62,385 nucleotides of DNA, filler included, from Dimargaris cristalligena (GCA_003614675.1; 8 parts of 8 records of this genome joined end to end with filler, not necessarily neighbours in it), one strand, 5' to 3'. Shown: positions 1 to 62,385, counted from the first letter of the whole stretch. Translations and numbers: made by a program. The notes: generated by a model from the letters alone, not told the origin.

Positions 1-55
1 GCAGAGCGTCAGTCTCATAATCTGAAGGTCGGGAGTTCGAGCCTCCCAATGAGCA
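1..55 (+). tRNA. tRNA-Met(CAT), elongator type, 5'-truncated by contig start
   Basis: Anticodon arm TCAGT-CTCATAA-TCTGA (CAT at 16-18, with the U31-U39 pair typical of eukaryotic elongator tRNA-Met); T arm GGGAG-TTCGAGC-CTCCC; acceptor 3' strand AATGAGC-A; T6 run at 62-67 fits a Pol III terminator. Confidence 0.92.
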
Positions 56-356
56 CAATCATTTTTTAGGTTCTTCAGTTGTTGAATTTATTTCACCTTT
101 GTAGGTAATGTGGAAGAGTTTTGATGATTATTCAAGACTTCTGAAGTATCCAACTCGGTTCACTCAGCCTTTGCTTGAAATCTTTGACTAGCACATGACC
201 ATATAGGAACATGGGTGGGTAGGATACGACAGATTTTTAATATCACTTAAAGTTTATTCGGACGTACTAGTAAGCTGTGAGGATTTTTTTTAATATGACG
301 GGTAATAGGCGTCTTTAATTCCGAATGGCGCTTGGACTAAAGCCACTGAGTTATAT

Positions 357-2820
357 TCACTTAAGCAAGTTGTCCACGCCTGATGATTTCCGGATTAACA
401 ATGGCGATATAGTTAAAAAAGTAACATTATATAGAAATATATAGGGGTTTCAATTCGTATGTGGGCTAGGCCGGTTCATCTGTTATGATTTTTATCAGTG
501 CGGATGATGCCGGGCTAATAGTGCTAGAATTGAGGGATTCAATTAGTACTTGAGTGTAATAACGTTAGGTGGGTCGATCATTCTTACCTTCACGAATTTG
601 GGATATTGAGGGCATTTGGCCGTCATGGAACTATTAAATGCCCGAAACCAAGATGGGTTACGCATAGGGAACCGGGCAATAGAGTCGGTTAAACATACAG
701 AGACATGGTGGGGTTGAATTATGAAATAATAATTCAAAATACTAAAGATTATTGGGCAGGCAAAAAAGAATAGGCGAGACGTCAAGTTGATTCACTTACC
801 AGCTGTGCACACTTGGACACAATCGGATCATAGTTTAACGACGCCACAGCTAGGACCTTATCACCCTCTTGTTAAATGGATATGCATTTGAAAATACATA
901 GAGTATAGAAGCGAACAGTAGTAATTGGATAGTAAAGATTATTAGTCCGAAAACCTATTTAAAGTACAATAGTACGGGGATACAGTCCCATTAATGACGC
1001 ATATCCTATGACCTAGCTGTATGAAATGAGTTATACTCCTCAGGTAGAACCATCAACTTACTTGTATAGAAGGCCGCCCAGCGTTCCTCAGTCACGTCGC
1101 CGTGGATGAAAACATAATCGTAATCGGGGGCATACCCACAATAGCGTATGCTCTTCCCATATTGGACGGTCCAAAAGTATGGCACATGGCGGTAGGGTAC
1201 ACCGTCACCACCACCGCCTGTCGCCGGTTGGGGTTTTGCCGCAATGTTTGTGGCAGCGCATCGCCCCATATTCTGGGCTACATTCCAGTGTTCGATATGG
1301 ACCGCTGGGAGTTGGGGCTGAAGCCAGTACGGGTGGGTAGCAATATCACCAATGGCATAAATATCAGGCCACTGGGGTATCCGCAGGTACTGGTCCACGG
1401 CAATGGCCCCCTCATTATCGGTCAAGCGAATATCACTGGTTTGCAAAAACTCAGTATTGGGCTTCACCCCTACCGCAACCAGGACCATATCCGCGGGAAG
1501 AACCTCCCCGGATTTGAGTTGCACTCCGCCTACCCTGTCGGCCTGGATGTCGTCGGCGATTAGCCGGTCAACAGAACTGTTCATTTTAAACTCGACACCC
1601 TGCCGACGGTGCATACTCATGAGTGCGTCGCCGATTTCAAACCCTAACACTTTTTTAAGTGGGACATCGCTCACGCCAATGGCGGTGACGTGAACACCCT
1701 GCTGACAGGCTACGGATGCGTATTCTAGACCAATGAAGCTGGTACCGATAATAACCAAGTTAATTTGACTATAGGCTTTCTTCTCGTCGGTTTCGGAAGG
1801 ATCCCGGAGCTGGTACGCCCGGGACCGGAGGGCGGTGGCCAATGCTTGGGCATCGGTCAGGGTCCGCAGGGTATAAACATGGCCTAATTCCATACCGGGT
1901 ATAGCCAGGGTCCGTGGCACTCCGCCTGTGGCCAGTAGGAGGCTATCATACGGCAGTTTTTCGCCGTCGCTCTCGTCGCGTAGATCGACGTGTACAACCC
2001 TTCTGAAGGTCACCGTTTTATTCTGAGGATCGACCCCTATAACCGTTACGCCTTCGTGTACCGTTACGTCCATGGCGACTAGCTGGGCGGCGGTACGGAG
2101 TTCGATAGCGGAATGCGGGGGAGCAAACACCTTACTAAGTTTGGGGCGATCAATGGGTGCGTAGGGCTCCTGACTTAGAATTGAAATGGGACCGGTGTAG
2201 TGATGCTGGCGAAGGGCATCCGCTGCCGCCAGTCCACCCGCCCCTCCACCAACAATAACGACGCCGGGCGCAGATGGATTAGCGTTGGTGCCCTGGTCCG
2301 GGCGACCGGAACAGGTTGGGATGGAGTAGGGATGGCCCCGATTGGCTTTCAAATCCTCCTCATCGGCCTCTATGTATACCTCGTCTTGTTCGACGTGAAC
2401 GGGGAAGCTGCGCAGGGGATCGAGGGCGGGGGCATCCTCAATATCGCCCGTTTTGATATTAAAACAGGCGCCGTGCCAGGGGCAGGTCAAACACCCGGAG
2501 GCGGACAACACCCCCTTTTCCAACGGGGCTCCGTAATGGGTACAGCGCGACGAAACGGCAAAGAACCGGCCGTCGAGCTTGGCCAGTAGTACGGGATACT
2601 GGTCAGCAACGATGAATTCCCGCTTCTCGCCGTTTTTGAGTTCGCTAGTGCGACAGACGCGGTGTTTGGGTTTGGTGCTGGGGACAGTCGACATGGTGAA
2701 GGGACGTAGCGGATGTCGGGTGGTATTGGAGAGAGGGAATCCACTAGGTGGTTGGCGCCAGGGCCGTAAATGAGAGTGAATGAGGGAAAAGTAAGGCCGC
2801 CGTTGTAGTAGACGAAACAT
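357..2820 (-). CDS. AIF-like (AIFM3 type) Rieske [2Fe-2S] plus FAD-dependent pyridine nucleotide-disulfide oxidoreductase
   Basis: Rieske motifs CTHYG and CPWHG; FAD motif VVIVGGGAGG; NADH motif VIIGTSFIG; YAIGDIA; VPYFWT. Predicted exons 2820-1062, 867-800, 630-588 and 379-357, all GT-AG, give ...KGDKVLAVASLNYDP...FHDGQMPS...GVDNLLK*. The last exon is the least certain. Confidence 0.9.
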
Positions 2821-4966
2821 ACGGCGGGGAAAGCAAGAGTAGAAAATAAAAATAAAGGAGGTGGTGGATAGTTGGGTCTATAGAATGGGCAGGTTTCGAG
2901 AAGGTTTCTTATCGTCTTGTGCCTGAGTTGAACAAAAGGAGTGAGAAGGTGAGGACTATTGCACTTTGTGACGGCCTTTGGGATCCTATAAACCGGTATT
3001 GGTCTTTGATTGGCCCAGGTGAAACCCCCACTTCTGGGACCAATAGTCGCCCTCCAAAGCTCATGCTTCAAACTAAGCCTTCTTGTCACTGCAATTGGGG
3101 GTAATATGCAGGACTACCTCTCTCCTTATCCATGTAACTACGCAAGTAACCCAAAACCCGGTTTAAAGGCCAGTTTTATTACTGCCGTTTCATGAAATAG
3201 TCCGCTCAGGAACAACCTGATAGTGTAATAATACAGGCACTAGTAAATGTGATGAGATAAAGGAGACCACATCTATATTTTCTCTTTAGATAAGATTGTA
3301 GGGTATATATAGGAAAGGCCCGATCCACCCATATAACATAAAATATATTTGAAGCAATTTATTTTCCAAAACTAATCCAGTTGGTGTGAAAGGTCAGTTA
3401 TATATTTAACTAGACTGACACTGCCTATATCTGGAGTATACCATGTAATCACTCAATAGTGCATCGTCGAACCCCCCTCTCCTTTCCCCCTCTTCTGTGA
3501 CGGAAACACTGCCGCAACTATTTTGAAATACCGGTTATGAGAATGATATAGCTCGTCCAGCATGCATCATCACTCTCTGGAAATATCCCCAGTATATGTA
3601 AAATTGCTGATGATTGTGGAACTGTTATTGTGTATGGGCTACCAGAACATGCCCAGATGGCACTCGTGTAGCTCCCCCCTCCCTACCTATACTAAACGTC
3701 CCCATTTCTTATGACGTCACTGAGAATTCGAGAGTAGTAAACATGGGGGGGATAAAACCTAGCCTCTTCTAATAATTGCAGATTTCTATTCAGAAAGCGT
3801 CAGGATAGCCCACCAGTAAGTTTGTAGATGGCGTGGCTGAGCAGATAATAATGCCTGGTATAGATAGGCCCAAGGTCGCCCCAGCCACATAGAGAAAAGA
3901 ACCAGCCAACACATACCGAATGGTGGAGGCTACTCGTGATTAAAATTGGGCGGGTGCTTAGTAGACACGCAGTGTTGCCTGGATCCACTATAGAAGTCGG
4001 CGGGTTAAGGATACGGCGGTGCTGCTGCCCATACCGCGCCCGCCAGCTAGGTCGCAGTAGTAGTGCCAATGGCGAATAAGGCCCACTAATTACTGGTGTA
4101 TTTTACTTGGCGGACTGCAGGGCCCTGGACTCTATGGTCCCTGTCCCTTCCAGGCTGTGAAGGCGACGCCCCCCTCCTGGTGGAGCGTGCAACAGGGGTA
4201 TGGTCGGGCCTTGTGGTGTGTTCACTTCCAGACCCCAGGGACATTGCACAGTCCCTCCATCTCTACGTCAACAAACTGCTTTAACTGGTTGCCTGGAATA
4301 ATGGCTGGTTCATTTGGCGGCCACGGCCCTGCCCATTCAGCAGGGGGAACTCGGTGAAGAGTAACTGAGCAACGAGGAAGGAGTGACGTGGGGCTCTCCT
4401 CAACCCATGAAGTGTATATATCACATACCCATGCCATGATGTCCCCCCCATTCATGGATGAGAGAATAAATAGCAGTGCTTTCGGTGCCGCTGTTCATGC
4501 TCCCCTGACTATAATCATATCTCCTACTACTCTCCTGACTATAATAAGTATATATATACTGCCATACTGGCAAAGCCCCTCCTCTCCTAGCCCTCCAATA
4601 TCTACAATCCACGCCCTTCTGTTCTAAAAGCTCTTCTTTTCGCCAAGAAGGAACGTACTAATTACTAGCCCGATTTTCACACAACCCACACTCCACACTA
4701 CCGCACACATTACAAACAAGTTTTTTTATATTACTACAAGCCATTATTATTATTATTATTGTCGTTAATTTCGTTATTTGGATAGCCGTGTCCCCAGTTC
4801 ATTGAGTTGAAAGCGCCGTGTCCTTTGCCCAACCCATATTCTTTATATTTGACGGTACTCCCACCCGTTCGTTACTTGCCAGGCCATTCTATATTTTCGC
4901 CTACTTATTGAGATACTGCCAACCCTCGTTATATCGTTACTTTTTTTGACTGTCTCGATTTACGCC

Positions 4967-6313
4967 ATGTCCTCCCGCATCCATACCTCGTTGGACCACC
5001 CCACTGCCATTGGCAGTGCCCACCGCCATGATAGCGGCCACCACCATACTGGGCTACGCTCATGGTGGCATGACAAGCGCCGGCGGTACTCCAGGACTGA
5101 ACCCGCCGCCAGTGAGCCTTCCTCCGCCTATGACCCTTGTAAGTTGGAGTTACTCGACCCCTTTTCCCTTCATAGCTTTGCATACTACTAAAAGTTGCCC
5201 ATATTCTCCCATGGACAAAGACGAATACGATAGCGGAAAAGGGAAAAAATAGCCCTGGGCACCTCTCCCTTCCCGCCCCTATTCTTCTTGCCCTTTTAGT
5301 TCGGCTAGTGCAACGAAGTTTACAACAGAAAATCCCTATTGTAAAGAACTGTCCACTCACCAACTGACACACATGCACGCACTCTATCTCTTTCCACTTT
5401 TCTGCATTTACCTCTCAATTCCTTGAACGCCTCATGCGCTTTTGGCCATCCTACCCACTTATCCAATCCACCTGCCATTGGCCGTTCGTCGACGCCGTCT
5501 CCCTCTTTTTCTTGCCACCCCTCCTCCTACCACACCTGGTTTTATTTTTATATTTAATACCCTCCAATGCTAACATCTTGGTTCAACTGGCACCTTCTAT
5601 CCCCCCCTCCAGTAACGACCCCTCGGATACCCACCCGTGACAATTCCATTCCCGGCCAACCTTTGGGCTATCAGCAACCAGCTCGCCACCACTCCAGCGC
5701 CTTAGGAACTGACACCATTACACCGTCCAACTACAGCAGCAATGGCTCTACCAAAATGACCGATTCCGGAAAAGAGGACGATGCCATTCCTACTACTAGT
5801 GGTGGTCTACTGCATCCGTCTGACGAGCCCAGTGGCGACGTCACATTACCCACCCGTCGGCGTAGTCTGTTCAGTTTCCGTCGACACCACCCCCGCACGC
5901 GACGGGTGGTGAGTACGCCCGGTGATACTACAAATTCTGGTCATGGTAGCGATAGAGCGGCGGCGGAGGTCCCCCCGGAACACCAAACCCAACACCACCA
6001 CCAGTCCCTGTCACCATCACAACAACCAGCCCGGTCACCATCCACCTCCATCCCTGCCTACCAGGGCCGTAATACTAATCGTAGACCCCATGCTAACCAG
6101 TTGTTCAACAACGGTAATAACAATCCCGCCGCCGGAAGTAACGGCCGTGACGATCCATTCGCTGACTCGGAACAGCTACTCGCCGATCGGGGGGAACGCC
6201 TAGCTGATACCCAGGCCCATACGGCTAAAATGCGCAAAGCGAGCGCCAATTTCTACGATTCTATCAAGGCGTATAATGACCGAAATGCTAATAAGAAATG
6301 GTACCAGATTTAA
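4967..6313 (+). CDS. Low-complexity protein with C-terminal tomosyn-like R-SNARE motif and no transmembrane anchor
   Basis: Exon 1 4967-5138 (GTAAGT donor) splices in frame to exon 2 5613-6313 (CCAG acceptor). The C-terminus LADRGERLADTQAHTAKMRKASANF...KKWYQI resembles the tomosyn C-terminus (LDERGQKL...KKWYQF). Confidence 0.75.
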
Positions 6314-6969
6314 GAGATTTAATAGATAAAAGTTTTGATTGTAGGATCTAGATCGGAATATAACTCACCCAAACCCCACGCACACACTTTTGGGTTGGTC
6401 GACCCTCACCCACCCTCTCAATTCCTGTTAACTTTTACATACTTCCTTTGTTAGCCCCGCCCAATATTTTCAACGGCTGGCCGTTATTTAATAGTTGTAC
6501 AAATATATATAGGCTTCTATCTCCACCTTCGTGAGTTGTGGCCATTGCCAAACGATTAAAAAAGGTTGGCATTTTTTATTTGATTTACGTAAATTATATG
6601 TAAGTTCAGTCCAGCCATACAGTAAAAAGTCCATTTGATTGCAACTGTCAGACTGAGGAACCCCTTGAGATCCGACCACATCACGTGACTCCCCCCTCAG
6701 GATCCTAGGCCCAACGCAACGCGAACGATAGCTGACTCGACCAAACTGAAGAGGCAGATCTAGAATGTATAAAATCAACCAGATCAACCAGAAGACCGGG
6801 TTCATCATATTACAATAAAATCATAATTTATACTTTACTAGTTAGTTGGTTAGCATACTCTTCCCCCCCCCATGGACTCTACCTATAGTAAATATTTCCC
6901 TAGTCCAACTTGGCCCATTTCACTTATATGATAAGGCATGCCTTATCAATTAAATATAAATATACTGCC

Positions 6970-7550
6970 TATCAGACTATCTAATCTACCCTAATCCCAA
7001 CATGTTAGCACCCATCCTTATTAGGCCTTATAGTACCATATTAACCTTCCCAGGGCTACCCCTGGTACTATGGGATCCTCCTTTATCATATAACCCTTCC
7101 CCTTTGGGAATCTGTCTCTTCACACTAATTACTCAAGTGCTGATCTGAAGACTCTTCCAGTTACCATCAGAGCCTTCCAGGTCCTAATGGTCATCTGGCT
7201 GGCCCATTCTACCATATCTTAGTCAGTAGTATTCTTCCCCTGGGGCCTCCCTCTGGAGTTGCCCCTGTATATATATAACCAGGCCCCATTGGGACCAGTT
7301 AGATTCTGGAGCTTATTCTTACCCCCTGGTTTACCCTAATAAACCCTATATATACTTACCACCCTTGTATTGACTAATAAGTGTGTTCACTGCATGTCCT
7401 TTGCCTGTACCTGCATTTTGTAGCCTTTATTAGTTAGTACTATGCCCTCCACCTAATACTAGGACCTGCTTAGCTGAGCCTGAGCCCTGTCTACTGTTAG
7501 AAGCCTATCCTCAGGACTCAATAGACTAAGAGTGGTTAACCTGGGTAACA
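6970..7550 (+). mobile_element. LTR family A copy (solo-like, no TSD seen)
   Basis: Alignable by eye to 16730-17672 and 61719-62303; ends TATCAGAC...GGTAACA; I found no CpG in it. Confidence 0.85.
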
Positions 7551-7770
7551 GTCAGTAAAGACAAAGTAAAGAGAAGCCCACTCAAAGATGATATCAAGTA
7601 GTGATAGTATAATAATGTAATAGTCGATAATCTGTTTTTCAAAAAGAAGCCACACATAAATAGTGGGATAAACATAATTAATTACACAAGGAGGCAAATT
7701 AGAGGGTATATATTATCAACCGTAATGTCACACTTCTTCTCTCCCTCCCAGGGGAACAACAGGTAAGAAC

Positions 7771-7870
7771 NNNNNNNNNNNNNNNNNNNNNNNNNNNNNN
7801 NNNNNNNNNNNNNNTTAATTAATTAANNNNNNNNNNNNNNNNNNNNNNNNNNNNNNNNNNNNNNNNNNNN
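7771..7870. other. Artificial contig spacer (also at 15619-15718, 23459-23558, 31295-31394, 39111-39210, 46893-46992, 54643-54742)
   Basis: N runs flanking TTAATTAATTAA (stops in all six frames); contig lengths decrease monotonically. Confidence 0.99.
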
Positions 7871-10000
7871 ATACTTCCGATAAGTGCGAAAAATAGATAA
7901 AAAATAAAAGTAGGTAAAAAATGTGGTAAGTTCACCACACCTACACTGTGGCATACACAAAAGCTAATAAAAATATTATTCATTCCTTTATACTCACAGA
8001 TTGCATTAAAAAGCCTGCTGTTTTTTCCTTGCTTCTAAAAGTCTGACCTATTTTTCAGTGGTTCCTGGTTATTCCATCTTGTTCCATTTCTTGACCTTTC
8101 TCTACATCCTTTTTCTTTCACCTAGTGGCCCCTAAGGCCCTCGGGATAGCTACATAAGTAACCAGTGAATTCCCGCTTATTTGAAAAATCAATCATCACT
8201 CATTTTATTTCAAACTCAAATTCCATGATTCCTTGAACTCAGTCCTGATTTTTTTATTGATTATTTCTTATTGTTTAATACTACTGTTTCTTATATTTAT
8301 TTTCAATAAAACTCTTGTGTCACTCGTTATATCCTCCCCCCATTCTCCATCTAATCCACTGACCACCCATCCCCTCTGAAAACCCACCATGTCAATGTCC
8401 CATTCTGCCCTAGTCTCATCCCACTCCGTGAACCTCCCATCTTCTGCCACCAGGGAGCTGGCCGCTATGACTTCAGGCCATGTTAATAAGGAGGCCACTG
8501 CCTCCTTGCAAATCCTGAAGGCTATTAATAATAGGCCAGACATCCCAGGTAGTACACAATTCCCAGTTTGGCTACTCATCCCTTCTAACAATGTCTTCAC
8601 ACCAGCTACTTCCCTCGCCCTGTGGATATTTGCATATCACACTCCCTTATATGTATTCTTTATATATGTTAACTAGACATTGTAATGCCTATCAATCAGC
8701 TTACCCATGCAATGTCTCTCTCTGCTCTATTACATCTATTAGTGACATCTTCTTCCAATTTGCAACCACTAAGCACAAGATGGCCAATCTTCTATCTATA
8801 TATCAATTCACTCCCCATATGGCCACTGACTTGCAATTCCCAGACATGTTTGAGGCACAAGGAATGGGAAATGGAGGCCAATGCCAAGAGTGGGCAGAGT
8901 GAATTAATGGGTGAAGGAGGTGTAAATATAGTGTAGAAGTACACTGGGCCTAATTTAACTATGGAGCAACAATTTTAGTAGTGGGTAGCTAGCTATGGAT
9001 GGCATAATAAGGTAGTTATTTTTAATGTTCGTAATATTAAAACTTTTATACCAATCATTTAAATCCATGGAAAGTGAGGTGTTCAGTCATATGGAATATT
9101 ACACCACAAAAAATTGAAGTGAGGGCTACTAGGTTTGAGCCATTGTGTAAATTAGTAAAACATACCCTATTTTCCCAAAAAATACCATGCATAACTGAAA
9201 GCCCATTGGCTCATTAGTGGAGTAAATGTGAGTTAAATATTGTGCTGGTGATTTGAGGTACCTCCATTCTGAGATCAGAGTTGGGGTTGGATATCCCACT
9301 CCCTTCTGGACTGGAAGGTTCACCAGATGTTAGTTTCGAGGGGCCAGTACCTGGATGTAATATGGAGAACTCAGGAAATGTTCCACATAAATTGATCCTA
9401 AACTCCTGTCATCAGAGTTAGGTACTGGAGGAGCTATGGTGGCTACATGCTGAAAATAAGAAAATGAAAAATTTGACTTCTGGTTGAAGTCCTCAGCTGA
9501 TGTTGGGTAAAACACTAAGTAAAGTTAAAATAGATATTTATTCTGAATAATAAAAACTCATCTCAAAGATAACTTATATCATTTTAAGGGCTGGCTGGGA
9601 GACTATAAATAAGAAAATTTGACATTACAGCCTTAAGACTATACTATGCCCTTTTGGACATTGTCCTCAAACAAACTGACAACCATAAAACCATGAAGGG
9701 AGAAAACTGGTTGGGTCCTTAAGCTTAAACAATGTACAAAAAAAAGGAAAAGAAATATGGAAAATGGAAAATGGAAAACAAAAGTGCCTCAGATCCTCTG
9801 GGGCATTCATAGAAATAAGATATAAATAAGGAAAACTTTTACATCACTCCCTTATTCTAATGTGAAGGCTTTTCCCACTGACTTATCTGGAGTCATATAA
9901 CTGACAAAATTAGAAGTGGTTAGTAGGTTAGTTGAAAGTGGAAGTGATTAGGCCCAAACATGGATCAGCAAAATGGAGGTCTTCCAAGTGCTTGCTCAAA
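7871..10000. repeat. CpG-poor, ORF-less region, probably decayed repeat sequence
   Basis: Sparse CpG like the LTR copies, only short non-protein-like ORFs, located at a contig edge. Family not recognised. Confidence 0.3.
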
Positions 10001-11339
10001 GGGTGTAACTGTGAATATTGAATGCGCAGTCATTATGTGGCGAGGGAATACTACTAAGTTGTCTCATGGGAAGGGAAATTCGTCTGAGCTTATGGCAGTA
10101 CATTAAAGGGCTCCGGCCATTTTGGCTGTATAGCACTGTGGCCAAGGACTGTATTATGAATATTTTCGGCAGCTTTGGGATGAGTTGGGGAGATGGGGTA
10201 GGGAGGACACATGTATTTTGGGGGGCGGGGGACTGGATGGAGAAAATACCATGACAAAAAAAGGGGGGCTAAACGGTCTAATATCCATCTGGGACTAGAG
10301 GAAAATGCCCCATCCCCTCCCTTTCCCCATATTAAATGAAACAAAACAGTCGCCTAAGTCGAATGCGCTGAAAACAATGGACTGGAACGGGCCAGAGACA
10401 AAGGAAACCCTTCAGTTATGCCTTGCGGATTGGTATTCAAGCGGGCCCACAAGTCTGCTATTTCTCTGTTACACAGCAACAATAATCGGGTAACTGTCTT
10501 TAGCCCTCCTTCTGCCTCTCCCACCTCCCCGCCTTCCCTATTGTTATTGCGTACGTTAGTGCTAAATAAAACAGCCAAACGGCACCCTTTGGGGGCTGCC
10601 TACCGGCCGACTAGACTTTCGACTGGAGTATCCTATTAACTCGACATACCCTTGCCTCTGTGCTAGTTGTACAGTAGCGGCCCTACCTATAGGTCTTCTC
10701 ATTAACGGGCACTGGCATAGTCATCCAGGATATACCCTGAAGATATATCTGCTATAAATGTTAAAGAAGCTAAAATGCATGGATTTTAACTAACGGGCCT
10801 GTGTTGGCACATTCCACCTAGTAGTGGCTCAAGGGATCCACACCCTCAACGGCTGGTTTAATGGCCAGTCCCGCCTTCCAAAGTATGGCTTTTTCAATTG
10901 GGCAAATTCGAGGCATGGGTTTGATTTGCACAGCCTGGTGTCCTTTGTTCTAACCCATGCTAGGGATAGATAATCAAGGGTGGGTATGAATCTAGTCGAC
11001 GAAAAGGAAGAGATGGATCGACGATTGGCAAAAAGGAACATTGTATTTGGATTGCTTGAACTTTGGGGGGGGGGGTTGGCTTAAAGCGTACAGAGTGGAC
11101 GAGGTAAAGCGCTCTATACTACAATCAAACTCAATGATTTTCCCTTCAAGTTGAAGTCACAAAGCTATACTAGCCTGTATAGATGGGAGGAAGGGGAGGG
11201 AGTTCAGGCGGCCCATTTGGCCCAGATATTGCTTTTGAACCAGATCCCTATAGATCGAATCAATAACGAAACCCACTTTGGGTGAAGGTGAAATGGCCAG
11301 ACTCGCACTTTACTATTCATTAATATCCCGTCCGACGGG

Positions 11340-11346
11340 TATAAAA
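11340..11346 (+). promoter_or_regulatory. Putative TATA box
   Basis: TATAAAA about 150 bp upstream of the ATG at 11494. Confidence 0.45.
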
Positions 11347-11493
11347 GCCCGCCACTTCTCCACCCTTCTGATACTGACTACCTCACATATTCACTTCTAT
11401 ACGACAGCAACTATTCATCAATACTATTGCTTATCATATAGCCTTTTGTTTGCCTACACCTATCCCTTCAACGCCCCAGAGTCACGGTCTACC

Positions 11494-11802
11494 ATGCAAC
11501 TGCCCTCACACACCAAAACCCTTCTTATCGCGGCGGCCACTTTCGGTACAGTAGCCCATGCTCACCCTGCCAGCGGCCATTCCGGTTCTGCTGAGTTGTC
11601 TTCTGCCTCGTCCCCTCTAGTACGCCGTACGGCTCCCAACCCCCCAGCCCTTTTTCGTCGTACTCCTAAAGGGGGAAGAGGAGGAGGTAGAACGGGTGGA
11701 TTTATGGGTGCATCCGGCGGCGGAACTGGTTCTGACGGAAGCTTGTGGGCCAGTTTCAAAAACTGGATTAGCGGTAACAAGGACAAGCCTGCGACTCCCT
11801 AG
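11494..11802 (+). CDS. Small secreted Gly-rich propeptide (102 aa)
   Basis: ACCATG start; signal peptide MQLPSHTKTLLIAAATFGTVAHA; dibasic sites LVRR and LFRR; Gly-rich segment followed by SLWASFKNWI. Confidence 0.75.
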   Translation: MQLPSHTKTLLIAAATFGTVAHAHPASGHSGSAELSSASSPLVRRTAPNPPALFRRTPKGGRGGGRTGGFMGASGGGTGSDGSLWASFKNWISGNKDKPATP

Positions 11803-13067
11803 GATGCTACGCTAATTACTAAACATTCGCTATAACTTGAAACGGACTAGTTGTCTTCGACCCTTTCATTTGTGTTAATTCACATTCCCCCTCGCGGACT
11901 ATCCAATGGCCCAATTTTTTTTGTAACTCTCGACGGTACAGTATTCTCCTAACTGTGCCATTTATATATATTTTAAACCCAATCCATTGGACGGTTGGCT
12001 CAGTAAACATATTCTTATATGTCAATATTTAACATGAGGGTACTAGTGGGGCGCTGGTGTGAAGATTCGCTACTAAATTATGGGCTTAACTTAGGAAAGT
12101 GCAATTAGTATGGTGTTGAATTCTCGGTTACTGAATTAAGCCAGTCTGCTGGCCTTTAATTAAGTCTCTATAATGGCCGCTATACTTAACCACACCCACA
12201 CTAGTAAACAGCCCCTAGAGGTTGCAAGTTGGTTTACATTGGTAATGTTATAAAAGCTATAGTGCTAACTTTACCTTTGTAGCTCCTCACCACCTATTTT
12301 CGTGAATCAGACGGAACACGGTGTTAACAGTCCCATTCGACTACAACTGATAAACCGATATTTAATCCAAATTTATATGCGAGAACTGTGTTGAGTTTGA
12401 AAAAGCGTAAGCCGCTGCCAACGGAAATACGCGTAGGCTATTTATTTATACGCGGGAAGTCTGCTCCTAAGATAGTGGCTAACTAGGCCAAATTGGCCCC
12501 ATCATTAAAAAAATACATCTGCTTCTTTCTAAGGCCCTAAATTAGCTAATCCCTCCATTTGTAGGGCAAGTTAAGGATACCCAAGGTATGCCTTTTGGAT
12601 ATTGGGCCGCTATTTTATAATCTCCCTTTGAACACACTCCATGTATAGTTTCCTAATGGCCTGTGTTAAACCATTGCAGAAATATCACGTGACAAATGTG
12701 GAAGATAGTATGGCTTTTGTAAAGAGTGAAACAGATATTAATTCAGCTCACTTCCTTCTATTCTTCCATTCCACTACTACTTGGCCCTGTTTTAAAAAGA
12801 AAAAAAAATGAATAATATATATCCTGGTAGCCTACCGACCCTACTACTGTTCGTATTACGAGCCATTTGGTATTGGATACCAGTCTCGGCACTTTTCTAA
12901 TTCCTTCTGCCCAATCTACTTATGTTTGAGGAGCTTTCCCCCTAACCGTCTTTTCCCGGCACATTGCCTCGCTATCCATTGTCTTTATATATCGCCTAGC
13001 TTCTCTAAAATATTACACCTCCTCCCCCAGTAGCTCTTATTTATATATATATATTCTCTCGTTCACA

Positions 13068-13616
13068 ATGCTGCGCAAACTCAAGCACCATGAGGCCAAG
13101 CTCCTGCGCAAGGTCGATTTCCTAGAGTACCCCAAGGAAAAGAACGTGGTTGAAATCAAAGCTGTTGCCAAATACGGGCTCAAAAACCGGGAAGAATACC
13201 TCCAGTACCACCAGGTCAGCTGCGAAATCAAACGCCTAGCCCGTAAATTAGCCACCCTCCAGCCTACCGATAGCTTCCGCATCGACCAGGAGAAGCTGCT
13301 CGTCGATAAATTGTTCCATATGGGTATTCTGAGTGACCGGAATACTGTGTCGCAGGTACTGAATGTGAGAGCCGAATCGTTTTGTCGCCGCCGCCTCAAT
13401 GTCATTCTGTGTCGGTTAAATATGGCCGACACCATCAAGGATGCGAACAAGTTCATTCAACATGGGCATGTGCGCGTCGGCGTGGAAACCGCCAACGACC
13501 CGGCCATGCTGATCACCCGGAGTAACGAGGACTTCGTGACTTGGGTGGATAGTTCGGCTATTAAACGCCACGTCATGAAGTACAACAACAAGCTGGACGA
13601 TTACGATCTGCTCTAG
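13068..13616 (+). CDS. IMP3: U3 snoRNP protein Imp3
   Basis: MLRKLKHHEAKLLRKVDFL N-terminus; S4-like domain FCRRRL...FIQHGHVRVG; C-terminal EDFVTWVDSSAIKRHVMKYNNKLDDYDLL. Confidence 0.97.
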   Translation: MLRKLKHHEAKLLRKVDFLEYPKEKNVVEIKAVAKYGLKNREEYLQYHQVSCEIKRLARKLATLQPTDSFRIDQEKLLVDKLFHMGILSDRNTVSQVLNVRAESFCRRRLNVILCRLNMADTIKDANKFIQHGHVRVGVETANDPAMLITRSNEDFVTWVDSSAIKRHVMKYNNKLDDYDLL

Positions 13617-13937
13617 TTAGTTGCCCGTCACCCGGGTTGTTTTTCTATAAATGGCACTTGCTATTTCCACCACATTTACATTGGGAAAAATAAAAATCAA
13701 TAAAAGCGCACCTATTACTTTATGGTCGCTGTGTTTATTAGACCACCAACACCTAACAGGTTTTGACGTTGGCATTAAATATTATAAAAACAATGTAATG
13801 AGACGAAGTGGGTGTGTATTCGGCAAAGGCTACCTTGTCCAGCCCCGATCCGGGAAAGCCCTCAGACCGAGTCAGGGTAGTTAATACAACCCACAGAAGG
13901 GTAAAGTTAACTGGAACTGCTAATGTGATTTTACAAC

Positions 13938-15618
13938 TTAAAGTAATCGATTAACGCTGGCCAAAACCTGGGATGCCAAATCCTCATCCTGGTAATTCCA
14001 CGTAAAGACCAGCTCGGCCACGGTAGTGGGGTGCTCAGCCGACGGTTCGACTTGAATAGCCATGGTGGCAATCACTACCTGTAAGCCGACCGGGTTAAGA
14101 TAAATGGGAACGCCATTCAAATTCTCGCGCAGGATATGGAAAATGATGCGGAGGGCCTTGGTTAAATTCTGGTGTACTTCAGCAACGGCTTCGGGGTCCA
14201 AGCCGAGTGCTTGGAGTTGGGCCGTCACTTCACTATCGGTCGTGGCCGTGGCCGCGACTGATGAGGCGGGCGGTAGGGGAGAATCATCCAGCGATCCGGT
14301 GGCGGTCCACCGGGCCAGCATTTTGTCGAGGGGAAGAGTTTTCCGGGTTTCGAATTCGAGATGGTGGGACCGAATGGAGGCCGTCCCTTCAGTGGGGTCC
14401 ACGAGATAGGGTAGGCCCGGGGTTTGCGGATCGAGAACGAGTAGACCGTCGACGGGGAGATCCACCAACGGCCGGGGACCCCCGCTGCCGGCCCCCCGTT
14501 CGGTGGAGTTCTCCCCCGCTCCGCTGGGCATAACCGAACCCGAACCCGAACCTGAACCCTCCGGGGTGGATGAAGAACCCTCGGCGGCCTGTTTCTCCCG
14601 TCGCCACAACTGTTCATAGAAAGCGGTATCCATGCGCACCGGAATCGCCCGACTCGTTTCGATATCGATGGACTCGCCGTTGGCCGGATCGAAACAGGGG
14701 ATACCGAACTCCTTCATGATTTTCGATTTCAAGTAACCCATTTTGGTCTTCTCCCCGTGCACCAATACCACATTACGGGGTTCACACTGACTGATCAGCT
14801 GCATAATCCCCTTGGCGTCGGCATGGGCACTGAACGACAGATTTTTAACCTGTAAACCCACGTGGATGGAATTGAAATTATCTAAATCAATGACTTTTTG
14901 GCCCGCCAGTACTTTGGCTCCTACGGTCCCGGCGACACAGTAACCCGGCATAATGACCATATTTTTACGATCGTGGGCCCATTTCTTGAACACCTCCAGT
15001 GAGGTACCGATGTGCAGCATCCCGGGGGTGGCAAACAGGACCATGGGTCCGGGTTGGTCGGCGAAGGACCGGTCCCACGGTTTGATGTGTTTAAAATCGA
15101 ACATGTTACGGTGGATGTACGTATCCTTGATTTTCTGGTTGGTCCAGTTGATGAAGAGTCGGTAGTAATTGTTGGCCTTTTCGGTTAATCCAGCCGAGAA
15201 ATAGACGGGCACTTTGAGGCCCATGCGATCCCAGAAAGTCTCAATAAGGATACAGAGTTCCTGCGCGCGACCGAGGGCGAACACGGGGATGATGACTTTA
15301 CCACCCTGCGTCACACAATCGTACACCTTGGTCAAGAAATCGCGTTCGCGGGACCGCTTGGAGTCCCGAACGGTCGTGGCGTACGTCGTTTCGGTCACCA
15401 ATACATCGGGCCGCACTTTATCGATCCAGGCGGACCCCAAATGCCGATCCGGGGTCATGTTATAGTCCCCCGTATACACAATCGATTCCGTCCCCACCCG
15501 CACGTAAAACATGGCGGCCCCGAGCACATGGCCCGCATAATACGCCTTGATTTCAATCTCGTCGTCCAACCAGTGGGTCTCATGCAAATTCACCGTGACC
15601 ACTTTTTTCATACCATCC
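13938..15618 (-). CDS. INTS11: Integrator complex subunit 11 (CPSF3L) beta-CASP nuclease, 5'-truncated
   Basis: [66 protein letters not shown]...[10 protein letters not shown] and SFSAHAD match INTS11 rather than CPSF73/Ysh1. Confidence 0.93.
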
Positions 15619-15718
15619 NNNNNNNNNNNNNNNNNNNNNNNNNNNNNNNNNNNNNNNNNNNNTTAATTAATTAANNNNNNNNNNNNNNNNNNNNNNNNNN
15701 NNNNNNNNNNNNNNNNNN

Positions 15719-15909
15719 AATGTTCTGGGACTTTCCCTCCCTTTCTCTATTATTCATCTATCTTTTCATTTAGGCTTTCCCTTTTGAGTATCAATACTCC
15801 CCCTTACTGCCACCTCTTGGGACAGTAAGTCTATCATCACCTTTTCCTTTTTATCATCTTTTTTTCAAATAAAGTTCAGTTTTTAAGGATTTGATTTCAG
15901 TTCTTTACA
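15719..15909 (-). mobile_element. Family C repeat terminus (probable LTR) interrupting the Gypsy integrase
   Basis: Reverse complement begins TGTAAAGAACTGAAATCAAATCCTT, matching 31234-31294 and 62325-62385. Confidence 0.75.
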
Positions 15910-16717
15910 CTAAGTATCAATATCATTGGCCCATTTAACACTACCTAAAATGGCAACAAGTTTGTCATTATTATAGTTGACTATTTCACCTGTTGGTCCT
16001 TTGCCCACACAGTCCCAAATATTATGGCCCAGGTTGTTATCCAATTTCTTATTGAAGATGTGATTAGTGTGTATGGCTGCCCTCAGATCATCATCTCTGA
16101 CAGCAGTAAACATATCACTGCAAGTATCCTCTGGCAGATGCTATGCCTCTTAGGAGTAAACTACCACATGGTTATCCTATACCACCCCCAGAGTAATGGG
16201 GCCATAGAGCAGCTTAACAGCACTCTCAAACACATAATCACTAAATATTCCTCTAGTGATGACCCTCAATGGGACCAATACCTGGCACTACACTTGTTTG
16301 CCTACTGCATAGCCCATGTCTGCATCATTGCTAATAAACCCTTATATTTGATGTATGGCCATGACCCTCACATGCCCATAGATGTTGTACTGAATACCAA
16401 ACCTGATACCCTGCAAGCCTCCACCAGCTCTGCCTACATTGATAAGTTATACAACAGGCTCAGTGACATCTACCAATGCATCTGCCACAAACTGGGTCCC
16501 AAGCCTACAGACCCCACATAGTACTACATTGGGGATTTCATCCTAGTCCAGGTCCCCCATAGGCCCCTTTCAAAGGCCCTATCTCCATTAAAGGCATCCA
16601 TAGTAGTAACATATACACTATTACCCCCACAGTCCATGATAAATATCTTCAGTAGGAATGTATTTCTGGTGACCAAATCATTCCATTCATTAAAGGCCTC
16701 AAGGATAAGGCTCCAGT
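15910..16717 (+). pseudogene. Degenerate Ty3/Gypsy integrase (rve)
   Basis: SINIIGPF..NGNKFVIIIVDYFT; YGCPQIIISDS; YHPQSNGAIEQLNSTLK; WDQYL...FAY; in-frame stops; followed by a PPT and an LTR. Confidence 0.9.
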
Positions 16718-16729
16718 AGGAGAGGGAGA
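16718..16729 (+). other. Polypurine tract of LTR retrotransposon
   Basis: AGGAGAGGGAGA immediately before the LTR TG at 16730. Confidence 0.8.
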
Positions 16730-17672
16730 TGTCAGACCACCTAATCTGCCTTAATCTGGACACATTAGTGTTGATCCCCATTAGGCCTTATAGTGCCATA
16801 TTACCCTTTCCATGGCCACACCTGGTACTATAAGATCATCCTATATCATATAACCATTCCCCTTCCAGACTCTGCCACTTTATACTAATTACTCAAGGGC
16901 TGATCCAAAGACTCTTCCAGTTACCATTAGAGTTTTCCAGATACTAATGGCCATCCAGTTGGCCTATTTACCTATACCCTGGTCTTAGTAGTATCCTTCC
17001 CCCAGGACCTCCCTCTAGAGTTGTCCCTGTGTATATATAAATAGTCCTAATGGGGCTATTATGATAGGCTAGAAATAAGACCAGGTACCACAAGATGGTC
17101 AGGACTTCAAAGGATGGAAATAGGTTTATTAGACTAGATACCAGAAAGGCAAAACAAAAGAGAAGTTGCAAGCTAAAGAGTAAGCTGTGGGGGAATGGTT
17201 GGGGTTATATCTAAACTCCAGGGGCAGGGGAAGAATGATGATGACTAATAAATGTAAACCGGTAACTAGATAATAAGGGGAATAAAATATAGTAGGATAA
17301 TGGGTATATATTTCTATAATGTTAAATATTAATTTTACCCATTTATTGGTATGGGTTTTTTACTTATATGGCTGGTTATTCTTGTAGTTCGAATTAACCA
17401 GTCATGACAGGGGCCCAGTTAGATTCCTTAGCATATTCTTACCCCTCTGGTTTACCCCTAATAAGCCCTATATATACTCATCCCCCCCCATACTGACTAG
17501 TAAGTGTGCCTGCTGCCTATCCCTTACCTCTACCTGTACTTGGTCTTTATGGGTTAGTACCATACCTATACCTGACACTAGCAGCCTGCTTAGCCAAGTC
17601 TAAGCCTTGCCTACTACTAAAAGCCTATCCTCAGGACTCTTGATGAACTAAGAGTGGTTAACCTAAGTGACA
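16730..17672 (+). mobile_element. 3' LTR, family A (contains a nested insertion)
   Basis: TGTCAGACC...AAGTGACA termini; homologous to the other family A copies apart from an insert at 17057-17409. Confidence 0.9.
17057..17409. mobile_element. Nested solo LTR, family B (353 bp)
   Basis: Absent from the other family A copies; flanked by 5-bp TSD GGGGC (17052-17056 and 17410-17414); ends TATTATGA...GTCATGACA (mutated TGTCATGA inverted terminus). Confidence 0.8.
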
Positions 17673-20600
17673 TACTTATTAAATAACATAAAGCTCTAAG
17701 ATATTTAATTCAACCATTACATGCAAAAGTTGGATACCTTGATGTTTATAATAAAATGTACTTTAAAGCCCACCCTGCTACTGAGTAATGCTATAAAAGG
17801 AGCCATACAGGATATATTTGTTAATAAGACCAATGTACTGGGATAATCCGCAGAGCTATGGCCCAGTGTTATTATTCACTGGCTGTCCAGAAAGGAATAG
17901 CAGCCAGTAGGGCGATGCAAGCAAGATATTTCTCTGATAAGCCCTTTGAGCTAGCTGAGATGCAAATACATACTGGGGAGTGGTGCTCCTTGGAATTAAT
18001 AACTTATTTCTCAGCCCCATTTACTTATAGCCCTCATAAGCTTGCACCTTTTAAGTACCTTGCACTGCGGCATCTTTATACAGGTGGAGTATCTCCTTAT
18101 TAATAATAGGCCCCACCTGATGGTCATTCCGATCTAATTAGTTCCTGCCCAGTGAATCTATATGCAGCACTTGAGTCGCTGGACATAACCAAAGTTCAAA
18201 AGGTGACTATTAGTTCTTTTCTTACTGGGCGCCAAAACGTCCATAAAGTGGAGGACTCTACTTTGTTCAATAACCGCGTCTGTGTCCGGCTCCGCACTGG
18301 CGAACGTAGACCTGGCCTTACTGAGTCACCCCTAGTTTCTGTATACAATAAATTATTACAGGGTGGTTCAGTCAATCTTTATAGCTAAACATCCGCTTGA
18401 TGAAGTGGGTACTCTCAGGTCGAGAATTTCTAGACAATTTTCATTATATTCAAAGACTTTCCTGGCTGTGTTGATTTTCTCTCTTGGTAAACAGCTTAAG
18501 ATCCTGTCTAATAAATAGGACCGCATAATAAAGGGTTCCCTGCGGTCAAAAATGGGGAAGTTCTTCCCAGGCCAGGGCCGGGTCTTGGGGGGAGGGGGTG
18601 TAGGACAACTGTCCCCACACCCTTTTTGTTTAGCATTAGTGACTCTCACGCCCTCCCTACTTTTCTACGAGGGTGGTTTCCAAGCAAAAAAAATGGGGCG
18701 TATAGTTTGGCTTAGTTTTGGGGGTAGGGGGTTGCGGAATGAGTAGGAAAGGGAAGTCCTTTAATAATACCACTATACTATCAGCTAATAGGAAACTGGG
18801 TATTGAAACAATGTACTTGCATAGTCGCCACTTTATCCCCATTTAAGGCGGGTCAGGCTGGACACCACTTGACCGCGGAAACCCGAAGGGTGATATCGGC
18901 ATTGCCTCCCCGAGGGGCAGTCGGCCCTGGGCTAATGACCGTGAAGGGCTGGTCAATCATTAATCCTTTTTTTACCACCCGGGTGCAGGGCATCGCCACC
19001 CACGCATAGTGGTTTGACAAGTTAATTAAAACTGGGCGGACCACATAATGAAGTGCTTTGCACTGGGAAAAAATAATCCAAACGCGAATAGCCTGGAGGG
19101 GGGGCGGACCCAAGCAAAAAGAGAACGTCTTAATACACTATTGCCCAGGCTCCCGTCTACATCTCCTCCCCTCACCAAGATTTCCCGCACTCCGTGTACC
19201 CCTGCTTCTCGAATCGAGCGTCCTCTTTAGATTTTCCCAAGCCCACTGCTTTGGGAACGGCCATGGGTACTTGCTGGTGGGTTGACCCGGTTAACACAGT
19301 CGATTTTACGTGTCGAGATATATCTGTTATTGTGTGTCGATAGTAATATTTACCTCCGTTCAAATTGGTGAACCCCCCTCCACTACTTGAGGCGGCGATT
19401 GTTCAGGGAAGAATCCGCCCATTCGAGCTGGACAACCGGATAATCCAATTTTATTGCTTCCCCATAGTCTGATTAAATAACCGACCCCTCAGTAGTTACC
19501 GAACTTCTAAACTTCCACGCAGTCAATAAGTATCCTTTTATAGTAATGCTTGCAAACATGAAGAAAACACCCATTTCGCCATTAGTGTGATAAGGCGCCT
19601 GAAATTAAGCGCCCTCGGCCCCGCTGTTAAAGCCAACCATTAAATGGGGACTATCTAATGTTTTCTTGGCCACTGGGCATAGAGGGGAGGGGAGAAAGTA
19701 GAACACAGCATCGTTTATCTAGTTCAAACTGAGAACCCCAGTAAAACCGTGGAATCCCGCCTTCGGCATTCCCCTGTCGACATGCACGTTTGTTTGGGGT
19801 AGATTTCATTTTCATGCTTCCGAACGGACGCCCGGTCGCTCATTTTTAATTATACGGCCACCCATGGTAAGCGGTCTTGAATAGTTGTCACCCTACCCAT
19901 ATGGCTAAAAGTCACGTCACCGACCATCTGCGAGAAAAAGTGGGGGCCGATATGATGAATGCCTACATATTGACACCCTGCTTTGGATCCACATTATTCG
20001 GCGCGGTCCCACGGAAGAACCCGCTACCCAGTCGGGCTGGCGTTTGTTGGCGCCAGGTGCATGTAATGGCAAGCCACCCAACCTAAAAGATGGGAGAGAT
20101 TGTGTACAATGGTGAGAAAACCTTCCAATCTCCCCCCTCAGTGTTGGGAGGGAAATAGGAAGTGGGGTGGTAGTTTGTTTCGCGATACTTAGACATCTAT
20201 GTGTAAGAGGGTCCCAGTACCAGTTAGTTTTTTAGTTCAATAAATAAAATAAAATGCCTGTGACACTGACTTCAGCATTCCCCCGGCTACCAGTCACTTG
20301 ATACACGGCGGACCATCGTCGTAAAAGAAATTACCCACACATTTTGGGCGTAAGACGGCCCGCAAGATAAATGTGGAAACTAGTGGTCCGCCAAACTACC
20401 AAATATCATTCTTAGCGCCTGTTTAGTATTATACCAACCTATATAGGTCGAGATATGCCCCTGGATAAGTAAGCGGAGTGCTAACCGGCTGCCACGACAA
20501 CTAATACAATGGCAGTGTGAAGTAGTGACATTTCTTCAGTTTTTTACAATATAATTTATGTATTAGTCCAGCCGGAGGCACCCTAGGGCTTGGATAAACA

Positions 20601-23600
20601 CAATCTTGACTATATATAATTTGGTTGAGATTTTAGAATGACTAATCATGTGTAGCGCCAGACAAGAATCCAGGGTTTTGCCACATGCGTATTTAGCAAT
20701 CCTTGTAGGCACGTACAATGGCTGAATCCCTTGATCAAACACTAGCTAGTGGTTGATATATTGTAATATTTTAATGTTCAACATCACATCCTGGCTTTAC
20801 AAACCCTAATGAGCATTATTTATGACAAAACACTGGCCCATCTTGATATTATTGTTTGCCGTATCTCGGGGGAGAGGAGGGAGGGCCATGGTCGGGTTGT
20901 ATGAAAAAACATGGGTGTTGGCATAGCTAGTGCGGTTTCAAGCCAAAAAATAATAATCACATACATCATTTACCAGCTATTTCTAAACCAATATACACAA
21001 AATCCCAAATAGTTGGGTAATCGGATAGAAAAGACAGCGCCGGTTTTGACAGACTGGTAGGTCAACTCTGGAAAACCCCGGAAAAAACTGAAATTGCACA
21101 TGTACTCCACTTCAGTGCATATATGACTAGTAGTAGGCAATGATAAAGTAATATTCAGAATCAATACGCTGAACTTGGCCTGTGAATGTCATTAAGTAAT
21201 ACAGTAGGAAGTTATATAAGAGGGTTTTTTTTTGAAACAGATACCGGTAAGTAAGCCGTTTGCTCAACCACCAAACCATTTACCGGAGGGTAATAAGAGC
21301 GGACACCCCTTGAATACGACGCGTAGGAGCAACTTACACCCCACATTGGGGAGCGCTTGGAACGGCTAACTAAAGGCACACCATTAAGCTTTATGAAAGT
21401 TCGCTTCCGCTTTTTATTTGCAGCATACCCCGGGCCTAAACCTAAGCATTTATGATTTTAAACATGGGTCTCTCTTCTGTTGATCGGACTACCTCGATAC
21501 TGATGGGTTTATACTAAGCAGTGTGAACAACCCGTTTCTACGGCTGAACGGTCGATAAGTCCGCTAAATAGTTCATTGGGCCGAGTATACATATGCATAA
21601 CTATTTTCCTCCAAATATGATTATAACATACTAGCTGTCGGCTGGAAGAACGAAAATATATACACAATACACCAGGTCATGCTGACCGCGGCGAACAAGC
21701 TTTTTGGTGGGCGGGACGTATAACGCAAAGGGCTGACCCGGTTCGGCTAAATCGAATGGAAAGCGGTGAATAAAAATGGGGTGTTGCTTATAAAGAATGG
21801 GGGTTTGTGATTAGAAAACGGCTCGGCCTCATCCTCCCTTATATTAGAATGGCTACCTTTTACGTATTTACATCCTTGAATGGCACTGGATGCATAGGAT
21901 GGCTAACCGGCACGCTTCTTCGAATTGACACCCATTAAAAGCAGTCAAGGGAGATTTCTCGGAATGGGCTGCTGTTAGCGACCATGGCATTGCCACTATA
22001 AACTGCACATGAATGAAGGAAAAAAGAACCGGCATACACTATTTTTGCGAAAACAGCCGATACTGAGAGAGCCAGTATCCTGGGTGGCCGCGGCCATAGT
22101 GAATGGAGAGTATGAAACATGGAAAATGCAGCTGTATGGGCAAAGTGGTGATGGCGTAGCTGGTTTACCCTAATCTATCTCTGGTTGCTTTTCCCCTCGG
22201 TTATGGAGTCCCTAAGTAGATTTCATCGGCATTGGCTGGGGTGTTTTATAGTATTCTACTATTACCAAGGTGCCCTCTATCCCACCTTCCTTCGCATTTC
22301 CACGGTAAGATCCACCTACGGGCAAATTAATTAATTGAACAGGACCCTTGCTGCAATCCCACACAGTTCGTTTTTTTTTGTTTTTCGTTTCTTTCTGGTT
22401 TGCCCCCGTCATACCCAATGGGATCGCCCTTTGCCTTCACTCTCCAAAGCCGCCCACAACCATAGCTGCGCTGCACATGTGCTTAATTAAACCGGAGTGT
22501 GGGTGGGAGAAAAGCAAGTGGTGTAGGTTGGATGCCCGTCCACCCAATTAAAAGACTATCGTCTCCCACCCAATCCACATTTACTCACCAATCCCACCGT
22601 CCCTCTACAGGCCAGTCAGGTTTCAAATAGAGATGGGCGGGAGGGGGTCAATACTGTAACGGGGGGGTTGTGGTGGACCGGGGAATTTACCAGTAGTGCT
22701 TCGATCCGAGGAGGGAGGGGGGTAATCTGGGAGATTCTTAGTAGAAACAAATTAGTAAAGTCTACAAATTATTATTTTATTGAAACACGATCTTTTTCCG
22801 TTTACGGGTTATTTTTTGTGTTTTATACTTCCGGTTCGGTTACGGCTTCTATGACGATATTGCTCGAGCTCCGCTTAGTGTTGACCCGGGTAGGCTCTGG
22901 TCACGTGACGTGGGGATTTGTCGGGACGGGGACTTATGGTGTGGTTGCAATACCAGTGCTTTCGTTCAACTGCCAACAGTCACCACTCTCCCGGGCAAGG
23001 GTGAATCCGGTGCATCAAGAGGAATCCTACCCTAGGGTGGAAAATATGTCATAATATATATCAAAGGAATGGACTTTGGAGGGAGGGGAGTGGAGTGGAG
23101 AATAACACAAATGGGGGCGAATAATAGAAAAAGGGGCTTCAAAGTTATGGTGCAACATACTACTGCTAAATAATATAAGCAAAATTAGGGAGGAAATGCC
23201 AGTATTGCCAAAATCCTGAAATGGTATTGCCCCCTCCCCATCTATATCCAGACTAGGTCACATTCCCCCCCCCCCCATCATTTGCAGCGGGCTTCCAAAA
23301 CCCACTCCAGCCCTTGTACTGGGCCCATTTCCGTGGCAACTATTTTTAGTATCATCGATTCTAGAGCATAGAGATTCTACTTCCTATTCTACCGAAAGGG
23401 TTCAACTAAATCTAATCGGTATGTTAAAAGCTCGTTTATGGGGAATAGTCCTGTTAGCNNNNNNNNNNNNNNNNNNNNNNNNNNNNNNNNNNNNNNNNNN
23501 NNTTAATTAATTAANNNNNNNNNNNNNNNNNNNNNNNNNNNNNNNNNNNNNNNNNNNNTTCTCCACTGCAATCTGATTTCCCCCCCCCCCCCCAATGCGC

Positions 23601-24004
23601 TTGGCACTATATATAGTTTTAGTAGGGCTTCTCTCCCCAACCCCCCCTCTCCTTTTCCGTTCCTTAGCCTTGTGGTCCGCCACACCTGCGTTTCGTTTCG
23701 TTCCTTATCACTTTTCTATTCTATTCTATTATTTTGTTTGTCGTTCTATCTTTCTATTATTACTGATATAGCCGGGGCTTCTTCCCTCTTAATACTTCCG
23801 TTAACTCCCGCGTGCGTGCGTATATGTGTGTGCGTGAGTGATATCACTTGGTATTGGTTCTTTATTGGCCAGCCCCCATTTCCAAATACGCATTGTGTCC
23901 CCCCTTCTTTTCTAACCTTCCCCTTTCATTTGGGCATATTCGCTGTTCCCGCCTCCACCAGTGGTATTATTAATACCCGACTGGAGCTGCCCCTGTTCTT
24001 TCCG

Positions 24005-25944
24005 ATGATGGCTAGAATTGCTTACACCGCCCCCCTTCATAAATCCGACACCATGGCTTCCTTACCCGGTAGGTATTCTTATCCTCAATCCACCGCCTTT
24101 GAAACTCCGCGAACTATCCATCGGCCCCGGTCCCTTTCTTCCTTCCGCCCGAAGTAAATACTGGCATTGCACCCGGTCCTTTCATGGCCTACTCCACCAG
24201 GGACAATGACCCCCCTGCAACCCCAAGTCCCTAACATTCGCCACCCTTTTATTTTCATACATTCTCGATATCAAATTATTACCCTTGTTCTAGTCTCCAC
24301 GTACTTGCAAGAACCGTTTTTCCAAACGCCCGTCAACAAGCGGAAACGACTCATTCAGCGCATTATGCAGATATCCGGTCAACTCGAGCTGCTTCTTAAC
24401 CGAGAAAAAACCGACTATGTCCAGGTAAGCCCTATTTATCTACTTCCCTTTTTTTCTTTTACGTTCCAGAAATCATGGACCGAAACTGTGGTTCTATCAT
24501 TGCATGGGTTATACGGATGGGTCACCGACCCTTCTTTACTTTTTTAACTGCCTTTCTTGATGAGACGGTTTTTTTCGTTGGGTCCATCTTACCCATCAAC
24601 TGGTTAATCATTGTCGTTCCATAGTAATTAAATCCCATTTGCCTGTATTAATATATATATATATGGGTGTAAAAACCCACGCACTGTCTTTGCTTTGATT
24701 GGCCCTATCCTACGGTTGACAGGTGGTGCTACTCGATGACAAGGCCGACAAGCTCACGCGACTCCTGAAAACTCTGGTGGCCGAACATGACGAGCAAAGT
24801 CGGCCTCTACAGGTAGGTTATGTTTGTATTTTTTATTTTGAGTTTGGCGGCAGGTACCTCCAGATATAAGCCTCATCAGTTAAGGGTATTGCTTAGGAAT
24901 ACACTGCCGTATCTACTTTCATTTCGGATCATTTGATGCAGCAGACCCGGCGGGGATTAATTCGTTTGTTATATTACGCGCCCCCCCATTTTATTTTGGT
25001 ATTCCCGTACCATTCCTCGCCTATAGGCCTTTTTTCAGGAAACTGGCTTCGGGGAGCTGTTCCCCTGTGCCATGGCGCGCCTTAGTTTAGAAACTTTGGC
25101 CACTGGCAAGATAGTAAAGAATACCGGCATCCATGGTAAGTTTATCCTCTTTCATAGTACTATCATCGGTTTTGTCAATTATAGGTCATGTTTTTGCTTC
25201 GTTGTCTAGCAGGCATGCGTTCGGCCTATTTTGGCTGGTAGAATGTGCATTCCCCCCATTCCTAACAAATACATGTGTGGTTATTATAATTCACCCTCCT
25301 GATACTTGTCAGCCCATTTTCAAAGTCTCACCTCCCTTAACCAACTGATCGACATCAGCCTTCAACTCCAACACAACCTTGAATTGGCGAACCACCGGTT
25401 CGTACCTCACCAGCTTACTGTATTATATGTAAGTAAGCCAAATTGCTGGGTGCATTAAATTCGTGGCTGGCTGATGTTCTACAACTGCCGCTTTTTATAT
25501 TTTTTTTCGCGTTTTTCGCATATAGCTTGTACCTGGCCCCTACTCAAAGTAATATTTCCTCAACCCCAATCACTACTACCTTTGACTTACTTCGATTAGC
25601 AATCCCTGGGGACCGCCGGAGTAGAATATAAAAAATACAAAGCCAAAGTGGAAATCGAATTCGACCGCATCAAGGCGTACCTACCTGTAGAGGCCGATTC
25701 ATCCAAGAAGGCCACAAATCGTATGGACCATGATGAGCCTTACGGCAATCATCAGGGCCTTCGGCAATCCCCTATACCAGCAGTGGCCCCTGACGGCGTG
25801 GCTCTGACTGGCCGGACACGCCTCTCTGACTACCATCAAAAGTGGCTGCGTGAACTCACATCAGAAATTGTTATAGAGGCACTCTATAAGAAAGGGCCTA
25901 TCCGCCACGCTTCCAAGCCTCTCGCTAAAGTTTTGGAGTGTTAA
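24005..25944 (+). CDS. Hypothetical multi-exon protein
   Basis: Protein-like segments bounded by AG/GT (...EKTDYVQ | VVLLDDKADKL...PLQ | ...LQLQHNLELANHRFVPHQLTVLY | QSLGTAGVEYKKYKAKVEIEFDRIK...VLEC*). The exon chain is only partly resolved and no family was recognised. Confidence 0.5.
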
Positions 25945-27149
25945 TCACTCCACCTCCCGGCTTTGTAACGCCCCCTACTCATTCAACCTGCTTCGTTGTT
26001 TGGTTGAGTACTCCACGAATGGAACGGCATCCTAGGGCTGATTTCCTAGCCTACCCTCCTCTCCGGGTGGGCAATTTAACCTAGACCGTATTGCCCTCTG
26101 CCTCTTCGTTCCACCCCATCTTTAGCCTAGCCCCCCTTCCCTCCTCTCTCCAATTCGTCCTGTGTATGATATATATTCGCCTCTTTCGGAAGCACCAATG
26201 CGCTTAGCATCGTTGGACTGGGCAATACCTAGTCCCGCATCCGGCACCCTGTTCTCAATCTACTTTTCAACTTCACGCTTAAAGTATTCCGCGCTGTTTT
26301 TATCGTACTTCTGAATTCATTCAAAGCTATTTCCTTTTCCATTGATACTCCCCCCGTCGTATATGCGGTCTTTCGCTATTGGTGCTATAAATATATAACC
26401 ACCTCCCCGCCTTCTCCTTTGCGGCTAGTCTCTTCTACCTAAAGACCCCTTTTCACTTGCAATTTGTTGATGTTCTTCCCCCTTGCCAATAAGTGCTCTG
26501 TTCTTAATATATATATATGTAATAAATATTAGCACTATTTCTACCCTAATTTCCCCCTTTAGGATACGACTTCACCCACACTCCGTGTCCCCTCCACTCT
26601 CCTCTATCCCTCTCATCGCCTTAGCGTACCTCCACTTTATCAATAATCCACATGCTTACAATGTGCGGCTGCTTCATAAGCTATATTAATCACGTGGGAA
26701 GGTCCTCCCAGACCCACACTGCCCGCCAGTACATGCACATAATACCGCCCACTAAGGACTTGGAGGATGGTGCTGCTGGCAGTTGTGACCCTCCCCACCT
26801 CCGATTCTCCCTCCAGCACACACCGGCGATTCCCTCCTCCTCTCCACCCTCCTCCCCTTTAACAGACAGAAAATTGGGGCCCTCTCCGCTCTCTCTCAAC
26901 CTATCCTCTTCCATTGCCGAGCTTCCTGAGTCACCCCCTCTTTCTGGCCGGCGGTCCCTCCAACCTTTCATTCGCTCACCTCGAATTCCGTCCTTTTATT
27001 GCCCCTTGGCGGTACCACACATACCCGAGTGCCATTCCCCCGATTCCGAGTTCATTTCCGATTGCATCGATTTTCCCATCCTCCGCACCTCTCTACTCGG
27101 CTCCGTATTTTTCGATCGCAAGTTCGATCCAAGTGCTACACACACAGCC

Positions 27150-29125
27150 ATGGTAAAGGACGTTAATTTCCTGGTGGAGGACCTTGTCGCTAAGCTTAAG
27201 CGGAGGTAAGTCAACGGTTCGGTGCTTCGGTTTCTTCAGTTCGTCCACCCCCCTTCCCCCGCTTTGGTATCGTTTGACTTGGCATATCCTAAGGACTTTC
27301 AAACAAGGAGAGATAGAATGGGGGGGGGGGGGTTACTCTTGACTTCATTAACTACCGGGTTGGGCTATTCTTAAAAAAAATCCCCAACTTGCCCTGCCAA
27401 GTCCCATACCGACACCCAACCCTGCTCATTCTTTACTTTATATATTATTATTATTTTGATTTATCATATTGGGATTGTACATACTCTGTTCTTAGACAAA
27501 TTACCGGGTCGTATACCATCGCCCTGGAGACGGCCAAACTTCTCCGCCAAATTATTTCCGTCACCCGTTGGTCTACCGCTGGGGCGCTTATCGACCGCAT
27601 CAAGCAGGAGGGCTGCCGTTTAGTTGCTGCCCAACCTAAGGATGTGGTAGTCGCCAACATTGTCCGCCGGGTACTCCACATTATTCGTGAAGTGTACACC
27701 GAAAACCGCGACGCCGTTGACGAGGATGATGGCACCATCCTAGCCGCGGCCCCCGTCGCTCCCCAGGCCCTCCTTCAGCCCCAGCAGCCGTCCTTCTCTA
27801 TCCACTCGTCCATGTTTCCCCTGCTCGGGGACCACGCGGACCTACCGGCCGACTACACCCGACCCGTCCATAACCTCAAATCTGAAATCATCCAGGAAAT
27901 CCAGGAATACATCGAGGAACTGGAAAATATGTATTCGAATGTGTCGTCCCAGGCCATGGACCATATCCATTCTAATGAGGTGATTATGACCTGCGGGTAC
28001 TCGAAAACCGTGGAATCGTTCCTGAAATTTGCGGCGAAGAAACGCAAGTTTAAGGTGATTGTGGCCGAATGTGCCCCGACTTTCCAGGGACATCAAACTG
28101 CTCTGGCCCTGACGGCAGCAGGGATCGATACGACGGTGATTCCCGACGCCTCCGTGTTTGCAATGATGGCGCGGGTCAACAAAGTTATCCTGGGCACCTC
28201 AGCTAGTAAGTTATTGGGTTGACCCGTCTATTGTTTTTGAAAACCCAACACTATCGACTTGTAATAACCGATTGCCTTAGGTTGCGGAGTCGCGCATTCT
28301 TACCATGAACTGGCTTAGAGTGGGGTTACCTGGCTTCTGCGTTATTGATATATTCCGTACATATACTCACATAACATTCTACTATGCCGATATCTCCCAC
28401 ATTACTTTACCTAAATTTAGTTCTGGCTAACGGCGGCCTGATCGCTCTGAGTGGTACCCAGACCATGGTTGAGGCAGCCAAACACCACTCTATCCCCGTG
28501 ATTGTCTGCGCCGGCTTGTTCAAGTTGTCGCCCGTTTTCCCCTTTGATGAAGAATCGTTGAGCACCGAAGTCTCCCCCGATTCTGTTCTCGACTTCACGA
28601 AAGGTAGGTTCTTTACCCACTCGATCAAACCCGTGATTTTTACTTTCTACCCACCATTAACTAATGGATATTGGTAGTCATCTAATTAAGCTGTTTCCTA
28701 TGTATCTCGATATGTTTCCATCTCGTTAAAAACCACTATTTCTACTCGTAGGTCATTTCATCTCGGAAGTCGAAGTTATCAATCCCTTTAGCAGCTACGT
28801 CGATCCAAGCTTCATTGATCTTTTTATTACCAACCTGTAAGTCGTTCAATTTAATGGTGGGCTTTCCCGAACCTTGGGTGAAACGCCCCATAGGATCCCC
28901 TCTTTCGCTGACATAAACCTACTGTTTTATCTGCTAGATGCCATTCAGATCAAAACTTCCTACTTACAATTGATGTATCTAAACTAACCACGACTATATT
29001 GACCCATCGGCTATATACCCTCATTTTACAATCAACTATCCAGTGGTGGCCACCCCCCTTCCTACCTATACCGTCTATTGAACGAGAACTATGATGCCGA
29101 GGATACCTATCTGCTTAAGTCATAG
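27150..29125 (+). CDS. GCD7: Translation initiation factor eIF2B subunit beta
   Basis: Exons 27150-27205, 27496-28205, 28421-28603, 28752-28836 and 29044-29125; motifs LKRRQITGSY, AAQPKDVVVANIVRRVL, HIHSNEVIMTCGYSKTVESFL, LANGGL, GLFKLSPVFP, GGHPPSYLYRL. Confidence 0.93.
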
Positions 29126-31172
29126 TTACGGCGACTCAACACCCACATTAACAAAAGATCGAGGTACCGCGAGTTTTTGGTTATTGCAGTTTTTTTTTAC
29201 CGATAGCGATGCCGAACATCGCGTTCACTTATTACATATCATTATGCAAGCGCCCCTGCATCATCTTCAATCAACCTCAGCAGCCGCGGTGGTATGAGTG
29301 CCCGGTTAAATATGTAATCTATAGAGCGGTAACTCATCCATGACGACCGTCCAATGGCCTTTACGCGCTATTTAGTGGAAGGTTATAGTGGATTTATTAT
29401 ATATTACTTTACGAAAATTCATCCGAATCAATAAACCCGTATACATGACCCGGGATCATCTAAGGGGTTCCAGATTAACTCTTAGTTCACTATGTGTAAT
29501 CTAAATGACTAAGAGCCCATCTATCCCCTCGCTAATATGAAAAATATTGGAGGCCAATTTAGCCAAAAGGGAGGGGGGTTTCCAAATCCAGTAACCTCTG
29601 GGGCGTGAATCTTTCTTCAGAGGTCAATATTGCATATAAGTGGGTAAACTAATAAATATCCATTATTGACGGAATTAATGGGTTTAATAATTGTATTATG
29701 GAACATCCAGCCACATGGATAAATTCTTACCTTGGGCTAGCCAACATGTTTCGACGGGGCGCTAATAGCGATGCAGATTAACAAGGACCCCGTTGGACGA
29801 ATACTGGGATTCACTCGGCCCCTCCGAGGAATGTCCCTCTGTGGCATGGTAACTAGACAAGGTAGATTCGGCAGATTGGGCGATGTAGGAGTTCTCCAAA
29901 TGATATCTTGGGTAGGGCTGGGTTGAGGTGGATCAGATGAGGGGAAGGGTTAGTACACATACCGACCACATTCTGAAAATCCACAATTGAAAGGCTTTGG
30001 CCCTACAAGAAGCGTGGTGAGCAAACAGGTGGCTGGTTAGTGTAGTAGTAGCCCAGCTCCTGTGTGAAGCAATGTTCGGGGTGAGTTAGTGCTACTGGCT
30101 AAGTGCTAACAAAGTCGCAATTTTAGGAAAGACCGAATGGTGTGAATATGTACCCCGAGTATCATCAGATCAGTTCATGATGATAGACTAGGTTCTGTTA
30201 GGCCGAGGTTGCGATTGAGCCTCATTTAGGTGGGGGTCCCTGTGATTTTTGTAATTTGGGATTGTGGTTTACGGACCGGGAATCCGCAATGAAGTCACTA
30301 AACTACATGGAAGGAGTTGGGGCGGTGTTACGATAAACGTCTCTATCTAGCCCATTATGTAGATGTTCTGAGACTATTTGCCCGGAATAGCGTGACCGAA
30401 AGTAAAGGGACATGGGTGTTTGCAGTGGTTGGCGGCATTGGTTGGGGATGAGGTAGATATATCAATATATAGATATTTATGGGACCTCGGAAGTAAACCT
30501 GCGGTTTTATCAACTAGCAAAATGCGCCTATCTAAAAAGGAGCCGGTTATTTAAATATGCCACTAGAATGGTGGGCCTGACCACACTACTCTGGTAGTTC
30601 ACCGGCCAGAGGAATTGCGTACTAAATGTGGGGCCGGGATGGGGAGATTCGGCGCGGAAGACACCCTGGTGTTAAGACCATTTGCTGGTCGGCTTATTTC
30701 GGACAGCCAGCACCGGCCATCTATAGATAATCCAGGCCTTTACTACCCGGTTACTTGTCCCAATTGCTACCCGAATTTAGTAATATTCAAAGATTTTGCC
30801 CGGTTGATACCAGCACTCAGTACTATGCTAAAGGCTTCAGTCCTGATTGACACACGAAGGACTCTGCTGGTTTTTATAAAAATCTTCAGGATAGTAAGGG
30901 GCGTCTCCTGGTAACACCATTGGCATACTTTGACAACCCTCCAGTACTGTCCCTATATATAAATATTCCCTCAATTTACAACTTATTACCCATTATTTGA
31001 TTATTTACTGAATTAATCCCAATAAACTCATTAATGCCAATCCGTAGCTAGTGGTCCACACTAGTGCACACTTATCATCACCCCCCCCACTCTTGCTATT
31101 TCCTATCAAGTAAGTATTTATTGAGACAATAACTAGCACTATAATTTTCAGAAACCCAATATATAAGTTTTG

Positions 31173-31233
31173 TGTTAGACCATCTAATCTACCTTAATTT
31201 AGTTGGCTTAAACATCTAACCCTACTAGGCCTT
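31173..31233 (+). mobile_element. 5' fragment of LTR family A, interrupted by family C
   Basis: TGTTAGACCATCTAATCTACCTTAAT...AGGCCTT followed directly by TGTAAAG. Confidence 0.8.
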
Positions 31234-31294
31234 TGTAAAGAACTGAAATCAAATCCTTGAAAACTGAACTTTATTTGAAAAGATAGATAATAAA
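31234..31294 (+). mobile_element. Family C repeat terminus at contig end
   Basis: 61 bp identical to 62325-62385; begins with TG. Confidence 0.8.
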
Positions 31295-31394
31295 NNNNNN
31301 NNNNNNNNNNNNNNNNNNNNNNNNNNNNNNNNNNNNNNTTAATTAATTAANNNNNNNNNNNNNNNNNNNNNNNNNNNNNNNNNNNNNNNNNNNN

Positions 31395-31789
31395 AGGTCA
31401 GCAGCACCAAAGAACGGCCGTCGGAATCGTAAAGCAATCAAACCGGATGATGACGATGAAATTGCTCGCATCAAGCGGGAACATGCCGGAAAGAGTTCAA
31501 ATAGTCGACCAAAGAATGGGGTTGCCACTGAGTTTGAGGATGCCGAAGCCGAGGACGACGATGATGATGATGAGGTAAGTTCATATGCTGATTCAAATTA
31601 TTCTAGGGGTTGTTTCTAAATAAGATTGTCAAGGTCGATGATCAACCACACCGACTAGAACCCAGCCCTAATCTTGGTACTCATTTTTTTTTAGCGATGT
31701 CTCACCTCTTGCCTTGGCTTTTGTATGTTACTATATCTATTTAGGATCTCACGAGTTTGCTAATGGAAGATCTGAATGATGGTTATTGA
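31395..31789 (+). CDS. 3' end of an unidentified gene with an acidic C-terminus
   Basis: Open frame to ...EAEDDDDDDE, GTAAGT donor at 31575, TTAG acceptor, last exon 31745-31789 DLTSLLMEDLNDGY*. Confidence 0.65.
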
Positions 31790-32358
31790 TCTGACATCTT
31801 AGGTCTCCTATAATTGCAATGGCACGATTATCCCAGACCATTTGGGGTTTCCATCCAATACAGAATTAAGTATTACTATATATTTCATCTGTAATCTAAG
31901 TAATCTATGTTGAGATGATAAATTTCCCAGATTCAAAAACTATACTAGGAATGAATAAAAGTTGCTGGCATACATTGGGGAATGGTATCTCAAAAGTCAA
32001 TAATGGCTTGGACGAAATTGGTACAAATGTGTGCTGGGGGACTCAGTAATTCTCGTAGGAATATCGTTGGTTAATGATGCCACAGTAATTTGATCCAATG
32101 AAGTCGGCGCAATCAATACGAGGGTTCAACCGCACCAATCAAGTCATTTGAAACTTGGCCAAAGTCCATTACATTCGCTTACGATTTTTCACTTATAGTG
32201 GAAATGGTATTTTATTAACCAGAAATTGAACTGCTAGCATAATGGTGTCGGCAATTTAGATATAGTATAAAAACGACTATACGGCCACGCAAAAAAAAAA
32301 TACAGTCGAGAATCTTTCTGACGGACCCCTGGGCTGCATTAAACTTCACATACGACAT

Positions 32359-35266
32359 TTAGGACAGATCCCAAAGATCATGGTAGGTATCACCTTCGAT
32401 AAACAGACGGGGCGGGATTTGAGCGGCCAGGGCGGGGTCCTTATGGCTAGGCCGGTCCAATTCGGCGCTGAATAGCGTCGAGTAGGTATGATCCAGGAAG
32501 TCCTCGAGATCAAAAGGGTTGCGCGTAAACCGGTCGGAGAAGACCTTGGCCATGGTGGAAACCTGGGGAGCGTAATGGGACTGCAGGGTCTGGATTTCCC
32601 ACAATGAACTTTCGAGGGCCTTGGCCTCTTTGGGGTCCGCGGCCGTATGGTCGTAGGGGTCGCTGGCCATCCACTTGTTCACGGTAGGAGTAGACTTCGG
32701 CTTGGCCTTAGCATCCGTCTCCTCCGCCTTGTCGGACTGGGCATTACCAGGTACCCGATGGATGAGTGGCATGCACGAGGCGTGGGCCTTCAGCAGATTA
32801 TAAATCCACGGCAGCACCACCAGGAGGGCGGCGGGTGGAGCATCAAGGGCTAAGCGGGCCATGCGTTTCGCGAACGCGGCGATGATGTAGGACGGCAAGT
32901 GCGTGGACGCCAAAAACAGGGAGGCCATGCGCAGGAAACGGGACCGGTACTTGACGTGGAAGAGCTGGCGGTCGAACAGCGCGTACAGTTTCAGATAAAA
33001 GTCGGCGTAGGTCAAGTTATGCTCCTGCATCAGGGTGAACAGACTGTTGAGCGCGAGTACGCTGACGACGCCGCCCTGGGCGTAGGCCCGGGTGAGGAAG
33101 TCGCTCAGCGCGGGCGGGTAGTGCATGTACGGAATGATCCGCTTGTGCATCAGAAGCAAAATCTGTTTGTACAGGTCCAGGGAAAGGGGGAGTCCCAAAT
33201 ACGCCACCCACAGGTTTTCGAACGTTTTGGTGTGCTCGCTGGACCGTTGTACGGGATCGACGGGCTCGGGCCCCTCCTGATCGGTGGCACCGGCGACCTT
33301 ACGTCTCTTGCGGGGATTGGCCGGTTCCTTCACCAAGGTGGCTGGGTCATTGGCCCAGAATTCGGTCACAGTGCCATCCACAACTGCTAAATTCTTGATG
33401 TTGGGCAGAATGCGGAAGACGTTATTAATGAGGCATTGCGTATTGTAGCTCATTTTAGGCTGATGCGGACGGAATTTGGCCAATAAGTAAAGGAATGATT
33501 TTAGGACGGAGATAAAAATTTAAGGAGGGTTAGTTATAATCTGGACCATCAATAAATCTTAAAGGTGACCCGGTTACAAAATCGCCGAGATTTCCCTTGT
33601 ACACGGATTCTGTTCCCAATGGCCTCTTAGAGTATGAAATAAAAAACTTACCAAATCCCCGGTGCGGAATCCGACCTTATCGGAGGCAGGCATATCCTTA
33701 CGAATATACTGCCTGGTAACCAGCGCAAAACAGGATCGACAAATGGCAATTGATAAATAGTTGGTCAAGTTAGAGAGCGTATTAGTACAGAAGGTTAACC
33801 ACGCCAGCTTAACGCCCTGGTATGTTTTCAAAAAAAAAAATTCGCACGAGGCAGAAAACCACACATCTCGGACTAGCTCGCAAACCGAACAAAGATCAAT
33901 AAAGTGTCACACTATATAGTGGGAAACGCACTTACAAGGTACTCTTGATGAAGTGATAGCGCAGGTCGCCGTAGGCGCTCAGATAAGAGTTTAGGAGCAC
34001 GTTGACGAAGTCATCCTTGAGCTGGTGGTGGGTAATAATAGCGCGAACCAATTTGGTATATAGGTACTCGCAGAATGTATACCGCTCGGCGGTCAAGCTA
34101 CTCGCATTCGTCTGTTTCTGGATAACCTGGAGGATGAGGCGTAGCGAGGCAATCTATTTAGGGGAAAGAGCCGTGTAAATAATCAAAGTGACCATAAGGA
34201 AGTCCCCGAAATGTTAGTTAAACTATTCGAGAATGCTAGCACAAGCTATTTCAGTCAAAGGCACGATCCCCGAGGATCTCTGACTGACGGTTAGTCTGCA
34301 GTCTATAGTGGTGGTGTCTAGAACCAACAGGGCCGGCGATTCTAGAGTCCTGCCTTGGGTATAGGTCGATGAGGGGTCGCAGTAGACCAAGTGACTATCT
34401 ATTCGCAATTACCTGAAGCGCCAAGTCACTATTAGAAATGATCCGAACGAGTTGTTGGGCAAACTGGCTGTATTGGTCAGCCAGCCACTTATTGACGGTT
34501 TGTTCGGGGGATAATTCTTGGTTGGCCACAGGGAGCTTGGATTTAGCAGGAAAGTCGATTTGGCCCCGGTCAACATATACTGCAAAAATGCGCTGGAGAC
34601 TGTGGATACTGGCGTATATGATTTCGGTATCCCTTCCCTGTGGGTTTATAAAGTCGGGGTATTGGGATATTTAAAATAAAGTATATCACCATTAGGAATC
34701 TGTAACATCATAGGGGATTGCATAATGCCGAGGCAGCTTGAAGTCCAAAATATAGACGCGCACTAGTATACAGATTGGCCAGAGGTCTATAAAAATAGTT
34801 GCCGTATCCAGGTATTTTATTCCTGGACCAGCAGGCTGTCTTACCTTGGCGTATTCCAACAGGGACACGATGTTGTTGAGGAACTTGGGGCTGTCGTGGA
34901 CTTGCTTTTCCAACTCCCGCACGTTTTCAATAATCTTGGTGCTAGAGGGGCTTTTCTTGGTATCCACCGGCTAGAATCAGTAAAATATGGGAAAGGCAAC
35001 CCCAATACATAGAGGGGATTCAAAAATGAACTACGTTAGCGTCGACCGAGATCTCATTGGACACCCAAGCGCGATCCCCGGGAGTACCCGAATACAAAAG
35101 CAGCAGGAGAGGCCCTCTCGGCTATCTCAATTAATACGAAAATCTTGGTCGGGGCCAATGTACATTGGTAGAGCTTAAAAGCAGCTAAACAGGCCAGCGA
35201 GAGTGCATAGGCAGCTCGGGGTCATTTCTTTACCTTGGCGGTTTTAATTGTCTTGGGGACTGCCAT
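32359..35266 (-). CDS. NOC4: Nucleolar complex protein 4 (CBF/Mak21 domain)
   Basis: Six exons from ATG 35266. CBF domain: LSDFLTRAY..GGVVSVLALNSLFTLM..HNLTYADFYLKLY, HVKYRSRF, STHLPSYIIAAFAKRMAR, SSLWEI...HY, FDLEDFLDHTY. Confidence 0.93.
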
Positions 35267-36355
35267 GGTCCTAATTCAAGCGAGTATGGTCGTCAATCGG
35301 GAATGTAAAAAATATATGAGAAAGGCAATCAACCAGCTAGGACTAAAGGCATGTGAATGGGGAAAAAGCCAATTCAGCCAATGTGACCCTCGTATACGAA
35401 GACACTCAATTAGCTCTTCTTTTTTTTCTCAATAGTAATTGATTACTTATAATTTCGCAAACTGAAATAGGCCGATTTTTACTACTTTTACAGGACTTCT
35501 CGTTCAGCTAGATAATCACGTGATTATTTTGCCCTGATATTACTCTCCCTCCTCCTTCTTTATAGTCATCACAATTATTTAGAAAGATTTGACAGGGCAG
35601 TGTGATTAGGGGAGTGGTTGGACAGAAACCACGGATATATGCCATTTTTAAGTAGATCCTCGATTGTCTAAAAAAGGAGTGTTAGAAAGACCTCATATCA
35701 TCGGTTCAAGCCTAGTGTAAAAACCATGGTTTCAGTTATTAAGAGACCGTATGTCAGCCAACACATAAATGCATTTTGAATGTCCCGCCAAGTTGAATTC
35801 TATAAGCAACATGATTACCACCTAGTGCAACTCTTATAATATAGTAATCATGCCTGGTTCATTAAGTATACAGGAGTTTTATTTTTGAAGTGCACAATAG
35901 AAATAAAAACGAAACTATACCATGGGCCAAAACCAAAAACCAGGGAGAAATTGACTTGCGACTGATAGGTAAGACATCCCCGCCAGGGGGAATCTGAAGC
36001 TAGAAATAGTATAGAAGAGTAATAAAAATGGCTGTGACAAACGGGAATGTTACATGTAGTAAAAGAATATGAGTGCTATCATTGGGTACTTTGCCCAAGC
36101 CATGGCCAGAAAATTTGGTCAACAAAAACTAGAGATTGAATGGAAGTCACATACATATTCCATATAACGAGACAAATCAAGAAACAGCCAAATTGCCGAT
36201 TTAGGGCGGGGGAGGGGGTGAAAAGAGAGCAGGCTTCTTGGACCGAAAATCTTCAACTGATGCAACAAGGTTCTCGTATGGCGTCGTATACGGGATCGTG
36301 CTTAACGAGGGAGGAAGAGAACACCCCAACAAAAAATAACTAACTAACCCAGGTA

Positions 36356-37252
36356 TTAACTACCGATGGAACAGGTAGTAGGGACAATATCCACGGTACC
36401 CTCTGACACAACCGCATTAAGAGTTTTGTAGTTGGCCTCGGTCTCAACGTACCAGTCGATTTGGTTATTACCGAAGCTCCAGCCTTCGTCGTCGACTCGC
36501 ACACAGCCATTGTGGGTTTTACCATTGGGCAATTTGACTCCCTTAAGCTTAGCCACTTGCAAGGTGGTGCCGCGTTTCATGTCGTTCGCCGCGACGCTGT
36601 AGTACGGCACGAGCGTATTGTCTCCACTGCCAATGGCCCCGTCCGTCACCTCGAAACACATATAATTGCTGCAGGAGCAACTGCCGAGGTTAATGGTTTT
36701 GCCGTTCGCTAGGATGGCGGTTCCCTCCATCTTGGCCTTATCGGCAAAATCTTTGGTCACGGAAGCCAGTTTCTTTTTGTCGCAGGTGCCCAATACCACG
36801 TTGCCGGAGTCGGACCTTTCTTGCTTCTCGGACCAGTAGAAGGTGAGCTTGACCGATCGCGACTTGGTATTGGATTTCGAGCTCGATTTACTATCCGAGG
36901 AATCGTCATCGGAATCGCTGTCCTCCGAAGTATCCGATTTTTTGGACTTCGAAGATGACGAGGTATCATCATCAGAAGTGTCATCATCTTCCGAGCTTTC
37001 GGAGTCGCTGGACTTCTTGGAAGACTTGGATGAAGACGAATCATCGGAGGAATCATCGGAGGAATCATCGGAGGAGTCGGATTTCGAGCCCCGGCGCACA
37101 AGGGGAAGGGCTGCGTGGGGATTGGAGCTACCCGCCACCGCCCATTGCCCTACGGAGTAAGCCTCGGTAGTTGGAGGGCTAGGAAGCCAAACGGCAGCTA
37201 AGAATAGCACAGCAACACCCAGCAGAGACATGAATCGATTGGAGTGGACCAT
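36356..37252 (-). CDS. Secreted Ser/Asp-rich protein with C-terminal 3D (Asp-Asp-Asp, MltA-like) domain
   Basis: Signal peptide; LVRR site; SSDD repeats (12-nt units near 37038-37075); LTFYW...MEGTAILANG...SVAAND...VRVDDEG...QIDWYV; intronless. Confidence 0.8.
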   Translation of the reverse strand: MVHSNRFMSLLGVAVLFLAAVWLPSPPTTEAYSVGQWAVAGSSNPHAALPLVRRGSKSDSSDDSSDDSSDDSSSSKSSKKSSDSESSEDDDTSDDDTSSSSKSKKSDTSEDSDSDDDSSDSKSSSKSNTKSRSVKLTFYWSEKQERSDSGNVVLGTCDKKKLASVTKDFADKAKMEGTAILANGKTINLGSCSCSNYMCFEVTDGAIGSGDNTLVPYYSVAANDMKRGTTLQVAKLKGVKLPNGKTHNGCVRVDDEGWSFGNNQIDWYVETEANYKTLNAVVSEGTVDIVPTTCSIGS

Positions 37253-38785
37253 TCTGTATATTAAAGGAGAATTTCTGGGGGGCAACTAAAAACAGGAGTG
37301 GAAAGTGTAGGGGGGACGACAGACAAACTACTGAACTGAATATACTAAATGGCCAGCAAATAATATACTAAAATAACACCTCAACCTTAAGGATACTGTA
37401 ATGGAAACTGATGAAAAAGTAGGACTAAGTAAGAACAGAAAAATAATCGGAAGATTAAATAACGGGAGAGGATAATAGTATCGGAGGGTTGAGATGTAAT
37501 CAATAGTTGGCGACGACCGGTAGGAAAAGAGAAGGCGATGTAGAAGCTGAATAGCATTTGGATAGCAGCTGGAACCAGCCGTATTTATAGAATTTTCCTA
37601 ACCACTACCTCAGACAGGGATCCCTGTACTTTGAACTCCCCCTCCTCCCTTGTAGACTTGAACATTAGCGAGCGACGTGCCCCCCCCTCTTCTCCCTATA
37701 GAGGAAACGGCCATAGGATTACCCGACATGGAGCGCCATTATTTCGGCAACTTCCCGGCACCGGTCCACTATGACAATCGGCAAGTCTCATTATACTGAC
37801 CCGATTGTCGATGGCCCGAGTCAACTTCGGTAGGGAGGGGCTCAGCCGAAGTGATCCGCAGCTGCCTCTCTTTAGAGCAAATAGGCGGACCGTTCGCCCT
37901 AGCCATTGGGCACTCCCCTAACACGCAGCTGATACTTAATAACCGCCCCCCCTGTTTTATCAAGAAGAGAGAAGAGCTCGAGTTGGCATGGCCGGGACAA
38001 TAAATTTCCGATCCTTCTCGAGAGGAGAGGATCGTCAACCCAACGAGTGGTCGATTTCATCTAAAAAATATTAGCGTACCATTGGGTAGTTAGAAAACGA
38101 GAAAGGATAAATATTGTTCCGCATGCCAAGGGGGTATGGTCTGGAAAGGTCCGGGGTACCAAATGTCCAGATGAAATTGCACATAGTGAATGGTGAATAA
38201 AGTGTGAGGGAGGCATCCCATGGCCCTGAAATTCGAAATATTCTTTAACGAACAGGTTGATATTTCACCCGTTCCCTCCCTTCTCTCTCTCTCTCTCTCT
38301 CTCTCTTTCAACGAAAGCCACATTACAGCATTTGAGGGGTTTCATTACTCGGTGTTCCTTATGGTTGTGTCCCCTGCCAAAGCCAAATTAGTTAAGACAT
38401 TGTGTGTTGGAGCATAGGCATGCCCAATTACTAATTAAGCAGCTCAGTTATAAAATATATTGGCAATTAATGGTATAAATGCAGGGTAACCTATCTTGCT
38501 TAAAGTGTTGCCATGATAGTACCGATGAACACTAGGATTAAATAAAACAAGATTTTTTTCCTGCATTCATTCAAAACGTTTATTAAGCAATGGATATTTG
38601 GCAATTACAAGTCCACACAAGAGCCAAATGGCCCCTACAATAAAGTACTAAGTCTACTACATAGGAATCCTACAGAATTTTAAGACTATGACCTAAATTT
38701 GTTGTTGTACTGGTGTCTAAGGTGTATCAAACCCCCCTGATACATCATGAAAAAATCGGGTTTAGTTCAGTAAGTATTTATAGGG

Positions 38786-38856
38786 TATCAGACCATCTAA
38801 TCCACCTTAATCCAGACACATTGGTGTCTACCCCTATTAGGTCTTATAGTACCATA
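38786..38856 (+). mobile_element. 5' fragment of LTR family A, abutting a MITE-like terminus
   Basis: TATCAGACCATCTAATCCACCTTAATCCAGACAC...TAGTACCAT followed by ATATGGGTAAAGTTCAACC. Confidence 0.75.
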
Positions 38857-39210
38857 TGGGTAAAGTTCAACCCGACTATATAGGGTAAAATCCATATAGG
38901 GGGGCCATCATATTTAGGTCACGTGACCTTTAGAGGACGGACATAACCTTCCCCCCCCTTTATTATCCACCCATCCATCGCCGCCAACATAAGCCAAGGA
39001 GACTTAGCCTATATTGTGATGGGGAGGGGGTATACCCAGAAAGGGCAGGGGCAGTGCTGGTACTTAATTGAGTACCAGCATGGTAGGTAGGGTTATATTT
39101 ATGCTTATAANNNNNNNNNNNNNNNNNNNNNNNNNNNNNNNNNNNNNNNNNNNNTTAATTAATTAANNNNNNNNNNNNNNNNNNNNNNNNNNNNNNNNNN
39201 NNNNNNNNNN

Positions 39211-40102
39211 GTTGAAGACACGGGACCGGCCAAATTCCTTTTCCAGACCCATGGTGCAGCGGAAGACACCGCCAAAGGCCACATCTTCGCCAAAAACGAC
39301 TGTCCATAGATTGATACGTAACACATGATAGTGAGCGTCGTAGGGTATTTTGGGTTAGTATATATGTGGTTGGGAGTGGTGGACCAACCTCTGATAGAGA
39401 GAAGGTACTCATGGGGTGTAATTAGCTATTGTCTAATTTGGGGGAAGGGGCTTTTACCTGCGGTATCATCGGTCGATAGTGCGATTCGCATGGCATCGTT
39501 AACGGCCTGGTACAGGTTTGACTTGCGATACCCCTCTGTTTAAATTGACAACAGTCACCAAACCAAGTATCGGATGTATTAGTATTTGACAAAGGCACAT
39601 AGCCGATTAGTCTCCTTATAGCCTCAGTGTATTATTTTCTCTACGGAATATAACGAAGAGACTGCCTCTGTACTAATCGGCTAACATGGGTTCTGATCAA
39701 TTAGTTGAGTGGAAATATCACTGACCTGCGGAGAGATTGAACTCGGTCAGCTCGGGCGATCGGGAAACATCGGCTTCAGTTCGAAGCAGTAGTTTAGAGC
39801 TGCCCACGCCGGTGGGCATGCTATTGACGGGTTCGGCGGCATGGGAATAAATGGTGGACATGGATCGTAAGGGGACGGAAGGAGCCTGGCACTATATAAA
39901 AATAGTAGGTGAAAAGGGAAAATTGGATATAATGCCCGTTTGGTAAAAACACGAGGGGAACACGGATAATTTCAATAGGCAGCCTACTAGGTTGGTGACA
40001 CACTCCCCTAGTCTGGTAAGGATGCTATTATAGTACGCAGCTTACCTTTAGCAGTTGCCGAGGAGTACCGCCCACTCGGGGTAACTTTAGAAGAGAGGCC
40101 AT
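39211..40102 (-). CDS. BCKDHB: Branched-chain 2-oxoacid dehydrogenase E1 beta subunit, mitochondrial, 3'-truncated
   Basis: Spliced translation MASLLKLPR...[50 protein letters not shown]. Confidence 0.92.
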
Positions 40103-40479
40103 GGGTATTACAGGAGTTTGTTGCAGCCAAAACCGGGGAATGGGATGAGAGCTAAGTGGGAGCAGCGGGATGGACTACTACTAAGTAAAATGGTACAAGA
40201 GTTTGAGAGAGACAAGGAAGGTAGGTGGGCGTGACGGCTAAAGGAGGGTGAAATAGGCGAAAGAGAAGGAAGTGCGTGCGGATGGGCACTTACTTGCCAG
40301 AGCTACCTTCAAACAGTAGGCGACGGACGGGTTCTAAAGCCAGTCACATTACCATCCCCCGCAATCATTTTCCTCACCCATTCACCCACCTGGAATAGTA
40401 ATATACCCTAGTTCCGCGTGATTGGTTGGATTCCCAATAACCCAATATGGATGGGCGAATAAGAGAGAGGTTCCCTACA

Positions 40480-40623
40480 ATATGAGAGAAGTTCATTCAG
40501 GCGGTATAATGAAAAATCCATTGGATGAGGCCAAGATTACTGGTTAAAAGCCATTCTCACATATATTCAACCATACATGTATTATGTAAAACCTTATACA
40601 GCTGGTTTGAATTTCACCCATAT
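40480..40623 (+). mobile_element. MITE-like element, copy 1
   Basis: ATATGAGAGAAGTTCA...TGAATTTCACCCATAT imperfect TIRs; internal similarity to 46338-46468 and 59919-60062. Confidence 0.75.
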
Positions 40624-41088
40624 ATATATGGCCTCGTATATAGCCACCATCACCAGTAGGCGACACACTCCAGAGAATACCAGGTGCCCATAGTAATAAT
40701 TATTATCATTTGGCATTTGCTAGTCTTCACCCCTATGCAGGTCACTCTATCATTGAAAATGTTGGGCAACTCCATGAAATATAGTCGAGTACTTGACCAG
40801 TATTATGAGGACAGCTCACACGGGTATGATTAAACGCGTCGGAGCGGGTAAAATGCCTAAGCGAATGGCATACCAGGTAGAATATACATTGATTTGGACG
40901 CCATCCACTTTGCCATTGGATAGGCGGATAAATAAGATCTGGGGAGGATCCAGATACTACAACAAAGAATGCCGTTTGCGGTATTTTCGGCGTAAGGATA
41001 TATCGACACATTATTCCAGGGCCTTTCTTAATAACCAGGTCCTTTGGATGTGGGCAATGCCAAGTTCGTATCCATCCCCCCAATAATT

Positions 41089-41090
<2 letters not shown>

Positions 41091-41120
<30 letters not shown>
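41091..41120. repeat. (AT)15 microsatellite
   Basis: Read directly from the sequence. Confidence 0.95.
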
Positions 41121-41122
<2 letters not shown>

Positions 41123-41980
41123 AAATATGGAAATAAATTGCACCTGAGCCTCTTCAGTGCTCATTGTTCCCATCCTACAGAGTGATGAGCCAATACCAAC
41201 CAAGCAATCAAGCTACGCATCACTTACTCCACCATCAGATCATGAAAGCCACAACAAACCGGCAGGCTTGGAACTTGGTCGATAACCGAACTTTTGAAGC
41301 AGCATTTCGCCTGACGAGAGAGACCCAAGGATATGGTATGGTGAGGTTACGGCAAGCCCCAACCAAAGCCTATGAAACCGGCTCCTGGCAGCGAGTAGCG
41401 AACGAATGGAAAGGGCAGGCTGTTCTGCCATGGAAAATGCTATTTGTGTCCTAAGATTGCCCGATGATCCCCCCGCTCAACAACAGTCAATGACGTGCAG
41501 ATGAACCAGGCCAGCCACTTGGTGGAAAAGCGAATTGCCTACTCTATTCACCAGCGACAGTTGTACTCCATTCTGACATTGTCGAAACCACGAAGGGCCA
41601 TTCATGATCGCACAGTTGGGCGGCGAGGGTCGCCTAATCAATCATCCTTTTAAGCCTAATCCAGCCCACTGAATGTATATGCGGAATTGATCATTCGGCC
41701 ATCTCCCCCACCAAGGGCGGTTAAACTAAATATTCGGTCTGTCCCCGCATAGACTGAGAAACGGTACCTGTTTCTGCCTATATGCACCCACCCCGTTTCG
41801 GAGGGTTATCTTGCCGTCAACCACCCCTTCTCCTTTCCCTTGCTCTCTTACCTACGCTTAGACACATTTCCTTTTACTTTAATAGCTCTTAATAACCTGC
41901 ATTCAAACCCCCTAAGTCCAGTCCTAACGTTACCGACAGCCGCTAAACATCATACTCCAGGTAAGACTAAATCCTCCATT

Positions 41981-42223
41981 CACCAGCCCCTGCTGCGGCC
42001 CATTCCCTATGCTTCCTCCTTAGCCGAGTGGACGAGAGACTCGCCACTGCATAGGGCCGTCCGTACCTATCCTTCCGGATACGACGGGCCTTTTCGTCTC
42101 CGAAGGGGGGCTTTTCGGCTTACGGTAGTCACAGGGCCGAAAGGCCGGAGGGAATCAACCACCCACTGCAGCAGCAGCTGGTGGTCTCCTCTGTTCCCCT
42201 CACTCACTGGGCTGTCGATGGGC
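41981..42223 (+). ncRNA. Candidate structured RNA element (unclassified)
   Basis: Several complementary segments with G-U pairs favouring the + strand; starts 20 nt after a CAG|GTAAG donor-like site at 41961. See findings. Confidence 0.35.
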
Positions 42224-43746
42224 AACCTAGGCTATATTGTTTACGTTTGGGGGCAAACAGGTGGGTATCCCTGAATGCTTAAAATGGGAACGTTGATTGG
42301 CTCCCCTACTGACACCCCGAGTCCCTTCCCTAGTGTATCCGAACGGAATTAGTGTACTTCTTTTCCCAGCGCAGCAGCTGGTAGGATGCGCATGTTTTTC
42401 TACCATCACATCCTTCGTCTCTACATTACCCATCACCACTCCACGACTTGCTCTTTTTACTCATTGGGAAAAGGAGATGATGAGAGGGAGATAGGAAGAG
42501 GGGAGGGTAGAATGCGGCTCCTGCGGAATAGAGGTGGCGACAGTAGTAGTAGCAGTAGAGTGAATGCAGTCCTAAGCTCAATGCCGTTTGTTCGCCGGAT
42601 TGTTTGGGCACTGAACTGTGTGCTGCCCCACTGCAGATGCTGTATTGTTTGAATCCCACTGCTGTAAATATGCCAGTGCTGTATAACATAAAGGCAGCTA
42701 ACTGTAGTGACCCATTTCCCTTTCAAAGCAGCAGATGAGCTCCTTTTCCTCTCTCCACTTGCCCCTCCCCCTCCCTTTTCTAACTCTGGCCCTGACTATT
42801 GTTTGGCCAACTGTATTTTCTAAAAGGGATTATTATCACTTGGGTTTTAAATGACGACAATCGATTGAGGGCATTATAGGCACCCCGCCTATGTATGTAT
42901 TCGTGGTGATATCCTTGGGATAAGTGGTGGTGGTTCCGTATAGCTCACGCGGTGGGTTTATCCGGCCCGGCAGAGCTACTACTAGACCACCCACAGAGCT
43001 GGTTGGGACTCCGAGACTTGCTGACCATCGAAAATTCTATGGGATTTGTGAGTCAATGCAGCGTGGCCCATAAACGCCCCATCTTGCCCCAGTCAACCAT
43101 GGTATCCCGCTGCCTATTGTCTTGGCCCTTTGTCACACCCCTCGTTCCCTCACTCCCTTCCCCTCTTGTTCTTCCCTTTCTCTCTCTCTCTCTCTCTCTC
43201 ACACACCTCTACCCTTCCTTTCAACCGCTCTTTCTTCCTGCTGTGTACACTTCTCTCTACCTTTTGACCTTATCCTTTCTTCATCCGCTTACCCCTTGGC
43301 TTGTCTTTTTTAATCTCACTTGTGTCCATTTTGCTTCACTACTCTTTTATTTTGCCTTCGTCGTTATCACAAGGTATACCACCACTTCTCTACTTCATCT
43401 AGGTGGACTAACCCGCTCCCACCTCGTCCATGGCTTGGCTGGCTGTACCCGTTCTTTCATCTGGTACAAACCTACCTTGGCGTAGCCCAGAGATACTATT
43501 GCCTGAGCCTGGCCCTTGACTACAAGCTCCGCCCCCAGCTGATTGTAACGACGAGCGACTAAGCAAACCGGCAGCCCATATGTTGTCCGTCACCTCTACT
43601 CATCTACTACAGGTACCCATATAACTAACCCATATCTACCCGTACCCCTTTTATTGCATGCCTCCCCTTCTTTCTAATTCCCGTCTCTAGGTCACCCCCC
43701 TTCTCTCAATACCCCTCCCTGTCCACTCTATTAAGTTCGTTCAGCC

Positions 43747-44774
43747 ATGGCCGAAATCCGTCGCAAGTTGGTAATCGTGGGCGATGGTGCCTGCGGTAAA
43801 ACCTGTCTGTTGATCGTTTTCTCGAACGGCGAATTCCCCGAGGTAAACCCCAAACCAATTTAAACCCCTCGCCCCCAGCAGCTGGCCGAGAAGGCTCATT
43901 AGTAGCCTCTGCCTTTTCTCGACACCTACTTCTATTATTTCTCTGCTTGGGCTTTTTGATTCTCTTCCATTCGACCCCCCTGTCTTATTCACCACTCCCC
44001 ATAATTTAGGGTCCTCTTGGACCGTTTGCCTGGCCCCCTCTATCTAGCCGCAAGGTGACTGAAAGTCGATGGTACAAGGAACGTCCATTGTCTTGTCCCT
44101 TCAGCTCTCTTCCCTCACCAAACCCTTCCCAGTTATTTTTTATCCCCCCGCCCTTTCTCAAAGGGGTCGATTAATGCACACCCACCCTCCGCATATAACG
44201 GTTGGTACCCAGTGACCCCACTTTTCCATGCTTATACTTAACCCACTCCCTCCCGCTATATTCCACCCCATTATAATTCCCCCTTTTCTAGATATACGTC
44301 CCCACCGTCTTCGAGAACTACGTCGCCGACGTCAACGTCGATGGCAAGCGGGTTGAGCTGGCCCTTTGGGATACGGCCGGCCAAGAGGATTACGATCGTC
44401 TTCGTCCCCTCTCCTACCCCGACTCCCATGTCATCTTAATATGTTTCGCTGTGGACTCGCCCGACTCGCTAGAGAACGTCCAGGAGAAGTGGATTTCCGA
44501 GGTTATACATTTCTGCTCTGGTCTGCCCATCATTTTGGTCGCCTGTAAGGTGGATCTCCGTAATGACCCCAGAACCATTGAAGAGCTTACCAAGAACCAC
44601 CAGAGCCCGGTCACCGAACAGCAGGGTATGGACGTAGCCCGGCGTATCAATGCCTACAAATACCTCGAGTGCTCGGCCAAGACGAATCAGGGTGTCCGAG
44701 AGGTCTTTGAGCACGCTACCCGCGCTGCTCTGCTTACTCGGCCTAAGGCCAAGAGACGCTGTCAGCTGCTCTAA
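43747..44774 (+). CDS. RHO1: Rho1/RhoA GTPase
   Basis: [56 protein letters not shown] box CQLL; exons 43747-43842 and 44292-44774. Confidence 0.97.
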
Positions 44775-46337
44775 TTTCTCCAATGAGTCCCCCTCCCTCA
44801 TTGGGAAGCCTTGCCGTTGGTTATCCCTGGTCCTCCCCATTTTTAACACCGAAACCCGATCGTTTCCGCGTTAAATTCCTATCTACATCCTCATTTGTTT
44901 ACTCCCCCCTTTCTTTCCTTGTTTTCCGCCCGGTGCTCCTGTATCCCTGGGCCAACATATGTCCGGGAGGTCATTCGTTACGTAGCTGATTGCTTGCCCG
45001 TGGAATGCCACCGTTGGTGTGCATTTTACATTGGCGTGTATGTCCTTGCGCCTTTATCGTCGCTGTGCTTTTTTCCTGAATCGTTTGTATCTCGAATTTC
45101 GAGGGAAGGTTCCCCTATCCAGCCCTTCTCTCCATACTACCACCCCCACACCCTTCTCCGCGTTAAGTTTTCTATATAATTGTTTTTTATCAATGAATAT
45201 CCATTTCGTGCTCTCTTATTTGGCGCCCCATTCTCTCTCGCCTGCGATCCGCTTGAGGATGCGTGTTTGGAATTGCGGTACTTGCTGTTTTCAATACGTT
45301 TGTCTGGATAGTTTATTTCCACCCTATCATTGTTGCAATGGCTATTCACTTTCATCACAATAGTTTGTTTTATACTCAGATATAGTCCAAACTTACTATT
45401 GCTTTTGATTTTCAATCTTTTTACTATATCCTTGGCGCTCCTTCCTGTCAGTTGCTCCGCTTCGTAGTCCATAAGTTTTTTTTTGTACGTTCGCTGCGCT
45501 ACTCCATACCAATGTTGTGGAGCTATCCCACCACTATCCCCACTTTCTTTATAAACATCCAGATAGTTTGAACTGATCTCTTTAGTTGTAATCAGGCATT
45601 TCTGTTTTACGGAATGGCACCTTCACATGCTAATCCGAGTGGGTGCTAAATATATGGAGATACGCCCTGATTGGAGAACAGGATTCCAGAGGTGGGCTGC
45701 AATCGTAATCGAAATAAGCGACTTACGATGATGATATCATCGGTTTTAAAGGGAAGGAGCTATAGATATAACGCTAATCGGATTGAATATTAATTAGAAA
45801 CCGGGAAATGCTGCGAATACTGATTTTTATAGAGTATATCCTTGATTGGTGTTATATTTGAAGCATTTATTATGTATTTCTTACTGGCTAAACGTACCGT
45901 TATCTACTTTTGTGTGTTTTCTTTGGACAGGGGTAACACAGGTAGTATGTTGAGCATCAACCAATATAATTGTGAAACGCGGCCATGCGATAAATCCATC
46001 CCGTATTGTGGTGAAACATGCCTATTCGTATTCTCTTTAAACCAAAAACTCTTTGGGAGTTTGGAGATGCTCATCTGACTAGGCCAGGGTGCATAAATAT
46101 AGGGAATGCTGTGGATGTGCACAATCCATGATCAGCCCTTGTTCGTTCGTTGTTAGTTCACATCCACTAGACCCGCTTTACCTTCAGCTGATTCCCCAAT
46201 TGATTAATGAGTCCCGTTCATGGCAAGGCCAATTCAGCGTTGATTTACCTACATGGTGGGGGATATAGAGGAAGAAGCGGAAGGACGTCCCTGGTACAAT
46301 GTAATATTTCGTTAGCAAGGAGTATATTAATAAATGC

Positions 46338-46468
46338 ATATGGGTGAAGTTCGGCCCAGCTGTATAAGGTTTTAAATGATAATGTATGGGAGATTTATTT
46401 TTAACCAGTCATATTTGCTTCATCCAACGGATTTTTCGTTATACAACTCGGTTGAACCTCTCCCATAT
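46338..46468 (-). mobile_element. MITE-like element, copy 2
   Basis: ATATGGGTGAAGTTCGGCC...GGTTGAACCTCTCCCATAT; reverse complement aligns with copies 1 and 3. Confidence 0.8.
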
Positions 46469-46992
46469 ATATTTATCGACGAATTAGTCCACCCTGCCAT
46501 TGGAATTGTAATAACAGCAAATCACTCTTATAGAATCGAAACACGTCCCTAGTCGGTCATTTGATAATTTAGATACTCCCATCAGAAGGAGTGTCAATAG
46601 GGAGATTATAAACCAGCATTTAAAATAATTTATTCTTACTTGATCTCTATAACCCCTATTATGTACTTTGGCACGACTCCCTCAATCTCTTTTATTCCCA
46701 AGGTACTCTCTTCTCGTTAAAATAACAAGTGTAGATAATGATCGTCATTGAATACTACGAGTGTATAGAGCCCTACCCTCCGTCTCATTCCGGATCCAAA
46801 TGGTGGCCCTCCATGTACACGGGTTAGTAGTTCCCCCTGCCACCATCAGAGGGAATCGGTCCCCCTGAACTAGAGTGGTCACCTGACTCCCTNNNNNNNN
46901 NNNNNNNNNNNNNNNNNNNNNNNNNNNNNNNNNNNNTTAATTAATTAANNNNNNNNNNNNNNNNNNNNNNNNNNNNNNNNNNNNNNNNNNNN

Positions 46993-48390
46993 CAATGGCC
47001 AGCATGTGCCGTGCACTGAGCGACTACTTACATGCGCGCCAGGTTGAGGTACTTCCATGACTTCTCGAGCAGCTCGTCAAAGTTCCACTCGTGGTGCGCC
47101 GAGATGGGCACCGCATGCGGGATCTTGTAGACCAGATCGAGTTCCTGCATAGTCATCGCCGCATAGAATGATGAGTGCATCCATCGCCTGTGGCCATAGA
47201 CAGACAGCGACAATGGCGGTGACGATGCTTACCTCGATGGAGATCTGATCGATCTTGTTGAGCACGTAGATGGCCGGAATGTAGACACTAGCGAGTGGAC
47301 CACAATGCATGTAAGCCATCTCTCTCTCTCTGTGTGTGTGTGTGTGTGTGCGCATGCACATAGACACTAATACGGCAGGCACACCCACCGATTGCCCTCG
47401 ATCACATCGATGAGGTCGTCGGGCGTCGCATCGCACTTGAAGCTGACGTCGGCGTTGTGGATCTTGTACTCGGACAGGATCGCCTTGACCTGCTCCAGAT
47501 CGAGGTGCGTAAGCGGCACCGTGTTCGTCATGTTGATGCCGCCACGCTCCTTGCGCTTGAAGTAGATGTTGGGCGGCTCCTTGTTGAGGCGGATGCCGAA
47601 TCCCTCGAGCTCGTGCTCGATGACATGCTTATGCGTCAATGGCTTGAGCACATCGAGCACGAGGTAGATCAGCGAGCAAGTACGCGCCACTGCATGCCAG
47701 CGTAAGCAAACATAGCCAATAGCAATAGCAGCAGCACCAGCAGCGGCCCCTCGCTTACCGGCAATGACCTGGCGACCACGACCTTTGCCGTCCTTGGCGC
47801 CCTCGATAATACCCGGCAGATCGAGGATCTATGATGTGGTAAGTAGATGCAGTGCATGGGGGCATGCCTGGATCGATGTAGACCCACCTGGATCTTCGCG
47901 CCCTTGTACTGGATGACACCGGGCACGGTGGTGAGCGTGGTGAACTCGTACGCACCGACCTCGGAGAAGGTGCCGGTCATTTTCGACATGAGCGTGGACT
48001 TGCCCACCGATGGAAAACCTACACGCACACGCACACGCCACAGTAAGCAGGCCATCCAGTGATAATAAGCAGGGAGAGAGGAGGAGGGCAGCAGCAGCGA
48101 CACACGCACCGATAAAGCCAATACGCGCCACACCCGTCTTGGCCACCTCGAATCCAACTATCGTGCACACACATAGTGAGGTGAGTGGGTTGGTGCCGTA
48201 TATACCTAGAGACCGGCGTGGCCCGCCTACCTCCTTCACCGCCACCGCCACCACCCTTGGGCGTCAACAGCTCACGACGCAGCTTGGCAAGCTTCGCCTT
48301 TAGGATGCCCAAGTGATACGAGGTGGCCTTGTTCTTTTGCGTGCGGGCCATTTCGGCCTCGATTTCCTTGATCTTCTCCACGGTCGACAT
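46993..48390 (-). CDS. RBG1: Developmentally regulated GTP-binding protein 1 (DRG1/Rbg1), 3'-truncated
   Basis: [70 protein letters not shown]; many short GT-AG introns. Confidence 0.95.
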
Positions 48391-48774
48391 CTTGATTCGT
48401 GTGGGTGTTTATCTTTCTTTGTGTGTGTGTGTGTGGCTGGGAGAGCTGGGCGATAGTGCAATAACAAGCACACAGTGGGTAAGGGAAAAAGGAAAACAAT
48501 CGATGGATGTCGATCAGTAAGGACAGCGTGTTTTATTATCACAGACGAGCAAGCTTGATCATTGACTATGGCAGCAGTGAGTAGACATATCATGGCACAC
48601 CACGTCCAATATGTGCCTACCATGTGTGTGTTGAGTATAATGTCCACACCATGCACCACATTGGACTATTCATCAATAAACAAACATACTGACCGCCCAG
48701 GTCGCTCTTTCTCCTTACTTTCGCTACACTGTCCATCCATTGCAACCTAAGGATGAAACCAGTTTATTACACAC

Positions 48775-48778
<4 letters not shown>

Positions 48779-48805
<27 letters not shown>
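48779..48805. repeat. (AG)n microsatellite between RBG1 and the PX gene
   Basis: Read directly from the sequence. Confidence 0.9.
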
Positions 48806-48811
<6 letters not shown>

Positions 48812-48822
48812 AGTGCGGTCGA

Positions 48823-51800
48823 TTACGTAACAACATACGACATATGTGACCCGCGCCTAGACGATGAGATGGCATGCGGCACCAACTCGGCCAGCTGCTC
48901 GTCTAGATTCGTGCGCAGCTGTCGTACGAATGGATTGACCATGCGCGGCAGGATCGTCAGCTGTGGTGCCGGAATGGGCGGCTCGGTAATGGCACCGGCC
49001 TGTCGCGTGGACAATGTTGGTGCATGACCATTGCCCGCCATCTGCTGCTGCTGCTCCTGCTGTTGCAGTTGCCACGTTAGCATGGCATCGATCTCGTGGT
49101 CGCCCTCGTCGCCCAGCACATCCTCGACATCGGCACTAAGGCCTAATTGATCGAGAATCTCCTGGATGTCCTGTTCGCTCCAGTCGTTGACATTCGTTTG
49201 GAGGCGTGCTCGCAACTTGCGTCGATGTCGCTCCTTCACCCGCGTGCGATAGTCGGCCAAGCGACGCAGATCCTCCTTAAGCGCCGCGCGATCCTCGTCG
49301 GTGGTGGCAGCCTCCGCGGCAATCGCCTGCAAATCGATGGCACCACTGCCCGCCCGCAGGAACTGCATGATGGTCTCGGCCCAGTTAAGCACATTATCGA
49401 ATAGGCCACGACGATCGCGTGCATAGAGTCGATGCAGGAATTGGTACATATTGCCCCTATAGCGATTGACGAGTGCCCTGAATGGCTCGAGTGGATTACG
49501 GCCATCGTTATCTACCGTGCAGAACACATCATCAATACAAATAGAGAGAGATGTGCGTGTGCGCGTGCATGTGATGATGACTTACGCATGCGCCATGCAT
49601 CCATGCCCTCTACGGTGCGGATGAGATCGTCAATAAAGGCGGCAATGTCCATGATGTAGTCGCCAATGTTCGCCGCCTTGTACACTTCGGCCAGTGGGCC
49701 ATAGACCACGGCGATGATGTCCTTAAGCAGATCGCTCGTGCTCCCCTCGAATATAATGCTGAGCAAGGTCTCCTTATCGTGCTTCTTCAGGTAGAGCGTG
49801 AGCAGGTTGCGCAGCTTGTGCAGCATCGTGCGGTGTGGCTGTGCACTCGGCCGGTCGGTGGGCCAGATGCGTTCGAGCTGGGTGGCATGCAGCTGCGGTG
49901 CAATGTTGTTATCGTGCAGTAGGCGCATAAGCAGCTCATCGTCCGACATTTCTACGCATCGTCCATAAGCATATAGTGCATGGCCATGGGGCTGCGCGCG
50001 CACACTCACCAGCATCGTCCGTGTATTGAAGCTCGTGGTGGCAGATGTACTTGTTGATCTTGTGGCACACGGCCAGATCGCCAATCTCCCGCTCGAGCTT
50101 CTCGATGTCGCTCTCCAGCTCCCGTAGGCTCTCGCCGATATTGGTGGCGATGATCCTGCCGCCATAGCATGCGAATGCCACGTGAGTCGAGCACATTCGA
50201 TCACATTGCAATGTAATGCAACTTACCGCTGCAGTACACTGCGCTGGCCAAATGGCCGCGCCAGGAACAAATCGGTCACGCCCTTGGCCATGCGGGCTGG
50301 ATTCGATATGCGAAGCACCGCGCGCAGGGCACGATAGGGTATCATGCCATTGGTGCGCTTCAGCGATGCCAGCTTGGCCGGCGAGTCGTCCGAGCTGTAG
50401 AAGTTGACGTAGAGCGACGTCGCAAAGCTAGACAATGCACCGCCCATGTGCGTCAGCCACAAGCAATGACGACGACGATGGCGCATGCCCAAGCACTTAC
50501 TTGACGCATAGATAGTTGAACGTGGCCTGGCAGTAGGGCGGCAGCGCATCGATATCATCAACCTCCTTCACCGTGTCCACGAGTCGCTGTAGGCCGCCTA
50601 CCAATGCACAGATGGTCAGCGACATCCATGCAACTGGGCGAGCCGCTCACCGCTCGATAGAACCTCCTTGCGAAGACTCGCCATGTCGGCCTGGTACTGC
50701 TTGGTGAGGCGCTCCGACTCCTCCTGCGCCTGCACCGACTCTTCGTGGAGCTGTCGCTCGCGCGCGGCCCGCCCTTCCGCCTCGAGCAAGGCTTCTCCCT
50801 GCAGATCGATGGGCTGGTCGGTGAGGAACGCGTGGAGGATGGGCGAGTGCGCGACGGGCTCGACCGCGATGAGTCGGCGCAGATGGGCGCGCATGAGCAG
50901 GCGGTCCTTCTCGCGATAGTAGACATCGTGCTGCGACGCACTCTGCTGCGTCTTGGGCGGCGGGAAGGGCAGCTCGAGTGCCGGCATTGCTCGGCGTAGC
51001 TGTGCCGCGCATCAGTCAGCGATGGGCCATGCCCTAATCGATATGCTGCTTACCTGCTTGTGTAGGCGGCGCAGATCATGGAAACGCCGCGCCACATAAA
51101 AGTGCGCGCCATCATCGAAGGTGACCGACAGGACGAATTCCTAATCCATCACCACCATCGAGTTCAGCTTACGTGCCTGCTTCGCTCGACGGTGGGGCCA
51201 CTTACCGCATGCGTTGAATCGCGCAGCTTGCCCGATCTGTGCACCGGGCGCACCGTAACCACATTGAGGTTGATGCCATTGACGCCCTTCGGTGGGTGTG
51301 CGCTCGATGCGGCAGGACGAGCCTCGTCGGCACTGGATGGGCCATCGGCCGGAGGATGCTCGCCCTCGTCGTGCAAATCGACCGAGTGTAGCGAATGGCG
51401 ATCAGCACCGCCATGCTCATGCTCATGCTCATTCTGCTCCGTTGGCTGTGTGGGATCGCTGAGGAGGGCAGTCGATGGCGCCTCGGCTAGCTTCGTGCCC
51501 GAGTAGAAGAAGAGCGTGAGCAGCCGGTTGCCGCGCTGCATCATCTGCTGGCGCTTGTGCTTCTCGCCGGCCTCGCGACTACTGCCGATGCCATGTGCGG
51601 CGAGCTGGTCGAGGAACCGCTGGACACGCGGCCAGAACGATGGGCCTGCATCGCGGAATAGCGGGAAGCTCAGCACGTAGCGCAGGTAGATGTAGCGCAG
51701 CAGCGGGATTGGATCGAAGGTCGATGGACTGACGCGCACGCCCACTGCGCCCGCCGGCAACCGACGCAGATATTGCAGCGACGGATTGGCCGCCAGGTAA

Positions 51801-52195
51801 GCAAGCTCCTGGGTGATTTCGCGATTGACTAGCTCGCGGCTCACAAGGCGCTGCTGCTGCTGATCAAGCAGTGCTTCGTGCGTGCTGGTATATACAGCAC
51901 TGCTGCTGCCATCGTTGTCGTTGTTGGTGGTGGTGGCATGGACGGCCAGTCCAGCCATGGACTCGAGTGCTAGTGCTTCCGCATTACTGCTGCTGTTTGT
52001 AGCTTGTTCTTCCGTGGCATCCACATTATCGTTGTCGTTGTTGTTGTCCTCCTCGTCGCTATACAGGACAAACTCATAATTCTGTCCCTCGGAACTAGGC
52101 GCGCCACCACTCGTATTGACCGACAGGCGATCACTGGCATCTACGAATGCAGGCAGTGGCGACGGCGTCCTCGCGGCTGTCCGTTCATTAGACAT
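48823..52195 (-). CDS. PX-domain protein of the Ypr097w/Lec1 type (PX-associated, PX and DUF3818-like regions)
   Basis: PLLRYIYLRYVLSFPLF; PX-like YVARRFHDLRRL...LPFPPPK; YREKDRLLMRAHLR; IPYRALRAVLRISNP..MAKGVTDLFLARPFGQRSVLQR; YGPLAEVYKAANI. Multi-exon. Confidence 0.8.
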
Positions 52196-53942
52196 TATCG
52201 GCGATAGGCTGGGGTAGCAATGCCGCGTCGTATGCGTCGTGTCAGTGCGAGGAGTAGGCGGTGGCAGTAGACGTGATAGTAAGCTTTAGGCCAAGAATAG
52301 CGAGAACATAGAGTGGAGAAGAAGAAAAGCAGCAACCACACCTTCCTAGACCACATGTGGCTGCACGTGGTGGTCCACTCGATGGACGGTGGACTGTGGA
52401 ACGAGCCTCGTCTCCTACGCACACACACACACATCAGCCACAGTCATGTTTTACGTTAGACGCGGCTTGTTCACATCATCATCATTGGATCATGAATGGG
52501 CCAAAGTGCCTCGGATGGAAATGTGCTTTATATATATATATAAATTGCCTACTAATCATTTCAATCGCCGCCACCGCCACCACTAGCATGACTCGTTTGT
52601 TTGTTACTGCATTATGGCGAGGCTCTTTGTACGCTATCAAATGTCGCGTGGTTTGAAGGGGGCGGGCGGGCAAGGAGGCACCGAGCAAGCATAGAGCAAT
52701 AAGCGTGCTCACATGTTGTCTGGGGCGGCTATTTTTATCGCTCCTGCTCGGCATTCGTGCTCGTGGCGCCACCATCCTCACCGTCACCATCACTGTCGCT
52801 CTATCCGTAGAAAGAAGGCTTGGCTACGGAGCAGGAAGGATGTGCTCGGCTATTAGGTTGCCGTGTTGACTACGCATCCCTCGATAACACCCGATGCAGC
52901 TAGGCATGCCGCCATTATTACCTTGAACGTGCACGCTTATTACAGCCATCTCCTTGACACGGCCGCGTCCATCCTCGCGCGTGCGTGCGTGCGTGCGTGT
53001 GTGTGTGTGCGTGTGTGCGGTGTGTTGCTACGAATAAGTCAAGTGCTAAGGATACCGAGCCATAGTCACGCCCTCGACATGCATCGTTTCATCTTCCACG
53101 CTTGTTCTCGCTCTCTCGCTCTCTCGTGCGCGCTTGTGTGTGTGTGGCTCCATGGCGCTGGATGTGTTGGTGGACGTGTTGGTGGATGTGGTCGGTGCTG
53201 CCATCACTTCCATGTGGCATGTCTCGCTGTCGCATCCTCCCCGTCTCGTCCGCATTCGCGCTGCCCTGTCATCCCATCTCCTTTTGCCCGCGCGCCTCCA
53301 TTGGACCTCCGCTATCGCCGTTATAACCTTCACTGTGGCGACACGCCATCCTCAACGGCCCGCCATTGACGCTTCTCTTTTCGTTTTCTACTTGGTGCGT
53401 GGCGCTTCTCGGTCACCCTGCCTGCAGCACACGCTTCGCTCGCTACTAGCTCCCTACTGGCTCGGTATTACGCCTGCTCGCCAAGATTACAGCCTATCAT
53501 CTTGCTATCTCTGCCCGCTGCCGGCCAACATTGCTCCTAGTATCGCCGCTACCGCCGTGTTCTAGCTAGACACACGCACACACACTCTCTCTCTGCCTCT
53601 ATTTCTCTCTCTGCCTCTCTATTTCTATGTAGGTAACGAGCACGGTGCACTGTCTGCATGGAAAGATAACTGATTGCGCGCTATCTTTATTATACCTATA
53701 TAGTATTCGTCGCCTCATACAAAGAACCGCACACCTATCATCTCATTCTACATACTACCACTACCACCTCTACTACTACTATTGCTGGCAGCCGTGACAG
53801 CATCGTGCATAGTGTGCAGCGTTGAATGCAGTCAGCTTGTCGAATACACCATACACCTCATAGTAAGTGCAAGATGTCCCGTCGCGAATGCAGCCGCTAA
53901 CTATGTTCCGCTCTCCCGCCGTGTCGAATAGGAGCACCGTAG

Positions 53943-54642
53943 ATGAGCGCGCCAGCTGCCAGTATGGACGCCAGTGGCCCACAGCAGCCGATGGCCACAT
54001 CCGCCGATGCTGGCATTTCCCCGTCTTCGGCCACGCCCACCGCCAACACCAGTGCAGGTACGTCATCCATAGCCACACTGATGGCACCACTAACCAGCAT
54101 GTTGCTGCTGCTGCTACTGCTACTGCCACGACAGCCTCGTCCGTCAGCGGCAATGGCATGCCCTCGCAGATGGAGCCCGCGACGCTCAATACCGCCGGCA
54201 TACCGCCCGAGATCGTCCCGGTGGCGCAGCGCTTCTTCGCCTTCACCAACAAGGTCTACATGCGCGGCCTGCTCAACAAAAAGAACGACATCATGCCCGA
54301 CGGGAAGCCGTTCAGCATACGCGACTGGACAGCGTGGTATGTCGAGCTGCGCGGGCCGGTGCTTACCTTCTGGACGACGGCCGAGCTGGCGGACGACGCG
54401 GCCCGACTGCAGCTGCTGCAAGACTCGCAGTCGCTCGAGCTCCACAAGGCGCAGACCATCCCCAACTACATCAACATCACCGACTCCGTGGCCGATGTGG
54501 TCGGCACGCTCGAGGACCGACAGTTCGTGCTTAGCCTCAACACGGCCGGCGCCAACCGCTTCTACCTCGAGGCCACCGGGCCGCAGGTCATGCTGGCCTG
54601 GGTGCGCTGCATCCGCCTCGCGTGCTACGAGGTGACGCATCT
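53943..54642 (+). CDS. Skg3/Caf120-like PH-domain protein, 3'-truncated; start uncertain
   Basis: KVYMRGLLNKKND..PDGKP...WTAWYVELRGPVLTFW...PNYINITD...LSLNTAGANRFYL...WVRCIRLACYE. The N-terminal frame is unresolved. Confidence 0.75.
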
Positions 54643-54742
54643 NNNNNNNNNNNNNNNNNNNNNNNNNNNNNNNNNNNNNNNNNNNNTTAATTAATTAANN
54701 NNNNNNNNNNNNNNNNNNNNNNNNNNNNNNNNNNNNNNNNNN

Positions 54743-56794
54743 TAGCGGGCACCGAGGGCCCGGTAGGAATCGGCCTGCATCAGGGTAATCCAGACCTGGA
54801 GCCGGAGGAAAGTACTACCAGATCGGGTGGTATAAGTATGCAGTTCCCCTAGGGCCCGCTGGGCAGTTTCGATGGCGCCACTATAATCATCGGCCTGAAC
54901 TAGGAAACACGTACGCACCGCTAATGGGAGATGAAGCGCTGAGATGACCGTCTCATCCAGGGTGTCCAGCGTGGCCAAGGCTTTCCCGGCCGCAGTGACT
55001 GAATCCCGCGGTACTTCCGCAGCCTCAGCCAAGACCGCCCGGGCCAAGGGAATCAATGGGGCATCTGGGAAAGCCGTTGCATATGATTCCAATACTTCCC
55101 GGGGCAGCTGATCTAGGGCATCGAAATCAGTGGTTTCCAGCAGGTATTCGAAAGGCAAGGGCGACAGTTGGCGTTGGCAAAGGTAACGGGCCTCTTCACC
55201 GACACGTTCGCGGAACTCCGCCGAAGTAGTACAGAGCTGGGCTTCGCGATAGAGCCGGGTAAAGTAAATAAGGTGGATAGTGTCACTGGGGGGAACACCC
55301 TCTTGTTCAGCGGCGACAAACCACGACCGGCAGTACTGGGGCAACTGGGACGCGGCCATGACCTCCTTTTCAATCCGAGGTCGCAGGATGACCAGCGGCT
55401 CCGCGCCTAGTCGGGAGCGTCTGGTTTTAACCTCCCGCTCCACGGTTTTGCGATCCCACTCTTCTTGAAGATCAATGACCCGCTGCCACACGGTTGTGTC
55501 AGATGGCTTCGCACTGGCAGCCGATATAACAGAGCCGTAGGTCCCGTCACCCGCTAGATGACACCAGGCGGTGATAATCTAGCGATAATAGACCAAGTGG
55601 CAATGTGAACACAGGTGACGCAGGCAAAATACTGACATTAGTAGATGAATAATAGGGTGAATCTAGGTAGCGTTCGACTAACTGGAATGTATAAAATGGT
55701 AGGACGCCATTATTTTGAACGGATGCTAGTTACCTTTGGCATATCTTGACTTCTTTCGGCCAAAGCGAGCTGTTTTTGCAAAATAGTCAGCAGTTTTTCC
55801 GGTTGATGACTAAACGATTTCAGGATTCAATGCAAACATGGCCGAAAAACCATCAAATATTACCGAGGTTACAGTATTTTCGGATCAATGAATTAGAATA
55901 GCCCTTTAGTTAGACAACACAGGGGTTAGGCTAAATTCACTGGTATAGCTAGAATTTTAAAACAATGACCGTTAAAGAGATATTACTTACCCCGAGTAAA
56001 ATACGTGTGCGAGTTTTTCGAGTACCGGGCCTAGGGCCTCGTCATTACCCAGTTTTTCGTAGAGCGACGCCAGACCCTATAGTTATAAGATATGGTAAAA
56101 GCGGGGACCAGTGGAGATGCCACAGGGGATGGGTGGTGAGTAACTGGTATGGTTAACGACCGGACACGATAAACCCAAAAGGGAAAGAGGGGGAGTTGCA
56201 ACGGGATGGCAAACTAGTTAGAGGTGATGTACTCTTCAAAGTATGTAACAAGTCGCCGTAACTAAGAATATATCAGATAATTACCTGCCAAGCTAGGAGT
56301 TGACTGTCATCTACGTCGATGGCTCGTTTGTAAGCGGACTCGCCCTCTTCCCAGTTCTCCTGATTTTGACAGGCAACGCCCAAGAAAATCCAACTGGGTA
56401 GGGAACACGTCGCCAAAAAGGGACAATAACACCCAAAATATTTTTTTTAAAAAAAATGCAGAGGCCAGGCGTGGCGTGGCCCGGGGGTGTCAGTATGGTA
56501 ATAGATATATAAGTTTGGTGGTTAATAATTAGGCTATTTCAAACCGTCCATACCCCCCACCCTACCCCCAAGGTAGAGTGTATTGCCCCGCGAAGTGTAA
56601 GGGGGGAGGCTTCGCTAAACCGAGTATAGACAGCGGAAGTGGGGCTTGGTCCGGAGAAATGGTAAAAAGCACACATACGCAGTATAGTTCTGGGACTCGA
56701 AGTCGAGGATGCCTTTAGCCAGCCGGTAGGCGGTGGGGTAGTCTCCCTTGCCGATGGCCTCCTTGGTTTGCTTAAGTTTGGCCTTGGCGGACAT
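54743..56794 (-). CDS. SKI3: Superkiller protein 3 (TPR; TTC37/SKIC3), 3'-truncated
   Basis: MSAKAKLKQTKEAIGKGDY...ILDFESQNYTA | WIFLGVA...AYKRAIDVD...LAWQ | GLASLYEK matches the Ski3 N-terminal TPRs; multi-exon. Confidence 0.85.
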
Positions 56795-58234
56795 AACGGT
56801 AGGCACCGAGCACGGCCAATGACCCGCAGTAATTGAGGAGGAAGAGATGGTGGTGGTGGTGGTGATGTTGTCCAAAATGGGGAATAGTAACCAAGTAAAG
56901 TTATAAATGTATATTTATAAGGGTAATGAATGGTGAATAATAGAAAAGTAGAAAAGGACCTACTGGTAAGGGTTGCATGAGCCGTATGAGGGATTGGGAT
57001 GTTGAACCACAGTAGAAACTGAGGTTAAATGTGGGTGGGTGTGGGAAGAGGGAGTGTTGAGCTGGCTTTAAAAGTCACCCATCAGCTGTTTTCAATACCT
57101 TAACCTGGATTATAACTTAAATCCTCGCAACTTGAAACTATTGACTGAACTATTACTGGAATAGAGCTATTTTACAACAGAATTCGGATGCACCGTTATT
57201 ACAAAGGTACGCTCCCCACTAAACTAGATACAGATTACTCGTAATGACACCTCGATAACATACATCTATTACACCAGCCCAGTAATAATAAAGCATGCAC
57301 CTAGGGGGTTGAGAGGCTCAGGGAATATCAATTTATATGACTTTCCGCTTGGTATTCGATAGTCTGGGTATTCGGGTTTAGGATTAAGGTAGGTTTTATT
57401 GGCAATAGAATCAAATTGCGAATGTAATGGATGTTGCGGCCGACCAGGCCTGCTTAAACCTTAAACGTATAACCCAGTCAAATTATTTTAGACATTTTTT
57501 ATATTTTTTTTGGAAAAAGTAATAACTACTACTGGAGGTAAAGTGGTTTTCACCTTCCCCCCTAGATTGACACTTTGGGGCGGCCTAGGCCCCCCTTCCA
57601 ATACCCAGTATTATATTAGGACTACCTCTTAGTTATATAAGAAGGTTGTGGGGCGTATCCCCCCAGTCTTTGTAAACAAGAGCCGCCATCATTGGCGACC
57701 CTTATTTCGGCAATTTTTCTAGTTAGACATCTTCATTATTCCTAACCGCACGTTGGGTATTCTAGTATCATAGTGATACCACTAGATCGCTACGTGTATG
57801 CTCTTTTTTATTAACCAAGTGCTCATTAAATGCCCGACGGGTATTCTCTCAATAAAGGCAAGCAATTTTACATCACCTGCCTCGCTAGCAGGTTTTTACC
57901 CGATACCCGGTACTATCTTGTCTATAGCATTACTTGTCCCAAACCCATGCATTGTGCCCCGTCCACTATGTATTGGGAGGGTCCAAGAGTGATCCCTAGT
58001 TGCCTAGTTATCCCTAGCTGAAGTCCAGACAAGAGCCGTCCCTGCCGAGCGCGAGTTTGGTCTCGAAATAATAGTTTACCACCGGGCTGGCACTACCCCA
58101 GCTGGTGCTGATACAAGGGCATCAGCTTAATTTAAATGTGGCTATAAATTCTGCCACAACAACAGGACAAAAATAAGCTAAACAATAAACTGATGGATTA
58201 ATTGTGAACGGAATTTAATATTTAAGGTTGACAA

Positions 58235-59354
58235 TCAAGCATAGTGTGCCGGATGACAGGACTTTTTCATGTGTCTTTTGAGATTACTTTCAGAAGCAAA
58301 TGGATTCTTGCAATTATCGCAGGTATAAGACTTTTCACCATTGTGTTCGTATATTGCGCATGAAGTCACGGTTACATCTAAAGTCTGCGGTGCATTCCGT
58401 GCACTTAAAAGGCCTCTCTCCAGTGTGTGTTGATATATGTCTATTGAGAGATTTTTTCTCTGTAAATTCAGCGAAGCAATCCGTGTAACCCGTGCACTTA
58501 AAAGGCCTCTCCCCGGTGTGTGTTGATATATGTCTATTGAGAGAACTTTTCTGCGCAAATTCAGCAGGGCAGTCCTTGTAATCTGTGTAATTCCTGCACT
58601 TGTAAGGCCTCTCCCCAGTGTGTCCTCGTATATGGTCATTGAGAGAACTTTGATTTGTAAATGATGCGGTGCAATCCGTGTCGTTCGCGTAATCCCTGTA
58701 ACCCGTGCACTGAAAAGGCCTTTCCCCAGTGTGTGTTCGTATATGGGTATTAAGAGAACTTTTCTGCGTAAATGAAGCAGTGCAATCCGTGTCATTCACG
58801 TTATCCCTGTAACCCGTGCACTGAAAAGGCCTCTCCCCAGTGTGTGTTCGTATATGATTATTTAGACCACCAATCCACTGAAACTGCTTAGTACACTTCT
58901 GACAGGGAAAAAACTTCTCCCGGGTGTGAGTTCGCTTATGAGCCTTAAGCTGACTGGGATATACATAGGAAATATGACATTCCTCGCAAACGTGAGGATT
59001 CTTGTTTAAAGGTGATTCTGAATTGGTCTTGCGCCGCTTTTGGGTCGTGATTGAGCTTTCACCTTGATCGCCAGCGGACGGGTTTCTCTTGTTGGGCAAT
59101 ACTGAATGACTGGCATACCAAAAGGGCTCCATGGGTTCGGGTTGTGGGTGGTGGTGGCTGTCAGGATCTAATTCTGCCGTTTCCCTTTCCTGGCGCTCGA
59201 GTGGATGGCTTACAAATGCTGATGTACTTGCAACGGCGGGATCCCTGTCTCTCCCATTTTCGGTGCCGTCCGCATCATTGATGTCACTCTCTGGGTGGGG
59301 AAGGTATACATTTGGTGTAGGTTGATAGTCGGGGTAGTCTGCGCCAAGGAACAT
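58235..59354 (-). CDS. Tandem C2H2 zinc-finger protein; last finger out of frame
   Basis: Repeated HTGERPF linkers; 7 fingers in the main ORF (the 7th lacks its His residues); an 8th finger (GEKSYTCDNC...LKRHMKKSCH) is in a shifted frame; NLS-like KRRK. Confidence 0.85.
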
Positions 59355-59918
59355 TTTGATTTGATGGGACCCAATGGCGTCGTTGTTGTCTATGGTCTGT
59401 TGTGTACTGTTAAATGCACCAATATTTTGATGATTAGGTCTGTTTCATCGCTCCACTGATCAAGGCCCGCACAAGCTCACATCTACAGGCAAATGGCTGT
59501 GAGCGGATTTTGTAAGCCTGTTACGGCCCAACCAGCCAATGGTGACACTAGTGTGGCAACCAATGAGGCAAGAGGATTTACCCACCGCTGGTTATCAATA
59601 CCAAGTGCTCCCGTCCCCCCCTCTTGCTCTGGGAGGCTCTTCCTGGTTTTATATACCCTATTCAATAAATCACCCTATGTCTATATTGCCCCTTTACCAT
59701 TTCGATATAGTGGCCCATAACAAGCTAAATAAAATAGTTCTTCCGAAAGCCCAACTCGACTATGGACAAAAAAAGAGGCATCCATAGGGAAAAGGGGGAC
59801 TCTACTTAAGTAACACAAGCGTAATTATGAAATGATAAATATGGGTATTAAGAAGTGAGGAAATAATTGAAGTTCAGTGTATTTCAAAGGGGGTGCTTTG
59901 AATAGTTGGGACATAACA

Positions 59919-60062
59919 ATATGGGAGAAGCTCATCCAGACTGTATAGCGAAAAATTCGTTGGATAAGGTAAATATTACTGGTCCAAAATGAGTATCCCA
60001 CCTATTATCCTATACACGTATCATTTAAACCCTTTTACAGCTGGGCCGAATTTCACCCATAT
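59919..60062 (+). mobile_element. MITE-like element, copy 3
   Basis: ATATGGGAGAAGCTCA...CCGAATTTCACCCATAT. Confidence 0.8.
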
Positions 60063-60349
60063 TGTACATTGATGGGAACTAGAAAAATGGATTCATTATT
60101 GTTGATCGTATGTATGTGAATAGCTAAAGAAAAGAACAAATATGAATTAAAGGTCAAATGAACAGCAAGACTACTAGACCATAGTGTATGGGGCTAGTAT
60201 ATAGCCATACATAATCGACTACCAAGAAAGACAGGTCATTAATAGTGCAATGTAGCAAAAATCAGGAAGTGCAAATAAAATGACATTATCTTAACCAGTG
60301 TCCCTATAATGCGAAACAGTATGAATGCCACTTAGACATTTGAACAGGG

Positions 60350-61540
60350 GCTGTAGTTTTCATGTACTTCATCATTCATCCAGGAACCTTTGAATATAAT
60401 CCACCCAGTGTACACAACACCACATTATACAATTCCTCATAATAAGTCGGGAATAATAGCATTGTCTTATTGGACATGCACGGTATCCAGTACCCCAGTT
60501 TAGGGACAAAGGGCCTAATGCCGGATTTCCAGTATTCATAGTGGCTATTCATTGTTTATGCACCAAAATACCTTCACTCCAACCTATGCCAAATATACCA
60601 TCCTAGTTGAAACAGCAAGGTGGATGAGCTTTGAATTAGTTCATTGGGATATGTGCTTCACTTTGAAACTTGGGAGAGTAATTTCATTAATGAAAATGTC
60701 CAACAATTGGCACACTTAGGTTGAAGCCGTAGTCCCAGCTAAAGATAGGCTGGGCTACAATGTTCGGGGGCTTCAGGTATCATGTTTTAATTTGTATAGT
60801 TTTTGCTCTTTCCAATTTACAGCAATGCACCTATCCATTAGATGTGGATAGTCTCTCCTTGTACTCTCCAAATATCATGCATGGCAAAAACAATAACACC
60901 TTTCGATACACTATCACCCAGTTACACACAAGTGTAGTCACCAGAAACTTTTCAATTCTCTTGACCGCCTATAAATACTATGGGCTATCCCGAGTTAATT
61001 TTAATCATCATCAACACTGATTTCAACTTCCAACCTTTGCCTTTCCTGCACTCAACTCCCCTCACACAATTTGGTTTTTAACCTAACTTTACCACCACCC
61101 TATCATTTAAGCCAACTTTCGCAATGTCAATGACCACTGCATATAACAACATTCCCTAAGGAAAAATTATCGGCCACCCAGGAACCCTTAGCCATGACTA
61201 CCCGGACTATGATCCCAAGGCCAATTAAACCAAGCTCCCAGCATGATGTTTTCCCACACATTTAGAAATAAGTATTGTGTATCCCTTGGACTTATCCCCA
61301 ATAATCAGAACTCTCAGTGTTTGTGGTGGGCCCAAAGTGGTCTTAGAATATCTGGAAAGGATCCCAAGCTTTCTAAGCTTGACACACTGCAGCCTAACTT
61401 TGGGTCATCAGTAATGGCATATTAATTCTTGCAAAATCAGAAACTACAAATCATACCTAATTATATGCTCTTACCTCACCACCGGATTTTTCATGACTCA
61501 GATTTGGCCATACTACATATTATCCTACAGGCCTAACACT
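60350..61540 (+). pseudogene. Possible decayed non-LTR (LINE-like) ORF2 3' region
   Basis: Broken frames with QGG../FELVHWDMCFTLKLGRVISLM..W, reminiscent of the post-RT GGLG region. Weak evidence. Confidence 0.3.
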
Positions 61541-61549
61541 GACCATCTC

Positions 61550-61649
61550 ATATAGGCAATATCATTGCCCAGTATAACCAATCACAATCAATTACTATAT
61601 ATGTATCATTCAAAACCTTATACAGCTGCACTGAATTCCACCTCTATAT
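61550..61649 (+). mobile_element. Degenerate MITE-like copy
   Basis: 3' half TATCATTCAAAACCTTATACAGCTGCACTGAATTCCACC matches the MITE family. Confidence 0.55.
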
Positions 61650-61718
61650 TTTTATTTTACAACCCTATTATGTCAATAGAGGGCAAAAAAAAAATATCCT
61701 TAAATTGATGCTATCTCT

Positions 61719-62303
61719 TATCAGACCATCTAATTTACCTTAATCTAGCTAGCTTAAATGTCTAACCATATTAGGCCTTATAGCACTATATTAACCTCCC
61801 CATGGTTACCTCCAGTACCATAGGATCAACATTTATCATATAACCCTTCCCCTTCCAGACTCTGCTTATTTATACTAATTACTCAGGTGTTAATTTATTA
61901 GACTTTTCTAGTTACTACCAAAGTCTTCCAGATACTAGCAACTATCTAGTTGGCCTATTCATCTATCCCATAGACTTAGTAGTCTCCTTTCCTTAAGATC
62001 TCCCTCTAGAGTTGTCCCCATATATATATAACTAGGCCCCATTGGGACTAGTAAGATTCCCTGGCTTATTCCTACCCCTCAGTTTACCCCCAATAAATTC
62101 TATATATACTTACTCCCCCTATATTGACTAGTAAGTGTACTTACTACACATCCCTTACATATACCTATTATAGCCTTTATTAGTTAGTACCATACTCTAT
62201 ACCTAACACTACTAACCTACTTAGATGAGCCTAAACCCTACCTACTATTAGAAGCCTATTCTTAGGACTCTTGATAGACTAAGAGTAGTTAACTTAGGTA
62301 ATA
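61719..62303 (+). mobile_element. Solo LTR, family A (585 bp)
   Basis: 5-bp TSD TCTCT (61714-61718 and 62304-62308); termini mutated to TA...TA. Confidence 0.9.
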
Positions 62304-62324
62304 TCTCTATTGTTTATTCATTCT

Positions 62325-62385
62325 TGTAAAGAACTGAAATCAAATCCTTGAAAACTGAACTTTATTTGAAAAGATAGATAATAAA
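62325..62385 (+). mobile_element. Family C repeat terminus at contig end
   Basis: Identical to 31234-31294. Confidence 0.8.

Follow-up and report, generated by a model that had tools for sequence, protein, structure and literature searches.

The window analysed here, a stretch of 62,385 nt from Dimargaris cristalligena (Kickxellomycotina), consists of eight draft contigs joined by spacers. The initial annotation had taken its source for a probable early-diverging fungus, and this was borne out; the organism does not belong to the Pezizomycotina. Because positions 6970-62303 span several contigs and not a single locus, the word neighbouring is valid only inside one contig. Furthermore, the contig at 46993-54642 is from another fungus, as a protein encoded on it is 100% identical to a protein of Syncephalis pseudoplumigaleata; the draft assembly includes at least one contig from a different fungus. 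ARAGORN returned no tRNA genes in the window, and three of its open reading frames, looked up by exact match, gave no record. The features considered below are as follows.

6798..7770, no strand: CpG-poor block 1, made up of LTR copy C1, the 172 bp upstream of it and the remainder of the contig; 2 CpG against 38.3 expected
6970..7550, plus strand: family A LTR copy C1, 581 bp, TATCAG...GTAACA; 0 CpG; matching target-site duplication absent
7771..7870, no strand: contig junction, the first of seven N44-TTAATTAATTAA-N44 spacers (spacers 2-7 start at 15619, 23459, 31295, 39111, 46893 and 54643)
7871..10024, no strand: CpG-poor block 2; 10 CpG against 77.9 expected; CpA+TpG index 1.39; RIP composite -0.51
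15719..17848, no strand: CpG-poor block 3, reaching 176 bp past the LTR end; 2 CpG against 84.2 expected
15719..15909, plus strand: piece of a far commoner repeat, which cuts the integrase short; contigs C4 and C8 end in reversed matches to the final 60 nt of this piece
15910..16729, plus strand: remnant of integrase and the 3' end of pol, in the frame of 15721; 0 CpG; 5' side lost at 15909/15910
16730..17672, plus strand: family A LTR copy C3, TGTCAG...GTGACA, split by a nested LTR; it serves a truncated element as 3' LTR
17057..17409, plus strand: nested solo LTR of another family inside copy C3, 353 bp, TATTATGA...TCATGACA; 2 CpG
31173..31233, plus strand: family A LTR fragment closing contig C4, the first ~60 nt, starting TGTTAG
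38786..38857, plus strand: family A LTR fragment, the first ~72 nt, starting TATCAG, in contig C5
61484..62385, no strand: CpG-free block 4, starting 235 bp upstream of LTR C8; 0 CpG against 22.7 expected
61719..62303, plus strand: family A solo LTR copy C8, 585 bp, TATCAG...GTAATA, with the 5-bp duplication TCTCT on either side

The repeats carry the hallmarks of LTR retrotransposons, namely TG...CA ends, 5-bp target duplications, a polypurine tract, and an integrase. All eight terminal hexamers reported earlier for the family A LTRs (TGTCAG, TATCAG three times, TGTTAG, GTGACA, GTAACA, and GTAATA) are present at their positions. The nested LTR is bordered by GGGGC duplications at 17052-17056 and 17410-17414, and its empty site is bridged by contigs from a public sequencing run. 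A search with nhmmer for additional family A copies recovered the five listed above and none further. Among the public-run contigs the copy number of the family A LTR is very high: 2,235 contigs of run X1 fall on the stretch compared, very many of them on its repeats, and 109 are at least 99% alike. The repeat at 15719..15909 reaches a summed depth of 150,000-886,000 in these contigs, compared with 14-172 for single-copy DNA.

From the gene order, with the integrase adjoining the 3' LTR, we infer a Ty3/gypsy-like element. Its coding remnant ends in the polypurine tract AGGAGAGGGAGA, which adjoins the LTR, and is interrupted by three in-frame stops in 272 codons. The integrase core gave 30,461 phmmer matches at E<=0.001 (best E=7.9e-48), and the Pfam rve model matched under its cut-off (E=6e-5). 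The first catalytic D has changed to N (LSINIIGPF, with ATC AAT at 15916-15921), and AIEQLNS is encoded as GAG CAG CTT AAC AGC. These G-to-A changes had been cited in favor of a CpA-type process and are present as described; however, all three would lie within former CpGs (ATC|GAT, CGG, and AAC|GGC) if the ancestral residues were D, R, and G, and they then count as CpG-type. No close intact relative emerged from a word-index search of longer proteins, and identity did not exceed 40% among the 150 best HMMER matches listed, so the codon changes are not polarisable. The remnant retains 13 CAR and three TGG codons versus its three stops, and its CA+TG content is high, which counts against a CpA-type process in this element.

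The most conspicuous property of these repeats is the loss of CpG. The four blocks, 6,159 bp in total, contain 14 CpG where 223 are expected, with CpG-free runs of 414-1,666 bp, while the observed/expected ratio in other stretches is 0.69-0.89. As had been noted initially, the family A LTRs are entirely free of CpG (0 in each full copy of 581, 585, and 585 bp) and genes nearby are CpG-rich. The accompanying claim that the change is restricted to repeats appears not to hold for CpG loss, which outreaches the LTR ends by 172, 176, and 235 bp; in the only flank with a copy-number check, single-copy depth starts at 17711, beyond the end of LTR C3. Upstream of block 4, CpG thinning is already apparent from about position 60000 (observed/expected 0.36). 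Block 2 gave no protein families among the eight stop-to-stop open reading frames within and beside it.

Several observations match what 5mC-type decay of CpG leaves behind. CpG is near zero in the repeats and near expectation in genes, and the borders between the two are sharp. Homologous sites read TpG or CpA depending on the copy, as is the case for 12 of the 109 pyrimidine-purine sites, and CpG is retained in other contigs: at one site those of the public run keep CCGG, against CCAG or CTAG/ATAG in the window. In the CpG-free blocks outside the LTRs, CpA+TpG is enriched (index 1.39-1.52). On sequence grounds, the CpG erasure is a real case of the known footprint of CpG-methylated repeats, in a new lineage, and would imply working 5mC silencing in a Kickxellomycotina fungus. 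A first layer of decay, in which the LTRs, the adjoining retroelement remnant, and 170-235 bp of flank lose nearly all CpG to TpG or CpA, probably arose through CpG 5-methylcytosine in silenced repeats and its subsequent deamination. By analogy with relatives in the Kickxellales, the methylation would most likely be maintained by a DNMT1/UHRF1-type system.

A second component was sought in the three full LTR copies (C1, C3, and C8), which are 77-79% identical in pairs and share 576 ungapped columns. Among these columns 142 are transition-only, 36 contain a two-state transversion, and 10 have three states; transitions to transversions number 94/29, 106/29, and 96/34 in the three pairs. As under RIP, the copies differ mainly by C:G to T:A transitions. 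C-to-T change affects CpA/TpG some 4-10 times as often as CpC/CpT: columns of the type C,C,C and C,C,T stand at 10:19 ahead of an invariant A and at 88:23 ahead of C or T (Fisher p=1.6e-5). A star-tree fit gave per-lineage values of 0.34 for CpA/TpG versus 0.078 for CpY, with T-to-C at 0.052 versus 0.053. When each lineage was fitted separately, the chance of CpA/TpG becoming TpA was 0.26 in C1, 0.25 in C3, and 0.66 in C8 (CpY, 0.05-0.11), and equal rates were rejected (p=1.5e-6); the polarity of the 38 CA/TG-versus-TA sites behind these values is model-based and rests on three full copies. The order of targets in the LTRs is CpG first (0 left of an estimated ~31 ancestral sites), CpA/TpG second, and CpY third. 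In the three LTR copies, C-to-T change at CpA/TpG exceeds what CpG decay gives, and this excess is statistically real.

The signal is carried mainly by one solo LTR, C8 (61719-62303), which bears the highest C-to-T load of the family A copies and has a GC content of 0.364, no CpG, 99 TpA, and only 38 CpA+TpG. The tabulation of changes by dinucleotide context, pooled over the three copies, shows the CpA excess; under strict majority-rule polarity, however, it is significant in C8 (CpA 18/43 versus CpY 20/186, p=7e-6) and not in C1 and C3 together (8/86 versus 20/372, p=0.21). Of the mixed CpG and CpA targets first proposed, the excess at CpA/TpG beyond CpG decay stands, but CpG is dominant and under strict polarity the excess reaches significance in C8 alone. 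That C8 is merely older was ruled out, since neither its transversions (9, 14, and 13 in C1, C3, and C8) nor its T-to-C changes outside TpA (10, 7, and 8) are raised relative to the other copies. Within LTR C8, CA+TG counts per 117 bp are 11, 9, 7, 7, and 4, compared with 14-22 in ten upstream windows, and the deficit ends at the LTR border while the CpG loss continues.

On balance, though with some reserve, we favor two layers of cytosine decay on the same repeats, one from the loss of methylated CpG and the other from repeat-directed deamination preferring CpA/TpG. The second layer is an extra, C-to-T-specific load inside LTR sequence, converting CpA/TpG to TpA at some 5-10 times the rate for CpC/CpT and at a dose that depends on the copy. 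It probably reflects cytosine deamination aimed at the repeat proper, either because methylation strays somewhat beyond CpG or through a RIP-like deaminating activity. The CpA changes resemble, but do not prove, the repeat-mutating defence of ascomycetes, and this layer is not canonical RIP of the Neurospora type.

Could it nonetheless be the work of a true RIP-like defence, that is, a homology-sensing and probably sexual-phase mutator with CpG and CpA targets, in a zygomycete-grade fungus outside the Dikarya? We regard this as unlikely, although it has the most to commend it among the alternatives. The C-to-T load varies by copy and transversions do not follow it, the CA+TG deficit of C8 halts at the LTR border where CpG loss does not, and the very high-copy LTR looks harder struck than the low-copy integrase region. 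At 77-79% pairwise identity, the LTR copies lie near the level at which RIP ceases to recognise repeats. The composite index is positive in the LTR pieces (0.41, 0.04, 1.45, and 1.17), but negative in the other CpG-free repeat blocks (-0.51, -0.64, and -0.42); as several ordinary 1-kb windows are also RIP-index positive, composition indices alone mislead here. Moreover, the first target is CpG and not CpA, the preferred target in RIP, and C-to-T and G-to-A changes form no strand-polarised tracts (runs tests, P=0.28, 0.29, and 0.44 for C1, C3, and C8), although these tests have low power and repeated rounds would blur such tracts. The very many repeat contigs of the public run indicate that such a defence, if present, did not keep the repeats from multiplying. 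RIP-index signals have been published, with caveats, for another order of Zoopagomycota (PMC11105155); on the other hand, DNMT4/RID is not among the enzymes listed for two surveyed Kickxellales (PMC10538959), and a kingdom-wide screen reported RIP-like signatures in ascomycetes only (PMC12543289). It is equally doubtful, in our estimation, that Dimargaris cristalligena possesses a repeat-delimited, CpA-preferring cytosine mutator alongside CpG methylation, RIP-like but without a RID-type enzyme, in the Zoopagomycota; such a defence would mean independent evolution or an origin older than the Dikarya.

Somewhat less probable still is that CpG-methylation decay and neutral drift account for everything, the CpA excess being a product of polarity errors with three copies, of thousands of copies that fall into subfamilies or undergo gene conversion, and of a TA-rich ancestral LTR. 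The lack of significance in C1 and C3 under strict polarity fits such a reading, as does the finding that at 16981 and 17542 copy C3 has TG where nearly all other family contigs have TA, so that some changes run from TA to TG. When C3-specific C-to-T changes are polarised by the family majority, one of six is at CpA (from 40 of 539 difference rows, a small sample, and one biased against hypermutable sites). A model that gives former CpG and ancestral CpA their own rates is not identifiable, a degenerate solution being equally good, and in null simulations false positives are inflated at p<=0.01 (3-25%), the test being somewhat anticonservative if many ancestral CpGs are assumed. However, the observed Fisher value was reached in none of 150 null simulations under each of three settings (0/450), whereas simulations with a CpA rate of 0.3 reached it in 46 of 100, and a fit holding CpA at CpY rates with TA-to-CA/TG left free was rejected (p=2e-7). 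TA is common to C8 and C1 at 18 sites, to C8 and C3 at 20, and to C1 and C3 against C8 at five, and therefore no single tree fits. Also contrary to drift alone, four of the eight obligatory LTR ends, whose ancestral state is set by LTR biology (5' TG, 3' CA), are mutated (P=0.007 at p=0.11). As for an APOBEC-like cytidine deaminase that edited cDNA during reverse transcription, with the mutations inherited at insertion, it would account for the copy-dependent dose and for the C8 deficit ending exactly at the LTR border, but it was ruled out as very improbable because both strands are mutated (C-to-T/G-to-A counts of 23/16, 14/4, and 9/5 for C8, C1, and C3, not arranged in runs) where one-strand editing predicts a single type.

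With two layers of decay as the favored reading, the results bear on how repeat defence is distributed among fungi. CpG-signature decay is known chiefly from basidiomycetes and Tuber, and the group containing the Kickxellomycotina is commonly described as rich in 6mA and poor in 5mC; here, in a Kickxellomycotina fungus, repeat CpG is erased completely and with sharp borders. Repeat mutation of the RIP-like kind is held to be ascomycete-restricted, as the kingdom-wide k-mer screen concluded (PMC12543289). Should the CpA component turn out to respect repeat borders across the whole genome, RIP-type defence would have to be traced to an origin outside the Dikarya or regarded as convergent. From a practical point of view, composition indices on their own misjudge the Dimargaris cristalligena genome. 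A literature search by title or abstract found no publication on repeat mutation in Dimargaris or the Kickxellomycotina.

Among known systems, RIP in Neurospora crassa and other Pezizomycotina shares with Dimargaris the C-to-T/G-to-A changes in repeats, the conversion of CpA to TpA, a copy-variable dose, and a positive LTR composite; in contrast, Dimargaris shows CpG ahead of CpA, no polarised tracts, very many persisting copies, and CpG loss that enters the flanks. In the Entomophthorales, a RIP-index signal was reported in 24.2% of windows of Zoophthora radicans (PMC11105155), likewise a caveated claim of RIP-like composition in the Zoopagomycota, but the reported evidence consists of composition indices, whereas the Dimargaris copies were compared site by site. 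Linderina pennispora (Kickxellales), which shares the subphylum, and Phycomyces are also early-diverging fungi with cytosine methylation of repeats, 5mC being described as confined to them (PMC11258239 citing Mondo et al. 2017); there methylation was measured directly, whereas what Dimargaris shows is the mutational footprint. For Coemansia reversa and Linderina pennispora, DNMT1 and UHRF1 are listed and DNMT4/RID and DNMT5 are entered as 'ND' (PMC10538959, supplement file 1). The ranking of CpG over CpA is shared with the transposable elements of Tuber melanosporum, in which the CpG signature is tabulated as predominant and CpA as secondary (Amselem et al. 2015, PMC4352252, table 2). However, Tuber is a member of the Pezizomycotina with RID and Dim-2 listed, while Dimargaris lies outside the Dikarya. 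In Microbotryum, Melampsora, and Puccinia, C-to-T decay of transposons with a CpG signature has been attributed to Masc2/DNMT1-type methylation (Amselem et al. 2015, PMC4352252), and these fungi are alike to Dimargaris in transition-dominated divergence of transposable elements, in the change of CpG to TpG/CpA, and in that no RID-type enzyme is expected. Dimargaris differs from them in its place in the Kickxellomycotina, in the total erasure of CpG within sharply bounded blocks, and in a second, CpA-preferring component, which those basidiomycetes reportedly lack (PMC4352252).

The pattern that the initial annotation read as a RIP-like hypermutation of repeats is a real observation on the sequence, and it consists of two layers, a loss of CpG and an additional C-to-T change at CpA/TpG that yields TpA. 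The 62,385 bases involved are not a single locus. Seven spacers, each N44-TTAATTAATTAA-N44 (the first at 7771-7870, the others starting at 15619, 23459, 31295, 39111, 46893, and 54643), separate eight draft contigs ordered by falling size from 7,770 to 7,643 bp, and distance or neighbourhood across them is meaningless.

Contig C1: 1-7770
Contig C2: 7871-15618
Contig C3: 15719-23458
Contig C4: 23559-31294
Contig C5: 31395-39110
Contig C6: 39211-46892
Contig C7: 46993-54642
Contig C8: 54743-62385

An AIF-like ORF on C1 shares 96% identity with 'BJ085DRAFT_10803, partial [Dimargaris cristalligena]', and its next-best matches are other Dimargaritales (47-55%). The organism is therefore an early-diverging fungus (Kickxellomycotina), as had been supposed, and Pezizomycotina are ruled out. 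Contig C7 differs from the others in composition (GC 0.57, CpG o/e 1.06, TpA/ApT 0.61), and one of its ORFs, for a PX-associated protein on the minus strand at 51164-52195, matches SYNPS1DRAFT_26882 of Syncephalis pseudoplumigaleata at 100% identity. C7 has the appearance of another fungus's contig within the Dimargaris assembly, possibly through cross-contamination, and should be left out of any comparison with neighbouring genes. The first bases of C1 (1-60) resemble, in our reading, the 3' portion of a tRNA gene that was truncated where the contig stops; ARAGORN reported zero tRNA genes across the whole window. The tandem units of 93-111 bp at 58385-58920 encode successive C2H2 zinc fingers in a minus-strand ORF (58335-59354), and a satellite reading of this coding sequence was rejected.

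All eight terminal hexamers reported for the family A LTRs were recovered at their positions, as were the two termini of the nested LTR.

6970-7550: full family A copy on C1
16730-17672: full family A copy on C3, a 3' LTR; upstream of it lie an integrase remnant, truncated on its 5' side, and a polypurine tract
17057-17409: solo LTR of a different family nested in the C3 copy, 353 bp, flanked by GGGGC duplications
Starts 31173 and 38786: short 5' fragments of family A
61719-62303: full family A copy on C8, a solo LTR flanked by TCTCT duplications

A search of the window with nhmmer found no family A copies beyond these three full copies and two fragments. Public runs from this organism show the family at extreme abundance, the summed contig depth being 20,000-180,000 on the LTR against 14-172 on adjoining single-copy DNA. 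An even more abundant repeat at 15719-15909 (summed depth 150,000-886,000) truncates the integrase at 15909/15910; its final 60 nt, reversed, correspond to the identical last 62 nt of C4 (31233-31294) and C8 (62324-62385), so the assembly breaks there. Run X6, from a second organism under another label, contains 22% of the sampled words of C3. Both LTR families also occur in it as diverged copies, 80-95% alike, one of which sits on a contig of 6,088 bp, and this organism could be used as an outgroup for polarising changes.

The contrast between CpG-free LTRs and CpG-rich neighbours was borne out: four blocks hold 2, 10, 2, and 0 CpGs where 38.3, 77.9, 84.2, and 22.7 are expected, whereas the remaining Dimargaris-type contig DNA, without C7, has a CpG o/e of 0.69-0.89. 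At 12 of 109 homologous pyrimidine-purine sites one copy has TG and another CA, and some run contigs keep CCGG where the window copies have CCAG or CTAG/ATAG. The CpA+TpG index is 1.39 and 1.52 in the non-LTR CpG-poor blocks against 1.05-1.15 elsewhere, an enrichment that simple CpG decay predicts. Another family of about 150 bp (40477-40623, 59916-60062, 46338-46468 in reverse, and 61594-61649; 75-80% identity) includes copies that retain CpGs, e.g., AACGAAAAATCCGTTGG, where a further copy reads TG and CA; CpG erasure is thus not universal among repeats.

The CpA layer was examined in an alignment of the three full LTR copies, from which the nested LTR had been excised. Its 591 columns comprise 388 invariant, 142 transition-only, 36 two-state transversion, 10 three-state, and 15 gapped columns.

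Pyrimidine columns preceding an invariant base, strands pooled, by the number of copies with T
Following base; 0 T; 1 T; 2 T; 3 T
A; 10; 19; 26; 84
C; 36; 11; 4; 25
T; 52; 12; 8; 35

C,C,C columns outnumber C,C,T columns by 88:23 where C or T follows, whereas the ratio is 10:19 where A follows (Fisher p=1.6e-5), and T,T,T versus C,T,T columns showed no context difference (p=0.35). A star-tree fit put the per-lineage rate at 0.34 in CpA/TpG, where the product is TpA, and at 0.078 in CpC/CpT (CpY), with equal reverse rates (0.052 and 0.053). Holding the CpA rates at the CpY values was rejected even with a free reverse rate (p=2e-7), as were equal rates among lineages (p=1.5e-6), the CpA/TpG rates being 0.26 in C1, 0.25 in C3, and 0.66 in C8. 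Fast CpG decay might mimic such a signal, since TA can arise from TG as well as from CA, and simulations were therefore run. Under fast CpG decay with uniform non-CpG C-to-T change, the observed Fisher value was reached in 0 of 150 replicates in each of three settings, although the test is anticonservative there (3-25% at p<=0.01); when the CpA rate was set to 0.3, 46 of 100 replicates attained it. It can also be reasoned that a methylated CpG dyad, when doubly deaminated, yields TG and CA daughters rather than TA, so that TA at a former CpG would need a non-CpG event. Three copies are insufficient to fit a model splitting former-CpG from ancestral-CpA sites.

Singleton changes, polarised by majority rule among the three copies
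Change; C1; C3; C8; available sites
C-to-T at CpA; 5; 3; 18; 43
C-to-T at CpC; 6; 4; 8; 82
C-to-T at CpT; 4; 6; 12; 104
Transversions; 9; 14; 13
T-to-C outside TpA; 10; 7; 8

The copy on C8 has a C-to-T-specific surplus (p=0.014) that age cannot account for, as its transversions and T-to-C changes are comparable to those of the others. Its preference for CpA is six-fold (18/43 vs 20/186, p=7e-6), while by the same strict count C1 and C3 alone have no significant CpA excess (8/86 vs 20/372, p=0.21). Singletons scored as 'T-to-C at TpA' number 20 in C1, 18 in C3, and 5 in C8, and TA sites shared by C8 with C1 or with C3 are four times as frequent as those shared by C1 and C3, a pattern that fits no single tree and suggests that identical sites were hit in parallel. 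Some changes do truly run from TA to TG, since at 16981 and 17542 C3 reads TG and nearly all other family contigs TA; in the rows listed (40 of 539), the family majority polarises six C-to-T changes specific to C3, and one of them lies at CpA. LTRs begin with TG and end with CA, and these obligatory ends are mutated at four of eight positions in family A (P=0.007 at p=0.11) and at five of ten with the nested LTR included (P=0.003 at p=0.11). The CpA layer is therefore real in the three-copy sample and is chiefly borne by one hypermutated solo LTR, that on C8.

Restriction of the changes to the repeat is suggested for the CpA layer by the C8 copy. CA+TG counts per 117 bp fall to 11, 9, 7, 7, and 4 in the C8 LTR against 14-22 in ten upstream windows, TpA rises from 5-15 to 16-24, and the deficit halts at the repeat border. 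CpG loss, however, continues past the LTR ends by 172, 176, and 235 bp and at the C3 copy reaches into DNA of single-copy depth. The three integrase changes that had been quoted (ATC GAT to ATC AAT, CGG to CAG, and AAC GGC to AAC AGC, from ancestral residues that we take from the family consensus) are of the G-to-A type as claimed, but all lie within former CpGs. The integrase remnant, whose CA+TG content is high, retains 13 CAR and 3 TGG codons, while stops make up 3 of its 272 codons, a stop count compatible with 0.1-0.25 per site and incompatible with heavy RIP.

Whether the process resembles RIP depends on the feature considered. The extra CpA component agrees with it. The RIP composite index is positive in the LTR pieces (0.41, 0.04, 1.45, and 1.17), but its negative values in other CpG-free blocks (-0.51, -0.64, and -0.42) speak against RIP. 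CpG also ranks first among the targets with CpA behind, and runs tests of low power showed no strand clustering of C-to-T versus G-to-A changes in any of the three copies (P=0.28, 0.29, and 0.44 for C1, C3, and C8). As both target ranking and polarised tracts are defining features, the label of Neurospora-type RIP was rejected. Repeats are also very abundant, with 109 of the 2,235 contigs of run X1 that matched the examined stretch at least 99% alike, so the acting process has not halted their spread. Judged from base changes, the CpA layer would fit either a mutator resembling RIP or the decay of non-CpG methylation confined to the body of the repeat.

Searches by title and abstract turned up nothing in print on the mutation of repeats in Dimargaris or Kickxellomycotina. 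In passages of a kingdom-wide screen, RIP-like signatures are enriched in ascomycetes only, and 'Dimargaris' is absent from its main text (PMC12543289); for Entomophthorales, RIP-index signals are in print with explicit caveats, as excerpted from PMC11105155. According to sections of PMC4352252, Tuber, which has RID, combines a predominant CpG signature with a secondary CpA one, and Microbotryum and rusts have CpG-only signatures and a Masc2/DNMT1-type enzyme. Supplement file 1 of PMC10538959 enters DNMT1 and UHRF1 as present and DNMT4/RID and DNMT5 as 'ND' in Coemansia and Linderina, and an extract of PMC11258239 describes 5mC restricted to repeats in Linderina pennispora. The CpG layer seen here reads as the known footprint of CpG-methylated repeats, in a little-studied lineage.
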